64,000 nucleotides of DNA, taken from positions 868,001-932,000 of the forward strand of contig RSEE01000015.1 in NCBI GenBank assembly GCA_003971905.1, in the 5' to 3' direction. The position numbers were made by a program, and so were the translations under genes. The notes beneath the pieces are model-generated. The model was not told the origin of the DNA and did no database searches. It was given only the letters and a program-made list of their open reading frames with translations. Positions 1-64,000 of this stretch are shown here, one piece after another (the first letter of the stretch is position 1; the number at the start of each line of letters is the position of its first letter). The DNA is from Moniliella sp. 'wahieum'. Taxonomy: Eukaryota.

Positions 1-193
1 ACCCAGCGCAGCCCGCTTGTTTTGGACACCAGTGTCTCATCTTCCTCAGCGCAGTCCCCTTATCTTATAAGTCAGAGTTCGTCAGCTCTCACTTCACCGA
101 TACCGCCTCAGTCGTCCCTTCCATCATCCCTGGCTTCGCCGGTCTGCTGTCCACCTGTCCCTCCCCAGTCTCCCCCACCACACTTCGCCTGCC

Positions 194-1980
194 ATGTCAG
201 TTGGAGGGGGCGGTGATGCGCGTTCGCAAGTCTCCAAGAAGAAGAAGAAGGGTGCCACCGTGGTTCGTATGGGGAATGTAAGGCAAGGCGGGACAGATTT
301 GGCCCTCCCCAAGCCGAAGGGAAAGGGCCAGTCCAGAAAGGGGAAAGCAGAAAAACTCGTCAAGGGAACTGATTTGCCTTCATCCCTCCTCCCTCGTGGC
401 ACAGGAGGGGGAGTCAGATGAAGCGTTTGCGCTTCGTCTGTCTCGCGAGCGACCCACCGGCCCAGTCCCTGGGAGCGAGCATACGGCAAACTTGTTACGG
501 ACAATGAGTGGGCTTTCGCTTCCTCCATCCTTGACCAACTCGGTTCTCTCCTCCTCCCCCCTCTCCCGAACAGGCATGGCGGAAAGCCCTTCTGTGACCT
601 ATCGAAAATTTGGACTGGACTTGGCTGAGACTGTGCGTGTGGTGGTCCACTCTTCCTCCGAGAAGGCCCCGCCAAATTGCGCCAAAATTCCGCCTCAAGG
701 GAAAGAGTGGAGTCCCGAGGTACATGTCCTGGCTGCTATGGTAGCACAACCGGTACAGTTGGCGGGCGTAGTCTTTCGCGCTGTGCGAGCGCAGGAGGAC
801 GAGGCGCTTGACCTGCTGAACCTGTTAAAGTCCGTACACGGTTGGCGCAAAGCAACCGGCCGTGCCCCCCAAGAGCTTCCAGATGCAGGCTGGCTCGGAC
901 TTGGACTTGCCGAACCCAACACTTGCGCATCTCTTAGAGCGCACGCACACGGAACAGTACCACCTAATGAAGCTACCGAACGATGGCCCGCCCGCGACTG
1001 GGCTTTCCACCGCGTCCACGACCGAGAAGGGCAACTCGGACCCTACTGGCGCCGATTTCGTCCGTGTCGATGCACCTCTGTGCGAGTGGTAAAGCAAGTC
1101 AAGCCAGGTGAGGGCGCCTTTACTTTCACGGGCAAGAAGCACAATGGTACCTTTTCTGGTCGATCAGGCAGTAAGGTGGCCCGCGAAGAGGAGGAGACGC
1201 TGTTAGACAAGCTCTCCCGAGCCCCGATCGTATCGCTACCATCGGCCAGCGGCAGGGCCACAGACGCGCTGGCGTGCCTGCGGCCGTGGCGGCGCGCCAA
1301 CCCTCGAGTTCACCCGGGGGAGGTAGTGGGGGGGGGATACACGTACGAACAGTGCAGGCAGATGGAGGCCACGGCACGGAAGGCTCGTACTGAGGCGCTT
1401 CAGTCTGCAGCTGCTGCGCATTCGGGCAAGGCCCTGGAGTTAAGGGCAAGGCGGCCAATTTGGCCCGGGGGGGTGCCAGCGCACACCATGCCCAGCGCGC
1501 TCAGGAGCTGGATGCAGAAATCAAGTTATGGAGTGCGCGGGCCGCCCATGCGTTGGTTGCCATGCGCCAAGACGGAACGGGTCACGTCAACCATTCCTCC
1601 AGCCAAGGGGTGAGGTGATTGATCTCCACCACCCTCTCTCACTGAGGCCATGACGGTGACGAGGGACTTGTTGCGGGATTGGGACACACGAGCCAGGGCA
1701 GGACAGGTAAGGGTGACCTGCAGATTATTACGGTGTAGGTCGACACTCGCCCAAGAACGTTGCAGTCATCAAAACCCAACATATGGCGCTTCTGGACGGG
1801 AAGGGTACCACTATGATGTAAACCATGGTGTCTCACCGTCCGTCCAGGAGGAGGTGAACGCACTCCCGCATTGTATTATTCGTATACACGTTTCATTCAG
1901 CCACACTCTGCATGTACGCCTCTATACCTACCCGGCAGGTATGGGACAGACTGGTTTCGGGGGTTGCCCATTAGCTTGAA
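194..1980 (+). mobile_element. Possible decayed non-LTR (CRE-like) retrotransposon ORF relic, or an unknown ORF
   Basis: 405-aa intronless ORF 396-1613 with no recognisable host-gene domain. Weak echoes of CRE-type RT N-terminal motifs in the expected order: 'EDEALDLLNLLK', 'NGTFSGRSG', 'LRP...GE', and shifted-frame 'QFGPGG' near 1455. Motifs are very degenerate; inference only. Confidence 0.25.
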
Positions 1981-2693
1981 TGGGCGACGAGCGTACCAGT
2001 GTATATTGCTTCTCGGCATCCTTTTTGGTTGATGAATTGTCGCATGTTGTCTTCATCGATCACTACAGTGGGCGCGCAGCTATCGCAGAGTACGGTTAGC
2101 AACAGGATAGATGGTGGGTGTGAACCGAAAGGCTTGTTAGGAGTGTGGATTTTTTGCTCACATCTAGTAGTATGTGAGGCAGAGTATCGGCGATTGCTAT
2201 GACAACGAGTGGTTTGGACGTTAGCCGTGCCCCCTTTTTGGTGGATGTCTCTCTCAACTCATATCTCAAGAGAGAAATAATACCTCCCCATGGCCCTCGC
2301 CTTTTGTGCTGACTACTCTCGCTTCATCTCTTCCCTATTCGACCTCGCATTCCGAGGAGAAAACGGTCTCGTTTTCGGCACGTACGATGCATATGATCAG
2401 TTCTGCACCCTAACAGCTTCGAAGACCATCCTTACACCTCACAAATTGCTTTGCCTGGCGATGCATCGATCCGGCGGGGAAGCGACACATGAGCTACCTT
2501 CTATACTAAAAAAGAGGTCGAGGGAAAAGTTGCCACTCCCTTTTGCTGCGGTGTGGTGCTTGTGCACGTTATAGAGGACAAACAGTGATGGTGCCCGGCA
2601 CCGAAACTGTTGAGCATGTGAAAGTGTGAACGTTGAACGTAACAAAAACGAAAGAGGGGACGTATATGCAAGACCATCCTTCGGTCACTCCTA

Positions 2694-4688
2694 TCATGAT
2701 CCGGAGGTCATGCCGTACATCCTCATGACACTGCAATGAGTGGGCAAGGGTATCATCAAAACCAGATCCAGCTCACGAAACGAATCCAACCCGTAGGTTT
2801 CGGCTCTAGCGGCTCCGGGTTCTGGCGGAACTGGGTAATCCACGGGTTGGATGGGGACTTCGCTGAGTGGGATCCACAGGGGGTGTTCCAGTGACAAACT
2901 TGTACCCCAACAAGACAAGCACATTGACGATTGGGCAGCAATAGGCTTGAGACTGAGATGAATGTCGGGCTCCTGGTTGCCTGTCACAAAGAACTCAAAA
3001 CCCCTGTCAAGAGACAGAAAGAGGATCCCAGCAGTCCAATCCAGGCCAGATACGGCTGGAACCAGCTTTGCCATGGCAGAGAGGAACGGGGAATCCCTTG
3101 GGCACGCATGGCGTAATACACACGCAGAAAAATGATGCATGTGACCACCCACTGGTACAAGGCAAGCGACGAGACGACACTCTGCAAGTACCCAAACACT
3201 TGCGTTGCACTTGAGCTCACCACCGTGTACCCCAAGGGGAAGCCCGCAGTGACAACCAGTACCGCCACCCAAGGCACACCCCACCGGTGGGTCTTGAGAA
3301 ACGCCTTGGGAGCGAATCCCATGTTGGCCAGGGCCATTGCGGAGCGGGATGCAGCAAGCGTACCTGCCGCACCGGAGCTATACGCAGATGTGATACAAAC
3401 TGCGTTGAGAATTGAGGGCAACACTTTGACACCTGCGTTGGAGGCAGCAATGACATAGGGGGATGCCGAGGCTGTACCGGACGAGTTGATAAGACGAGAA
3501 TCCGTGTAAGGGACCACCAAGCCGACACAGAAAACAAGCAAAATGTAAATCCCTCCTACCGGATAAATACGCGCTTGGCGGCACGAGGTAATGCCTGGCG
3601 TGGGTTGCGCGTTTCAGATGCCGCAGCGCAGATGGTTTCAATCCCTTGGTAACTGTACGCAGCGTTGGTGAGCGTGTACCAAAAGCCGAACCAGCGACCT
3701 CTGGCGCCCTTGAGCAAGTACTCAGCCATCGGGCCCGGATTGCGCCAGTACTGGAAACCGGTCATGTGGCCATGGGGACCGGCTCCAAGGTCCAAACAAA
3801 TGCAGAATATGACAAGACCAATAGCAGTCGTGAGTTTGACGATGGAGAAGGCGTACTCCGTCTCGCTGTAAAGACGCGTGAAGGTCAAATTGGTTGCAAG
3901 GAGAACGACGCCAAAGATGGTAATAAATACGGCCGGAGAGATGCTATCGTTCCAGTATTGGACCAACGCTGCTGCCGCAGTAAACTCTGCCGGAAGGCTG
4001 ACAAAGTTACCGTACAGCATGGCCCAACCACTAGCAAATGCCAGTCCCTTGGATACAAACATACCGCTGTGACGAACATAGAACCCGCTCACTGGTGCCA
4101 ACGTGGAAAGCTGGACAGGTTCAGGCTTTGCATCGCAGAATACAGATGGGAGAGGCTAACGTACCTCGGCTTGACAGAAGAGCATCGAACAGGCAAAGAC
4201 TCCCACAATCAAGTATCCTAGCAAAAGTGAAAGAGGTCCAGCAGTTGCCAAGGCCCTTCCCACACCAAGGAAAACACCCGTCCCGACAGAACCTGTCCCG
4301 GTTGTGGTTAATTTGATGAATGCCTGACGTCTACACTATGCCAAATAGAGAGGAAAGAGGACGTACCAGCCAAGGATATCATAGCAAGTTGGCGGGAGGT
4401 GAACGCTTCTCGAACATTATCTTGGTCAAAGAGCGTCTTGGCCAGCTCGGGATCCACGCCAGACAAATCGCCATAGCTCCGAACCTTGCCTGCGAATTGG
4501 TCCAACTTGTTCACTTTGACCTCTACCTTCTCGTCGAATAAGACTTTGTCATCCAAGTCGGCCTGTTCATCCGTCGCGGCTGCTGCGAGAGCGGCATGAG
4601 AGTCGTAGAGTGTGGTGGGGACATATCCGCCGTCGGGGAGCTGGGACTTGTCTGACGGACTCGCAGAGTGGTGGATGGACTCCGACAT
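2694..4688 (-). CDS. Amino-acid permease (APC superfamily, fungal YAT family); multi-exon, frameshifted
   Basis: N-terminus MSESIHH...RQLAMISLAG, then an intron (GTACGT at 4366) and GSVGTGVFLG...AGPLSLLLGY. Also 'GFQYWRNPGP', 'NAAYSYQGIE..AASETRNP..ALPRA.KRVFIR' and 'SASPYVIAASNAG'. Multiple hydrophobic TM segments. 3' end approximate. Confidence 0.92.
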
Positions 4689-5683
4689 GATGGTGGGGAC
4701 AAGAAGACAAGGCGACAGGAAACACCGACGAGAGTCTATTATTAGTGTGCATCTTTTTTCTTTGGGACTGGGTCATATTGATCGAGTGTGGTGGATGTGG
4801 AGGCGGCGCGGTATGGCCCGGTAAGACGATGTGGGGGGGGCTTGACTGTCACCTTGAGGCTTGTGAATGGGGGGAAAGCGATATAATTCCACATGGCCGT
4901 ACTGCGGCTGCGGTAAGTATGAATATTGGATGCAGTGCCGCTGCTAATGCGTGCATGTGCGAGCGTGTGCTTCCATCTATAGTTGGCTGAATCGCGCCAC
5001 GATTGGTCGCAGCGATGGGTGACGGATGGATGATGGGTGGATTTGACTTGGCCAGTGCTGGCAGCACATCCGGCACGGCGGGACTGTCCACACCGCAGTT
5101 CACTCGAAGCTTTTGACGCGAGCACGGGGGCAGAGCAAGGCAGGGCAGGGGCAGGGCAGAGCAGGGCAGAGCGCGCCGAAGAGAGACCCTATCTTATCTG
5201 CTCCACACTGTGGCAAGAGCACACGGCCAAAGCATTCGGGTGGGCAAATGCGCACGACCCATGCATGACCTTATGGGTGACCGAGCAGGCAGCCCTCTGC
5301 GTCCCTGTTTTCTTCCGAGAACAGCGCATTATGTATGTGTGTAGTCGCTCGAGCTTGCGCCTCCCGACGGAAGAGTGGGGGCATATGGGATGTGGATGAA
5401 CGTAACGCGTAATGAAGAGAAAGACACCTTGAGTTGTATGCAACGTGGTTCGTACCTCCATCCACAACTTCATCAAGATCACAATGTATGTTGTGTGACC
5501 ACACACGTGTGGGAGAAGGTTCCCACAGCATACAGAAGCAATAAGCCTACTACTACATACAAAAATACTAATAGTATAGGCACGGCTAATATGCGGCTCT
5601 ATACTTTTTGTACGTTGATATGCGAGTGTATCTTCCACTCTGTCCTTTCTCTTCACGCTCCCCTCTGCCCCTTTTTTTCTTCC

Positions 5684-5778
5684 TTGAAGCTTGAACGTTG
5701 AACGTTGAACAGCTTGAAGGCTTAAGCTCTGTTGAGACATGTGGCATCCAATAAGGACACCTCAGGCCTCAGGCCTCA
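5684..5778. repeat. 7-bp-period palindrome arrays: AAGCTT-g-AACGTT-g-AACGTT and AGGCCT-c-AGGCCT
   Basis: Read directly: AAGCTT 5687, AACGTT 5694 and 5701; AGGCCT 5764 and 5771. Confidence 0.9.
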
Positions 5779-6169
5779 TGGGCCTGATGGGCTGGATGTA
5801 TATACTAGGAACAGAGATCAGCCTGATCTGCTCCACAATACGACGCAAAAAGACCACCTCATCTTCTCGCTCTTCCTATAAAATGAGTCACGTGGCTAGT
5901 GGATCTTCCTTATTTATACACTGGCGCGAGAAGCCACGTGCCTTAGACCACATACTATGTATGGGAACCGCAAGCAGATTCGCTTTCCTACATATATATG
6001 GAGCGTCTCTTCTTGTGGATCAGTTGTATTCAACCCCGTATGATGAGGATGTGGAGACTGTGGGGTAACCTTTACCCCCATCACACTATTCCACACACCC
6101 CGTAGTCGCGTAAAGTCCAGTGAGTGACAAACCGTAATAGAGAGGTAATGCCCACCATATGTTCTCTAT

Positions 6170-7550
6170 TCCAGTGCTCGATGTTACTACAACACTTTCA
6201 ACACTGTGCGCCGTCGCATGCTGGCCAACACACTCCATCATTTTGTCCCAACTCCTTTCTTTGGGCTGGTGGATCATGGTTTCATCACCCACACACAGCT
6301 TTGGGTCGTGTCGGACGGGAATGAGACGGGTGTTGTGTCGGCCGAGGACATCCGGCAGGGCGATCCCCTCGCCCTGTTTTTCTTCTCAATTGCAGAAAGG
6401 AGAAGTTGCCGCTGAGGCACCCTGTGATGGCGTACCTGGATGAGATTACCATTGTTCGGACAAGAACCAGGCATTACCGGCCGAGCTGCGGAAATTTTGG
6501 AAGACGACACGTCAGACCTCGCACTCAATCTGCGCAAGTGCGTCGAGCGAGACCGGGACCTGATTCTCGGGAAGATGGACTCTAGGTACTGATGGGTACG
6601 TGTGAGTGGGAGGGGTGGACTGTCGCCGATCGTGGCTCACTGGCCAGCCTGAGGCATGACATGCCCAAAGTTGATGGCATCATCCGTGAGGGACGCCTCT
6701 TACTATGGCGGCACAGTACTCAGACTAAGCTGCCCCACCTGCTCCGAACCATGCAGATCGAGGGCGAGTTGGACAATGTGCTGGCCGATATTGACGGCTT
6801 CATCTGAAAGGAGTTCAGACGGAACCGGGCCGATAAGGACTCCCAAAGTACAAAGGATGATCGCTTCGACATGCTCCAGAAGTTTGACGATGGCGATGGT
6901 CGCAATTTGGTCGGCAACAGCAACAAGCACAGTTCTGCCTCTCATCAATTCCATCGCAGCCCTGCCTCCGGCTCAGCGATAAAACAGGTCGAAGTTGGTT
7001 TGCAGCTCCGCACGCGGTGCCGCTCCACGCGCAGCATGTCCTTGCGTGAGCACATCATAGCTTGCACCCGCACCCAGTCGAAGTTTGATGCATTACATGA
7101 AGCAGTGCGGGAGCCCGTTCTTCATCTCATAATGCGCTCCATCCCCGATACCCACATCCACAACGAGCCCACCGTGGAAGAAGTGGATGGGACGAGGTGT
7201 AAGAGGAAGGCAACGCGCACTGACTACTGCGTGATGGGACCTGGATCAATCGGAGGATCAGGAATGGAGGTGGACCACACGCTGCGCGATTTGGGAACGC
7301 AGGAGGCGCGGGCTGCGTACCCGAAGGTGATACATCGGAAAACACACATGATAATCCAATCTCAACGGTTGTATCGCTATTAGCGTCGCCGTTGGCCTGG
7401 TAAAAAACTGTATGCTGTGGACGGACAACGACCCCGCTTTTGATTTCCATCAGCCAGAAAAAAGAGGATGTGGGTCGGTAGCAACAGTTGCAGTAGTATA
7501 CTCTGTTTAACGCAACAGAGAGAGCCTATAGACACCTTATATTATTAAGT
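6170..7550 (+). mobile_element. Degenerate CRE-clade (Cnl1-like) non-LTR retrotransposon: RT plus restriction-like endonuclease
   Basis: RT motifs in order: LD..NTFNTVRR (6177-6214), IRQGDPLALFFFSIA (6350-6395), MAYLDE (6427-6444, YLDD decayed), LNLRKC (about 6524), LMGT. Then a C...H...C knuckle (CRSTR..EHIIAC..LHEAV), EP, RTD and VDHT, typical of RLE LINEs. Stops and frameshifts throughout. Confidence 0.75.
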
Positions 7551-7767
7551 GGGGTTTTGAGGCTGCGGGAGGCCCCCGAGTAGCCGAAATGATCATGCCG
7601 GTTAGGCCTTAATAGGTGGGGATGTGAGATCTTGAAAACTCTCTCTGGCCAACAACAACTTAAAACGGTTAATAGCCGGTTTAATGGCCTTAATGTGTCT
7701 CGCTGTGGCTACGGCACTGGAAATCACCTAATGAGCTGTGGAAAAAAATCCAGCCGCTGTTTGATGT

Positions 7768-7900
7768 TGATCGATGATCGATGATCACGTTGGCACATGC
7801 GACAGAGCGACACGGAGAGGGTTAAACGTGTTAAACGTTGAGCGTAGTGTTGAACGTTGGACGTGGTGACATGTGCCAAGCGCTGAGCGCTCGCTGAGCA
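7768..7900. repeat. Palindrome arrays ATCGAT-g-ATCGAT, AACGTT, ACATGT, AGCGCT-g-AGCGCT
   Basis: ATCGAT 7770 and 7777; AGCGCT 7879 and 7886. Confidence 0.85.
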
Positions 7901-9060
7901 GCGTTCTCTGAGGGACTTGGAGACGCCAGAGGTGCAGTCGCGGTGTGGTGAGCGGAAGGTTCTGAGGCTTGTGATTATAAGGTTTAGCGATTGGTTGTTG
8001 CATGTTGGTAGAGCTCAAAAGACCAGTCCGGCCAGTTGCGTCTGTTTATAGTTTCTGGGTCCGATTGAATACCGAGGGAGAGGTTACATGTTACAGAGGA
8101 AAAGGAAGAGCTGTGCCATATCCACCACACCGAGACGGGAACGACAACACCGCCGAGCGGGTTCCTGTCTACTGCGACTTGCGCCGATCCAGTGCCTTGA
8201 AGGTTTCTGGGTCCAGCAGAAGCCAGCAGCGCCAGCACCGAGCGGACTGCTCCTGTGGCTTGCCGGTTGTTGATCACATGTTACACTCGGCACAGCACGC
8301 GGGCAGCTTCCGCCTGCTTCCGATCCTATTTGCCGCTCTGGCCGATCTGACGCGTGGCGCGTGATGCGGGATGCAATGGTGGATGGTCGATGATCAATTA
8401 ATCGATGATGCATGTGACGCAGGGTACACGACGCATGGGGTCACAGAGGATCGGCAAAGAGGCACTAGGGGGCACTGCGGTTACATTGGGAGCCGAGGGC
8501 TGGACAGACTGCCTTAGTGCACGGACAGGCGGGGGCGGATCGGTGTAAAGCTTAAAGTAAAGAAGAGAGGTAGATCCGGTTTCAGTCGCCAGGCACTACG
8601 TCACTTGGTCACTAGCCGATGCATGATGCGTGATGCATGGTGGAGGAATAAGCTTGTGTATTGCAACGCCAGCAGAATAACAAAGCGGCTGTCGTGTGGG
8701 CGGGGCGCTCGGCATAGCTGGCGTTGCAGGCACACAAGCGTGCAACGGGAAGGGCACTTTTGGGCCATGGAAGGCTATGGAGCACGGCCCCGTTGCGCTT
8801 GGCCTGAGGGCCTGAGGTGACGGTGAGGCATCATTTAGTTCACTTGTCCTCCGATCCATCTTCATAGCTTCATCAACCATTCCAAGCCCTTACCGCATTA
8901 CCTCACCATCAAACATCTACTGCCTGCAGGCGTGTCGAAGAGAGACGGGGGCGCTGCGCAAGACCGAAGAAGGATGGGGAGTGTCTCATCAAGCACCAAA
9001 CAAGCAAGCGCCCAGCGCTGGCCATCGACCATCCATGGAGTAAAATATGAGCGGCTGAAC

Positions 9061-9330
9061 TCGATGGCATGATCGACATGATGATGCATGACATATGATG
9101 CGTGATCGACGAGATCATCGATCAATATGAAATGCTCCCATGGAGTGCACTGAACCTCTCATCGATTCAGTGTCACATGTCACGCGTCACATGTCACACG
9201 CCATTAGGATCTGCTGCTACATGCTATGGGGAGGTGTATGCGCAACGAGGCAGTGAGGTTGAACGTTGACGTTGAGGTTGAATGAACGTGAACGGAACTC
9301 AGCAAGTACTCATATACTCACTCAGTGCAC
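9061..9330. repeat. Palindrome arrays including ACATGT-c-ACGCGT-c-ACATGT
   Basis: ACATGT 9175, ACGCGT 9182, ACATGT 9189. Degenerate ATCGAT/ATGCAT run 9061-9125; AACGTT and AGTACT runs 9255-9325. Confidence 0.85.
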
Positions 9331-9982
9331 CGCCCCACCAGCAATGTCCATGTCACGCTTGCACCAGGCGTGGCGTGGGGTCGATTGCATTAAGCATCGC
9401 AGATTGCACCCTCCACTATCCAATCCCCACTGCGGCAGGCGCAGGAGTAGGCCAGCGCCGGGCCTAGGGGAGAGGATGTGCGTAGCGGTGTCTCGCAACG
9501 CTAAAATGTTTTACTGCGGTTCTGCCGCCCTGCCGATCCAATGGGGCTGGCTGGCGGTCTGCCGGTGCCCCAGCATACTGGGTGTTTTTCTTCGCGACCT
9601 ACTCTCCATCCCCCCAGGCCCCAGGCCACATCCGCCAGCATCTACTGCAACGGTTCAGTAGTTCAGTACTGAGTGTACTGACGTATGGATGTACCTGCTG
9701 ATGCAGAAGATCGATCGATGATCAATGAAATTTGATCATCTCGATCATCTCCCCAGAGCGACATGTGATGCTTTTGCCCCGGCAGTAGATGCTCCGAAGG
9801 ACTTGAATTATAGTGCCTCGTCCATCCAGCCACATCCCACTGGCCGTCCACCACCCCGCCATCATGCCCCCATTCTGCTCCTCCTCACCCAACACCCTCG
9901 ACGCTCTTCCTGGCAGCAGCAACCCCATCTTCCCACCTATTAACCACCTCCGTCCTGCTTCGCCCATCTCTTCTCACAGGCC

Positions 9983-11863
9983 GTGGCGTCCGCGGATGAA
10001 CTGACGATGGAGCAATCATCTCCACATTCGCCCACTCGTGTCATCACCCACCCGCACCGGCCTCACAGCCGCCACCGCCGGGCCCAGACGCTCAACCCGC
10101 ACTCCCTCAACCGCCTGCTTCCATCCACCTCCCTGCCCTCATCCAGTGCCTTGCTCGATGTGACCCGCGATGTCAGCAACATTACTGCAGCTGCCAACTC
10201 GGCCTGCAACCTCCACCGAGCACAACTTCCAAGTCTTCTTCAGCCACCCCTCCTTTTCTCACTCGTCCTCCACCCCACCAACGCTCCCATTCCCGCTCTC
10301 AGTCGCGCACCTTTGCCGCCTTCCTTTGGCTGCTCCATCACTTGCACCTTCGGGTGTCTCCACCCACCTTTCATCTTCCCCGTCGCCCCCAAGGCCAGTT
10401 GGTTTGCAAAACTCGGACCCGATACCAGTTCCCATCGTTACTGCCCCAACGCCTACTCGCCCTACTGGAGTGCGTGGCTGGTCTTTCCCACGATCTCAGG
10501 TAAGGGTACACTCTCGTTGCTGGAAAACGGTGCTGACTGGACGTTGCAGCCGACATCCATCACTTCACAGCATGAGAGTCCACAAGGACGTACAACTGAA
10601 GAACAGACCCGCCTGTCTCAATTCTCGTTTGGTAAACCTTCATCTACCCCGTCTGTTTTCCCCCCCGCGTGCCAGCAGGACTCGTGCCTGCGACAAATAC
10701 CAATGCTTCACTTTCACCTACACCCGTCTCTGGAGCAGGGATGTCACGCTCGCGTCCTTCCCGACGCCACACTCAAAGTGTCAATCTCTCCATCTCGCTT
10801 CGTGCTCCTGTGGACGCAGAATGTGCCCATCGCTCAGTCCAGGCATTGAATGGGCTTACGGGCCCAAATGAGCCCGGGGCGGATTCGCAAGACCAAGCTA
10901 CCTTAGCCTCCCCTCTTGCTTCCCCTGTTTTGCCTCACTCGCAAGATCTCTCTCCGTTGCCGTCTCCGAGGCTTGAACTGCACATCTTGAGCGCTGCTTT
11001 GGGGGCATCCCCCACACCTACGCCCGTGACGGCTCGGCTGAGAGATGACCCCGAGTTGGCTTTGGCGTTAAAGCAAGCCGAGACGCAAACCGTGTTGATC
11101 AGTTCGGATCGCTCACGGGGGAAACGGAAAGTCGGTCCGGTTTCGTTTTCCAGTCGAAGTCATCGAGGAGAGTACCCCGCTGGATGTGGAGGAAGAGGAG
11201 ACACCTCCTGCCGTTTCTTCTGGATCCCCTTCGTCGGACCTAGGGAGGACCCAGACGGAGCTGGAGGACGCCGTGGTCCTCAGTGCGGCTGCGTTGCACA
11301 AGGTGGAATGCCTCAAGAGACAGGCAACGATGCGGGTATATCCCCAAACGGAAGAAGAGCAGGCCGAGTGTCAACCCTTGATTGACCTCGATTTCCTCTG
11401 CAACGTGGAGACGGAGCTGAATGCTCTCCAGCCCTCCCGTCCCACCTGGAGCGGGAATGAGCTGGAATTGCCTGCGCTATCTCCCTCACTGTCTGGGTGC
11501 GCGAGCAGTGAGCCATCTCCCTTGCCACCCCCCTTGCCCTTGGCGGATCTGCCCGAGCCACACGCAGAGCTCACACTAACCGAGCAAGACAGTTCTCCAC
11601 GCTTCTTTTCAAACGGTCTAGGCATCTCAGGAGTGTCAGGATTGGACAGTCTTCCACCAAGCTACCAATTTTCTGCTCTCTCTCACGCCTCTTTTCAGGG
11701 AAAACGCGGCCACCGCCGCGCCCATTCATCCGCTGTGCCTAGCCTCGCCTTGGAAACCCACTTCCCGCCCGTGTCCAAGCTTCAAATGCCGCCGTTGCCA
11801 TACCCCCTCCAAGTGGATCCGATTCATGAGGACGACCCTTTCTGCGGCGCCTCCTTTGCGTGA
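9983..11863 (+). CDS. Hypothetical Ser/Pro-rich protein (multi-exon, frameshifted)
   Basis: Chain of overlapping long ORFs (9983-10849, 10669-11385, 11186-11863). Canonical intron GTAAGG...CTGAC...GCAG at about 10500-10549. No domain recognised. Confidence 0.55.
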
Positions 11864-12601
11864 ATCGCGATTGTAGCACACCATGCACATCACTCTCACC
11901 CCTCTCCTTCTGTTATCTCTCTCCACACTCCCACCCCACCCCTTATCGTCATCGTAAGCCTCGATAATACGACACGTCAAGCTTTCGTGCGTTTCCTTTG
12001 GCTTCCTCTCTGTCGTCACCGCGTCAGTGCGTCAACCTCGGCGACCCTCAACTCTCAACTCTCCACCCTAACAGCTAAAGCACCTAAGCCAAACACGCGT
12101 GTACCTCTGTCACACAAATCAAACCCGGTCCCTTGTGCATCTACCCCTCGAGTTGTGAGAGTGATCTTGTTTATGTGAGTGTATGCTATACTGTGAGTGC
12201 ATTGCTGTTCATGTCAGACTCTGGCAATGGTCACGCCCATGGACGATGTAAGACCACATCCCGATTGTGCACCTATATAGCTAGCTGCATGAAAACGTTA
12301 GTACAGAACATGTTGACCCGGCCCAGAACGGTTCCGATGCGGAAAGCTGACAGCTCGGGTTGGACAAAGTGCTGCGGACCGCAAGTGGCTCAGGGCGGAG
12401 GGAAGACTCGAACTACTGTTGCCCAATGCCTTCAATGGTTTGACCCCGCGTTGTCTCCAATACCTCTCTACACCACTGTAGCTCTCACACAGCTTACGGT
12501 TACGTTTACACTGCCCATCTCCTTGTCACCAACATACGGGAGATACAGATGAGAATAGATGGCATCGAACAGAGGAGTAATAAGGAGAGGGAACTCCACG
12601 T

Positions 12602-15470
12602 TCAAGCTGCGAGGGGAAAAAAGATGTACAATAAGGCTGATTTAGATTCACGGTTCGACAGGCGAGGTGGGCTGGCTGGGGATGGGGTTGGTGGCTCCGA
12701 ATCGGGGAAGGGCTTGGCCACATTCATAAAGCCTGCCACCCTAACCAGATCCACCGACGGACCATCGGATTCGACCGCCACAATTAGATCCTCGAGAATG
12801 TCCTCGATTCGCGCTTCGTCCACGTTGCAGCACAGGGCCACCGCACGACGACATTGCGCTGCATGCGCCGCGGCCTGGGTCGAGATGGCTTGGGCGCGTG
12901 TGGTCCAGCTGGAGGCTTGTTGCTCCAGCGCCGAAGCGAGCCAGCGCAATCGTACCAGCTCCCCCTCTCCCTCGCCTTCCATAGAGGTGGGAGAGGTAGG
13001 GGCGGAGAAACAGGTCCCAAGTTTGATCTGCTTTCGTTCGTTCTGCGTCGAGCACATTCAACTCTTCCTGGTCTTCAGGAGCAAGAGGAGGATCCGTGTC
13101 AAAGAGGCAAGGGAAGCCACAACCCGGTCCACATGAGCCACAGTATGCTTGGCTTGGTCAATCTCCCCGTCGGCTTGCTGGCTTCGGCAAGTTTTCGCCG
13201 TTGGGCAGCAAGATCGCGAGTCGAGGCCTGCAGCTGCAGCGCTGCCTGGGCATCTGCTAACGTCTTGTGTTTGTTGTTCATCTCCTCGGCATGGAGTGCC
13301 TTGAGTTCCTCCAACATCGCATGGATGTCTGATTCAGACCGTAGTTAGCTTCCATCGGGACAAGGAGAAACGGAGGACATACCTTTCATCACATCTTGGC
13401 TCTTCACCAGGGGCATGGGAGGAAGAGCGCCTGCACTTTCCGAGTTGACAACTTCGTTGGCACCATCTGAGCCAGCTCCCACCCCCCAGTCGGATGGACG
13501 AATACCAAGGTGGTTGGGAACATCCTTGCGAGCCCCACACTCAAGCAACATCCGAATCATACTTGCGTTCCCAATCCGAGAAACAATTCCCAATGCCGTT
13601 TCACCATCGTCGTCTTGGGCGTCCAGCAGTTCCTGGGCTTTGGCCGGGGGAATGATGGGTGGGGATTTGGGGTCCGTGGCCGTCGTACCAGGGCGTTGGG
13701 GAAACAGGACGTCAAGTACCGAGGCGAGATAGTATCGGGCCGAAGAGGCCCGCCCACGCAAGGCAGCCACCATGGCAATGTGATGAAGGATGGAGCGACG
13801 TTTGTAGTCGCGTGTGGCAATGGAGGCCCCCAGCAAGTTCAAATCTCGGGAAAGACGTTCGCCTCAAACCCGTTCGTTACCAGCACAGCACGGTGCAGCG
13901 CTGTCTCTCCAGCAAAATTGCCTGCTTGTACGTTCGCCCCCCCCTGACTGGAGGGCAAAGCGACCAGCATCTTGACCAATCCCACTTGGCCCAGTGCAGC
14001 CGCCCAATGGAGGGGGCATGACCGTGGTCGTCAATCATAATGTTGGCGCTCACTGCAGGCACTGACACAGAGGGCCCCGAAGCCTGAGCCAGAGCCGCCG
14101 ACATGCGAGCCAAGAGGGCCTGGAATTGAGTGGTAGGCGTACCCAATTGGCTGTTTGAGTCGGTTTCGCCATTCGTGGCGAGGAAGACGTTGGTCAAGAC
14201 ATCCTTCAGTGCCCGCTCCTGCGCCTCATCTGCGCCCGTTGAGATGAACGCCTGGGGACGATCGGCAAAGCGGGCGGTGGGGTCATGCGCCAAAGCTTCG
14301 GGTGGGCCGATGATCACCCGTGCGCTCTTTCCCATGCGTAGCGCATCTGCCCCCTTGCTGTCCTCTGGTGTCAAGGCGGCAGCACGAAGCAAGCCCCCAT
14401 CAGGCCCAAGCGTGTTGAGATCCCGCACGGGTTCGAGTCCCGCCAAGACATTTGAATGTTCACCCTCTCCGCTGCCCGGACGAGGGCCCTAGGGGACCAG
14501 ATGATAGTCCTGAACCCGGAGGTGCAAATTTTTGTCGCTTGTTTGCCGGTTCGTCCGAAGGGGGCAAAGGGTGAGGAAGCGTGGAATCTGGCTCGGTCCG
14601 GTGGAAACGGAACTGGCATCGGGCGGCGGAGCAAAGGACGGGGGAGGCGCTGGGTAGCCCGCCTGTTGGTGAGGGAGACTGAAAAAGCTCTGGGGCACCG
14701 CCGCAGCTGCCGCTGCGGCGGCGGCCATGACGGCCGTTGCCGATCCATTGTTAGGGGAGGACGAGGCGGTTTGGGAGGGAGGCGGTTGACACTCTGCTGC
14801 GACGGCGCATTCGGATTGGGTCGCTTACCCTTGGGCGCGACAGTGAGGGCGCTCTCACCGGCAGGGTCAAACTCCAAGAGCATTTTGAGAAGGTGGGCTA
14901 CATTGAACTGGGTTGCCAACTGTATCCCGCGATGGAGCGGGATCCATGTCCCTTGGTACTTGCCATAACCGCCCTGCACCTTCTCATGCTCGCCGGTGAG
15001 AATGACCTTGTCCAACACTTTCGTCCGCCGCGTCTTCTCCACCCCAGCGACCTTGAGGATCTGAGTTGCGTTCAGGTATCCATCGGCTCTCCGCCGCATG
15101 CACGCAATGCCGCGGACCGTGCTCGTATACCGGCACACCCGAGTAAGTTGCAAGATAGATGCGAGCAGGAGGGGCGCGTCAGCGGGGCACCTGCGGGGGC
15201 ACCGGGACGAGCACCTGCGGAAACGCCCGCCGTACCACTGCCAGCACCAGGTGGGGGCATGGAGGTGGCGGGAGCGGGATTGGGCAATGGAGGACTACCG
15301 GCATTGCCGGCGTGGGGCTGCGATAAGGGCAGGTGGGGAGCGAGAGGGGCGGCTGCGGCTGGGGCAGAAGTAGAAGTGGAAGCAGGCGTAGAGGCCGAAG
15401 GAGCAGCGCCAGCAACAGCACCAGCAGATGCGGGCGATACCGAGGCGCCGGGGAAGGACGGATGCGGCAT
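12602..15470 (-). CDS. MBP1: APSES (KilA-N) and ankyrin-repeat cell-cycle transcription factor, Mbp1/Swi4/Res1 family
   Basis: APSES domain 'MRRRADGYLNATQILKVAGVEKTRRTKVLD..EHEKVQGGYGKYQGTWIP'. Ankyrin repeats 'DDHGH..LHWA', 'GETAL' and 'LLDAQDDDGETALGIVSRIGN'. C-terminal 'CRRAVALCCNV..IEDILEDLIVAVESDG'. Start inferred at ATG 15470. Confidence 0.9.
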
Positions 15471-16663
15471 GTGCGGGGTGGGTTGGCTGGCACCGGGGAT
15501 GGCGTGGGCGCGCTTCCGGCAGAGGGCGTGGGTGCAGATGGAGGCGAGGCAGCGTCCATGGCGGTGGTGTGTGGTGGTGGTGGTGGTGGTGATGAGACGA
15601 TGGAAGACCAACGCAGTGGTGGCTCTGTGCGCATCGGAGCAGACGCGCACAGGACGCGTGCAACGCGTCCGATCCGATCCCAGCGCCCCCGCCTCGGCCC
15701 GCCCGGCTGCGCGCGCACGGCGCCATGTCTGTGCCGGGTCTTCTTACCTCAGCGCGCAGCGCCAGCGCCCCAGGCAAAAGCCTGTCCCAGCGCCTCACCC
15801 GCAACGCCCTTACGTAACACACCACCCCCCCAGCCATGGTCATCATCCCTGGGTGCCTCGTGGTGCATGGACAGCCATCACGCGCCACGTGGGAGGAAGA
15901 TTGAAATCGATGGAGACGATCGTCCTGCGTCCCAGCCTGTCTACAAAAACCTCCACCCAACAGCCATCGCTTTGGCGAATCCCTCCGGGAAACCTGTGCC
16001 CGCTGAGCGCCAGGGAAGACTGCGAGGTAGCCCTGCGCTCATCTCTTATTCACATACGAACAGACTATACTAACGGAGCGAGCGATGGGACGATTGATTT
16101 ATCGGGAGAATAAGACATGGAGCATTCGACATGGTAGGGCGAAAAGAAGCTAATGCTGGCTGAGATCCTCGCTTGACATATATACACCAGAGAGACCATA
16201 GGCTAGAACAGGAACGGTATTGACGTGATGTAATGCGCAAATGCTTGTGGACACAAGGCCTTCGCAGGACCATGGTACAGTTGACGGAGCTGCCATCCGC
16301 AGCGTTCCGAAATATTCAGTCTCCATCTTGACCGATTGAACCCCGCGTAAATGGTACCACCAATGAGAATGAAAGAAATACGTGAAAGCGTGTGCGGGCG
16401 ATGAAAATGGTACAGGAAATTCAAGCCGAGTTCGACTTCAGGAGGAAGTAGCCAACCGTAGAACGACCGGACAGAGTGTCTCCTACACTGGAGGCATCAA
16501 CTCGTCTGTTGGCGATTCGGGGTCCGACAGGCTGAAGTCGGACCAGGCCTCGACGGCACCAAGGAATGCATCCGCGAACCAGTGCGTGGCGTATTGGGCG
16601 CTGGAGGTGCGCTGTCATTTGGGAGGGGCGGGTGGGCAGCAGGTACAGGTTGCATCGCTGTGG

Positions 16664-16757
16664 GTAGTGGGTAGTGGTAGTGGTAGTGGTAGTGGTAGTG
16701 GTAGTGGTAGTGGTAGTGGTAGTGTAGTGGTAGTGGTGTAGTGGTAGTGGTAGTGGT
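16664..16757. repeat. (GTAGTG)n hexanucleotide microsatellite
   Basis: About 15 units read directly, with two interruptions. Confidence 0.95.
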
Positions 16758-18892
16758 GGGAGGAAAGCCAGGAAAGAGGGACGAAAGAGATTGGGGAGTA
16801 CTAAAAAATAATCGCATGCATTGGTACCCAATTGCTAATCAGGCTTGGGACGTTCCAGGACGTATACCCCAACGGCCAACAGAAAGCAACAATGGTGGCA
16901 AGTGATGCATGATGCATGATGGCTCGTGCATGTTTGGCCGCGTCCGCCACCCCGAGGGTTCCGATGTTTCAGTTTCGCTCACTGCCCGCCTGCCTATGCG
17001 GCCTTTGTGCGGCGGTAACTTTGGTCACAGATACACTGGTCTTTTGCGGTCGAGTGCGTCAAGCTCTTTGCGGGGCCCCAATAGCGCTTGAGTTGGGCAA
17101 CAACAGGGTCTCAGCCAGCCCGCCACCTTCATGCTAACAAGAGACGATTTCAGTTGGGGCAGAATTTGGAATGGCCCCAAGGAATCAAACTCCGTTGAGT
17201 TTGGGCGTTCTCACGATCTCATCGATCCCCACACACCACAGCGAGACCCTCTTCCAAGCTTCAAGTACCTCTAATAGTAGCAACAGTACACCGTGCATAG
17301 CAGCTGCCCAACCTCCCTTTTGGTCTCCAATGCTAATGACGCATGATGCCGATGCATGGTTGATGATGCATTCGCACAATGCGGTTGCTGGGTGCACCGC
17401 GGTTACAACACAGTATTCGACCATGCGCTCCCAACAGCCGATGAAGAACGTTTCCGATGCGCCCGCGCCACGGAGAGCGGGTCTCTCCTTAGCGCCTCAG
17501 CCTCTCATTCGATGATAGGCGCACACGTTGTTTTTGCGCCTTTTTAGCTCTACTCTTTCTGCAAACGGTATCAATGCCAGGAGCCATACCTTTTTTCCCC
17601 TGCTTGAACCTGTTGAGCCACATGGTTGCTCGTGGTTTGGGCCTCGAGAGGTCCCTTCAGTACTCAGTCCCTCCTCGGCGTTAGGAACTTCGATGGTCTT
17701 TCGCGTCTTTGTTCCGACGCAACCACAACTAATAACTACAGTGGAAACTGTGGCTGTGCTTGATGCAAGTCCCTGTGTAGGTGTCGTTGGTTGGCTTTGA
17801 CCGGTGACCATGCAACCGCCACCATTAGTTCCATCGCATCCCCCTCGAGGCCATCAACTATACTGTGGTGCCAGACTATGGTAGTGGCACCGGTTAGTAG
17901 CCCAAGCCCAGGTCCCCTTTCCCGGCGCACTCCTTCAACCTTTCTTATAGGGCAGCAATATTCTCTACTAGCGATGACGTAGCTCAGTGCTAATGCATGT
18001 TGGGACCCGCGGTCCCTTACATAGGCCAAGGCGCCTTATCGATATCACCCTTTGCCCTTTGCCCCTTATTCCGAAGCCTCCACGTGTGTAATACACTCAG
18101 GAGAACCATTGTCTCCTCTAGGGTGGCATAAGGCTTAGGCCTAACGAGACCACCATCGCGATTGCATTGCTCTACGTTTTCCAGAGGTTCATTGCCTAAC
18201 CCCTTGGTTCCTCCGGTCTTACATACAATGCACCAACTTCTTAGTATCAGGTCTTCTGCAGCTATCGGAAACAGAGGTTAGGGAAACTCTTTCCCCACAC
18301 ACACCAGGTCTTCTCTCGTATCTCTCTTATCTCCCCCTCCAGTCACTAGAGTCACTAGTCACTAGCCATGCGTCATGTTTCCTCTCCTCTTTCACCCACG
18401 CCTATCGCCTGAGGTAGCGAGTTGAGCGCGTTGAGCGAAGAGGTGGCGGTGTTAGCATGTTAGGGAAGAACAGAGGAATGCGCCAGCAGCGCCTACTACA
18501 CGAGCTTACAATTGGAACAAGGTGGAGGCGCCACGGATAGGGGGCGCGGCGCAGGCTATAAGCCTAAAACAAACCTCTATATAGAGAACAGTGCCACTTG
18601 TTATAACAGCCAGTGAAACAGTGTGATGGACGGATGTGACAAAAATGTGACGAATGTTTAACGAGGCGCAGGGCGAACACTGAGGTACTGCCTGGACAAC
18701 GTCGTGACCACGAACACATCACCCGAAGAAAACAGCCGATGGTCGGACACGGTCCAGGGACCATAATATGAGCAGCGCAAGTGGGAGCACTCTTCAGATA
18801 ACCGCGCAGATGTCGTGCTTGTCGAGCTAAGAAACCGGTCTGTACCTTTTCTTTCCTCCTTCCTTGCCGCCACCACCACCAACATCAACAAC

Positions 18893-19823
18893 ATGGCTTC
18901 TTCATCCAGACTGGACGGGGCCGCGTACCAAGCCCTGCCGGGGACGCCGCTTGATGTCAACAAGCCATTTTACGATAAGATTGCAGCCAGCCAGCGCACC
19001 AAAGCCTCCGAGCTGGTCGTGCCCATTCGCAGTGGCCGCGTTGGAAGGTGAAGGCCGGGCAAGTGTGTCGGATTGTAGCGATCGAGGGCCCTCAGGTGGG
19101 CGACCTGAACATCTGGAACGCCGACAATCCCCGTGAACGTTTGGGCGGCGAGAACGAGGCAACTGCAGCGTTCGGTGCGTGCGATGTCAATGCGTGGTAG
19201 GGATTGTACTTATCCCCCTTGAATTTTGGCAGCACGTTTCCGTATACGACCGGCTCTGGTCTACTCTCCCATACCTTCGTCCGCTTTGTACTATTACTGC
19301 CGACACGCTTTCGTGGTACGGTGTCGATGGAGAGGGGGGAAGGGTTCACGATCTTTTGGGCACGCGATGCGATCCCTATGTGAATCGCATGCTGACGGGG
19401 GAAGACTTTGATTTCCACTGTCATTCAAACCTGACCCGCGCCATTATCCCATTCGGACTGAGGGAAGAAGACGTGCACGATGTTTTGAACGTACACCAAG
19501 CTACTGGGCTCAATGCCGAAGACAAGTACTTTATGAAGACGTGCCCGGCGAAGAAGGGAGACTACCTTGAGTTCTTTGCCGAACAGGATTTGCTCTGTGC
19601 CCTTTCTGCCTGCCCAGGTGGAGACTTGAGTAAGCCCATGTGGGGTGAAGGGACCAAGCCGGGCGAAGACGCGAGTCTCGAAGTCTGTCGCCCCTTGGGC
19701 GTGGAAGTGTATGACCTGGAGGGCGATGTGTTGGATGGTTGGACCCCACCCAAGCCATACGGCGAGCTGTACAAGGGCCAGCATGGGCTTCGTGTTCAGC
19801 AGGGCCCTTGGGGGACAGCATGA
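18893..19823 (+). CDS. DUF1989 / urea-carboxylase-associated family protein
   Basis: 'EGPQVGDLNIWN..NPRER', an intron at about 19174-19233, then 'HVSVYDRLWS.LPYLRP', 'GGRVHDLLGTRCDPYVN', 'FHCHSNL', 'DVHDVLNV.Q.TGL' and 'DLLCALSACPGGDLS'. Confidence 0.88.
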
Positions 19824-21426
19824 AACGCTAGGCCACAATTACGAAGCGAGAAGAGGGAGCATGCAATGCATACGGAGAATAGGCTGTCAATCTTCAAGGT
19901 TCTATGCAACTACAGTCTTAGTATGTAGTAGAGCGGGACAGGAACATGCACAACAGAGGGGAGTGCAATCCAGATAGCAGAGAACGAGAGATGATAGTCA
20001 TTTCCTACTTGGGGGGTTGGCACGTTGGCTTATCCTTCAGTTCCATATCGGAGTAGGCATCAAAATCTGCCAACAACCCTACTGCTCCCCGATCCCAACC
20101 CTACTGCTGGCTGGGTGGGTCTGGCTCGCCAATAATCGGGCATATGACAGAGTCGCGTCGACGCGTCCCTCCACCCACTTAAAATGCCCCCTACCCGTAC
20201 TCACCGCCGGTGTCCCCCTTGCGGCACCATCTGCTTCAAGGTGCCCCCTCAATTCACGCCCACGGTTGTGCCCCCACTTCCGTCGGCCTGGCCACAAGGC
20301 CGCCGCGGAGCGGTGGAGCATGGAGGAGAGATGTGGAAAGCAACTGGGGTCTTTGCGACAAAAATAAGGTGCGGGGGGGAAGGACAAGAAGAGAGGGAGG
20401 ACAAGAAGAGAGGGGGGGGCAAAGGGAATTGGTGGAAGGATGGAGCAAGGATGATCGATGGTCCAGAGGGCGGCCGACGCGGCTGATGGAAGGCTCGCGC
20501 GACTGGCAGATGGAAAGCTGGAGGACGAGGTTGGATGATGAAGATGATGCAGCTAAGTGGAGACGAGAGGTTGCCTGCATTACTGAATCAATTGGCTGGA
20601 AACGTTCAGGAGTTGGACAGGAAAGGAGGGAAGGGACGAGAACGGAAGGTGGGATAAAGGATTCCCACCAATCAAGGATGCTGACTGTTGGTTGGCCCCT
20701 TTTTGGTAACCCCCTTCTGTCTAAGCCCCATCGCACTGGGGTAGATGTTGACAGAGCGAAGCAGACGATGCTGCTACAGAGTGCGACTTGGGAGCGCTCG
20801 CGATCCTATGGATCAGCTGCAAAGCAACCATCAGACAAGGCGTGAAGGCAAAGTTCAAGCTACATCTGAATTGAGAAGGGACGGAGACAGGAGAGAGAGA
20901 AGGGAGATGAAGCGAGCAGGGCGCGCGCGCCCTGCAGCGGAACTCTTTCGACGGCTAAGCGAGAGCGTCACCGATTCACTGAGGGGCGCAGGGGAGGCCT
21001 AACACTACCACCCCAACAGATGCAAGCGGATGAGGCTGCGAAGAGGGAGTAAGAATATCATCCGATAGCACTTCCTCGTCATATATCACGATGGGGTCGG
21101 CGTTCGCCGTGTGCCTGGGCTGGCAAGCAATCCCTCGGAGATGTGGATGCGATGGATATGCGCGCTACGCTTGAAAGTTTTATTCGGCGTGGCGCGGTTG
21201 GAGCTGGAAACGGCTGCGCCGTGCAACATTGCAAGTTTGAAAGACGGATTCCAGTGAGCACAAGTGAGTTACCGGCGGGAAGCCAATGGCGTGCTTAAAC
21301 CATTAATTAAAGCTCGTCAAAGCAAATCGCGGACTTAGCTTTCTTTTTCTTCTAACTCCTCCTCCCGTCCCCCCCCCCCACCTCCACTCCCCCTCTCCCC
21401 CACTCGACCTGCCCCAAGGCTTCGCC

Positions 21427-24400
21427 ATGACGTCCGAGCGCTCCGCCTCCTTCGCCCAGACGGCCGCCATCTTCGCGGGTGTTTGGCTGCCGGCGTTGGC
21501 TCGGTCATCCTGGCTCAGAAGGTCGCTGCCAAGCATGAGCCCGTTCCCTCCCTCGGGCCAGTCGAGTTTGTCGAGCGCGCTACCCCCGCTCTCTGGATCC
21601 CCCGCGCCATCCCGGTGTTGCCAAAACAGAGGATGCTGTCCCCAAGCTCACTACCCCGGCCCCCAGTGCCCAGTCGCTTGGATCAACCGACCTTGACAAC
21701 GCTACGTCGTGGGCGCCACGGGCGTAGAGCCGCACCACCCCCCGAGGCACCCGCGAAGCACACGGCAACCCACGCCTCCCTCCTCGCCGAACAAGCCGAT
21801 GCCGCGGCGGAGCCTTCGCACCATGCTCCTCTCTGGCATCGCGGCCCCTTAATGGCAGCACGGGAGTTGGCCTAATCGAACGCCAATCCTACTACGGTTC
21901 TGACGCTGTGTTTGTGTACGACTCGGATGCTACCTCCTTTGGTCGTTGGGTCGAGGCCGCTCATGGAAGGGTATTGAATCTTCCAAGACCACCAAGGTTT
22001 ACTCCCTCCAGACCCGTGGGGGCGGCTACCGCGGTCTTGGGTTACCTCTCGGGTGCCTCTACTTCGGCCCTTTAACCAGCGATGGTCTCACCGCATCCAT
22101 CTTGACCAACGCTCAGGGCTTGGTCGCTATGGCCCCTGCTCTGGCCTTTGCCCAGTCTTCCGGGCGGATTGTGGCTCAGGTGTCGAGCGCTGGACACGCG
22201 GTGTCAGGCACGGGCGAAGGAGCTCTGCAACTTATCGACAATGCCCCTTCTACGTTGCTGGCTGCCTCCCTATTGGCTGAAGGGGACGGTCAGTGGACTG
22301 TGATTTACACTCGGACCAGAATGAAGCGGCAGTGTGGCGGCAGCTGCGTACAAAGCCACAAAGGGCAGCCTGGCTCATATCTTCGACGGCGTCTTTACTG
22401 GCCGTGAGATCGACCCGGCCTTGACACCCTCGACCAAGGTGGAGAGCGCCCAGGGTGAGACTGTCCTCGACGTGCTTGCGGCCGCCAAGTTTGACGCTTT
22501 TCCTACGTCGGCCCGGCAAACCCGGAGGTGGTCCTCGTTGTCCCCAACACCTCCGTCGCTGCCGCGGCCAAATTGGCCTACTCCCGTCTCAATGCCGAGT
22601 CCAAGGCCAAGAGCTGTTTTGGCTGTGCGGATCGTGCGCCCCTGGGATGAGGCTGCCCTCCTAGCTGCCGTGCCCGCCAGTGCGAAGCGTGTTGCCGTTT
22701 TGGAAATCGACCAGGGCGTGATTGCCGCGGACGTGGAAGCCGCTTTCTTTGACACCACGACCGACGTTTCCATCCTTGCCGCCCCTGCGGAGCTGGAGTG
22801 GCTCAGATCTCCACCGCGCTGGAGCTGCTCATTGCAGGTCCCACGTCGTGGTCCAGGTGGTGGCGCGCGCCGATCAGGCCGTCGGCCTCCGCTTCGGCGA
22901 CAGGAAAACTGCTTACCGTCCTGGACACCGAATCGAGCGCTACGACCTATGCTGGTCAGATCATTGCCCGCATCTTTGCCGATGCAGCTGCCTCGGGGTT
23001 GGTGCGGCCAAGGCACTCTCGTGCCGGACGCTCCAACGCTTTGACAACTTCCACGGCCCCCAGGCGGCAGGTATCGTACGTTCGGACCTTGTCTTTGGCC
23101 CGCGCAGCCTGTCCGTTGCTGCTGCGGCGCAGGATGGTCAAGCCCAGACAGTGGTCTTGGCCCAGGCTGGATCAATTGCCTCGACGCTGAACACCCTTTC
23201 CTCCGCCGCCTTGGGGGGTACGGTGGTGCTCGACACATCGGGCTGGGACGCTCCTGCTGCAGAGGTTCTTTCGGAGCGGTTGGCACCGATCGTACAGCGC
23301 TCCATCGCCGCCTTGTCCCTCAAGCTGGTCGCCATCGATACTGCATCGGTTTTTCTCAGCTCGAGGCGTCTCTGACAACGGGCAATACCAAGGCAAAACA
23401 GGTCTCGCTTGACGCTGAAGTGGCCTCGGCGGTCCTCGCTATTGCGCGTGCAGGTGCACCTCAAGGCCACGCCTGCCACACTGGTTGCTCTGGCCCAAGC
23501 TGCTCTTGCCGAAGTTTCCGGGATCAAGGTGGAGGAGCTCGTTTTTTTTGTCGGCAAAGCTCTTGCCCCCGTGTCGTACGACTCGGCCGTTTTCGCCGCT
23601 GCCAAGGAGGAAGAGGGCAAGTCGGTACCCGTGTTGCCTGACTGGGAGTACACTGGCTTTGCCCGTTTGGATGATCGTGCTGGGGCGGTGGCTGAGCCTG
23701 TGGCCCGTACTGCTTCTTGGGCCTCGGCCGCATGGCAAAAGCTGTACCCTGAGGCGTATGATCTCCAAGCCGATTCTCTTCGTGCCGACCTGGCCCCCGA
23801 AAAGCTTTGGGAGGTGGAAGTGACAGAGAACCGTCGTCTGACCCACTGGACTATGATCGCAATGTTCCACTTGGAGATGTCGACCAAGGGCACGGATCTT
23901 ACTACGAGGTCGGAGAAGCTCTCGGTGTGCACGGCTGGAACGACGAAGAAGAAGTGCGCGAGTTTATTCGTTGGACGGGCTTCCAGCCTGACGAGGTCAT
24001 CAGCGTGCCGACCGAGGGCGGCAAGGCAGAGTCGCTTACTGTGTTCCAGCTGCTGCTTCAACGCAAAGATATCTTTGGTCGCCCCGGCAAGAACTTTTAT
24101 GCCGTTTTGGCCGACAAGGCGGCAAACGCCAACGAGGCCAAGTGGCTCCGCTTTGTCGCTTCCGCCGAGGGCAACAGCACGTTAAGAAGTACGCCGAGGT
24201 GGAGACAGTGACGTATGCTGAGGTGTTGCGGATGTTCCCCTCGGTGCTGGCCAACTTTACCGTCACCGATCTGCTTACCCACATTGAGGACATTCAGCCG
24301 CGCCACTACTCCATTGCGTCGGCCCAGGCTGCGGTGGGAGAGTCGGTGCACCTGCTGATTGTTACTGTGGATTGGAAGACGCCGATGGGGCGCCGCGTTA

Positions 24401-25076
24401 CGGCCAGTGCACACGCTACCTTTCCAAGCTCCGTCCGGGCGACAAGGTGACGGTATCGGTGCGCCCCTCAGTGATGAAACTGCCTCCGCTGTCCGAACAG
24501 CCGATCATCATGGCCGGCTTGGGCATGGCGCAGCGCCTTTCCGTGCCTTCCTCCAAGCTCGTGCGGTGCAGAAGGCCCAGGGTCTTCCTATTGGTCCGCT
24601 GGTGTACTACTTTGGTTCGCGCTACCGCAGCAAAGAGTACCTGTATGGCGAGGAGCTGGAGGCTTCCAAAGCCGACGGCATTCTCACCCGCCTGGGGCTG
24701 GCCTTCTCGCGCGACCAGAAGCATAAGATCTACATCCAGACAAGATTTCCCATGATGCCGAGATTATGTCGTCTTACCTTGCCCCGAGATTGCTGCTGCG
24801 GGCGGGACGATCAAGGTGGCCACTCTGGCCGACGCCTTGGTCAAAGCCGAGGAGAAGGACAAGGGGTACTTCTACCTCTGTGGACCGTACGTCTCTCTCT
24901 CACCACTTCACTGCATGAGCTCCCTACTAACCTCTCTTCTGTTTTAGGACCTGGCCCGTGCCCGACATTACTGAGGCGGTCATTGGCAGTCACACACAAA
25001 GGGCGTCCCGTGCCCAGGCCGAAGAGCATCTTGAGAAGCTCAAGAAGATGAGCGCTGGGTTCTCGAGGTCTACTAA
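21427..25076 (+). CDS. MET10: Sulfite reductase (NADPH) flavoprotein alpha subunit; many apparent indel errors
   Basis: 'VTENRRLTP.DYDRNVFH.E', 'YEVGEALGVHGWND', 'DIFGRP.K.FY', 'IQPRHYSIASAQ..VG.SVHLLIVTVDW', 'RYGQCTRYL', 'PIIMAGLG', 'YFGSRYRSKEYLYGEELE' and 'AFSRDQ'. 'FYLCGP' precedes an intron at 24886-24948. C-terminus 'RWVLEVY*' ends at 25076. Confidence 0.93.
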
Positions 25077-25906
25077 AAGGTCACCCCTCTGTCTTTTTCT
25101 TTGGACATGGTGAAGCGAGCGAGCAAGCGCCCCCTGTGCCCACGCCCCCCCCATGTCCAGAATGCCCAATCAATTGGAAGAACCGTTTTAGTGCCCACTC
25201 TGTCATTACCCTTGTCCAGCTCCAAAATATGCCGGGAGACAGTGTAGTAGTGGAAAATCCGGAGGAAAAGATGGTTCGCGTGCACTGCAGCGTTTTCTAG
25301 ACCAATTAACGAAGGACGGAGACGGGACACGCGGATGCATCGTATTAGGAGCAATAAAAATGAGCTAGTTGATGGACGTACCTGATGAAGAAGAGAGTTG
25401 AGAAGGTATTTGGTACTAATGGAGATATCTGGACTGTAATTTCGCTGCTCTTCGCAGACCTCCCTCTTCAGCTTGAGGTCGTGTGACCCTCCAACATAAC
25501 CTTTCCACCAACCCACACAAGCACTGCCTTTATGTTGATCTATAATGCACACTGTCTCTCGGGTAGTAAACACCTATTATATGTACCCGAGGCTGATATG
25601 ATATCCGTGGCACTCGCCGTCTTGTGCACATCCAGGGGGTATACAAAAGTTAACGCATCAGATGCGTTGCTGTTGACTCATTTCATGTAAGGAACCTCTT
25701 ACATTGGCCCCAGCCAAGACGTGTAACACGCCTAACACGGGCTAGGCGCCAGCGAGAGTGAATCACAATGTCGGTGTCGACCAGAGGGTGGCAATGTCTA
25801 GCTGAGAGATTATGGTCTTGGCATTATTGGCCACCGGATGCAATTTGGAGAGAATGCTGATCATGGTTGCACTAGCTACAAGATTCATGATGTATCGAGG
25901 CGTGCG

Positions 25907-26300
25907 TAACGTTCAACTGAGTCTCAGTATTGAGTACTGAGTCTCAGTACTGTTAGGATCCACTTTCCTGTGAGGTATGGGCTACACAATGTGTTGACGT
26001 GGTTGACATTCAACGGATATTCAACGTTCGTGTTGAATTCAACGTTCAGCGGCTCAGCTGAGCCTCAGCGCGCTCAGCGGAGTTCAACGGCACTGAACGG
26101 CCCAGTACTCAGTGAGTGTGCAGTAGTCCTTCGTACTCAGTACACTTCGTCTGAGTACACTCAGTCCAGTGAGTACTCAGTGTACTCAGTACACGTTCAA
26201 CCGCCTTTCACAGCAGGTGAGGCTGAGGCGCTGAGGCGCTAAGGCTGGTGAGGCCGGTGAGGCCTGAGGCAGTGCTAGTGAGGCTGAGGCCTGAGGCAGA
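25907..26300. repeat. Dense cluster of AACGTT / AGTACT / AGCGCT / AGGCCT palindrome arrays
   Basis: For example ctgagtctcagtattgagtactgagtctcagtactg, ttcaacgttc, gagtactcagtgtactcagtac, gtgaggcctgaggc. Confidence 0.85.
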
Positions 26301-26616
26301 CGGAAGTGTGCTGTAGGGCCCAAGGGTGCCGACGGGGAAGTCAGACGAGGAAAGTCATTTCTATTGTGGGGGAGGTCCTGGGTGATTCCGCAGATCGCTT
26401 CCGGCATATCGAGGCACAGAGGCTGTCTTGCCGACTAAAAAAAAGCGAGCGGATGTGACAGGCGCTGTGCCTGGGGCAGAGCGGGCAGAGCAGGGCAGGG
26501 CCAATGTAAGACCTGGCGCCGGGCGGGCATGCCAGCCAAGCGCGGCATGTGATGTTCATGGGTGATATATGATAGTTGGCGAGCGCGAGGGACAGTCGCC
26601 GGCGACGGCACGACAG

Positions 26617-27222
26617 TGAAGCTTGAAGGCCACACTTCAAGCTTCAAGCTCTTCAAGCTCATTTCTGAAGCGGTGCCTGTGGGGGGCCACAGCTGGGTTG
26701 CGCTTGGTGTGCCCATTAAAATACGTCGAGCCATCGTCTGCCCTCGACCATCGCCCTTTGTGTGAAGCCGCAGTGGCGTAGTGGCCACAGTAGCGCGGTT
26801 GATTCCTTGCAATACCCCTTCCTGGAGAGCAGAATTATTCTCCAGCCTCTGTAGCTCATATGCAATGCAATGCACCCTCAACACTGCCTGCTCTCTGATA
26901 TTTAACACTCTGTCCGTGGCAACACAGGGCAATCGGTGTGCACCCGACTTCTCAGGAACGCTGGACACCAACACATCCTCTGTCTGTTGCGATCCTCTGC
27001 CATTCACTTGCAGGATCAAGTGATCCACACTTGCCCTCTTCCCTGGCAACTGTGCTGTCTCATGCATCATGCATACTCTCTTGCCCCACCTGCATCATGC
27101 ATCACACGTCCAAATAACCACTCCGACGAAGTCACCACAAGTTGGCAGACCTTGAAGACAGGGACCAAGAAACGCGCGGATAGCCAGCCTGTAACATGTA
27201 TAACCTCAGGCCTCAGGCCTCA
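26617..27222. repeat. AAGCTT, ATGCAT and AGGCCT palindrome arrays upstream of the Per1-like gene
   Basis: tgaagcttgaag and ttcaagcttcaagct (26617-26660); catgcatcatgcat (about 27060-27104); AGGCCT 27208 and 27215. Confidence 0.8.
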
Positions 27223-27483
27223 CGCGCGGTAGCCACTATAGAGCAATCGAATCGCTGCGAGCCTCTCGTCTGTCGATTGTCGATCATCACTGTTTATGAA
27301 GCGATGCCACTATACGCTTATGATCGCCATAGGAATGGTCACATATTTCTTTTCCCTCACAGACGGTACCTGCCCCACCCCCACCTCCGCACCCCATCAA
27401 GAATTATTATCCCCTCTCCACCACTCCTCAACATTGCTCCCTTTGCCTCGGCCCCCTTTCTCTCTCGCCTCACACTGGTCGAC

Positions 27484-29430
27484 ATGCGCCCTCCTCGCTC
27501 GGCGCGCCGAACACGCAACGCATTCCTGCGCAACTGGTTGCTCCTTGTCGCTCTCCTTGTGGTGGCTAGGATGGGTGTGGTTGTGCGTGCCTCAGAAGGC
27601 GACCAGGCCCCCGAGTTCAAGCAGTGCGTGAGCTCCTGCTTGGCTGATGTCTGTGGCCCGGACGGCGTGGATGACGGGCAGACAGGCCGGGAAACGAGGC
27701 ACGATATCCATCTTGCGTGGCCTATACGCTGGACCAAGTGGACATGTCAAGACGACTGCGCCTACCACTGTGCCCATCAGCTCGCGAACGAGGCTGAATC
27801 TCGCGTCGCGTTACTCAAGAAGCAAGTGCGCGAGGAAGTCGCCCGCCGGTCTCGTAGAAAGAGCGACTCTCCCGAAGAACAAAGCGAGAAGGATCTTCTG
27901 GCCGTACGTATGGCTGCTTTGGCGCCGGTGCAGAAAAAGAGGGTTAAATACTACGGCAACTGGGTCCTGATTCGGGCCTATGGCACCCAAAACCCTCTCG
28001 GGTGCTATTCAGCATCTGCAACTTTTTCATGCAATTCTATCTCTTCGGCAACTTGCGAGAACAGATCCCGGATGCATTCCCGATCAAGCTCAACTTTCTC
28101 ACGCACACTCTATTGGCGGCGAATGCATACCTCTGGTCTGCTTTCCTTCATACGCGCAACTTACCTTGGACCCAAAGAGCGCACAACCTCAGTCAAGCTG
28201 CCGTCCTATTCCATGCAACCTTCCTCGTCATTTCCCGTTACATGCGCATCTCTCTTTTCCGTTCGGCTGCTACTATGTCGCCTCCGCTGTCTCCCTCATC
28301 CATATCACCAGCGTCTCGCATTTACAATTGCGCAAAGAAGTACGGTATCGTGGAAGTTACTTGCCTCCTGGCTCTAGGGTATACTGCCTGGCTTTGCCTT
28401 GGTCCGTTGCCCCTCCAACAGTATAACACGCTCATTACGTTTCTGATTACTCTTCTCCAACTAGTCATCCTCGGCCTCTACGCTATCAGGCCCTCTTTCT
28501 TCCCCGGGGATGGAAGCCTTATTCAACGTGGGACGAAGAAGATACGAGGAAGTGTACTACTATGTTTGAGTCCCGAGTGACAGTGGAGGAGGACCAAGAA
28601 GAGGAGAGGGAAGCGCAGATTGACGGATTGAAGGTGGCAAACGAACCTTTACTTTGCACCACCGTCCCTCGGTCTCGACACCGTTCTCGCGTCTTTCCAA
28701 GCCCACCCTGCACAAATCCAACCTCTCGCTCCAGACGGTCCAGAATTCCAAAACAGATGGTACTCCACCACGGCCCAGCTTGCCCTCTTCCCTCCTCCAT
28801 CTTCACCCCTTTCCTCCACTCGGCCCGATTGGACTGTTACTACCCCCTCATTCCCATCTCTGTTCCAACGGAGGCGTCACCTACTTTGCCTTACCGCTGT
28901 GACCCTGATTCTCACTGCAATCCGCCAGTGGGACTTTTGCCCCCTCGTTCGAACACTCGACTGTCAAGCACTCTACCTCGCCGGGTCTATTCCCCTTACC
29001 CTAGCATGGGCCAAGTGGCTTGTTCACGACGCTCGTGCTCTCACCAGCTGCAGCCCGGACAGGAGTATCGCGGGCCACCCAACGACGCCCGACGTGTCGG
29101 TTGAATGCGTTGAGTTCACCAGCCCCATCCCAGAAAAGATCGACGAGGACCTTGCTTGGGTCGCAACCGATTCCTGGCCCACTTTCCCTCAGGACCGCTT
29201 GCAGGCATCCTGGTGGTCCACCTATGCCCCCTGGACGTTCTACGTACTCAATGGGCTCCGTTCAGGTATCATCCGGAGTAAGGTCCTGCTATCCCGTTCG
29301 GTCCACACTGGTTGGAACGCTACGGTCGGTGTTCGCAAGCGCGGCTGGTGCCCACGTTCTACATGTGCTAGACGCCTTCGCCGCCTTTGTCGAGCCCAAC
29401 TCTGATGGTGCGCTTGTGGTAGCCACTGCC
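27484..29430 (+). CDS. PER1: Per1/PGAP3-like (CREST family) membrane protein with degenerate catalytic motifs
   Basis: Signal anchor, then 'ASEGDQAPEFKQCV..C', 'WTCQDDCAYHC', 'KYYGNW..RAYGTQ.P...LFSICN' and 'WSAFLHTRN'. After a low-complexity insert, 'WDFCPLVRTLDCQALYLAGSIP..WAKWLVHDA' aligns to the FDFPP..DAHSLWH region. End approximate. Confidence 0.8.
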
Positions 29431-29738
29431 ACTTAACTTTTTCTTCTTCTCTCGACCACATGCATTACTCTAGCATTGCGGCCGACCCACCTTCGTTTTC
29501 CTCTTGTCCTTGCATTCCCTGTCTCGCATTAGCCAATAACCATCCCACATATCTCCCTGCCGTGTCTAGTCAGTGCTCAGCATTCCGTTTGGGTCCGCAG
29601 CTCAGTGCCCAGCCTCCTCGGTAACTAGCAGAATGGATGCGATGCACTAGATGCAGTGCGCGGAACGTCTGGGTGAGCTTAGAGGGTACATTCAACTCAC
29701 CTCATCGGTGACATGAGGACAAAGGGCGAGGAAGGTTG

Positions 29739-30053
29739 TTAGAGCGAGCCGGCAGCCAAGGTGGCGCGGCGGGCCAGGACTTCCTGCCTCTGCCTGTTGA
29801 TCTCCTCCGTGGTCCAGACCGTGAAGTCAAACACTTTCCAGCCAAGGCCAGCGCCGACAGCCGTGAAGCCAACGAGAGCGCCGATGCCTAGAGGAGTGGG
29901 CAGGTCAGTAGGCGCAAGGACAACAGCGCGCCAGCGCAGCGCACGACAACAAGACGTACTGCCGAAAGGGTGTTGGCGCTTGATGAATTGCTGCATGACG
30001 CGCACGGTCAACCCGGCGACGCCCCAGCCTACAACATGTTCGGTGCGCCCCAT
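29739..30053 (-). CDS. NADH:ubiquinone oxidoreductase 14-kDa accessory subunit (NDUFC2/B14.5b-like)
   Basis: About 80 aa: 'VVGWGVAGLTVR.MQ..I..QHPF', intron (GTACGT at 29959 to TAG at about 29888), 'VGFTAVGAGLGW' and 'EEINRQRQEVLARR'. Matches the two-TM fungal NDUFC2 pattern from memory. Confidence 0.7.
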   Translation of the reverse strand: MGRTEHVVGWGVAGLTVRVMQQFIKRQHPFGSTSCCRALRWRAVVLAPTDLPTPLGIGALVGFTAVGAGLGWKVFDFTVWTTEEINRQRQEVLARRATLAAGSL

Positions 30054-30356
30054 GGTAGCCGCCGTCCAGCCGAGTGGTGGTGGAGCCAGCCAACCGGGTG
30101 GCACTCGCATCCTGGCTGAGGCAGGCCGATTGGTAACGTGCAACCCTAGGCTGCAGGCGCACGTGATGTGGGGGTTTCCGGAACCTTGAACGTTCCATAT
30201 ATCATGCCACAACTCCGTTTGAGTATTCCGCTCGTAACGCGGGTTCCGCCTAACTGGCCCGGTAGAAACCGGGAGAGGGGGGAGACCGACAGAAGCAAAG
30301 CCAGGCAAGGGGGCAGTATCTGCCCCGCCCTTGCCCTGGGCTCGACCTGGGCGGAA

Positions 30357-30420
30357 GTGATCGATGATCGATGATCGATGATCGAATGAATCCAAGATCT
30401 AAAAGATCTAATCAATCAAC
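30357..30420. repeat. (ATCGAT-g)x3-4 plus an AGATCT pair in a divergent promoter
   Basis: ATCGAT at 30360, 30367 and 30374; agatctaaaagatct follows. Confidence 0.9.
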
Positions 30421-30870
30421 GCTGACGCGCTGACATCGCTGAGACCAGCTGAGGCACAGAGGCGCAGCTCCCGCCGGTTGGCACAGGATGGACCTGCCGT
30501 GGGGTGTACTAGGACATTGCTAGACGTGCCCCCAGCCTTATATTGCTGGGATGCTTAGAGCATTATGCACTAGCACTCGCATTACGCATCATCTGCATCA
30601 TAATCATGCACCATGCGCCATCCATCATCCATCGTATGTCACCGCCAGCGCACTCCACAGATCATCGTGGTCATCGAGGCAGCTTGGGGAGTAGGCCAGA
30701 GTCGGAGTCCTCAGACTGAGTACCGAGTACTGCAGAGCTAGTGAGCTTCAGCGCCGAGGCTGACAACTGACCCAGGGGCGGCTGCGTTGAGTACTGCTGA
30801 ATCGTCGAATCGCCTGGCATCACGATCCGACCCCCGCTTGCTTTTCTGCCACCGTCTGTCCACCCACGCC

Positions 30871-31820
30871 ATGTTCCGTCAACAGCTCTTTCGTGCCCTT
30901 GCCCACTCCGTCCCGCCTGTTATGCTACCCCGTCCGTGGTGCGGGTGCCGGTGCGGGGGCTTGCCACACCAGCTCCAACCTCCGCCTTGCCTCCGCGCGA
31001 TGCACCTGCGGACCAAAAGGCTTCGATGTTGAGGATGCCAGTCAGGCGCACAAGGACCTGGCCATCGACCCTACTAGAGTTGTTGCAACCCCAATTCAGA
31101 TGCCACCTGTCCATCCGCGAGGGCCAGGACGACGATCGTCTGCCCACCAAGCCTCGTTATGCTGGAGAGACCCCTGGGGTGCCGCCCCAGGCGCTCAAGA
31201 TCGCGCCGGAACATTCAATGTCAAGATCCCTTTTCCTCCCGCACACCAAGCTGCACCGGCCCATCCCCTTGATTCATAACCCGAGCCCACGGCAACCGAC
31301 AAGACTTCCGAGAACGGTATCAACGCCCCCCTGGTCACCATTGACGACGCCACGCCCGTGCACAGTCCCCCTCGCTCCGGAGATCGGGAGCGATGTGGAG
31401 GTGGGGGGCGAGAAAGGGTCGACCCGACCGAGGTGGCGCGTCTGCAACAGCGGGCCTGCCTCGACCTGGGCGCACCAAACGGTGGTGTTTTATGACAAGG
31501 CTCACCACCACTTTTATTCGATGCTTCCCAATGGGCTCTTTGCCCCGGTGGAGCCGTTGGACGGGGTAAAGGGACCTGATGGCAAGCGGGTCTTCCGATT
31601 CTCCCCCGGTGTCTTGCCCCGTCCTTTCACGCAGGCGGACGTACGGGCATTAGCATCCTTTTGGGCTTGCTCCTGTCGTGCTTTGTGGCGAGCGTATGCT
31701 GGAAAGCGTGTTCATCACCAAGGAGGCCCAGGCCGTGCGCAATTATCAACTTGCCCAAATGGAGCCTCAGCATCTACCGAACCGCACCTTTTAAATCCCA
31801 TCCCTCTCTTGTCTCGCTAA
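30871..31820 (+). CDS. Hypothetical protein with a mitochondrial-presequence-like N-terminus
   Basis: MFRQQLFRALAHS...RVPVRGLAT, continuing through frameshifted ORFs to 31820. No domain recognised. Confidence 0.5.
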
Positions 31821-32111
31821 GCCGAGGACCCCGTTCGTCTAAACACGAAGGGGGGTCCCGCGCTGGCAAAAGTAACCTGCATGAATGCAAAATGGATCAA
31901 GAAGTTTCTACCTCCTCATTCCGCCTTGCTTGCCACTATGGCAAGCAGAACCAGAACGCCAAAAAGTGACAGCCAGTACAGGACGGACGAAAATAAGACC
32001 ACGAGATATGGTATAAGGAGTCCTCTCATTCGAAGGCCGAACGCGCAACACGAGCCAGGAGAAATCATGGTCCCGTGGCGACCGGATTGGGGGAATCAAG
32101 CCCTGGCTGGG

Positions 32112-32672
32112 CTAGCAGCTTCTCAACGTCGCCCTTGATCGACTCAGGAGAAGTGGTAGGGGCATAGCGAGCATAGACCTTGCCTTGCCGGCCACAAGGA
32201 ACTTGGTAAAGTTCCACACGATCCGCTCCCCCAGCACGCCCTTCTTCTCGTGCTTGAGGAACTTGAACACCGGGTTCGTGTCGTTCCCGTTTACATCGCT
32301 ATCAGAAAGGTGGTCAGCCTCCGGCAGTGGGTTGGCCATGAGCCAAGAAGAGAAGGATCAGGACACACAGAATTAGGATAAAGACATACTCTTGTTGACC
32401 ATGGGGAACTGAACACCATAGTTGAGCTTGCAGAAGGCACCAGTGTCTTCATCATCCTGAGGGTTTTGGGACCCAAATTGGTTGCTGGGGAACCCAATCA
32501 CCTCCAGCCCTTGGTCTTTGTACTCAGCGTACAGCTTCTCAAGCCCATCGAGTTGAGGTGTGAAACCACACTTGGTCGCCGAATTGAAGATGATCAAGAC
32601 CTTGCCCTTGGCCTGGGCAAAGTCGTATGTGCTCTTCTTCCAAGGCACAGAGAGGGAGTACAGCTCGGACAT
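32112..32672 (-). CDS. GPX: Glutathione/thioredoxin peroxidase (fungal Cys-GPx, Gpx2/Hyr1 family)
   Basis: '[18 protein letters not shown]', '[11 protein letters not shown]', '[11 protein letters not shown]', an intron, then '[13 protein letters not shown]' and '[10 protein letters not shown]'. Confidence 0.93.
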
Positions 32673-32898
32673 TGCACGCAGACAGTGGGTGAGAGGGGGG
32701 TGGCTGAGAATAGGTGGAGGTGGAGGTGGAGGTGGAGGGAGGGAAGCAGGGAAGGTGGACGTTGACGGGATTGGACCTGAGGGTGGGCCGTTTGGCTATA
32801 TATCGTTGTGTTCGCCTGCGGCCTCCAGATCGCCGAAGGGCCAATTTCGACTGATTTGTTGCGTATGGCATCGAAATGTGAAATGTAACTTGTAAATT

Positions 32899-32955
32899 GT
32901 GAAACGTGAAACGTCATGCATGTCACGGTGCATGATGCATGATGCATGCGTGATG
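32899..32955. repeat. ATGCAT-g-ATGCAT array in the GPx promoter
   Basis: ATGCAT at 32935 and 32942, with flanking degenerate units. Confidence 0.85.
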
Positions 32956-33792
32956 CGGCTCACATACGTCACCCACGTGTGACCGAGCGAGCCCCCCTAC
33001 GGCGGCTTCCCAAATCAGTAGGGCTGTATCACGCCGTATACGCCTCTTTAGTAGGCAGCAGCAGCTAGTCGTCCCGTGCAGCCCCGAGGGCGGGCGAACG
33101 AGCGCCGGGCCGGCATGTGAGAAGCAAACGGCGCCCACGACCGGAAATGAATTGTACACCCAATTCCATCCACTTCTCACACTCTGAGACTGACCGGTGA
33201 CCTAGGAGGCCAAGTAAGTTCCTGGGGCCATCTGGGGATCGGAAGGAACTCCGCGGCTTTCGTCGCGGCCTTTCAAGCCCGTCAAGACCATGCACACGCG
33301 GCCTGGCCACAGTTTGAGCGGCAAGGATGAGGCCGGTGAAGCCCGAGAGAGGCCAGGAGGCCTGGGCCGCCAGGCCACCAGAGGAAAGACTCTGCGTCAC
33401 GCCATCAACAGCATGCCTTTTTTTAATCCACAAGACGGCGAAAACAGAGGGGTTGAATATAGTAGTCGTCGAACGAGGATTGGTGGCTGAGTCTTAGACC
33501 CGCTCCGCGATTCTAACCATGCCGATGCTTATCTCCATCATGCCCATCATGGCGTGGTCTGCATTGGCCGTAGATCATTCAAAACATGCGCAAGTACTCG
33601 CTGCTCAAGACAGAGAGACTCTGCATGTAACTTGTGGGCACGAAAGCACATTTAAAGCAGTGGAAAGCAGTGCGGAACAAATGTGCGCCGAAAGGACGTC
33701 GAGGACAAGAACCACGGTTAATAGAGGCTGTGAGTCTATAATAAGGAAGAGTATATATATCAAGAGCAGGGATATTTGGCCCCCATCAGTGG

Positions 33793-36700
33793 CTAGAGGT
33801 CAGAGGTCGCCTCAAAGATCTGGGTTGAGGATAAGGTCTGGATAGGAAGAAAAGGAACGAAAAGGGTGAGTGGATGGACTAGTAGGAAAAATGCTAGAAA
33901 ATACATACACTCGACAATCCGGGCATTGGTGCCCATCTGTGCCAATTCTTGGGCGGTTGTGAGCGAACGGAAAAGGGTGGGACCAAATATGGTCCCTAGG
34001 TTTCGTGCTGTCATCAGGTTTTCATTGTGGGCTTGGTGGACGCGATTGAGATGGCGCATCAGCAGGGCCATCGAAGCTTGGTGTACAGGGGGAAGCATAC
34101 GAACCACCTCTTTCACCTCACTCACGTCAGTCACCCCCAAATCGAGAAGCGACGAGAGTTGAGCTTGGGTGGAGGGGGGAATGAGCGGTACGGGCAAAGC
34201 ACGTAAAAAGTTCTTGAGCACTGACCCAATTGCATCCGGATCGTTGAACCGACTCGAATCTAGCAGATCAAATTCGCACCCTCGCTCAAAGAGGGAGGTG
34301 ATGAGCGTTACTTGACCGGATCCACCCGTCTGGCGATAGATCCCTTCAGACCGTAGTGCGGTGGCCTCAATGGCCTCGATACATTTTGATAGCATGTGCG
34401 GAATCACATTCCCTTCGAGGGCAGCCTGGATGGAGAGGTCGCAACCCAGCGTGCACCCGACCTCGTGCTTCCCTGGGGATACTTCTCCTTGCCCTCCTTC
34501 TCCTCCGACAGGGGCAGCAAGTGGGGAAGCAACAGAACGGATGCTGTCCTCTTTTTCGCTGGATTGACATATGGAAATGTGCCCCCCCACACAGCGCTGG
34601 TGAATCGCGCCAAGGCACAACGTGCATCGCAATTCGGTCTGGCCCCACATGCTCCGCTGGCAGGCCATGCATCGAGTTGGACGGACTGCGGTAAAGGAAT
34701 GAAAATCGTGCCCTCCCCTGGGGGGAGGAGGCAAACCAAATGTCAAACCGCTCCACTCGTAGCGTGTGCCCAACGGTAGATCTGACGACACCGACCCATT
34801 AGGATGCGAAGAAACTAGGTTGGGCATCGAATCGCCCTCTTGAGAGTAGAGTCCCCGCCAATGGAAAGTGAAGTGGAAGAACGGCTCGGCTGGTGCAGGT
34901 CCGATCCTCGAGCCGAATACAGAGAGAGACCAGAGGGAGAATGTGGCATGCCCGGGCGTAGAGGTGGAGGGAATGCCGTGGGGCTCGCCCGCTGCCCACC
35001 CGTGCCACGCATCGATCGGAACATTTTCCCTCCTTCTTGAGAGAATGTATCGGGAAAGGGGGAAGGAAAAGGATAGGAAAGTGATGAGACTTCTCCCTCC
35101 GAAGGCTCAGGAGCGAGCGCAATGTTTGCCTTGACACCTTGCGATGACTCAGCGAACGCTGCTCCTCTTCTCTCTCACGCTGGAGCGAAGAGAGGGACAG
35201 AGACAAGGCTTCCTTCTCCTGCAACAAAGTTGCCTTGTTCTGTTCCAGCTCTGCCATCTCGATCCGCATGGCGTCCCGCTGTTCCACGAGCGAATTCAAC
35301 TCAGCGCGGAAGGTGAGGGAAACATGCTCGAGCCGACGAGACAAGTTGCGCCCCAGTTCCACGGGAGGGTAGGAACCACCCATGCCCACTCCTTTAGATT
35401 CCCTAGTTTCCGCTCGGGCGGTCAGCTCGGCCAGTTCCGACGCTTTGAGCTCACAAGAGGTCTGTAGGTGCGCCATACCTTTCTCCAACTCTTGAAGCTG
35501 CGCGTACGCCTTGGCCTCGTGCATTCGATACCACTCCCGATGGCTTGTTTCTTGCATCTGCTCCTTGGATCGTTGGTGCTTCAATGCTTGCACCTCGGCC
35601 CGCAACAAAGCCACCTCGCTCCCCGTCAATACCGATCCATAATCCGTTCTTTTTCGGACGCGGCCGAGGGGAGGAGCTTCAGTAGACTAACGGCAATGTC
35701 GAACGGAAGGGAAACCGTGACACCGTCTGAAGAAGCCAAGACAGACCGCAAAACCGATTGGGGGGCTGACCAGAGCCACACGCAACAGGCACCATCATCG
35801 GGTCACACGAACCTTTGTTGTCATCGGTGCGAGAAGGGACATTGGCTGGGAACAGAGAGTAACGTTGGGCTCGTTCGGCTCGTTCGGCGTGAGAGGCGAG
35901 ATACGTATGGATGTAGTCCCCTTCTCCTTCGCTCCCAAGCTGAGATTCGTGGTGGAGGAACCCGTGGTATATGGGGCAGAGGAGATGGAGGTAGCGGGGC
36001 TTTCCTTGTCTGATACCGAGGTGGGCGATCCTGGCTCAAGGGTGTACCTGGCGGGTAGCCGTACCTTTTTTACCCGGGGGCGGAGGATACGAAGAGGCTG
36101 CGTGCGGGGGCACCGGTCGATAGTCGCGAAAAGTTCTCGGCACTGGATATGGGGCGTAGAGCAGGGTCCGGGATAGGAACGAGACGACCTTGGCTGATGG
36201 GCCTTGACTCTTCAACCGAAATGCCCTGGCAAGGTAATGGGCTGACAGATGGCTCTTTTTGTAAGGAACGGGGACGCTCGAGGGATGAGGAAGGGGAAGC
36301 AGGTGTACGGGTAGGAGCAGGTGCATGTGCCGGGTTGGAAGGCCAGCTGGACTTGGAAGCCAATGAGGATCCAGAAGTGATGGAGAGTTTTCTCTCTTCG
36401 ACGCAAGGGCAATGCGTGCGAGGCTGACTTCAATGAGGCAGTGGGCTCATGGATGGCCGTCTGGGTAAAATCCGCTTCAGTGGATGGGACATGGAACGCG
36501 GTTGCACCCACTGGCAGCTGACCCACCTCCGGCCCGGAGGCCGAAATTCCGGATGCCCCACGCTTCTTCTTTGCTGCGTCTGCAAGTGAGGCAGTGAGGG
36601 TTGTGGCTGCTCCTGCTGCTGTTGATGTAGTAGCTTTCGTAGTTGTTGTTTCTGGCGCTTGCGGCTGCGCGCTGTCGGTTCTGATTGGCGATACGCTGTT

Positions 36701-37255
36701 CGTGACAGGGCATGCAGTAGATACCGCTGGACGCCTTGGCAAAGACAAGAGCAGTGATAGGTTGGTGGCAGATGCGGCAGAGAAAGCAGGCGGCATGGTA
36801 GGAATCCTCGCCGGCCATGATCGCATCCTCGTCCGTGATGGGTTTGCGACAGATTTGGCATGCACACGCACAGCTGGAACATACCAGCTGGTCATTGCTC
36901 AAGATCAGTGCTTCATCGCTGGGGTTTGCGGGGCGGCGAGCGCACAGCGTACATCTTAGACACTCCGGTGCCATCCCATTCGTAAAAGAGACCAGTTGCC
37001 CTTCCTTGACCAAGGCCTGGTGGCATCCACCGCACTGTTTCTCCTCTTCTCCAGACCCAGGTGCTACATGCTGGTAGGGGCCATCGAGTGGTTGTGGTTG
37101 TGGCTGTGGCTGCCAACGGTGTAAGGACGTGTGGTTTCCGTTAGCTTCTTCGGCTCCGATGGCTGCGCTAGCGCTGGCGGTTGTGCTTCCGCTTCGGTTT
37201 CGCCCTCCACTGGTCCTGGCACTGGGCCAACACCAGCGTCGCTGAGGGAGCCCAT
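33793..37255 (-). CDS. Rho GTPase-activating protein with LIM, coiled-coil, C1 and RhoGAP domains (Rga1/Rga2-like)
   Basis: LIM 'QCGGCHQ..ECLRCTLC..CSSC' and 'CQICRKPI..YHAACFLCRIC..IYCMPCH'. Coiled coil at 35100-35600. C1 'HDF..RPTRCMACQRSMWG..ELRC..C..HQRC'. RhoGAP 'EGIYRQTG' and 'LKNFLRALPVPL..NLMTARNLGTIFGPTL'. Confidence 0.9.
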
Positions 37256-37707
37256 GAAGCTCGCCGCGGGAGGAAATGATGGAGATGGGGTGGGAGGCGA
37301 GATGAAGGCGAGATGACGCAAGGACGAGAGCGAAAGCAAGTTAGTGCAGCCGGTCAATGCCGCTTGACGTATCTCCACACTTCTCACTTCCTGAATCTAA
37401 TCGTCCCTTCTCCCAAATAAGGTACGCGCCTCCCGCGCCTCTGTCCGACAAGACTGGGCCGACCGTCGGGACCTGACTGCTTACTATGTAAACGGGCAGT
37501 AGCCCGCAGGCACGCCTAATCTGGCCCGATACACACTGCCCCCGTACGCCGACGCCTGTGGGATCTGCGTTTTGATATATAGTACTTGCGCATCCTTGCG
37601 TCCAAAGCAGCAGAAGGGACGTCCGCAGCACGTTTGATGCTCGTAGGCCACGCATTCTGCCCCGCACTTTCCGCCTCCGGTCTGCCCGCAATTCCGCATT
37701 GTACTGT

Positions 37708-37728
37708 CCCCCCCCCCCCCCCCCCCCC
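37708..37728. repeat. Poly-C21 tract (G21 on the minus strand)
   Basis: Read directly, about 450 bp upstream of the RhoGAP start. Confidence 0.9.
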
Positions 37729-38813
37729 TTGTTAGCCTGGGCATCTTCTTTCATCCGCAAATGTCGCCCCGCACCAAAAAAAGGCATCATCTGCCATCAT
37801 GCATCCTTCATAACATCATTCCACATCCCATACGCATCGAATCCATCCCCATATCTTGTGCTAACACACCGATCACAATTAACGATTTCATCGATAATCT
37901 CTGATTGATAAGTCGATCAGGTCGCGGTCAACGGTCAACACCAGTTTAAAGGTGTTTGAGAGGCGTTTCTCGCGTTTATGGCTTTCGTGCATCCGTAGTA
38001 GTTCATCACTATGGACACTGGAGTATTCCATTTGAGTATAGTAAGGAAGAGTTACAGAAGAGTACTCCATAATTATATTGCTAGAGAGCTTTGCACCACA
38101 ACGTAATCGAGATGGACCGCCGGGCCCTCTGCTATAACTTTTCACTTTCTTCTCCTTGAGAAGGCCGCATGTGGTAGATGAATCCCCCGGGTGGGGAATG
38201 CGACCCACTGAGATTGTTCTGGGGTAGTCTATTATACACAACATTATGACTACCATAAGAGAATCATCATATTATTGTTTCCTGTGAAGATGGGGGCTGC
38301 TGCTTTTTTGGCCACTATACGACACAATCACAAACGTTGGGATTTATTAATAGTCTGTGTATGGCCGTGGGTGTTATACGTCTGGCCTCTGCATCCTTCA
38401 ATTTTCCGATGAGTGCTGCTATGCAGATTCGCATTTCCAGTAGGGCCGCACATTGCTACCCTCTGTCGAGTGTGACATATGTGACTGGAGCGCGGCGCCG
38501 GTTGAGAGAGAAAGCACCGTATATATTTTGGGGCCATCGAGGGTGTCTGGTCATCACACGACTGAGGGATGGAGGGGCCGTAATTTATGAAGGAGAGTGA
38601 CTAGTGATGGCATCAATTATGCTGCGTATCATATGCATACCCACATGAACATCATTTCGACATCGACAAAACGACATGGAGAAATGAATCATCGCCCTAA
38701 CAAAGATACAATCTATTCTCTCTATTCCTCAGCGCCCTCACCTCGGTTTCACAACTATCGTGATGCGGGCGAAGGTTGTCCATAAAAGACGCGCGTGACT
38801 TGGTGATATAGCC

Positions 38814-40345
38814 GTAAGCGCGTAACGCGTAGGCTTTCATGCAGCTTCCAGCTTCCAGCTTGAAGCTTGAAGCTTTTAGCTCCTCAGGCCGGCGTCACGC
38901 GTCAGGCCTGACCTCAGGCCTCAGGCTGAGGTTTTAAGAAAGCTCCAATGCAGTGGAAAGCTTGGACGCATGATGCATGACGGATTTAAAGAGGCGAACA
39001 GGTGACATTATGGTAGCCGTGGCATCAGTAGAGTCACTAGTCACATGTGATGCGGTGTGGGTGAACCTGCGGTTGCTTCGGCCAGACGGGAAGCTGAAAA
39101 GGCGGTCAAGCTTCAAGCTTCAAGCTTCAAGCTTCTAGTGACCGGTGACCGGTCTGACCAGTGGGGCTAAGGAGTGGCTAGTGAGCTAGTGAGCTAGTGA
39201 GCTAGTAAGGCCTGAGGCCCGTGAGCGCCCTGAGCCTCAGGCCTCACTAGCACTGAGGTACTGAGGCCTCGGGGCTGAGGCTATGAGGACAATTAACGTT
39301 TAGCAATTGCTGAGCTGTGGCCTGTGACATGTGACACGCGTGACATATCGGTGATGTGATGTGAATTGTTAGACACTGCTCCACACTGGGCCCTGGCACG
39401 GCCAATGCAGGCCGCAGCACAGGGGCAGTGGAGGGGTGTGGCCCCAAGACGAAGCTACACGGTGCGACCATGTTATATCCGGGCGTTTTTGTAAAACCTT
39501 TGTAGACACAAACGCCTCGCACTCCCTGCTCTGACTGATGGGGTGCTGCCTGGTGCTGCCCATCCGCCTGAGGTTCAGGCCTCAGGCTGAACGGCTGAAC
39601 GTTGAACGTTGTTGAACTTCAACGCTGCAGTTCAACGGTTCAGCGCTGAGCCGCTGAACGTTATCCGAGGGGACAGTCTCGCGTTGGGCCCGCTGGGAGT
39701 GGTTGAATGTTAAGTGCGTTGAGAGTTGTTGGCTGCTCTTTTTACTGTTGGCCTTGTGCACTACACATGACGCGCTGCTTCTGGGGGGTTGGTCTGTTCT
39801 GGCCCAGCCACATGCACAACGATAATGCACTTCCTGCCGTTTTTGCTTTGGGTTGGAAAAGCTGTGGAAGCTAGTTGAAACGTGTCTTGTCGACGGTTAG
39901 CTTACTATTGCTATACCGAAACGATGCCCACTGACAGAGCGTGTATTAATGTGCGCGAGGTGCCCACTGGCATCGCAGAAGTCTCCTCGAGTCTCTCTGT
40001 CTGTCCATTGCTATTCTCGCCTTTTCCTCTCAAATCTCAGTTTTTAATAGTGAAGTCACTCCAGTCACTAGTCACTCAGTCTCTGAGTTCTGAGTTCTGA
40101 GTACTCATCGATCATCACTCCCCGAACCCACCCCCTGCCATTAACCATTCGCCACCCACTCTGAAGCGGGACTCGGCGCTGAGCCTCAGCGCTGAGGTTC
40201 TGTAGTGCTCAACAGCCTGAGACCTCTGGGCGCCTGTGAACGTCCCGGCCTGAGCGCCTGAGCGTTGAACCGTTGAACGCCGAACACCCTTTAACAAGCT
40301 TAAAGCTTCAGGCTTCAAGCTTCACGCTTCAAGCTTCACGCCTTC
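38814..40345. repeat. Largest cluster of A-N4-T palindrome arrays (at least 9 different cores)
   Basis: ACGCGT about 38825; AAGCTT 38863 and 38870; AGGCCT; ATGCAT; ACTAGT-c-ACATGT at 39036; AAGCTT x4 at 39108-39134; ACCGGT 39141 and 39148; (agctagtg)x3; AACGTT 39598 and 39605; AGCGCT; AGTACT-c-ATCGAT about 40100; AAGCTT run 40297-40340. Confidence 0.9.
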
Positions 40346-40881
40346 GGCCTCACTATAGTCACTGGTTACTAGCCTAAGGCTCAACTGGAGTTCCCCCCGG
40401 ACATATACACCCGGTGTTTGCCACAACGACATAGTTGCGTGTCAGTTTGCTTGGGTTCAGGCCCAGTACAACCCGCCGCCACCATCACTCTGCTCATATA
40501 CCCCCGGGCAGTCACCGGCGTGCTGTACCCCCCCCTCTTGTCCCGCCTCCTTTCCGTCCCGTCGGCCTACTCTGCCTTCCTCTGACACAGTCTCCCAATT
40601 CCCTCATTGTCTCGCTCTCCAGCCTCCTCGTTATTGGCTCACCCACGGCTGGTCCGTTGCTGCTCGCCTCCTTTCCTCCTCCATCCCTCTCAAGACGACG
40701 ACGTGCCCATTCAACGCTCGACCTCTCGTGCTGTCTTCATTCTTACGGTGCACCGCGCCTCGCTCTCAGCTCTCAACTTTCAGCTCTTAATTCTTCCACC
40801 TGCCTCATTGCGTTCTCGCTGGGCGGCTTCCATTTTCCATGGACCCCCTTGCCCTTCGCATCGCGCGCCTCAGAGACGGAG

Positions 40882-42774
40882 ATGCTCTGGCCATCAGGCG
40901 CTGCGGATTCTGCCTCCACCATCTCCCTGACTCCCGCTCAATCTCCCCTCACAGCCCAACTCGCGCCATTCCCTTCCTCCATATCCACTGCACCCATTCC
41001 CATCACCTCGCCTGTGCCTTCAGGCCTCCCCTTTGCCCATCCGGGAGCCTTGCCTTCCCAACCCCCCCCCAGCCAAATGACTCCAGTGGCCCGGCTCCCT
41101 TGGTCCCGGCCTCGTCATCCCTGTCGCCTCATCTCACAGTAACCCTCACGCCATGGCCTGTGTCGCCGCCCTTGACTGGTTCATCCCTCACCCCGCCCCG
41201 CCACCCCCAGTTGGGCCCCGGGATGCTGGATCCAATTCCAGGGGCTGTTTCTCCATCCCAGCTCTTTAACCCTCAACCATCCTCGTCAACATCTCTCGCT
41301 CTCGCACCCACAGTCTTCACCTCCCCGGATGCCCCTGCTTTTCCCCGTGCCCCCCAACACAGCACCCACATCACTCTCATCTGCTACGACGTATCGTCAC
41401 CTCGTTCTCCACCCCCAGATGCCCGCGCCATCCCATTCTGGTCGGCTAAACCGTATTCCCTCCCGCCCCTCCCGTCCGTATCCTCAACCACTCCGTTCTG
41501 GCAGCATTGGGTCTTCCACCTCCTCTCTTTCCCCTACGATGAACAACGTCGGTTTGGGCCTTTCGGGCTCTCCCTATCCCTCTCTCGCGGCTATGGGATC
41601 CTCGGGCCCGATAAGAACCGGTGCAGGAGTGTCCCCGTCACCAAATTTAGCAAGTTTGGGCTCATTTGCTTCGGATTTAACACCCCTTCGGTACTTCTGC
41701 ATTCATCAGGTGGTGGGAAGACCTATGTTCCTGGTTCTAGCACTTTTCACAACAGTGAGGTATGTACCCACCTCCACCCTCCATTCGGGTGGTTTGTCCG
41801 TTGACTGGCCTCGAGCTGACTGATTTGTGTCAATCAATAATAGCTGTGGATTAACGACAAGCTACCCCTTCTACGCGAGGGAAGAGATTACGACTTGCAG
41901 GCGGCCAAATCCGCACCATCGGCTTGCATATCTATTGAGATTGAGCAGAGTGGAAAGACACCTCCTGTTGTGCAGAGGGAAATCAGTCCACCTCTTCTAT
42001 GTCCGGGGGTATCGAGGCCTCACATCCTACCCATACCGTGCTCATGGCCCCAGTACCTTCCGTGAGGGTGCACTGGGCTAAGGAGCTTGTTTCTCAACTG
42101 GTTCGCAAATCTGTGCCTCTTTCTCCTCCACACCAGCAGCCGGACCCAGGGGATTCTAGCAAACGGTCCATCGCCCGCTCCGCCGGTAAACTTTCTTTCC
42201 TCTTGCCAGACGTGTCCGATTGGGACGAGCTGAAGGATGAGCTGGTCGCTGCCGGGCCATTTAAGACGGATCGAATTTGGGAACGGACGGTGGTTAGCGG
42301 GGAAAGCGAGACGAGCACATTGAGTACTCCTCCTGTCTTACCTGCTGCCGTTCACGCGAATCAGCACCGATCGTGGCACCCACGACGATGTTGGACCAAC
42401 ATCAAGGCTCCAACTCTTCACCTGACCAGCGAAAGTGTCAACCGGGTGGTAAGTCGGCTCGCTGCGTCTGTCGCACCCGAATCGCAGCCAAGGTGCGTTC
42501 CGACCGTCGGGGTGTCCAGGTGACCATCACCGACCGTCTGGGCCACTGCATCGCCCCCACGGACCGCAAAGAACGGGCAATGGTGAGCAAATTTGTTCAT
42601 CATCTGGCCGCCTTGGGTGTTCCTCCAGCCCAAGTCCATTCCCTGATTGCTCACCTGTCCCAAGATGCCGAAAGCCTCTCGCCCCAAGATCGAGCATTTT
42701 ACCTCGAGTGGCTTCCTTCGGGCAAGTACTGCCAAGTCTTGCGTGCCGCTTCAGTACGACAGCATAGGCCTTGA
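40882..42774 (+). CDS. Hypothetical protein, possibly with a C-terminal WRKY/GCM1-like (MULE-derived) zinc domain
   Basis: Long Pro/Ser-rich ORFs and an intron GTATGT(41760)...CTGAC...TAG(41843). C-terminal 'RKCQPGGKSARCVCRTRIAAK...VTITDRLGHC...LAALGVPPAQVHSLI'. Confidence 0.5.
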
Positions 42775-44644
42775 TCCTTCACTGGATCAGGTCGAGATTG
42801 CCTTGGCCTCTCTCATCGTACCAATGGTGCACTGGAGCAGGGAGTCACTGCCCCTCTGCCTGCATCTGCCTTTTGGGGCAGCGCTCCTGGCAAACACTGG
42901 GCGTATAACATATTCCCCCCTGCAATGGAGGCCGTCAAAAGCCCCCTTCTTTCTATTGGGTCTGTCTTTCTATATTGGTCGATTTCCGCATTTCGTCATC
43001 CTTGCATCTCTCGTACCCCTCTCCACCTTCCACGTCGCCCTATTGCATTGGCACTTGACTCCTGCTCGGGGGCGACTATTCAACCCACACAGGCTGGCAC
43101 CACACCTTCGTCTATGTCCCCGGTTGGACATATACGAGCGCCATATGCTCTTCACGATGCTTGGGATCTGTGCCTGTTGCTCCTTCCCCCCCTGTCCCCC
43201 GGTAACATCCTGTCACCTTTTTTCCGGTTCCATGTTCAACGTTCAACGACATCAACAACCGTTTTCTTTTTCTTTTAACGTTTCCTTCATCGCTACTTCA
43301 AGATTCCCATCCTTCCTGTTTCCCCCTCCCCCTCAATCAGAATACAAGAAAGTAAGTAACAGCTCTTCACATTCCTTCGAGCTTCACATTGCTTCACGTT
43401 GCTTGCCTTTACTTTCTTTGTCATGATCACTGTTTTCAGTTGATCTCTCTTTCCTCTGCACTTTTTTGCTGAGGATAACAATCATTACTTTCTCACGATG
43501 ATCGGACTACATGTGGAAGTAGCGGATCGCGATGGACCTTTCTGTTCTACTTTGTATCGTCCTCCCTGTCATAAAGGCGTTGGTTGGACTATCATGGTTG
43601 GGCGACCGTGGCCCAGGTGGCAATTACATATCTCGCAGCATGCTCGGAATGCTACGCAGGCCCCCTTTTCTCTCATAGTATCTTCCACAATCTGCAAGTT
43701 GGAAAGGCCCACTGCCCTAATTCTGAGTGTGAGACTACTGCGTAGGATTGGTGAGACGCGGTAAAATGCAATCGTATCTTATTCTTCCGCTTCACAGCAG
43801 CAGTGCGTGGGTGGACAAATTGAAACGCCCCCTCGTCACATGCAGTCTCTCTTTTCGCTTTTGGCTTGCCACATGTCACATCCTACAACAGTTGGAACCA
43901 GTCTGTCCCCCGTCTCACGCGTAGGCAGATCTATATATATCTTCCTTACATATCAGAGTGCCTGGTGTCAGTTGCGAGTACTCCTTTGTACATATCACAG
44001 TCAGGGGCTAATAAGACGAAGGGAGACCATAATCAAGACGAGGTCTGTCGGGAGATGTAATAGTAGCAATCCTTTGTGGGAAAACTATGAGTGCAATAGC
44101 AGAGGACTGCATAATGGAGCACCGCAGAAGATCAGGGAAAGAGAGGCAACGCACATGTGAGACAGAGACTTTTTGGAAATGGGAGCGATATCATATATCA
44201 CAAACTATGACACCAATTACTATACCCCTCTTTTTCGTGCCAAGGTGCCCCGTATGTTATAACTTTGTCCAAGAAGGGCTGCACTTTCGATCCCACCCCC
44301 CGGCTGCAAATGGAACGTCGACAAGGTGTATTATTCTCACCTAGTAGATGCGCGCGTACCGTATAAACTGTTGGGCTTATATCCGACCGGGCGAAACGAT
44401 ATCCCATCAAGCGTTGAAATCAAACGCAGAGAGGGAGTGGTATTAGACCCGTTTTGAAGCTTCTGATGTATACCAACAAGTTGTTTCTCTCTATAAATAG
44501 CCGTGTAGTTTTCAATGGATTGATTATTGAATTACTCATCGGGAAAGAGGGGTATATATGTACGCGACGGATCGATGGGGGAGATGATGGGGACCTCACA
44601 AAAGAGGCCCCTGTGAGGAAGAGAGTCGGGTGACGACGGTGTGC

Positions 44645-44870
44645 GTTGACGACGTTCAAGTTGAACTTCAAGCTTCAAGCTTCAAGCTTGAACGTTGAAC
44701 GTTGACGGTCATACGCTGAGGGCCATGCTGTCGGCGTTTCGTCAGTACAATACGCCCGTGATCGACATAGCGCACGACGCTTCGATATGCTCTTTGGGCG
44801 CTAAGGGATATAATGCCTAAGGGGTCTAAGGCCTAAGGGGACTATATAATAAGGCCTAAGGCCTATTAAG
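44645..44870. repeat. Array AAGCTT-c-AAGCTT-c-AAGCTT-g-AACGTT-g-AACGTT, plus AGGCCT-a-AGGCCT
   Basis: Units at 44670, 44677, 44684, 44691 and 44698; AGGCCT at 44852 and 44859. Confidence 0.92.
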
Positions 44871-45499
44871 GACGATGATCATCGGTGAGTATATATATAG
44901 TACGTCCCTGTGACTGGCTACCGTGACCGAGAGATCACCGCCTCCGAAGTGAATATGAGTATCTGTACGTTTTATTAAGCGCTTGCGCGGCTCTCAGTAG
45001 TGAGAGATGAGAGCTTCCTGTTGAGAGGGTTTGGGACGTGTGAGGGTGTGGAGTATATATATACTCACACAGTGTTATTCTCTTCACTCTTCAATAGTCA
45101 CCCTTCCCGTCATGCAGTGCCTCAAGAATGCTCAGCGCGCTCATCGACATAATCGAAGCTACGGATACGCCCTAACGTGGATGAAACAGGGGGAACAAGA
45201 CTGATATCTGAGAAGCGGGCTGTGTGTCTTTGCTTAATCCACCGTTATAAACAGGTCCTCGATCGATGATCTCGATGATCAATGTCGGCTTATAGTGCTT
45301 AGCGCTTATTATCTCTCGGACAACGGAAGACATTGTAGAAAGGGGGTGGCTTTTTTTACGACAAAGCGGCCCCACTAATAGAACCCGTGAACCATATGCT
45401 TATCGAGAACTTCACACTCAATTACCGCAAACCTCATCCGTCCCCCATTACACATTTGGGGAGTGATGCTAGTGATGCATGGAGGACTAAAACCTTTTT

Positions 45500-47700
45500 G
45501 TAGTACACGGGAAAGGAAATAAGGGCGCGTGCGGCCGAAGCACCCCTCAGCAGATCGATTTCACCCGCTCCCATTTAAAACAACATTAACCGCGGCTTAA
45601 CCACATAGTACTATGGGTGCGCGCCTCTCACCTCGCATTATGGCCGACGAGCAAGGGCAACTTACTGATTATCATCCCTTCCTTTGTTACGGAACGAAGA
45701 AGATGAGGCCGGCGGTGTTTTCAATCCATAGAGTTAAGAGCTCCATAATGCTTCCGTGCTGGAAGATGGTATGGTATTCCGACTGCTCCAACTGCTATGT
45801 ATTCTGTGAGAAGGTGATGTCGATGAACCGCATCGAAAGACTCACATCAGTTAGGGGTTTCCAGTGATATAAGCATATTGTTCGCCGTCTTGGAGGCATA
45901 CTACCGACTTTTGCGTGGTCCGCGTCATCCTGATCAAGGGGGAAAACAACGGATATTGAGTATGGCCCTCACAGGTACTTGACGGTTCCCTTTTGTGATT
46001 ACGCTTGCTGATGCAACGTTCGAAGCCGCTCCTTTTCCCTGCGTTCCACAGGCGTTTGTGCGACGGTTTCCTTTTTTACGACACCGCGTCCGCCGATACC
46101 CAAAACAATTGTGAGACGACCTGTGGGTGAATCAACACACCGATCATCCCAGCTGTTAGGCTGAAGTCTACAGACGAAGCGTTCTCCCCCCCACACAAGT
46201 TCCATGCCTGAACACCGTGCCGGTCTTTGAGCCATAAAAAGAGGCCACTTTGGTCAAATTCTCCTGTAGTTTATAGGGCGAAATTCGCAAACCAAGGCTT
46301 GCGCCTCCTTCTCGCGGATACTCTATGAGATATAATCCCTCTGCAATGGTACGTTGTACTGTAGAAGCGATGTATTATACATGTCAGAGGTTGTAGGCAG
46401 AGACTATATTCTGGGGAGGGTACCGGTCCCAATCCAATATAGCGCTTCATGAGTGGTACCAACGCTTGTTTACGCAGTAAATATACAGGTCCCCAGAACT
46501 CGGCTGACGGCATCATCCTGATCATGCACCGAGGAAAGGATGCGTTGATGGCTCTCAGTATACTGTGCAGTTTTGGTATCCTACGTTCCGTCAGTTGGAA
46601 CTGTATCGGAAGAATATGGGCCGCCATAGCTTTTTCCCTTAATAGAACTAGCCTGTATACTCCCGGCGATTGAGCTTCCCATGTAACAGTCGGGACTAGA
46701 CGAGGGAGACCAAGGTCCTGTCAGAGACGGAGGGGATGGCAAGAAAGTGGAGAGGAAACGGAAAAAAGGCATAGGGCAGGGAACAGAAAAAAAAAAGGAA
46801 GGAATGAACAAGTGGTACACGGGATGCAGAAGTGGAAATTGGAGCGAGCTTGGTCATTCGATGAGACCCATGCTCCATCTTGTCAATAGGTACGGTATCA
46901 TACTTCTCTCCCTTTTCATTGCCTCTTCTGCTCGCCACTAGAGAAAAAATAAAATGTGTAACCACAGTCTGTTTTCGGATTCATCTTCTGTGTGGATTTT
47001 TGTCAACCACCCCGTATATATTAACCCCCGCAAGATGAACGGTTAGGTTTAGACGTAGCGTTCCCCCTGTCCCAGCCTTCTTAAGTCTGCCAATGAAATG
47101 GACGTTGTATAGGAGTAAGGCGGGATCTATTCCAACACAAGATTAAGGTCCTCCTGAGACTTTCCTCAAAAATTGGGGGCGAGTTTCGACTGCTTACCAT
47201 ACGGCGCCGTTGCTGATACGAAAGTTGAAGGTCTCTTTTTATATTGGGCGCGGTTGCGGTTTCTTATACAAAAACTCCCTTGGAACGCCGGGAGAAGGAG
47301 CTGCTTCGGCTGCTTGAACAAGCAGAATACGACAAGAACGCCATGTACCAAAGACGCACTCAAGAGCCGTTCTTCCTCCTGGTTTTGACGACGCGAGGAT
47401 ACTACGGCACCAAGACAGCGGGCAAGTTGTTTGCGCATTGGGAGGATTTGGCTACTAAGTCTCAGTGGAAATGGTTCCTCGCTCGGATGTCAACCACGTT
47501 TTCATCCGTGTCCACACGCGCTTCCTAGGGTACGGGACCGGATGGCGAGAAACGGAGGGGTGATATCCTGGCGTTAACCCTGGTTCCTTAACCTTGGTGG
47601 CGCTTCCAAGTAACCCCCGCAAGATGAACGGTTAGGTTTAGAAGTAGCGTTCCCCCTGTCCCTCTGTCTTAAGCTCGTCTCTGTCAATGAAATGGACGCG
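45500..47700 (+). mobile_element. Decayed non-LTR retrotransposon relic(s), 3' RLE end, with a duplicated ~85-bp segment
   Basis: ORF 47244-47528 'EQAEYDKNAMY..EPFFLLVLTTRG..LFAHW..WKWFLARMS' resembles the C-terminus of RLE LINEs (K..Y...F.P.V....G). The region looks lower in GC than the genes and has no intact ORF. Left boundary uncertain. Confidence 0.45.
47022..47698 (+). repeat. Direct repeat pair 47022-47104 and 47611-47698
   Basis: First 52 nt match at 51/52 (taacccccgcaagatgaacggttaggtttaga[c/a]gtagcgttccccctgtccc). Similarity continues with indels to caatgaaatggacg. Confidence 0.95.
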
Positions 47701-48260
47701 ATCTGTTTTTGCCTCCAATATACCGAGACATGATAAAACTTGATAAATGCAACGTTCAACACTGTCGTGGCACGTGATCCAGTATACTAGGCGCGAGCAT
47801 TCAACAATTGAATCGAATGTACCGTCACATGTCACACGTCACCCGTTTCTAACGCAACACAGATCCGAGCGACTAGCATCCTGCAAAAGCATTTCGGTGG
47901 CTCTCCCTCTCTGCCACGGCGGGTTTGATGGACTGGGTGCTCTTCCGCGTGTCCATCAAGCTAGTATCCAAGGGCAGGGCCGCAGGGGTAAGAACAGCAA
48001 GTTGCGCCCAGCATCCAACTGCACGAACTGGTTTGAGATGGTGTAGTGCTGAATCCGAGAGCATGTAGGTTCCACGTAGCCTAAAATTACAATTGGTTGG
48101 TCTTCCGCTCAGGTTGACCAATCTAGTGCGGAAAAATAGGACATCCAGCTCCCTGCCTTGGCGCAGTTTGATTCGCGCGGCACGTTACCACTTTTGGCCA
48201 TCCCTACACCTTACCCACAACCACCTCGCACCCCCGCTTGGTGCTCACTTGTTCCGCATC

Positions 48261-49960
48261 ATGACATCTCCTCCTGCGGAGCGCACGTCTTTCTCCCTGG
48301 GTCACCCGCATCGCTTGGGTCCCCTGGCCTGGTGGCGTCACCAGCCTCGCCTCGGGCGATGGACAGTCTGGGCGAAACGTCGGCCGAGGGACTGCGCCAA
48401 GAACTCCTGCTGGCACGTCGGGAACGCGACGAGTATGAAGCGAAGTACAAGGGGTTGCTGGGTAAATTGACCCAAATGCGTGCTACGCTTGGAGAGCGGT
48501 TACAACGTGACGCGGTACGTCCTACTCTTTCCCTGCCGGATGGAGAGCGGCTAATATGGAACGTTGCAGGAGGAGTGGAGGAGCGTGAAAGCAAGTTGAC
48601 GCGTTGACTGGCCAAGTAATAGTTTGGACCGAAACAGTCAGACACTGCAAGGAGGAAATCAAGACGAGCAATGCCGAGGCCGAGCGATTGCATGCTGAGT
48701 TGCAGCAGGCCAAGCAGGCCCCCGCGCCGGCCCAGAGGCGGACAAGGGGCATGTTCTCGCCTTGGAGCGCAGGCTGCGCGAGGTGCTTGAAGAGTTGGAG
48801 CAGCTCAAGATCACCGTCGAGACGTGGGAACCCACAACCCAATCGAGCGGGCTTACGTACAGAGCTGAGGAGGCCCTTTTGGCCATGAGAGAAAGCAAAT
48901 CCACTGCTGAAGCGTTTGCTGCCAACTTGCAGACGCAACTTGCGGCCGACAGCAAACCACTCGTGAACTCCAGGATGTGCTGGCGGAATTCGAGGCGTCA
49001 AAGATGGACGAGGTGACTCGGGCGTCGAATGAGGCCCAGGAGGAGCTCACGAAACTTACCGCTGAGCTGCAGGAACAAAGGAAGCTTGCCGAGGAGGCGA
49101 GGTACGTACTTCCGTCTTGCCACCACTTGTGATGGAACTAGCACTGACCTTTGCATATATGAGCAGAAACAACGAGACGAATGTGCGATGCAGCGAGCAA
49201 GAGCAAAGCATTGGAACAGGAAATTAAGGAGAGGAATCTGCTATCGGCAAGTTAGGCATGAGGGTACGTTCTCTCCTCTGGCACTCTCTCCTGGCCAAAT
49301 TACCTACTAACCTATTTTTACCCTGTAGCGGTCATCCTCAACGAACACCTGACCGAAGCCTTGCGGCGCTTGCGCACCGAGTCGTCGGAAAACAACGTTG
49401 ATCGCCGGCTCGTAACCAACCTGTTCTCCAATTCCTCAGCCCCCCCCGACGGGAAGCGGTTCGAAATGCTCAACGTCATGGCATCTGTCCTGGGCTGGAC
49501 CGATGAGGAACGCGAAACGGCCGGGATAGCACGGCGGGGTCACAACCTCCCACCGCCGGGTAAGCGCCAGGGCCCTCAACGTGCCTCGGAGGACGAGCCA
49601 TCGGATGCACACAATGAGGTATGTTTTCTTTCTCCCCCTCCATCATATGCGCATCATGGCGACGCAGGTGGTTTTCGGTGCTTAGTGTTGACCCTGCCTC
49701 TCTCAGTCTTTACTCGCATGTTTGTCCAGTTCTTGCTACGCGAAGCGGATAGCGGTTCTGCGCCCAACGGCAAGAATACACCAGAAAAGGCATAGCTGCA
49801 TTCGTTCCTCTATCAATGAGATTTTGGGCTTGTTTGGGACCTGGTATTGTCCCTCTGGCCTCACCCCCCCACCCCCTTTCTAATCGGTGCCTGTTCCCAC
49901 CGGTCATCTTCCATGGCTGTGCATTTGGCCTCGGATTGCGTATTCGCCCCCGCCCAGTAA
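48261..49960 (+). CDS. RUD3: GRAB-domain golgin (Rud3/GMAP-210-like coiled-coil protein)
   Basis: 'YKGLLGKLTQMRATLGERLQRDA' and a coiled coil. 'AVILNEHLTEALRRLR..NVDRRLVTNLF..RFEML..MASVLGWTDEERE.AG', then 'F.RMFVQFLL.EA'. Four canonical introns start at 48515, 49102, 49264 and 49619. End approximate. Confidence 0.85.
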
Positions 49961-50059
49961 CTTTAAGAGTGGTCCCACAGGCTCGTTTCCTGCCTGCCTC
50001 CCATTGGCTCTCCAGGCCTTGCGTGAGATCGATCGCTCAGCGTGGACAGGCCCCTCAGT

Positions 50060-50110
50060 GTTGAGTTGAGCGTTGAGTGACGTTGAGCCTCAACGTTGAG
50101 TTAACGTTGA
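50060..50110. repeat. AACGTT-type degenerate 7-mer array
   Basis: gttgagcgttgagtgacgttgagcctcaacgttgagttaacgttgaag read directly. Confidence 0.75.
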
Positions 50111-50858
50111 AGACGATGCGAGGAAGGCAGGGTGGGTGGGACATCACGTGACGTGATACTCAATATGCACCGAAGATGCACTTTACCCTGAACAAAGTCA
50201 CTCCACTCTGGGTTGGGGGCCGGTAGGATGAGACACGGCGTGCCGTTTTGCTCCACTCGGCCAATCCCGGGACGCAACAGGAGCAAGAGCAACAGACGGT
50301 GGGTAGCATGTGCGGGAGAGAGAGGGGGCAGGCACAGTGCGCTTGCACCAAAGTATACACACAGTGAGAGCGGGGCATCAAGCTATACGTCAGCACCGAC
50401 AGGAAACGTAGGAAACGTTGCTTGATTGTGAGCGCGCGCGAACCGTTGATCCCGGCGCTGATGATCATCTCGACCGTTATTGCGGCCTAGGGCCCCAAGC
50501 GCCCAGGGCCCAGGAGAGGGGATTGGTATTGAGCGCGCGCATTGAGCGTGGGCTGAGCGCAGCTCCCGCTGAGCGCGAGCGCAGTTTGAGCCGTCTGGAC
50601 TGCCCGTCCTCTTCGCATATTCATCTGCCCAGCCTCATCACCCGGCGGTCCCGAGGGTCCTCCTCTGAGACGCAGGCTCTCCACAGGCACAGCGTGCTTC
50701 AGTTGGACCCACTCGGGTCCCTCATATACAAACCCCACATCCGCCTGCTTCCTTGTTGCCTGAAGTGGGGTCTCTTGAACACACCCGCCACGCTTCCGCC
50801 CCTCTCCTGTTTTCCTTTGCGCTGCCACCACCACTGTTGCTCCTTCACCTGACACTCT

Positions 50859-53621
50859 ATGGAACAACCCTCCCTTAGTGCCTGGTCGCGACCGCCAGCG
50901 AGAAAGCTCCCTTCGGCATACGAGCGCACCCATACCGCCTGCGCCGCGGCAGATCTGCCGCTCCCCGGTCTGCCTCAATGTGTGCTCCTTGCCGGCCCAG
51001 GGGCAGCAACAAGCACCGCACACGTACTACATGCTCTCGGGGGCAGCCCCCTTGCACCCCTGATATCTCCTCAAATGCCCACCATGTATGGTTTTCACCG
51101 CTTGCCGACAACACCATTTTGGTCGGAAGATGCAACTGCTCGTCCTCTGTTGGTTCGTTTGCAGCCATCTGAAGATACGTCCATGGCTCCGCGTCTGTCC
51201 TTACTGGCGTCGACTCGATGGAGCCAGACCAAGTGTGGGCGCGCATCAAGGCGGAGCGCTCGCATCCTCCACAGGAAGGCGACCCTCTAGCTGCCTCACC
51301 TTATGCGCCCCCGACTTGCCTCATCTGCAGCTGGTCGAGCTCCCTGCCCTAATTGTTCCGGACGAGCAGGCCTCTTCTCTCCAGCTACGACGGTCGCGTC
51401 CGGCAACGTTGGAAGCAAGGTGTCTCCTGAAGATCTGGTGGCGCAAGCTCGTCGTTCTTTGGCCTTGTCGTACGCTTCGGAGCCGGATGCAGTTCTTTGC
51501 GTTGTTTTATCCCCATGGGAGCGGGCCGAGACTAGTCCCGCCGTCCAGTTGGCTCTCGAAGTGGACCCAAAGGGGGACAGAACGGTTGGAGTGATCCCCT
51601 TTGCCATGTCGTCTGCAGGGAGATACAACCTTCCGTTCCTGGGGCGCCCCAGTTCCCCCTTTAAGAACGGTACCATCTACCTCCCCATCGCGCAAGCGGG
51701 TGGGTTCGAATCTAGGGCGCTCCCCGGTCTGGCTACGTGGCAACAGCATTCTGTCTCCTTTTCTTCTTCTTGGCTGGGCAGAGGTGCGGCGGGCTGCGTT
51801 GGTGGATGCAGTGGCTCGGACTTTGCTGAACCGCTTTCAATGTCGGGTCCCAGCATTGACAGCGCGATTGAGCGCGTTGGTAGCTCAGACGCAGCACCAA
51901 CTTGCGCGGGATGCCCCCTCCCCCGTCTCTGCCTGTTGACACGTTTCGACGGCCGCGCACGCAGGATGAAGAAGAGAGGACACTGGTTGGATCAGACTGG
52001 GACAACGCTAAGGTGGGGAAAGCGTCCCCACCCCATTCACCTTCTTTATCCATTGCCCCTTCCCTTACTCCTTCCGGGGCAACTGCCTCTGTTGTAGGCC
52101 CCACAAGGGTGAGTGCCTCATCCCCAATCGGATCAGAGGCAGCTCAACTGGTGCTCTCTCTCACAACCCAGTTTGCTTCGGATGTGGTGGCCTGCATTGA
52201 GGGGGAAGGCGGGGCCAGGATCTATCGTACTTTTGTCGACTCTTTCCATCAAGCTCTTCTTGATACCATTCCTTCCCCTCATCTTCAGCAGTGCGACGAG
52301 GGGCTGCCTCCTGGCAACCCCGACCCTGAGTGGGACGAAGCGTCGGGGCTATCCACCCGGACCATTCGTACCGCCTTGCGTAACGCTGCCGGTCCAAGAC
52401 CGGGGCTCTTTGTCCCAGACCAAGCATTCCAATTGCTCGTCAAGCCACAACTGCATCGCCTCCACTTCCCGGCTCAACAATGTGTGGAAAGTGTGTTTGA
52501 GGAATTGGTTCGCATTGCTCACGTCTCGGCTCGACCCGTACGTCATTCCGCTATACTACCCCCGCACTGAACAAAAAAACGTACTAACCCCCGTGTCCCA
52601 GGAGCTTGCTCGCTTTCCTCATCTACGCACCGCGCTAACGGATCGCGTTGACCTAATGCTGACAGAACGACGAGGGCCTACAGCCGAGTACATTAGGAAC
52701 CTCGTCGACCTCCATTCCGCATATATCAAGGTTGACCATCCTGCTTTCGTTCGCGCGAGAGAAGCGATTTTTCATCCTCCTTTGCCCCACCTGTTAAGCC
52801 CGCGTCCAAACCCAACCTTACCCACACCACAAACCGCAGCCCGACCATGACGCCCCCTCGCCCTTCTGTACAGGAGGAAGAAGGCCACCCTCCCCTTTCC
52901 CGTGCCCAAACCGTGCCTACGATCCCCGTGTCCCCTCTGATCGGTGCCTTCCGATGGAGGCGAACGCCCACACCCACTCCGCCTGCCAAGCCGACGCCTA
53001 CCAAGGCACGAACACGGTCCAGCACCCAGAGTCTCTCCTCTCCTCCCATCCCTCCTGTGTCTGGTCATCACCGCGGGGCGACAGTGGCGCCGTGCCGACG
53101 GTGATTCTTCCGCCTCCAGCTGGGTCCGCTCCGCAGCTGCTCCCGCCCCCCCCACCGTCCGAAGGATTTTTCTCTCGCTTCTTGGGGGGCAGCGAGGACC
53201 GGCATCGGCCGTCCTCGGTGCAGGACGAAGCACGCTCGTCCTCCCCTGGCCCTGCTGCACCCCAAGGTTCAATCGAGTCGGAAAGCGTGCCAGCCCAAGC
53301 GGAGAAGGTGCAGCCTAGTCGAAGGAAGAGTTGGTGCGCGCGTTAGTCTTGGCTTACCTAGCCCTGGCACGGGAGGTGGTGGAGGACACGGTGCCCAAGG
53401 CCATCATGCACCTTCTTGTCCACGCGGCCACAGAGGCGATGGAGACGCGGTTGGTGCAGGCGCTGTACTGTGCTTCGCCAGAGCGAGAGGTGCCGCTCCT
53501 CCATCCGGCCTCGTTGGGCCGTTTGCTGGAGGAGGACGAAGCGGCAGTACAGCGCGCATCGAGGCGCGTGCCCGGCTGGAGACCTACCAGCACGCGCTCC
53601 AGCAGATTGCGCGTGAACTAA
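50859..53621 (+). CDS. Dnm1/Drp1-like dynamin-related protein with degenerate GTPase motifs
   Basis: Stalk 'GGARIY..F...IRTALRNAAGPRPGLFVPDQAFQLLVKPQ..CVESVFEEL' and 'ELARFPHL..ERRGPT..AYI.VDHP.F'. GED 'LVRALVLAY..EVVEDTVPKAIMHLLV..RLVQALY'. G-domain scaffold 'LPQ', 'TARPL', 'EVDPKGDRTVGV'. Intron 52538-52601. Confidence 0.88.
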
Positions 53622-54318
53622 TATGGGGGGCAGGAGGCTGATAAGATTACGAGATCTAAGATCTAAGGTCTGAGAGGGCTGTGGCAGCGATCCATACTTT
53701 TTCTCATCGTGGCAGGATGGTCTTGAGGCCTTTTTTGGCAAGGGAGCGATTCGATCACGTACACGAAATCACAGGCATCACAGCGTGTCCCATACGTGCA
53801 TTTGAAATTTGATGCCAATTTGAGGGTGGCCGACGTGGCTGTGTGACATGTGATGGATGATGGATGCGTGATGGCGGCTCCGTGCTGGCACTCGGATGCG
53901 TGGCGGAGCTCCATGGACGGGACCGTTCTGCTGGCCCGCAGTTCCTGATCGTCTGATCTGCGTGGGATGCGCCGGCGGCACGTGAGCGTGGGCGGTGCGG
54001 TGTGCTGGCGCGGTGCGAGTGTTGAATGTTGGACTTACGCGAGTGCGCGGGCGGCGTGTGTGTGTGCTGCGCATCTTCGGACTCAGTACGCAGTCTCAGT
54101 ACTCAGCCCGAGTTGCGCGCTGCGCCGAGCACGAGTACGCGAAGTGCTTGCTCAGGCGGAGCCCCAGGCGTGTCTACTCCGTGGCAGCTATGCGCCCCCC
54201 CTGCCCTTCCAGCCTGCGCACGCTGAGCCCCCGCCGCCCACGCCCGCTGGCGCCCCCTCCGCTTTGGCGCTGCGCTGCCGCTCTCTTCCTTGCCTCCACC
54301 CCCCCTTCTCTGTTCGCC

Positions 54319-56371
54319 ATGGGTCCCTGGCGGCGTGCTGTTACCGCCCTGGCCCTGGCCATCGCCGCTGCCTCCTCCACCCCCGCCCTCGCCACCACCT
54401 CCAGCGTCAGCCTCTCGCCCGCCCTCAATGCCAGCAACGCCGGCTCCACCCTGTCCCAGACGCTCCTCCCCTCCTTTGCCGGTGTGGGCATCGAACCAAG
54501 CAACGTGCTGGCCTTCACGGGCACCGACACGGTCACGTCACCCCTTACATACCAACTCCTCAGCAACCTCGGCGCATACACCGGCGTCCCCCGCATCTGC
54601 GTCTCGGCGGCAACACTGGCGACAACATGCTCTATGACGACGTGGCTTCCACCTCCGCCACGCTTCAGACCAATGCCAGTGGCAGTACGACGTCACGCTG
54701 GTACTACGGAAATGGTCTCTTGGCCGCCGTTGACCGGTTGCCCGCCGGCACCCCCATCACATTTGGCCTCAACTTGGCCTACAATGGATCCGATGCCATC
54801 CCGCGCATTGTAGAGCAGGCCGCGGCCGTGTTGGACAATCTGCACAATGTCAAAATTGCCGGTTTTGAGGTGGGCAACGAACCGGACTTGTACGTCACCA
54901 ACCAGTACCGCCCCGCTGGCTACACCGAGCAAACTATGGGGCAGAGTGGATTGCCCGTGTCCAGGCGATCCACACGCAGGTCCTTGCTCCGCGCAACAAG
55001 TCCTCCAATTTCTTTGAGGCTGCGGTCACTGCCACTACGGCCGACAAAACGGTCACCCTACCGCATTTCGAACTTGGTACAGGACACCAATGGCGTTGCC
55101 ACGGGCAACGGCATCTACGTGGCTGGCCCAACCAACACTATCTTGTACGTTTTGCTTCCTGATCGGCCGAGCGCCGTACGTGCCAATCTGGGTCTGACAG
55201 ATGATCTATGTACATGCAGTATTACATTGGCGTCTCCAACTTCCCCATCACGGTCGATTGGCTGCTTGACTTTCAGAATCCCAAAATCAACTTACCGAGT
55301 GGATCGGTCAAGCGCAGCAGGCCCAGCAGATCGGTCGCCCTTACTACCTCCGTGAGATGGGCTCCATCGGACCCGAGGGAATTCAAGGTATCTCGGACAC
55401 GTTTGCCAACACGCTGTGGACCTTCAACTTCTTCCTCTATGCCGCTACGGTGCAGATGAACTCGGTGCAGATGCATATGACCCAAACCTCCTATTCTTCC
55501 CCCTGGCAACCTATCTATGCCAACGGGGTTCAGCCGCATGTGCGCTCGTCTTACTATGCCTATGCTGCAATTGCCCAAGTTATCGGCGCCCAGTGCAACA
55601 CCCGGGTTGCTTCGATTTCCATGGGCACGGTGCCCGCTGGCTACACTGGTCGCCTGGTCGCCTACTCTATTTACGCAGGCAACTCCCTCACTGGCTTGGT
55701 TCTAATCAACTCGCAAACGAGCAACCAAACCAACCCCACAGGCAACAGTGTCAGCTTCACCTTCTCTCTGCCTTCCCTGGCTGGCAAGACATTTTACCTT
55801 TCTCACCTCACGGCGGCAGGCACAGATGCCACGACGAATACGACGTGGAATGGCGTGTCGTTCGAGACGCGCTCAGATGGCAAGCCCCAACCTGTGGCCA
55901 ACAACACTGTTGACAGCGTCACGGCCAATTCGAGTGGTGCCGTGACAATTACCGTGCCGGACGGACGGCGGTGGTGGCCAACATTGGGTCCCAGCTCGGG
56001 TCCAACACCAGCGTCAATCAGAACAACTGTGCCGCGCTGAGTCAGACGGGCGAAGGGCCCGATGCCAATCCGTCTGGCTCCCAAGGCGGTCCCGCGCCGA
56101 CGTTTAGTTCGACCCAGTCTCCAGCAAACACCATGGATTGACAACTGGCGCAATCGTCGCGATTGCCGTGGCGGTACCATGTGGCGTGTTGGCCATCTTG
56201 GCTGTCGCTGGTGTGATCGTTTCTGCCTCTGCCGCCGAAGGAGGCGCAACGGTGGTGCAGCCAGTGGCATGCACTCCAAGTTGCACGGAGGAGAGGACTG
56301 AGGGATGTGACGCTTCAAGCAGATTCGGCACTGGATCGCCCGCCTACGGCTTCCCAGCTCACCTCACATGA
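54319..56371 (+). CDS. Glycoside hydrolase family 79 (beta-glucuronidase-like), signal peptide plus C-terminal TM anchor
   Basis: Signal peptide MGPWRRAVTALALAIAAA. 'GVGIE', 'R.GGNTGD', 'TFGLNL', acid/base 'FEVGNEPDLY', nucleophile 'YLREMGS', and 'GISDTFANTLW..F.LYAA'. TM 'GAIVAIAVAVPCGVLAILAV'. Confidence 0.88.
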
Positions 56372-58507
56372 TCTCTCTGCCCATCCCGAAACCGACTCCC
56401 AAAACAGCGCACATGGTACACCCGTCGGACTCACCCAGTTGAACGGTACTGCCCCCACTTGCCTCGATCCCTACCGCCATACCCGACCTCCACCAAGCTC
56501 CTCGTCGGACCCTCTTTCAAGATGATCCTTCGCATCTACTGCCTCTACCCCCCCCCCCCTTCCCAACTCTTTCCCTCTTTGTGAGCTTCTTGATCTTCTC
56601 TTTCCATTTGCATCCACACACCTACACCTTCATCTTGTCCAACTTTGCTAGAGATCGTTCGACTTTGCTTTGAATCCTAATCTCGCGTCTTGTCCTGGGT
56701 TATCCATTTGTCGGACTCGTGCAATGTTTTGTTGGATTGGCTGCAGTGCATATTGTCTTCTTCTTGTTCGTTGTTGCTGATGTGCATGTGTTTTCTTGTC
56801 GATACTCAGACACTAAGAGCAGTGGTGTTGCTTCACTCTTCGCTACTGAAAAGACTGACAATTGCGATGGATGATGTTGCTGCGCTCTGAGGTACGAGCT
56901 TTGCTTGTTTAAATGTGTCCTTAAGCCTTATCGTCCTAGATTTCTACGGTCGTCGTGTCCCCTGTCCTCCAGTAAGATACCCCAGTTAGGTGCAGGTGGT
57001 GGATGCCCCTGGATGGCTTGGGATGAGAACGAAAGAGAACTGAGAAGGGCTATTCCGCCGCTTGGCAAAGTTGTGCCCACTATTAATACGCTGCTGCCCT
57101 GGCTCAGGCACCCGGTCGGTTAGGATCATCATGTAGGCCACGCGTGCACCCTTTCCCTCTCCTCCATGTTTGTCCCCCGCTGCCCTCTTCGCTCCATCCC
57201 CCGCAATGGCGACCGGCAGCGCTGGGCACCCTGTGTCGTCAAAAAGACAGCAGTTGGCCTGCCGGAGACTGCGCTGGCGTTCGGCGCCACAGCGGAACGT
57301 ATGGAGGCAGTCTCCGTTTAAGGTACCACATCTGACAACATTTCAAATGCAAAAAACGCGTTTTTGCGGGACGCGTCGATTCAGGTTTTCCTTCTGACCC
57401 TCGTCCTCCCCAACCAGCTTCACCCCGACGGGCTCCGGTTGGTATGGCGAGGGCAACGCCATTGCCCACAGCATCTCTCCGCAAGGGGGCACCCGCGTTC
57501 GGTGTCTATAAACGGAATATCTCAGCTGGACCAACACCTGAGCAAGAAAAGACCATTCTCGTTGTCTTTTCTACAAGCACACATGCTCTTTTGCCTTTGC
57601 AGTGGCTGTTGGGGGTGCCGATGCCCCCAGACCCTTCTCGGCGCGGCGCGTGTAACCCTCTCGTTCCGAAGGATGGGTTGGCCGGATTGCTCGATCGTGT
57701 CCTGCACCAAATCTGCTACATTCGGGGCTCCATCGACGTAGTCACCAAAAAGCGGAATATAGCAAGCGGAGAGCCTCCAACGCATGATAGGATCCGAATG
57801 ATAAAGCATATGGGGGGCGCATTCGGGTGCCCTGCGGGTCCACCAATACGAAGCAGGAACGCTGGGAGCGCAGGAGCAATCCTTAGAGTGTAAAGCCGGG
57901 GGGGGGCGGGGTTACGGGGTCGATAGTTCGCAGACCAATGGCGGAAGCAAAGCCAATGCAAAGGCGGATGAGGCGGCGTACACGTTGGCCGATTCGGCGC
58001 ACACAACCTGGCTGACCCCGTGCCGTTTGTCCTCTCTCCGATGCGATGGGACAAGGTGAAAATTCACGCGCGCCCCGCCAGCATCGCTTGCCTTTGCACC
58101 TCCATCGCCCTCGCCACCGCATCTGCGCCGCACATTGCTGCCATTGTCGTGTGCTGCGTGCTGTGTGCTGTGTCCTGCGTGCTGTGTCCCGCCCGGCATC
58201 CTGCGTGTCTGCCTCTGCCTCTGCCTCCGCTGCCGCTGCCTCCACCGCCGCCGTGTCCACCGCGTTCCCCTGCCACCCCACCGTCCGCTGACAAAGCCGG
58301 GCTTGCCGTCAGCAGCCCAGTCCTCGCCCCTGCTCCTGTGGCCTGGCAGCCCCGAGTGTCGCCGCTCCTATTCGTGCGCAATAGGCGTTCACCTTATTTG
58401 CCTCCGCACACGGCGTTGGCTCAACCCTCTTCCCTTGCCCTTGGCCTCACCCTTCTCCTCCACCGCCACCCACCATCCCCTTCTGCCCGCGCCCCCACCT
58501 CGCTGCT

Positions 58508-61500
58508 ATGGAAACGGACACGTCCCTCTCCCCATTGTCCCCGTTAGGCAGCGTGCCCTCCTCGACCCCCCTTTCCGCCGCGAAGCAAAGCGCAAGAGCG
58601 GACCCACCACTTCCCCTTCCCCTTCTTCTGCTGTCCTCAAGAAGCCCAAACCCACTTCGAACCCCCTGGCCGATCAGTCGGTCGAGCCCGACTCGTCAAC
58701 CGGCACGATCCGCCGCATGAGCGGCCGCCTCTCCACCGCCAAGGGCCGTGCGCGCAGTACAGCCGTGCGCGTGCCCACCAAGCCCGCGTCATGGCCGCCA
58801 GCCCGCTCCCACCGGTGGAGGGGGGGCGGGGGGAAGGTCTGATGAGTCCCGCTTCTCCCTCTGGTCATCTGGGTCACTGTCACCAGCACCGCCGATTCTG
58901 TGGTCGACCAATGCTACAGTGCACGGTTGTACGCGATAACCACCAGCGCTGTCGGTTGCGGTATTGTGACTATGCGCTAAGGCCTACTATGGTCTTTCGC
59001 GCGACGCGATTGTCACGCGCGGCCGGGACCCGTCGGCGGGGGACCCGAACAAGGTTCAGCTTGGGCTGGATCCGAGCCAGATGTGCTCGGCGTCCGAGGC
59101 TGGGTTTGTTTGCTTGCCCACGGTGCACTGGGACATGCGACTGTTCGGTCTGTCGCAACCATCGCGGCGTGCCTCCATTGGCGGCGCCTCCTTTGACGCC
59201 TACGGACAACACACACGATCTCCATTCCCATGCTCATAACTATGTGGACGGGGAGGATGCTGAGAGGAGGAAACCCTGCCGGATACCCCCGTCCGCAATG
59301 GCAAGCAAACTGCTAAAGGAAAAGCTAAGCCCAAGACTAAGGCTAAGCCTAAGAAGGCAAAGCCTCAATCGGGTACGTCCAAGTCTGCCAAGCAGACCAA
59401 ACCAGTCAAGCCCAGAGCCAGGCCCAAAGTCAAGGCCAAAGCATATGCCAAGGAGGATTTGATTAGCTCGGATGAAGAGGCTTCAATCAACTTGGATGGG
59501 GACGCTTCGATCATCTTGGATGAGGACGTTTCGATGAGCTCGGATGAGGAGACTTCAACCAGCTCGGATGAGGAGGCCCTGGCGGCCAAGATCCCGAAGA
59601 AAATGGTGGCGCCCAAGCGCAAATCGATTTCCAAATCTGCAAAGGAGAGTTTCGACCAAAGCAAAGCGAAGTGAGGACGACCATCTGATGGATGTCAATG
59701 AACAAGACATGGAAACCTCCTCTGGCTCGGAGCCACCATCGTCCCCACCCACCAGCCCAAGGAAAATCGAGGAAAACCGATGTCGTCTCTAAGGCCAAAA
59801 CCGCACCCAAGAAGGCATCGGCCAAGACTAAAAAGACGACCGCTGGTAAAGGGGTCAAATCCACAACGACCAAGGCGAAGTCCTCTGCCGCTAAGAGCAA
59901 GACGGCCGCCAAGTCTACAGACACGACCAAGGCGAACAAGAAAGCTTCGGATAAAGCGAAGGCCAAGGTTACGCCTACCAAGGATGCTAACGCAACTCCT
60001 ACTAAAGGAGCCAAGGGGACGCCCACGAAGGCAATTACACCGGCCAAAGGCAGAAAATCGGCCGCCAAGGACAACTTCAACATTCGCCCCAAGCCTGTTG
60101 TTACTCCGCCGGACTTGGCGGAGGCGCCTCTTACTGAGGTGTAGGGACATCCTTGCCCGCGGCCAATCTGTTCGCTCGAATGTGGATTTACGAGGCTCTC
60201 GTTCGTTTTGATGCTGTCGCCACCCCCGCCACGATTCTCCGGCGACTCGACAGATTCGATGACTGGGATCCGCGTATGCTCAACCTGATTCTCGAAGCGG
60301 TGACAGCTTGTCTCGCAGGCACGACGATCAAGTCGCTCCAGATTAGTGCCAAGCCGACGTTCCATGGTACGATGCAGGGTGTTATGCCCCTGGTGCGTGC
60401 GGTCCGAATCCACCACGCGCCCGACGCATCGACGCGTGGCGAGGCATGGGAAGCAGCACGAGCGTGGCTCGAGGCGGAGCGGGTGACGATCGAGGACCTT
60501 CCTGACATTGAGCACCACTTTATCGAAGAGCCCGATGAACAGGTATCTACGCCTGCGTCCGACTTCGCTCTAGCACCAGGCACGAGCAGACGCGTCCTTA
60601 CTCGTGCGGGCCGGGCCAAGCTCAACAACGTTTATATCCCTCGCAAGAGCTTGCGCGAGGCGTCGATCCACAGCGAAGATGACCTGGAAGAGGATGACGA
60701 GGACGACAAAGAGGGTGGCGAGGACGACATGGACTACGATGGTGTCCAGTCCCCAGATGCAAGCGAGGGTGAGGGTGAGGATGAAGCCACTCGATCAGAG
60801 TCAATTGTCTCTCAGACTCGCCGTGGTCGTGCTTCATGGAACAGCAAAGAAAGTCCCTCGAATGCTGACCAGACGGAGCTGAGGCGCTCCGGGCGCACCC
60901 AACGGGGCCAACCTCAATCGGGAGTGGCATCCCGCGTCCCGTCTGTTTCGGTGCCAGCTTCCCGCCAAGCCTCGGTTCTGCCCAGCAGCGCCCATGTGCC
61001 TCTCGCTCCCGGTCAGGAAGGGCCGGCTGAATCAGAGCTTTCCTCTGAATCCGCGCAAGTCACTGTGACGCCTACCCCTCCCCATCTGCACCCGTGCCCG
61101 CCCCGCCTTTCGAGCAACGCGTCGCCATTCTCGGTGCGTTGATCAACAATTTCGTTCCTCGCACAAGTGCCGTGCGCACGGATCTGATCGAGGGATGGAG
61201 CAGTGTCCTGCGTCGGAGCGAGAGGCCCGTGCGGACATGAACCGGATCAAGACGGAGCACAAGGAGCGCATGCAGGCACTGAACGAAAAGTTGGACAGTG
61301 AGACGGTTCAGCGGTATATTGAGGAGCTGGGGCGCAAAGTACGTCTACCCACCCACTTTCCTTCTTCCTTTCCCTTTCCCTTGCTTTTTCCTGACTGTTT
61401 TCTTCACTCCAGAAATCTCGCGAGCAGCGCAACTTTGCCTGGAGCTTACTACAACGCAAAGTGCAACTCTACAATCGCCTCAACCGAACCAAAATGCGCT

Positions 61501-62464
61501 CCGGCCCGCTCGGTACCGATGTTGATGGTCGTGAGTACTGGCATTTGGCCGAGTATGTCGAATCGATGCCCAAGAATACCGAGGGCCGATGGGCGTGGGG
61601 ACTTTACATTTACGGCAAACCATTCCCCCACGCTACAACCGTTGCGGAGCTCACGGCCAAGCCGGATCCAACCAAGACTGATGAGCCTAATGAGGCAAGC
61701 CAGTCCGCCCCCGAGTCTGTCGAGGCGACGTGCAGGATCGCAGCGTTGCCCAACCGTCACCCGATCCAACCGAGACAGATGAAGCTAAGCCGCTCAATGG
61801 AGTCAAGGAGGCCAAGGCAGGGCAGATACCAGGCGACCCACGGACGAGCCCTCGCTCTCCCCGTCGCCCGAGGCACAAGTGTGGGCACAAGAAAAGTTTG
61901 TGTTGGAGCAGGAGCCGAGGGCAGATGGTCAACTGGCGTACTGGATCTAAGATGACAAAACACATTCAGTATCGTCTTGCTTCCGTTGAAGCCGATGAGA
62001 AGCGCGCGCGTGAGCTGGCAAAGTGGCAGCGTGCCGTTCTCAAGACCGAAAATGAAGCGCTTGCTGCAGCACCGAGCAGGAAAAGCAAGACTCGAGCCAG
62101 CTTCTCTGCAGCGGGCGTACCTTTCCTTGCGCCAGGTGAGGGGGCGCGCTGGGCCGCTTCAGCGGCTGCATCAATCGTGCCTAGCCCCTCGTCGGAAGAG
62201 GCCTTGAAGGAGCATGAGGTACCTGGGCACAGCCCCTCCTTGGGGTTGCTGGACAATGAGCTGGCCACACCTTCGGCTCAGGCCAAGATTGATGCACTGG
62301 AAGAGGTTGTCCGTTTGTCTGAAACTGCTTACGAGGAGAAACGCAAAGCTCGCCGGGTTCAGGTGGAGGAGTTGTGCCAGCACCTGGACAAGGTGCTGGA
62401 ATACTTTATGTTCCACCTCGGCTTTGTGGAGCGCTCAGAGGTGGAGACGGAGACAGTGAGTTAA
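58508..62464 (+). CDS. Chromatin protein: zf-4CXXC_R1 zinc finger, Lys-rich region, acidic tract and WHIM/WSD motif
   Basis: 'GHCHQHR...LQC..RC..RYCD.C...YYG...FACPRCTGTCDCSVCR' (one indel assumed). H1-like K/A/T-rich region 59780-60075. WHIM2-like 'RSGPLGTDVDGREYWHL' at about 61497-61548. Intron about 61339-61412. Confidence 0.75.
59459..59578 (+). repeat. Coding 24-bp minisatellite (5 x 8-aa acidic repeat)
   Basis: ISSDEEAS / INLDGDAS / IILDEDVS / MSSDEETS / TSSDEEAL. Confidence 0.8.
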
Positions 62465-62699
62465 GCAACAGCTCGTCCTGAGCTTGTCATGTTTATGTCT
62501 CTCTGTGCAACTTTTGTTCTGATCAAACCGCGTCTAACATGCATCATACGATAGAGTGTGTTTTTGCAGCTTATATGGGCGGGTTCCCTACAGGAACCTC
62601 TTCGTCATATAGTCAAGATACCAACTCATATTGATAGTAGGACCAGAGGTCTTCTCTCCCACATTCCTAGTTGCTGTCCTTCTCGACGCTGCTTCATCG

Positions 62700-64000
62700 T
62701 CAAGGGTTGTGATCAAAGCGCGAGCGCATCGCTTCGATGCCCTGACCCAGCGAACCAGGACGAAGGTTGTGAGTGTCGGAAACATGGAACTTGTTGACAA
62801 ACTGCTCGGCGACCTTTTGCATGCCTTGGGATGCCTGCATCATATGGTCGTAGGCCTTGTCCTGCATGGTCTGTTCCGTGACGGGTGGCTCTAGCCCGAC
62901 GCCCCAAGACAGGGCCCGCTCGGTAGGGAGGAGCGTGTTGGGGTTGCTAGCCTGTTGCCAGAGGAACCTGAGACGATTCGGGTCCTCCTTGCGCAACGAC
63001 TCAAACTGGGGGGAGTTGGCAGGGTCATAATTCCCACCAACGATAACCGAATAGTGAAGGGCTTCATGCCGAGCGCTACTATTGCCCTGGAGCATGTCAC
63101 TCCACACAACACCCACCAAATTCGCCCGGGTCAGACGCTCAGTGTCCACCTGGCGCACCGCTTGCGCCTCGATCGCAATCCGACTCTCGTGCTCCGTCTG
63201 CTTGGCCCAGGCGTACCGTTTGTCCTGCAGTGACTTGAGATGGTCAAGGTCAATCCCCAGCAGGCCGGAAGGGTGGTCGCGCAGGTTTGCCACCATCCAA
63301 GCCAATGTGATGTCGGACAAGCCGTGGAGGGAGTAGCCTCCGCCCACGTCGGCGTGACAACCTTGGAACCAGGTTTGCTTTAACACCTGGGTTGGAGGCG
63401 CCGTCTTTTGCTGGTACCACAGCGTCGGCAAAAAGTCCTTGCGATCTTCATGAAGAGAGAGCGCGTGAAAGGCATTCTCTACCCCAACGCCCAGACCCGG
63501 GTCAAAGAACGAGCTCAAGTGCTCGTTGCCCAACGTCTTGAACAGTCCCGGCACCCCGAGCGCGCGACTGTGTCCCACACCCTACCACCTTGATCGGCAC
63601 CACCTCCACCGTAGGAGTAGGCATGACAGGGTGGGCAGGGTTGGCTTCATGTGCGAGTGCATTGAAGGAGACAGAGGCAGGTAGACTCAAGTGCTTGAGG
63701 GACTGGCCAACTTTCTCAACAAAGGTGCCCCGAATCAGATCCGACGCCACACTGGTGACGCCCACTGTGCTGCCATTGGGCCAACGACCAGTGATGTCAT
63801 GCAGCACGTAGCACGCCTTGGCAATCGTCCATGGTTCGTCTGGCCGACGATCCATGTAGGCCTGCCACAGTTCGTGGAGCCGAATGCTCTGCGATTGGTC
63901 AACACGCCTGCAAAATCAATCACCCCCGCAATACAGCGCGCCTAAAGGCACCGCGCGAGAAGCCAAACAGGAAAATCTCGTCTCCCGGCTGATAGTTGTC
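62700..64000 (-). CDS. DUF2235 (Tle1-like) alpha/beta hydrolase; 5' end beyond the window
   Basis: 'NYQPGDEIFLFGFSRGAF' at the window end, 'IKVVG.WDTV', 'ENAFHALSLHEDR..F.PTLW', 'QTWFQGCHADVGGGY' and 'LSDITLAWM'. Confidence 0.9.

Follow-up and report, generated by a model that had tools for sequence, protein, structure and literature searches.

Period-7 palindromic arrays in gene-flanking non-coding DNA: a unit grammar and a possible origin in self-templated insertion at T-N-A

The 64-kb stretch of DNA analyzed here (the window) is dotted with short arrays in which palindromes of the form A-N4-T are joined by a single base, raising the question of whether one rule underlies them all and what could write it. 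An earlier note had pointed the arrays out, and every array that we checked was found at the position it gave. We counted X-n-X pairs in the window for all 64 hexamer palindromes at spacer lengths n of 0–12. At n = 1 there were 22 identical pairs, all 22 of them A-initial (7 with AAGCTT, 3 each with AACGTT, AGGCCT, ATCGAT and ATGCAT, and single cases of ACCGGT, AGATCT and AGCGCT), while palindromes starting with C, G or T gave 0 pairs at this spacing, just as the note had it. Another 11 pairs had n = 8, the two-unit distance. With 100 order-3 Markov simulations as background, the identical A-type pairs with a 1-base spacer had a simulated mean of 0.05 and a maximum of 1, bearing out the enrichment that had been claimed. 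Pairs of A-N4-T palindromes with any cores and a 1-base joint numbered 30 against 0.60 expected, and lone A-N4-T palindromes 319 against 208 ± 16. At lag 7, none of the 64 trinucleotides had a higher autocorrelation than TCA and TGA, and perfect tandem runs of at least 14 nt were found 42 times with period 7, as head-to-tail direct repeats, and 9 times with period 8. The array pattern is confirmed as real and lies far above chance.

We refer to a palindromic N4 held between two T-N-A triplets as a link, and 93 links were found in 64 kb. The sequence TSA-N4-TSA occurred 135 times, with a palindromic N4 in 75 cases (8.4 expected) and the same S on both sides in 66 of those 75; TWA-N4-TWA occurred 17 times, 10 of them palindromic (1.1 expected). 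With the other six self-complementary outer triplets, N4 was palindromic at chance level in the window (A[CG]T, for example, gave 0/46). Junctions had been described as TCA or TGA, sometimes TAA; the spacer may also be A or T. Fourteen kinds of N4 palindrome occur inside links, including all 12 that contain GC, with the AT-only cores TATA and AATT present 3 and 2 times. The statement that all 12 GC-containing cores form arrays is therefore right for links but too broad for full units, as ACATGT, ACGCGT, ACTAGT and AGTACT have no identical full pairs and are seen only in mixed chains or 12–13-nt partial forms. The arrays are listed below together with the richest non-coding block; none is assigned a strand.

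2627..2640, TGAACGT x2, AACGTT core
5683..5710, AAGCTT link leading in phase into an AACGTT array, 20-nt run
5760..5778, 19-nt array (5+7+7), AGGCCT core
7768..7786, 19-nt TGATC-GA-TGATC-GA-TGATC, ATCGAT core
7879..7891, AGCGCT-G-AGCGCT
8618..8639, degenerate ATGCAT array
9171..9198, mixed in-phase chain ACATGT / ACGCGT / ACATGT, spacer C
9258..9269, 12-nt minimal form, AACGTT core
16903..16921, 19-nt TGATG-CA x2 + TGATG, ATGCAT core
18350..18365, 16-nt ACTAGT-core array; a period-9 variant begins at 18341
25931..25942, 12-nt minimal form TGAGT-AC-TGAGT, AGTACT core, within a decayed cluster (25916-25952)
25990..26300, decayed clusters in series with TTCAACG, CTCAGC, TACTCAGT and TGAGGC words; intact AGGCCT arrays at 26258-26297
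26617..26660, AAGCTT forms (12 and 16 nt) and a period-9 variant
27060..27104, two ATGCAT-core arrays
27204..27222, 19-nt array, AGGCCT core
30358..30385, TGATCGA x4, 28 nt
32929..32948, 20-nt ATGCAT-core array
37774..40435, richest non-coding block, with a LIM/C1/RhoGAP gene on the minus strand to one side and a plus-strand gene to the other; allowing no more than 1 mismatch, 14.4% of the block obeys the 12-nt grammar
38819..38926, chain of ~100 nt keeping the 7-nt phase, with ACGCGT, (C/A)AGCTT, ACGCGT and AGGCCT units
39032..39044, ACTAGT link, then an in-phase ACATGT link
39106..39153, TCAAGCT x4.3 (30 nt), then TGACCGG x2.3
39208..39246, AGGCCT forms and period-8/9 variants
39575..39611, AGGCCT form and AACGTT array
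40063..40116, ACTAGT and ATCGAT forms on either side of a rule-breaking TCTGAGT x3 array
40296..40338, degenerate AAGCTT array, period 7/14
43234..43248, AACGTT-core array outside the large blocks
44666..44705, AAGCTT x3 (spacer C) joined in phase to AACGTT x2 (spacer G)
44826..44865, AGGCCT arrays, spacer A (TAA junctions)
53652..53667, AGATCT array, spacer A
54095..54106, 12-nt AGTACT form

Words of the same type cluster locally, and arrays are present in every state of decay. By our own crude codon-usage score, which is not an annotation and does not delimit introns, 84 of the 93 links fall within 14 large non-coding blocks that together span 19,022 nt, and 1 falls in coding-like sequence, so the arrays are outside coding regions as had been noted, with that one exception. 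The large blocks are 3.7–6.6% covered by arrays, several array-bearing blocks separate divergently oriented coding-like stretches, and the surrounding genes contain introns, as is typical of nuclear DNA. Taxonomically the window is basidiomycete-like and no more: its best named matches have 50% identity to Gymnopus, 47% to Calocera and 36–40% to Hymenochaetales, and a dynamin fragment matched one unnamed sequence. Confinement to the large intergenic blocks could also reflect selection.

The repeat unit had been taken to be the hexamer palindrome, and here our results depart from the earlier description. The minimal form is 12 nt long and reads [T-N-A-x-y][y'x'][T-N-A-x-y], or its mirror, meaning that a 5-nt direct copy comes with 2 further nt, the reverse complement of the last two bases of the copy. 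On both strands, 5-mers of the form T.A.. repeated across a 2-nt spacer occurred 105 times, and in 85 of these the spacer was complementary to the last 2 nt (6.6 expected), whereas the remaining 15 classes of first and third base were at chance in the same count. Plain 5-bp duplications showed no excess in the window, and neither did non-palindromic 7-bp duplications at TNA, where the 39 cases with the same S are close to neighbouring lags. The rule is that T.A 5-mers alone are affected and that the filler is a 2-nt inverted copy.

The ends of the arrays follow the same grammar. We typed 63 period-7 runs with a length of 12 nt or more; these begin at T or y' in 35 cases and finish at y or A in 35 (p ~7e-6), with 23 starts at T and 2 at N, and 14 of the 19 runs that are exactly 12 nt long fall in the two predicted phases out of 7 possible (p = 6e-5). 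Run lengths peak at 12–13 nt (38 runs) and 19 nt (5 runs), which is 7k+5. The spacer base N is identical in 75 of the 93 links. Among the 48 isolated links with the same N, 40 continue for 2 nt or more on one or both sides (chance 0.12); the extension is on one side only in 32, and the opposite side then resembles random flank, with 0 matches in 26 and 1 match in 6. Perfect palindromes here are even-centred hexamers. Minor forms with period 9 (17 cases, 9 of them TNAxy-y'x'-y'x'-TNAxy) and period 8 (12 cases) also occur, with only the 2-nt form in large excess, and 6 of the 7 in-phase neighbours with unlike cores differ in a single half-site.

We tentatively propose, with a confidence that stops a little short of even, that the arrays are the accumulated scars of a recurrent, local, self-templated 7-nt insertion at T-N-A in large gene-flanking non-coding regions, left by a 7-nt staggered and hairpin-capped break, 2-nt P-nucleotides and religation. 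The event as reconstructed converts ..u2u1-T-N-A-x-y.. to ..u2u1-TNAxy-y'x'-TNAxy.., or the mirror image, where a single TNAxy would be the most parsimonious ancestral state. A double-strand break with a 7-nt stagger centred on N would come first, and a T at −1 with an A at +1 would provide the symmetric target expected for a dimeric enzyme; as a consistency check, T and A are indeed symmetric about the centre of the deduced 7-nt frame. Both flank ends would then be capped as hairpins and each opened 2 nt 3′ of its tip, giving two facing 4-nt 3′ overhangs, xyy'x' and u1'u2'u2u1, of which both strands could be ligated without trimming or fill-in, and replication would fix one form or its mirror. 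At a site already scarred, the two overhangs would be the same palindrome and would pair perfectly, so that each further cycle would add exactly 7 nt and the arrays would grow. Ligation of the P-nucleotides to a quasi-palindromic copy that had escaped trimming would be expected to give the period-9 form as well. The location of the arrays would be explained by access to open promoter DNA, and later slippage and point mutation may lengthen, shorten and erode them. The enzyme could be a cut-and-paste transposase with flank hairpins and 7-bp target duplications, or a nuclease derived from one, and we infer it because no such element lies within the window.

A fold-back or template switch seeded at T[CG]A had been suggested before, and part of this idea stands, as the palindromic half is copied from the adjacent bases of the same site. 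The unit is a different one, however, and the palindrome has no loop, which argues for a hairpin-capped break with P-nucleotides instead of fold-back by a polymerase. Fold-back copying of the whole 5-mer was also rejected, as it predicts a complementary spacer base where most links keep the same base. Several other schemes were discarded. Worked through by hand, hairpin schemes with a 3-, 5- or 8-nt stagger or with hAT-type chemistry did not reproduce the grammar, and the same was true of a 5-bp duplication with symmetric hairpin opening and of odd-centred hAT-type hairpins. A 4+3 model with three P-nucleotides failed likewise and predicts starts at N, which are nearly missing. A Tc1-type footprint, with a 3-bp TNA duplication and 2 nt from each transposon end, does not account for the at least two further bases repeated on one side of 40 of the 48 isolated links, and would need as many element termini as there are cores (14).

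It is possible, though we think it rather doubtful, that this lineage has a dedicated enzyme, perhaps a domesticated transposase or a highly active element of the Kyakuja type, which cuts promoter DNA at T-S-A again and again, with a stagger of 7 nt and hairpin-capped ends. The palindromic 7-nt arrays that it writes would perpetuate themselves, since every scar would restore and multiply the target and leave ends that are perfectly cohesive. Counting against the self-templated insertion proposed above, a scan of 90 ORFs in the window turned up no transposase domain, and the 64 kb held no credible TIR element with 3-, 5-, 7-, 8- or 9-bp duplications. Matches with 7–9 bp were array-to-array or chance-level singles (58726, 8615, 14693, 26219), and the lists for 3 bp (341) and 5 bp (28 candidates) were judged to be at chance level as a set, not one by one. 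CA..TG elements between identical NNTNANN 7-mers numbered 16 in the window against ~17 expected, and a search of the window for TNA-flanked elements gave 5 matches, all of them the arrays themselves.

Ordinary heptanucleotide microsatellites are an unlikely explanation, one that would have hairpin-forming slipped strands expand self-complementary units, with T-N-A as the best-tolerated hairpin tip. The arrays are tandem and short, with a roughly geometric fall in copy number (about 53 runs of 12–18 nt, 8 of 19–24 nt and 2 of 28–30 nt), perfect tandem runs are enriched for period 7, and every array is a quasi-palindrome that could fold back around a TNA triloop. Slippage has probably contributed to some of their growth, regardless of how they arose. 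However, adding whole units predicts lengths of 14, 21 and 28 nt with random phases, whereas we see 12–13 and 19 nt with fixed phases, and the minimal form repeats just 5 bases and arises beside random flank. The stable triloops known for DNA belong to the GNA type, and hairpin stability gives no ground for an absolute T..A when C.G and G.C outer pairs are at 0 or at chance; nor would slippage create the initial palindrome. The earlier argument that slippage does not account for a common rule thus gains from array lengths that peak at 7k+5 and not 7k. Compared with known heptanucleotide microsatellites, the arrays share short head-to-tail 7-nt units and a variable copy number, but differ in obeying one rule over at least 14 unit sequences, with lengths of 7k+5, fixed phases and an absolute T..A.

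Less likely again are selected cis-regulatory elements, whether homotypic clusters of sites for a dimeric or polymerizing protein or cruciform or nucleosome-excluding promoter DNA. The placement of the links in large non-coding blocks, several of them between divergent coding-like stretches, is consistent with such a role, and so is the local clustering of words of a single type. TGA and TCA, moreover, are half-sites of bZIP-type factors. Against this, the 14 inner palindromes are used without strong preference, which would leave base-specific contact at T and A only, and a protein cannot require complementarity without base identity. Phase-locked ends and a one-sided 2-nt extension would be meaningless for binding, and every degree of decay is represented among the arrays. 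The spacer base stays the same along an array, so the sites are direct repeats and not inverted like those of a dimer. Nothing supports a factor polymerizing on T[CG]A-N4-T[CG]A, as put forward in the earlier note, and the range of inner palindromes, the fixed start and end phases and the spread of decay states argue against it.

A dispersed mobile micro-element, either a MITE-like family or an ultra-short invasive element as in fungal mitochondria, appears very improbable. The same words do recur across many intergenic regions, and there are precedents for ultra-short repeats in fungal mitochondrial DNA: PMC7272585, PMC1864894 and PMC7218506 describe Podospora MUSE, ultra-short undecamer repeats of fixed sequence tied to recombination junctions, and palindromic (A)n/(T)n elements of Fusarium, argued to be mobile and tied to neighbouring indels. 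The arrays resemble both in being very short, partly palindromic repeats in fungal non-coding DNA; those elements, however, are mitochondrial and consist of undecamers or A/T runs, whereas the arrays are locally templated, 7-periodic and set among nuclear-type genes. Array flanks are not shared, the window offers no TIR or target duplication candidates beyond the arrays themselves, and all of the inserted information comes from the local 5-mer with nothing carried between sites. Self-comparison of the window returned a single small dispersed repeat, 89 bp long and unrelated to the arrays.

To place the proposed self-templated insertion among known systems, we compared the arrays with the footprints of transposons that excise through hairpins. 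The usual hAT target of 8 bp, nTnnnnAn, would place A-n-T and not T-n-A at the centre. Abr1 of Agaricus makes a 7-bp target duplication. hAT, Transib and MULE excision proceeds via flank hairpins (PMC5499845). According to PMC5873905, Ac/Ds footprints in fungi combine deletions with palindromic P-nucleotide insertions and have a few predominant products, hairpin-repair footprints in Candida are heterogeneous (28 types in 128 events), and the palindrome of a hAT footprint is centred on the complement of the element-bordering base and so is odd-centred, unlike the even-centred arrays. The hairpin-transposon systems (hAT including Ac/Ds, Transib/RAG and MULE), along with V(D)J P-nucleotides, are like the arrays in keeping a duplication and adding palindromic bases templated by the flank, and predominant products are known from them, also in fungi (PMC5873905, PMC5499845). 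The arrays differ in being near-uniform, exactly 2 nt, even-centred and net +7 nt, in lacking heterogeneous junctions (deletions and variable P length), and in being iterated at one site and very dense with no element in 64 kb. Their density is very high for excision scars lacking a resident element.

For Basidiomycota, PMC12730594 describes two groups of transposons that duplicate 7 bp of target, hAT7 of Pucciniales and Kyakuja of the KDZ group (Laccaria). As with Abr1, their stagger of 7 equals the array period, and the host phylum is the same (PMC12730594 for the two groups; for Agaricus, the transposon table of PMC7473861); none of the three is present in the window, and their tie to the arrays is one that we infer. 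Our full-text literature searches found no description of such arrays or of their rule. The T.A / 2-nt inverted filler rule is unmatched in the literature searched, even if the enzyme is a different one.

If the self-templated insertion is correct, one cycle of lesion and repair would leave a grammar that can be read from bare sequence, yielding the stagger (7), the target (NN-T-S-A-NN) and the offset of hairpin opening (2 nt). Past transposase or nuclease activity would be detectable where the element is gone or rare, and scars could build up to a measurable share of promoter DNA. It would also offer a mechanistic account of how an entire class of microsatellites comes into being, and a testable source of fast promoter-length variation in basidiomycetes. 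Should a dedicated enzyme be responsible, the process would amount to a positive-feedback generator of new intergenic DNA, to which some 4–7% of the large non-coding blocks as a whole, and as much as 14% of one of them, would be due; the arrays might take on a secondary role as regulatory spacers or landing pads.

It is hardly credible that the arrays result from faulty assembly or polishing, as the pattern is limited to non-coding blocks, has a base-specific grammar and recurs in metagenome contigs that were assembled independently. Once the seeded AAGCTT arrays were removed, the 37 mid-GC metagenome contigs showed no set-wide enrichment (34 vs 32.9 expected), and contigs L027 and L041, 99.1% identical over 6 kb, had no length difference at arrays. 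We weighed the phase test on these contigs weakly, as it is biased by the search pattern. The grammar is common to a few metagenome contigs only: L079, L047 and L087 carry it with at least two core types side by side, and L027 and L090 have a second core type nearby at other periods.

Counting all 64 hexamer palindromes in the window gave 22 identical pairs separated by a single base, and 22 of the 22 were of the A-N4-T form, with none built on C-, G- or T-initial palindromes. Only 0.05 such pairs were expected from 100 order-3 Markov simulations, which bears out the earlier note's rule that one-base-joined pairs are built on A-N4-T palindromes alone. When the flanking bases are included, N4 was palindromic in 75 of 135 T[CG]A-N4-T[CG]A sites (expected 8.4), with the middle base shared in 66 of these 75, and in 10 of 17 T[AT]A-N4-T[AT]A sites (expected 1.1). 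For the other six self-complementary outer triplets in the window, palindromic N4 occurred at chance. Among the 64 trinucleotides, 7-nt autocorrelation was strongest for TCA and TGA, with lag 9 also raised, and perfect runs of at least 14 nt numbered 42 at period 7 versus 9 at period 8.

To describe the unit we write TNAxy, where N is the spacer, y'x' is the reverse complement of xy and u2u1 are the bases 5' of T. Among 63 rule-fitting period-7 runs of 12 nt or longer, oriented to spacer G or A, 35 began at T or y' and 35 had their last base at y or A. Run lengths peaked at 12-13 nt (38 runs) and 19 nt (5 runs), that is at 7k+5, and 14 of the 19 runs of 12 nt were in the phases TNAxy-y'x'-TNAxy and y'x'TNA-xy-y'x'TNA. 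Isolated same-spacer links (T-N-A, palindromic N4, T-N-A) repeated at least two extra bases on at least one side in 40 of 48 cases; in 32 of the 48 the extension was on one side only, the opposite side resembling random sequence. T.A.. 5-mers repeated after 2 bases were found 105 times with both strands counted, and the 2-base filler was the reverse complement of the last two bases of the 5-mer in 85 (expected 6.6). The remaining 15 first/third-base 5-mer classes were at chance, and plain 5-bp duplications were not enriched in the window. Taken together, the grammar, phases and one-sided extension indicate that the minimal event adds 7 nt at a single TNAxy site: 5 nt of direct copy plus 2 nt of inverted complement, so that all the inserted information is local. 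One perfect 7-nt array falls outside the rule, TCTGAGT x3 at 40082-40102 (centre CTGAG, lacking a palindromic N4); its immediate neighbours on both sides obey the rule, so it may be a mutated unit later spread via slippage.

Location was examined with a crude coding mask that scores codon usage as seen in 15 long ORFs, the majority with a Pfam match, alongside 14 large non-coding blocks (none shorter than 600 nt, together 19,022 nt). These blocks hold 84 of the 93 links and coding-like sequence as defined by this mask holds one. Quasi-palindromic TNA-centred 7-mers occur at 9.45 per kb in the blocks versus 2.18 per kb elsewhere, and no such difference was seen for those centred on ANT, CNG or GNC. 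Almost all of the most frequent block 7-mers are rotations of array units. Perfect matches to the 12-nt grammar (TNAxy-y'x'-TNAxy or its mirror form) cover 3.7% of the blocks, a share that rises to 6.6% when one mismatch is allowed, compared to 0% and 0.18% of simulated sequence; coverage peaks at 14.4% in block 37774-40435. Judging by the bordering coding-like strands, which give only approximate orientation, the blocks with most arrays separate genes of divergent orientation or sit upstream of a gene, and the regions inspected carry successive arrays at all stages of decay. A run of 21 C at 37708-37728 lies at the border of the block richest in arrays, near where the LIM/C1/RhoGAP gene has its 5' end. 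Two separate non-coding blocks, adjoining minus- and plus-strand coding-like stretches, contain GGGCA / GGGCAGAGCA-type repeats (5127-5169 and 26474-26501), which may be a promoter motif common to both and unrelated to the TNA arrays.

A loopless palindrome beside a retained direct duplication points to a hairpin-capped break opened off-centre, leaving P-nucleotides, and our preferred though tentative reading, held at slightly short of even chances, is that the arrays arose from such breaks with a 7-nt stagger that were then rejoined. In a scheme derived by hand, a 7-nt stagger across u2u1TNAxy would place hairpins on both flank ends, and a nick 2 nt 3' of the hairpin tip would give two facing 4-nt 3' overhangs. 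Ligation of the top strand would produce u2u1TNAxy-y'x'-TNAxy and of the bottom strand u2u1TNA-u1'u2'-u2u1TNAxy; these products match the two observed forms exactly, each having gained 7 nt over the original site. The 7-nt frame would put T and A symmetrically around the centre, fitting a dimeric enzyme. At a scarred site both overhangs would be the same palindrome and pair perfectly, so each later cycle would lengthen the array by exactly 7 nt. Period-9 variants of the form TNAxy-y'x'-y'x'-TNAxy (9 of 17) also follow from the scheme, as do in-phase neighbours differing in one half-site (6 of 7). Staggers of 3, 5 or 8 nt and hAT-type odd-centred hairpins, also worked through by hand, did not reproduce the grammar.

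Growth of heptanucleotide microsatellites by hairpin-assisted slippage is unlikely as the origin of the arrays. Slippage of this kind probably gains or loses array units, but it leaves the birth of the palindromes unexplained, along with the 7k+5 lengths, the fixed phases and the absolute T..A rule; the lengths bear out the earlier note's statement that slippage does not explain the shared rule. The note's suggestion of a DNA-binding factor on T[CG]A-N4-T[CG]A is not supported: a binding-site code in promoters fits the promoter location and nothing else, is contradicted by an inner palindrome that can vary freely and by the phase-locked array ends, and we consider it improbable. Dispersed copies of a micro-element are very unlikely given that the array sites share no flanks. 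Least probable of all is an assembly artefact, since metagenome contigs assembled independently of the window follow this grammar too and place several core types next to each other.

Array cores in independently assembled metagenome contigs
L079: cores AGATCT, ACCGGT and AAGCTT
L047: AAGCTT then ATCGAT, in phase
L087: AAGCTT then AGGCCT; also ACGCGT
L027 and L090: second core type nearby, with period 8 or spacers of 1-2 nt

Taken as a set, the 120 metagenome contigs retrieved by the AAGCTT-array pattern showed no enrichment of the grammar, so the dense form belongs to particular genomes and is not general. In contig L079 (1-20020) an ORF encoding AAA_11/UvrD-like helicase domains is present in at least four copies spaced ~5.4-6.3 kb apart, which probably reflects tandem repetition of a segment; a subset of the contig's arrays returns every ~5.5-5.6 kb and was therefore probably copied by that duplication.

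Returning to hairpin-capped breaks, the footprints that Ac/Ds leaves in Candida, yeast and plants are described as deletions together with inserted palindromic P-nucleotides, a few products predominating (PMC5873905), and flank hairpins as the route of hAT, Transib and MULE excision (PMC5499845). Two Basidiomycota groups are named as having 7-bp target duplications, hAT7 (rusts) and Kyakuja (Laccaria) (PMC12730594), and an Agaricus list includes Kyakuja and other KDZ families (PMC7473861, Table 3). The 64-kb window contained no candidate 7-bp-duplication transposon, no transposase domain was found among 90 scanned ORFs, and its single dispersed repeat is small and unrelated to the arrays. The very high scar density counts against the transposon version, as do junctions that vary far less here than in experimental transposon footprints. 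A transposase-derived nuclease or another enzyme would be as good a candidate as a transposon. The dispersed repeat consists of direct copies at 47022-47104 and 47611-47698 (~85 bp, 86.5% alike, ~500 bp between) in a lower-GC stretch at 44-48 kb (GC 0.48-0.50), and could be a small-element remnant or a local duplication; four long ORFs scanned at 43.7-48.6 kb had no Pfam matches.

Searching the full-text literature by words and motif strings found no description of such arrays; the nearest items are ultra-short or palindromic elements of mitochondria, whose sequence, compartment and structure are all different. We would class the finding with transposon-type footprints or microsatellite birth, and the grammar is unusually exact and open to direct testing.

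The window is eukaryotic, fungal DNA, and the best-matching named relatives are basidiomycetes at just 36-50% identity. Domains in stop-to-stop ORFs were amino-acid permease, Per1, KilA-N (APSES) beside ankyrin repeats, DUF1989, glutathione peroxidase, LIM with C1 and RhoGAP, GRAB, dynamin, GH79 C-terminal and DUF2235. Several of these genes are spread across frames, as expected for intron-containing genes. The longest simple repeat, (GGTAGT) x15.5 at 16663-16757, borders the coding-like stretch of the KilA-N and ankyrin gene, and a 24-nt unit repeated 5.3 times at 59451-59577 (76% matches) partly overlaps a coding-like stretch and is probably an intra-protein repeat.

Follow-up and report, generated by a model that had tools for sequence, protein, structure and literature searches.

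A short array at positions 44668-44705 of this DNA keeps a period of exactly seven bases, and partway along it the palindromic core of its unit is replaced by a different palindrome. The question that this locus raises is how a tandem repeat can change its sequence while holding on to its symmetry and its register, and whether the process behind it is slippage, substitution, joining of arrays, or something else. We addressed it in the window, which here means the whole 64-kb stretch of DNA that was analysed, and in heptamer arrays of other origin that served as controls.

The window and its genes

The host DNA of the window is nuclear and basidiomycete-like, and the arrays sit in the gaps between its genes. 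The Pfam-supported reading frames are eukaryotic and broken into pieces:

2987-4155, minus strand, amino-acid permease
13348-15294, minus strand, APSES/ankyrin
19137-19820, plus strand, DUF1989
23762-24447, plus strand, FAD-binding
27184-29402, plus strand, Per1-like
32376-32795, minus strand, glutathione peroxidase
33796-37340, minus strand, LIM-C1-RhoGAP
49262-49792, plus strand, GRAB
51884-52847, plus strand, dynamin
55270-56037, plus strand, GH79
62703-63581, minus strand, DUF2235

The closest named relatives are the basidiomycetes Tilletia, Gymnopus and Calocera, at 40-50% identity. The amino-acid permease piece is 47-50% identical to Agaricomycotina proteins and 80-83% identical to contigs, and the dynamin piece, used as a query, returned a single weak match. 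Searches of the 64-kb window for tRNA genes and for Rfam families found none of either.

Several other features of the window were recorded. Over the 4 kb at 40001-44000, which hold several plus-strand reading frames without a Pfam match, the GC skew is strongly negative (-0.32 and -0.15), as is the AT skew. A homopolymer of 21 C lies at 37708-37728, and a GGTAGT hexamer array of 15.5 copies, different in kind from the heptamer family, at 16663-16757. Two period-7 arrays, GAAATGT and GTGAAAC, lie at 32873-32914 between the glutathione peroxidase and RhoGAP genes, and fall outside the heptamer family because their cores are non-palindromic. The direct pair 47022-47104 and 47611-47698 (86.5% identity over 89 bases, with a 32-base exact core) is the sole longer dispersed repeat in the window and has no Rfam match. 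When a dispersed-repeat origin of the arrays was sought by self-BLAST of the window, only this pair and the GGTAGT array were found.

An array that changes its core in register

The flagged array and its surroundings are as follows (arrays are given without strand):

44668-44705, flagged array: six T[CG]A triplets at a spacing of exactly 7, with core AGCT three times and then ACGT twice
44644-44712, quasi-palindrome around the flagged array: centre at 44686/44687, 19 of 26 arm positions complementary
44827-44836 and 44850-44859, spacer-A version of the same grammar: TAA+GGCC units, just downstream of the flagged array

This parse bears out the initial annotation, which had claimed that the 7-bp phase is kept at 44670 while the core flips from GC to CG. 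The chain of six triplets is the longest in the window, and chains in simulated sequence (n=200) reach at most 4. Its spacer letter is C three times and then G three times, and the change of spacer and the change of core share one junction, as though two arrays of opposite polarity had been set end to end in register. In the surrounding quasi-palindrome the mismatches fall exactly at the central GC/CG of each unit, where an AACGTT arm faces an AAGCTT arm; the switch at 44670 therefore weakens the pairing of the two arms. As single-strand DNA the quasi-palindrome folds at -16 kcal/mol (z -2.66). The exact 34-base array was sought in prokaryote genomes and gave 0 matches.

Immediately to the left of the flagged array, the stretch TCA-AGT-TGA-ACT-TCA is an example of T[CG]A pairs at spacing 6. 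Such pairs are in excess window-wide (92 against 60.6 expected), and 28 of them have a symmetric 3-base middle against 12.9 expected, 18 of the 28 carrying opposite letters.

Related arrays and clusters occur elsewhere in the window:

5685-5708, in-register switch: AGCT, then ACGT twice, every spacer G
9173-9196, in-register switches: CATG, CGCG, CATG, spacer C, followed by a CACG unit
38895-38911, in-register switch: CGCG to GGCC
39034-39050, in-register switch: CTAG to CATG
40098-40114, in-register switch: GTAC to TCGA, with four of four core positions different
39106-39129, uniform array: TCA+AGCT three times
30358-30381, uniform array: TGA+TCGA three times
40308-40338, single-mismatch array (ordinary variation): GGCT, AGCT, CGCT, AGCT
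7080-9740, intergenic cluster: 17 units, one-kb bins 7-9
25900-27230, intergenic cluster of units and related words, between the FAD-binding-domain gene and the Per1-like gene
38590-40340, densest cluster, upstream of the LIM-RhoGAP gene: bins 38-40 kb hold 26 of the 93 units of T-N-A, palindrome and T-N-A

The further switches cited in the initial annotation (5687, 9175, 39036 and about 40100) are all present and in register; the one at 38895 is a sixth locus, absent from its list. All 93 T-N-A units lie within 26 of the 64 one-kb bins, chiefly those at 5, 7-9, 26-27, 38-40 and 44 kb, and none of the 56 runs falls inside a Pfam-matched stretch when run and gene positions are compared by eye. 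The clusters adjoin genes at the 5' side and at the 3' side, with polarities intermixed.

Two of these regions resemble each other in layout. GGGCA/GAGCA repeats with a common 16-base string occur at 5127-5169 and 26474-26501, and at both loci the same succession follows without a change of strand, first an AAGCTT-type array (5683; 26635) and next an AGGCCT-type array, the latter with an identical 20-base string in the two regions (5759-5778 and 27203-27222). A sensitive comparison of 5000-5900 with 26350-27300 found only short motifs in common. At 17657-17666 the unit TCA-GTAC-TCA is flanked on both sides by GTCCCT and resembles an insertion with target duplication; it is the sole case of a 6-base flank duplication among the units inspected by eye.

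Enrichment over chance

Expectations for phased pairs were taken from 30 order-3 Markov simulations of the window, and expectations for chains and switches from 100 simulations of order 3 and as many of order 5. The window holds 135 T[CG]A pairs at spacing 7 where 59.4 are expected, and the whole of this excess consists of pairs with a palindromic core, which number 75 against 4.1 expected. Pairs with a non-palindromic core are at chance level. The initial annotation had staked its claim on such cores not occurring at chance frequency, a criterion that is ambiguous as worded: their count is at chance (60 against about 55), their share of all pairs is far below it (44% against about 93%), and the claim in its intended sense is not refuted.

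Chains of at least three phased triplets number 23, against 1.8 expected. Among the 35 neighbouring core pairs in these chains, 12 are the same palindrome twice, 7 are two different palindromes, 6 are a palindrome beside a single-mismatch core, and 10 are other combinations. The tabulation proposed in the initial annotation, palindrome switches against single-mismatch units, gives 7 against 6 in the window, and the simulated means for palindrome-to-different-palindrome junctions are 0 (order 3) and 0.07 (order 5). Six of the seven switches differ at 2 positions and one at 4. Neighbours with different cores at most 42 bases apart are in phase in 14 of 24 cases where 1 in 7 is expected (p = 7e-7), the out-of-phase remainder being offset by 5 or 6 modulo 7. 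With 13 of the 16 possible palindromic tetramers in use as cores, non-palindromic cores at chance and this degree of phasing, the earlier proposal that what persists is symmetry and 7-base phase, not primary sequence, is supported.

The same signal appears without reference to T[CG]A pairs. Among the 60 7-mers with the strongest over-representation, 28 can be read, in some rotation, as one base added to a 6-bp palindrome, against an expected share of about 8%. Odd palindromes with arms of at least 5 number 15 when centred on TCA and 19 when centred on TGA (3.7 and 3.4 expected), and the excess is confined to these two centres, the other 14 centre triplets giving 2-8 against 1.6-6.8 expected. 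That the arrays are a product of chance or a by-product of base composition has next to no probability and is refuted by these counts: the small size of the 64-kb sample speaks for it, and nothing further, and the simulations of order 3 and order 5 never come near what is observed.

The unit is a direct T-N-A repeat around a palindromic tetramer

The unit is T-N-A plus a palindromic tetramer, in which N is mostly C or G and is the same in neighbouring units; it can equally be described as A-N4-T, a palindrome of 6 bp, with one spacer base added. It was defined by a scan in which all forms of [a-N-a'], palindromic tetramer and [a-N-a'] were counted. Same-N T-N-A units total 75 against about 2.1 expected (A 5/0.1, C 34/0.9, G 32/0.9, T 4/0.2, observed over expected), an enrichment of about 20- to 75-fold, and the classes A-N-T, C-N-G and G-N-C were at chance level in the same scan of the window. 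Units with complementary N, which are perfect 10-bp palindromes, show a mild enrichment of only 10 against 2.4 expected. The T[CG]A motif of the initial annotation thus needs both widening and tightening, to T-N-A with the same N directly repeated.

Scoring by hexamers leads to the same unit. Among 80 classes of 6-bp palindrome pairs at distances 6-10, a single one is enriched, A..T followed by A..T at distance 7 (30 against 0.4), and its spacers are C in 13 cases, G in 14, A in 3 and T in 0. Isolated forms T-S-[A..T palindrome]-S-A with the same letter number 34 against 2.0 expected, and those with opposite letters, again perfect palindromes, are at chance (46 against 43.2). The spacer letter is the same on either side of the core in 66 of the 75 palindromic-core T[CG]A units, with C/G polarity flips in the other 9, and it is the same in 39 of 44 single-core runs (p = 1e-7). 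Since same-N forms are enriched and opposite or complementary forms are not comparably so, the object is a direct T-N-A repeat around a self-complementary tetramer, which is polar and not simply a palindrome. Juxtaposed 7-base odd-palindrome units would be expected to produce hybrid cores; none was found in the 23 chains, which indicates that the hexamer plus spacer is the real unit.

As a side observation, T-N-A comprises exactly those triplets that read TAA or TGA on either strand, which may be a coincidence. Three units at period 7 (for example 30358-30381, 39106-39129 and 44668-44705) close every reading frame of one strand with a stop codon. The classes A-N-T, C-N-G and G-N-C hold no stop codon and show no enrichment.

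Heptamer arrays elsewhere

Two control sets were assembled. Metagenome contigs were scanned for seven phased T-S-A triplets, giving at least 124 loci, and prokaryote genomes for three AAGCTT units with C/G spacers, giving at least 121 loci, mostly in Pseudomonas and relatives. Among the metagenome matches listed, 58 of 1742 cores (3.3%) are palindromic, and beside palindromic cores there are 17 single-mismatch neighbours and 0 palindrome switches, so palindromic cores are not favoured in heptamer arrays generally among these at least 124 loci. Among the prokaryote loci listed, neighbours are identical in 364 cases and differ by a single mismatch in 41, and there are 3 switches, all AATT to AGCT; the spacer letter is shared in 497 of 509 units. 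Among the matches listed, Pseudomonas, Stutzerimonas, Zobellella, Halomonas, candidate-phyla bacteria and other taxa commonly carry arrays of 3-12 units of AAGCTT plus C or G.

The ratio of switches to single mismatches is thus 7:6 in the window and 3:58 among the at least 245 control loci (Fisher p = 9e-5), so ordinary heptamer arrays, even those of AAGCTT with C or G, behave otherwise. Taken by set, the listed control arrays give 0:17 and 3:41, which upholds the argument of the initial annotation against simple slippage, also when point mutation is added to it.

Are the switches compensatory?

The initial annotation had read each switch as a pair of coordinated, compensatory substitutions that preserve palindromy. 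This part of its account does not follow from the data, and several observations speak for other routes. First, positions 5687-5708 and 44684-44705 carry an identical 22-base string, the switch included, and the cited examples are therefore not five independent events. An identical 16-base string is also found at 9185-9200 and 47823-47838. The small word vocabulary of these regions means that shared strings are given here without a firm probability. Next, CATG is separated from CGCG by two CpG-site transitions, and at both 9173 and 47825 the unit that follows is CACG, the one-step form, so the switch at 9175 fits stepwise CpG transitions. Finally, at 44670 the core change comes with a polarity flip and with lower complementarity of the arms.

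The switch junctions themselves suggest how register might be kept. The outer core base is retained at 5 of 7 junctions against 20% expected (p = 0.005), so that these 5 share five bases, x-T-S-A-x'. Joining or copying between arrays through such a shared junction would give the register for free.

Run anatomy, decay and folding

The 75 T[CG]A units form 56 runs, of which 44 have a single core, 7 have two, 4 have three, none has four and 1 has five. The tail of this distribution is heavier than geometric, as length-dependent slippage would give. Past the end triplets the period continues, with a match of 0.61 and 0.70 at +1 and +2 and of 0.61 and 0.55 at -1 and -2; further out it drops toward background (0.38 and 0.43 at +3 and +4, 0.29 and 0.30 on the minus side). 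Array edges therefore tend to lie 2 bases past the last triplet, where random boundaries predict otherwise. One-sided flank extension shows no significant strand polarity (21 against 10, p = 0.07). Single units carry 0-3 extra periodic bases in 25 of 39 cases and at least 4 in 14, with at least 2 in 34 of the 39, and they look like shrunken arrays that have fallen below two copies.

Non-palindromic cores are one pair short of a palindrome in 36 of 60 cases against 24 expected. This excess is roughly what erosion of about 40 intact single units would produce, and the decay looks neutral. As single strands, 8 of 10 array stretches fold better than their shuffles (z -2.46 to -5.24); the remaining two have z of -1.65 and +0.32.

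Two routes of origin were tried against this anatomy and rejected. Birth by 7-base target duplication at palindromic sites, as the main route, needs 2 extra periodic bases on both sides of the unit, which are seen in 8 of 39. Deriving the one-sided flanks from decayed full 14-base duplications would call for about 2,000 of these to begin with in the 64 kb.

Proposed explanation

The grammar and its specificity stand as findings, together with the polarity of the direct repeats, the phase, the spectrum of run lengths and the way in which the arrays depart from ordinary heptamer repeats. Our leading reading, offered tentatively and for this one 64-kb window, is that the units are a fold-prone class of microsatellite whose arrays are joined through a shared T-N-A junction. 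Slippage would be the motor: whole units would be gained and lost in arrays by strand slippage. Escape from repair would be the filter, in that only units whose slipped-out strand folds on itself would accumulate; two units would pair as a stem of 5 bp closed by a T-N-A loop, and repair would correct loop-outs of this kind poorly. In yeast heteroduplex DNA, palindromic loops escape mismatch repair. Arrays would then shrink to about 1.4-1.9 copies, at which point slippage would stop and point mutation would erode them. The switches would arise by joining or copying of arrays with different cores through the common x-T-N-A-x' junction, which would amount to microhomology-mediated template switching or unequal exchange, or alternatively, at CG-rich cores, by successive CpG transitions. 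Paired substitutions under selection would not be needed.

Slippage is favoured by the same-N polarity, by the heavy tail of the run lengths and by the resemblance of single units to shrunken arrays, and also by the fact that the AAGCTT plus C/G class expands elsewhere, with runs of at least 3 units at no fewer than 121 prokaryote loci. Joining is favoured by the concurrent change of core and polarity at 44670 and by the presence of arrays of both kinds near each other. The weak point of the filter is specificity. Fold stability alone cannot account for the class, as units with C..G, G..C or T..A outer pairs would fold equally well or better and yet are at chance, and a structure-driven process should favour perfect palindromes, yet the complementary-N forms stand at 10 against 2.4 and the same-N forms at 75 against about 2.1. 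Two further findings count against the reading, namely the low share of palindromic cores (3.3%) in heptamer arrays at the at least 124 metagenome loci and the tendency of array edges to lie 2 bases past the last triplet.

Alternative explanations

It is exactly at this weak point that the main rival does well, namely scars of break repair or transposon excision at T-N-A, although as an origin of the arrays we consider them unlikely. Each event would duplicate a 3-base target and leave a 4-base palindromic filler, adding 7 bases; repeated events at one site would build an array, and a different filler would give an in-register core switch. Footprints of Tc1/mariner elements consist of a target duplication and a palindromic remnant, and T-W-A is the PIF/Harbinger target. 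Scars would account precisely for the restriction to T-N-A, with same-N direct repeats enriched roughly 20- to 50-fold for every N and A-N-T, C-N-G and G-N-C at chance, as well as for perfect palindromes not being the favoured form, and the phase would come automatically. Against them, the fillers are of 13 types used rather evenly, each in 2-8 independent runs, a pattern that a handful of element families could not leave. In 55-70% of runs, against 25% expected, the two bases next to the array carry the period on, which scars at arbitrary T-N-A sites would not bring about, and 34 of 39 single units have at least 2 extra periodic bases. A scan for inverted ends at T[CG]A gave 25 pairs, mostly matches of array with array, against 1-8 for each of 16 control trinucleotides, and was judged to contain no element, so that no inverted-end element stands beside the T[CG]A duplications in the 64-kb window, whose sole longer dispersed repeat is the 47022/47611 pair. 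A related and speculative idea, to which we give a similarly low probability, is a lineage-specific nuclease, recombinase or repair pathway that acts at T-N-A and writes 7-base modules next to existing ones.

Symmetric conversion in situ by short template switching (quasi-palindrome correction) is a rather improbable route. A change in one half of a hexamer would be copied as its reverse complement into the other half, restoring palindromy in one step, and the 1-base spacer would be inverted likewise. It gains from the small size of the switches, 6 of 7 being minimal symmetric changes where random pairs of different palindromic cores would give about 40%, and from the folding of the array stretches and the C/G polarity flips in 9 of 75 units; PMC8794818 describes multibase compensatory changes and perfect stems arising in one event, and PMC8604942 the homogenising of inverted-repeat arms and spacer inversion. 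A 6-bp palindrome, however, lacks room for a loop, so that the partner would be a neighbouring unit; the mutually complementary non-palindromic neighbours that this predicts number 0 among the 23 chains, the change at 44670 lowers the complementarity of the arms, and the perfect palindromes that should be enriched are not the prevalent form (10 against 2.4, with direct repeats at 75 against about 2.1). We also doubt, and strongly, that selection maintains the units as cis-elements. On that view a dimeric protein would bind along arrays of symmetric sites, or the arrays would act as structured DNA or RNA, and both symmetry and spacing would be kept by selection. Operators of bacterial ribbon-helix-helix repressors are arrays of palindrome-like units. 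Few cores are broken (75 intact against about 12 excess near-palindromes), the 93 units cluster in 26 of 64 bins in long intergenic regions beside genes, and composite strings recur at two loci each (22 bases at 5687/44684, 16 bases at 9185/47823), all of which would suit such a role. But no single protein could read 13 different cores, the near-palindrome count fits neutral erosion, and both polarities are mixed, on promoter and terminator sides alike.

Relation to known systems

No description of heptamer arrays of T-N-A plus a palindromic tetramer in fungi was found in the freely accessible full-text literature. The nearest systems in print appear to be bacterial heptamer repeats and template-switch mutation clusters, and what seems new here, judged from sequence, is the grammar within fold-prone short tandem repeats.

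Heptamer repeats of Xanthomonas and Nostoc are described in PMC4692102. Bacterial heptanucleotide repeats (Pseudomonas, Stutzerimonas, Xanthomonas and others) likewise have a 7-base period, short head-to-tail arrays and a constant spacer letter, and one unit, that of the bacterial (AAGCTT+C/G)n arrays, is identical to the window's. They have one unit type per locus, whereas the window has 13 palindromic cores under one grammar in a 64-kb eukaryotic stretch, and at the bacterial and metagenome loci listed (at least 245) neighbours differ by a single mismatch, in 58 cases against 3 palindrome switches. Bacterial hairpin repeats, in which a heptamer array faces a mirror array, are not matched either, the window being eukaryotic with split frames and a single polarity in 66 of 75 units.

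Template-switch mutations are clustered and apparently compensatory, keep self-complementarity and invert spacers, according to PMC8794818, PMC5453318 and PMC8604942. They act to perfect inverted repeats, whereas the window favours a direct T-N-A repeat, and the higher complementarity of nearby inverted arms that marks them is not seen at 44670, where 19 of 26 positions pair and the switch reduces complementarity. Tc1/mariner-like footprints have in common with the arrays a direct repeat of a short strand-symmetric target around a palindrome, with a fixed length per event. The target duplication is thus present in the window, but the few fillers and unrelated flanks of footprints are not: the window has 13 remnant types and flanks that continue the unit, and no element was found in 64 kb. 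In the disease microsatellites (CTG)n/(CAG)n, slipped strands fold and folded slip-outs may escape repair (PMC3310812); unlike the window arrays, these are long and built of triplets, and they need no T-N-A junction. The head-to-tail copies of a microsatellite are found in the window (period-7 rows in TRF; 23 chains against 1.8 expected), while neighbours that differ mostly by single bases are not, with 7 switches against 6 single mismatches. Nor is there the one conserved core of an operator array, the 13 cores occurring in even numbers.

Significance

The specificity of the class points to a molecular step that can be defined, for example the escape of a structure from repair or the action of an enzyme at T-N-A. 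If modules were indeed written at T-N-A, this would be a mutational process so far undescribed, one that spreads strand-symmetric words through the intergenic DNA of the whole genome, and core switches that keep the register would record it directly. For practical purposes the arrays would serve as hypervariable markers, and aligners and motif finders applied to this lineage can be trapped by them. The arrays also provide a case on which to test whether symmetry is selected or mutational, a question usually debated only for RNA stems, and if the grammar holds genome-wide they would be a clean natural experiment on the birth and filtering of short repeats.

Follow-up and report, generated by a model that had tools for sequence, protein, structure and literature searches.

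Dynamin-related proteins are usually viewed as obligate GTP-driven machines. Engineered dominant-negative P-loop mutants of dynamin and Drp1 (e.g., K38A) combine a GTP-incompetent G domain with an intact stalk and GED and co-assemble with the wild type. In fungi, Mmc1 is a member of the dynamin superfamily without GTP-binding or hydrolysis motifs, which has kept a stalk-like assembly region and is proposed to be a self-assembling scaffold (bioRxiv 10.1101/2023.10.03.560745). According to the same study, Mmc1 is widespread in fungi and has a targeting sequence for mitochondria as well as two transmembrane segments at the C-terminus. Pfam detects no domain in it, its resemblance to bacterial dynamin-like proteins and mitofusins being visible via HHpred and AlphaFold only. 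Within the literature on dead or degenerate dynamin-related proteins and on basidiomycete Dnm1 paralogs, Mmc1 was the only fungal dead member found, and its branch is bacterial-dynamin-like and distinct from Dnm1. In a fungal dynamin survey, Dnm1 is reported as single-copy in representative fungi and the G domains were screened for hallmarks of catalytic activity (PMC11789081). Such a screen could have led to the exclusion of a dead copy.

The locus described here lies in a 64,000-nucleotide stretch of the genome of Moniliella sp. 'wahieum' (hereafter the window) and shares with fungal Dnm1 and animal Drp1 a colinear order of G domain, BSE/stalk, insert B and GED. It differs from them in that G1, G3 and G4 are replaced, Pfam Dynamin_N remains below its cut-off, and the present assembly shows seven or more breaks in its reading frame. 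With Mmc1 it has in common dead GTPase motifs combined with a stalk-like assembly region. However, it is recognisably of the Dnm1 type, with Pfam Dynamin_M and GED domains, and its C-terminus, a GED helix (LETYQHALQQIARELIWGAGG), lacks a hydrophobic tail; on these two grounds, membership of the Mmc1 family was rejected. The K38A-type mutants provide a mechanistic model for the action of a natural dead copy, although these are single laboratory substitutions, whereas the divergence at this locus is natural and extends over the whole G domain (29/64 conserved columns kept).

Locus layout and gene structure

The Dnm1/Drp1-type dynamin gene occupies positions 50859-53641 on the + strand and is colinear and complete from start to stop, in the order start codon, G-domain relic, stalk, single intron, variable insert, GED and stop codon. 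The individual features are as follows.

50859..50861, + strand: start ATG, at the ancestral Dnm1 start position (alignment)
50970..51035, + strand: G1/P-loop relic, frame 0, LPQCVLLAGPGAATSTAHVLH (position only, non-significant alone)
51135..51185, + strand: G2/switch I relic, frame 0, ATARPLLVRLQ (HMM positions 59-75, E = 24, colinear only)
51295..51369, + strand: G3 region, frame 1, LTLCAPDLPHLQLVELPALIVPDEQ (DLPG changed to ELPA)
51370..51425, + strand: 56-nt non-homologous stretch between G3 and the next helix, without canonical splice signals
51426..51692, + strand: G-domain core and G4 region, frame 0, AVQLALEVDPKGDRTVGVIPFAMSSAG (27 bits, E = 3.4e-9)
51781..51924, + strand: first helix past the G domain (BSE/stalk), frame 1, ALVDAVARTLLNRFQCRVPALTARLSALVAQTQHQL (alignment)
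52130..52537, + strand: stalk exon, frame 2, GGARIY followed by RTALRNAAGPRPGLFVPDQAFQLLVKPQ (22/22 highly conserved columns)
52538..52601, + strand: intron of 64 nt, GTACGT ... TACTAAC ... CAG, across which frame 2 passes exactly into frame 0
52602..52847, + strand: second part of the stalk, frame 0, ELARFPHLRTALTDRVDLMLTERRGPTAEYIRNLVDLHSAYIKVDHPAFV (Pfam, alignment)
52848..53318, + strand: variable insert B, Pro/Ser/Thr-rich, with a FLxxxxGxxG-like motif (frame uncertain)
53322..53561, + strand: GED, frame 0, KEELVRALVLAYLALAREVVEDTVPKAIMHLLVH (11/12 highly conserved columns)
53567..53641, + strand: C-terminal GED/BSE helix, frame 2, RIEARARLETYQHALQQIAREL, preceded by a one-base frame break near 53565

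Directly after the ATG, a relic of the N-terminal helix is found (ARKLPSAY vs NKLQDxF in the references), and two insertions of approximately 18-19 residues are located within the G domain. The 56-nt stretch at 51370-51425 represents either some 19 inserted codons with one indel or an insertion that genuinely shifts the frame. Insert B contains three stops in frame 0, and its frame 1 is open throughout. The initial annotation had the gene end at 53621, which is too early, as the homologous reading continues in frame 2 up to a stop at 53639-53641. It was right about the retained intron: the donor, branch and acceptor of 52538-52601 are perfect and resemble those of other introns in the window. 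A processed (retrocopied) pseudogene was ruled out on the basis of this canonical 64-nt intron.

Assembly domains and GTPase motifs

The Dnm1-like character of the stalk and GED is borne out by Pfam, with Dynamin_M (PF01031) scoring 76.2 bits in ORF 51884-52570 and 37.3 bits in ORF 52113-52850 (cut-off 28.5), and GED (PF02212) scoring 44.1 bits (cut-off 21.4). Against solved structures, the best relatives are Drp1 and the 6fgz dynamin: the stalk reaches 58.6 bits with Drp1, 48 bits with 6fgz and 34.5 bits with dynamin-1, and the G-domain piece, the part for which Vps1 was compared, scores alike with Vps1 (24.6 bits) and Drp1 (22 bits). The initial annotation had proposed a phylogeny as a check, and a quick ML tree places the stalk/GED in a four-row clade with P0015 (Panus rudis), P0017 and P0008 (SH-aLRT 99), P0015 being of the Drp1 type (678 vs 577 bits). 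The terminal branch of the locus measures 3.29, compared to 0.14-0.34 for the other rows of the clade (roughly 10-20-fold longer), in a quick tree search in which the locus row is both long-branched and deviant in composition. With this long branch as a caveat, the stalk/GED appears to group with basidiomycete Dnm1.

A HMMER search of 1.84 billion representatives returned 665 matches with E <= 0.001 and 91 with E <= 1e-10; none reached 1e-30 and no orthologue was found among them. The 11 matches inspected, including 8 within the top nine, were canonical Dnm1-like proteins or fragments, none being orthologous to this copy. Using the stalk exon as query, a word-based search of longer proteins yielded 385 candidates, none with E <= 0.001, and one metagenome scan gave 143 pattern matches, none of which was confirmed.

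The motif strings quoted in the initial annotation for G1, G2, G3 (ELPA) and G4 (PFAM) were all located at the stated positions; LPQCVLLAGPGAATSTAHVLH spans 50970-51032. G1 reads GPGAATST, with the P-loop Gly-Lys-Ser of GxxxxGKS changed to Thr-Ser-Thr. ELPA begins at 51337 in frame 1, inside LQLVELPALIVPDEQ, and replaces both the Asp and the Gly of G3, while PFAM begins at 51597 in frame 0, inside RTVGVIPFAMSSAG, where TKLD has become PFA-M. The Thr of GIVTRRP in G2 is the sole G-motif residue kept among G1-G4. The claim of dead GTPase motifs thus stands as far as G1, G3 and G4 are replaced, but the assignments of G1 and G2 themselves, made from their position and colinearity with a handful of anchor residues, are tentative and not statistically supported alone. 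The VDPxGxRTxG block, within the core and G4 segment at 51426-51692, is fully retained, and Dynamin_N (PF00350) scores 16.4 bits, below the cut-off of 27. The stretch 51693-51780, where GVVNRSQ is expected, is unrecognisable in all frames.

Upstream, the first ~110 residues are Pro/Ala/Ser-rich and show no significant similarity to dynamins. The N-terminal ORF 50853-51290 has no match in Pfam and no dynamin match in the PDB with E up to 10, the sole PDB match being a glutathione reductase at chance level (12.4 bits), and a frameshift-tolerant alignment to residues 1-135 of a reference Dnm1 scores just 32-38. The residue composition of this region and its GC content per codon position (0.66/0.61/0.52) are atypical of coding sequence in the window, GC3 and codon-position composition being a weak and indecisive coding signal in this genome.

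To compare the domains, a column was considered conserved when 90% or more of a set of 17 reference dynamins agreed in it. These references were chosen from matches to the stalk ORF, which biases identity ratios toward piece G and leaves the count of conserved columns unaffected. The claim that the assembly domains are retained holds, with 41/44 conserved columns kept in the stalk/GED (22/22, 8/10 and 11/12; 30/32 highly conserved columns for stalk pieces G and H) vs 29/64 in the G domain (9/28, 7/12 and 13/24). This difference is significant (Fisher p = 1.2e-7), with the caveat that mafft --addfragments misplaced pieces A, B and K, of which B and K were excluded and A was kept. For the well-aligned G-domain pieces C and D alone (20/36), p = 1.2e-4. 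In an alignment read by eye, 13 of the 14 conserved hydrophobic positions of C and D are still hydrophobic, and the motif residues D, G, N, D, K and D of the G domain are replaced. No stop codons occur in the 300 codons of the G-domain path or the 322 codons of the stalk/GED path, where off-frames predict about 6 and 8, respectively; as the path was chosen among open frames, this test is biased and adds weak support.

Judged from the sequence, the stalk, the GED and the splice signals have evidently been kept under purifying selection, the residues for GTP binding and hydrolysis have been lost from the G domain, and much of its hydrophobic core pattern is retained. Such a domain-selective pattern fits a pseudo-GTPase and not uniform neutral decay.

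One rival reading is a truncated gene: translation would be restricted to the stalk, insert B and GED, starting, e.g., from an internal ATG near 51911 (frame 2), and the G-domain relic would be untranslated upstream sequence that drifts neutrally. The retention of conserved columns does fall sharply upstream of ~51800, the frame-2 ORF 51884-52570 contains a Met that precedes the stalk exon, and the composition of the N-terminal relic is non-coding-like. However, the stalk/BSE helix at 51781-51924 (frame 1) lies mostly upstream of this Met, and the G-domain path is free of stops. Moreover, the loss of motif residues next to a retained VDPxGxRTxG block and hydrophobic positions is not what neutral drift produces. 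We regard truncation as quite improbable.

Frame breaks and assembly quality

Besides the intron, the homologous colinear path contains at least seven frame changes over 2.78 kb, and the best frameshift-tolerant alignment has 12 frame changes plus two forced gaps. Introns were rejected as the cause, as a scan for GTRNGY ... CTRAY ... YAG gives only 52538-52601 at a frame change; among the other candidates, the one starting at 51235 crosses homologous coding sequence, and those starting at 52491 and 52538 overlap the 52538-52601 intron. The G3 region is read in another frame than G1 and G4. The initial annotation had described the motif changes as in-frame multi-base substitutions and not indel noise: the substitutions are real, with no canonical motif in the other frames, but they are not in frame with each other.

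The neighbouring genes were used as a control, and 7 frame breaks were counted in ~3.1 kb of their coding sequence: 6 in 1.3 kb of an amino-acid permease (gene at 2.7-4.6 kb of the window), compared to relatives at 79-80% identity, 1 in a FAD_binding_1 gene and 0 in 1.25 kb of RhoGAP and LIM sequence. Public assemblies derived from reads contain relatives with about 80% protein identity. The break density is 2.5 per kb at the locus vs ~2.3 per kb in these conserved neighbours, and several breaks at the locus are located at short homopolymers. Most likely, the frame breaks are mostly indel errors from a draft assembly of the long-read type. A stricter error signature, in which all breaks are one-base deletions, was discarded since the breaks in the permease go both ways. 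Because conserved neighbours show the same kind of break, the frame breaks are uninformative on whether the gene is dead or still has a single ORF from start to stop. Two observations were counted against the best reading of the locus: no intact ORF can be read, and the non-triplet 56 nt at 51370-51425 are not a simple one-base error.

Could the same errors have garbled the G domain of an ordinary, active DNM1? Clusters of indel errors are evident in this assembly, with 5 of the permease breaks falling inside 160 nt, but the permease identity between the breaks still holds at ~79%. At the locus, a canonical P-loop, DxxG or TKxD is absent from all frames and is not restored by allowing cheap frameshifts; the alternative frames at G1 and G4 encode neither GKS nor TKxD, and a lower frameshift penalty brings the identity of the G domain from 0.34 to no more than 0.36. 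The stalk itself is at most 46% identical to its nearest relative (P0008) and lies on the terminal branch of 3.29. Compared to human Drp1, the separate pieces of the locus score 58.6, 28 and ~22 bits, whereas an ordinary Dnm1 from a basidiomycete reaches 678 bits. Garbling of an active gene by locally clustered errors is therefore an extremely improbable explanation.

A more serious alternative, which we still consider unlikely, is a pseudogene, i.e., a Dnm1-derived copy that was long functional with a degenerate G domain and is now inactivated, some of the frame breaks being real. The number of frame changes (at least 7, or 12 with two forced gaps), the 56-nt non-triplet insertion without splice signals, the three frame-0 stops in insert B, the very long terminal branch, the unrecognisable GVVNRSQ site and an N-terminal third at noise level all fit this. 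On the other hand, the break density is no higher than in the conserved neighbours, the homologous path has no in-frame stops, and there are no large deletions, the domain lengths being preserved. Any decay must be very recent, given that the stalk/GED still has 41 of its 44 conserved columns and that the splice signals of the intron are undamaged.

A proposed Dnm1-derived pseudo-GTPase

As best explanation, the locus codes for a lineage-specific protein descended from the Dnm1 of basidiomycetes, or has only just ceased to do so. That this descendant is a long-lived Dnm1-derived pseudo-GTPase is, in our judgement, a little more probable than its opposite. The pseudo-GTPase reading of the initial annotation agrees with the domain-selective retention, as seen in a sequence of draft quality.

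The product would still build stalk-mediated dimers or filaments, alone or mixed with canonical Dnm1, and would be incapable of GTP-dependent contacts between G domains or of powering constriction. From stalk assembly without GTP-dependent contacts, we propose a non-catalytic co-assembly subunit, which at mitochondria or peroxisomes may serve as a scaffold or adaptor, or else act as a brake on polymers of Dnm1. In its full form, the proposal is a natural Dnm1-derived pseudo-GTPase that keeps all invariant stalk/GED contacts, has a folded but nucleotide-blind G domain, and enters polymers of canonical Dnm1 as a built-in regulator of both mitochondrial and peroxisomal fission, be it as brake, cap or scaffold. 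This version is tentative, with chances that we put somewhat below even.

If the gene is dying, it would be an ordinary pseudogene whose history is unusual. If the pseudo-GTPase reading is true, it would be the first dead member within the Drp1/Dnm1 clade proper. In a bolder version, this locus would be the only Dnm1 of the organism, implying fission that is independent of GTPase activity or of Dnm1. A Dnm1 copy that has the assembly interfaces without the motor would be the natural counterpart of the laboratory dominant-negative mutants, and such a motor-less Dnm1 could reveal GTP-free tuning of fission polymers.

Genomic setting and anatomy of the locus

The window is fungal, and its neighbour genes point to a basidiomycete. 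The LIM/C1/RhoGAP gene finds its best matches in Cronartium and Agaricomycetes (36-41% identity), and for the amino-acid permease identity is 47-52% with a metagenome protein and with proteins from named basidiomycetes, rising to 80-83% with read-derived assemblies. KilA-N (APSES-type) and ankyrin-repeat matches lie on adjoining ORFs of one strand (13348-15294, - strand), the arrangement of Swi4/Mbp1-type cell-cycle transcription factors. The ORF at 62703-63581 (- strand) gives an 81.9-bit match to the C-terminal portion of the Pfam domain T6SS_Tle1-like_cat, the remainder of the domain not being in that ORF; this family occurs in fungal proteins of unknown function as well. The Pfam profile of a Per1-like gene (27184-29402, + strand) runs over three ORFs in different frames (profile positions 2-96, 54-195 and 206-257), reflecting introns or indels.

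A single dynamin locus lies between two genes, and no second dynamin copy was found in the 64-kb window by tblastn with 20 full-length dynamin matches as queries.

Genes flanking the dynamin locus
~49.1-49.8 kb, GRAB-domain gene, one flank
~54-56 kb, GH79 gene, other flank

Pfam detects Dynamin_M (76.2 and 37.3 bits) and GED (44.1 bits) at the locus; Dynamin_N reaches only 16.4 bits, under the cut-off of 27. A profile built from 17 full-length Dnm1-like matches and run across three frames gives one colinear chain, with an ATG (50859) and a stop (53639-53641) at the places expected for Dnm1 ends.

Profile matches at the dynamin locus (+ strand)
51135-51185, profile 59-75, frame 0
51295-51351, profile 130-148, frame 1
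51426-51596, profile 157-212, frame 0
51799-51906, profile 285-320, frame 1
52136-52528, profile 332-450, frame 2
52596-52769, profile 452-509, frame 0
53328-53474, profile 659-707, frame 0
53555-53608, profile 724-741, frame 2

A textbook 64-nt intron (52538-52601; GTACGT, TACTAAC, CAG), like other clear introns in the window, explains the switch from frame 2 to frame 0. An intron-signal scan revealed no splice signals at the other frame changes of the locus. At least seven non-intron frame changes are needed along the homologous path, and a frameshift-tolerant alignment to P0015, a Dnm1-like protein of Panus rudis, took 12 frame changes and two forced long gaps.

Frame breaks at the locus and in control genes

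The assembly is indel-noisy. The permease gene (2759-4553, - strand) needs six frame corrections in 1.3 kb against its relatives P0191 and P0192 (79-80% identity, ORFs unbroken), at 3558, 3004, 2972, 2947, 2883 and 2846. Five of these fall inside 160 nt, and identity stays high between them. This is direct evidence of clustered indel errors, so broken-gene calls in this genome need polishing first. The FAD_binding_1 domain of a reductase-like gene (23762-24447, + strand) is likewise read in two frames (profile positions 36-144 and 135-215); its split near 24150-24185 is a one-base break, at which the profile positions overlap or adjoin and leave an intron no space. No frame break occurs in the domains RhoGAP (855 nt) and LIM (390 nt). 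Control coding sequence thus has about 7 breaks in 3.1 kb versus at least 7 in 2.78 kb at the locus, where several breaks sit at short homopolymers. Since the densities are alike, the breaks speak neither in favour of pseudogenisation nor against it.

GTP-binding motifs and uneven domain retention

The locus reads GPGAATST at G1 where GxxxxGKS is expected, ELPA for DLPG at G3 and PFAM for TKLD at G4, and the G2 Thr is retained. The initial annotation had described all four strings, which are present where it placed them. Its claim that the changes are in-frame fails, as G3 lies in frame 1 and the others in frame 0, so the observation is confirmed in part; its dead-GTPase interpretation also has partial support, from the lost motifs and the kept stalk and GED. 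Its reading of the losses as substitutions holds: no canonical GTP-binding motif was recovered from alternative frames or from a cheap-frameshift alignment, and cheaper frameshifts raised G-domain identity from 0.34 to 0.36 only. Going by the sequence, the losses are genuine substitutions, and a normal DNM1 garbled by the noisy assembly is very improbable.

The N-terminal 110 residues have no significant dynamin similarity in any test run; therefore, G1 and G2 were assigned by position and anchor residues. A product consisting of the stalk only is unlikely given the G-domain retention described below. The degenerate P-loop LLAGPGAATSTAHVLHALGG (50970-51035) bears a weak likeness to the Rossmann GxGxxA dinucleotide-binding motif; the corresponding glutathione reductase match (12.4 bits, E = 1.4) is regarded as chance. 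Two stretches of about 18-19 codons each in the G-domain relic are without counterpart in reference Dnm1 proteins.

Extra stretches in the G-domain relic (+ strand)
~51036-51120, after G1
51370-51425, after G3 and before the next helix; 56 nt, non-triplet, without splice signals

The second is the one feature of the locus that goes beyond a simple one-base error: it could be 19 inserted codons with a single indel among them, or else a true insertion that shifts the frame.

Conserved columns (shared by at least 90% of 17 references) kept in homologous pieces of the locus
Stalk G, 22/22
Stalk H, 8/10
GED J, 11/12
Stalk/GED total, 41/44
G-domain A, 9/28 (second half also poorly placed)
G-domain C, 7/12
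G-domain D, 13/24
G-domain total, 29/64

Retention is higher in stalk/GED than in the G domain (Fisher p = 1.2e-7), also with the well-aligned G-domain pieces C and D alone (20/36; p = 1.2e-4). Pieces B and K, misplaced by mafft, were excluded; piece F (51799-51924, the helix next downstream of the G domain) is in neither total, keeps 3/8 columns and would bring stalk/GED to 44/52. Neutral decay would erase conserved positions evenly and therefore does not fit. By eye, the VDPxGxRTxG block of the G domain is fully retained and 13 of 14 conserved hydrophobic positions in C and D are still hydrophobic, with the nucleotide-contact residues replaced. The homologous path runs without a stop through 300 codons of the G domain and 322 of stalk/GED, where the off-frames would lead one to expect about 6 and 8; this test is biased by the analyst's choice of path. 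Stalk/GED invariants (GGARI, GPRP, FVP..AF..LVKPQ, VPKAIMH), which have roles in Drp1 assembly, are retained, and the intron signals are intact. Taken together, this points to selection acting on stalk, GED and splicing, and on some of the G-domain fold, well after the loss of GTP binding. The reading we favour, with modest confidence, is a Dnm1-derived pseudo-GTPase of long standing, with assembly errors as the source of its frame breaks. The same gene, but recently dead, is less likely; other readings share the remainder.

Relatives and possible function

No match below 1e-30 exists among 1.84 billion proteins searched, so no orthologue is known. The 11 matches examined, eight of which come from the top nine, are canonical Dnm1 proteins of basidiomycete type, whole or in fragments, with 53-57% identity across ~65 residues. 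A quick ML tree of stalk/GED places the locus with P0015 and the Dnm1-like proteins P0017 and P0008 (SH-aLRT 99), subject to a long terminal branch (3.29 vs 0.14-0.34 in these three), deviant composition and a quick search only. P0015 scores 678 bits against human Drp1, and the separate pieces of the locus only 58.6, 28 and ~22 bits against Drp1 chains. A Vps1-type ancestry is less probable.

According to its paper (10.1101/2023.10.03.560745), Mmc1 is a fungal DRP-like pseudoenzyme, kin to bacterial dynamin-like proteins and mitofusin, membrane-anchored and without a Pfam-detectable domain; on that description it is not the same thing as the locus, which has Dynamin_M and GED. A eukaryotic dynamin survey reports Dnm1 as single-copy in representative fungi and inspected G domains for hallmarks of catalytic activity (PMC11789081). 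No Dnm1/Drp1-clade pseudo-GTPase was found in the literature searched.

The locus protein might join stalk-mediated dynamin oligomers, would be unable to form GTP-dependent G-G contacts, and may act as a non-catalytic subunit scaffolding or restraining Dnm1 polymers. This dead-motor reading stands on one draft-quality locus; if it holds, the locus would represent an unusual case of a motor that died in nature.
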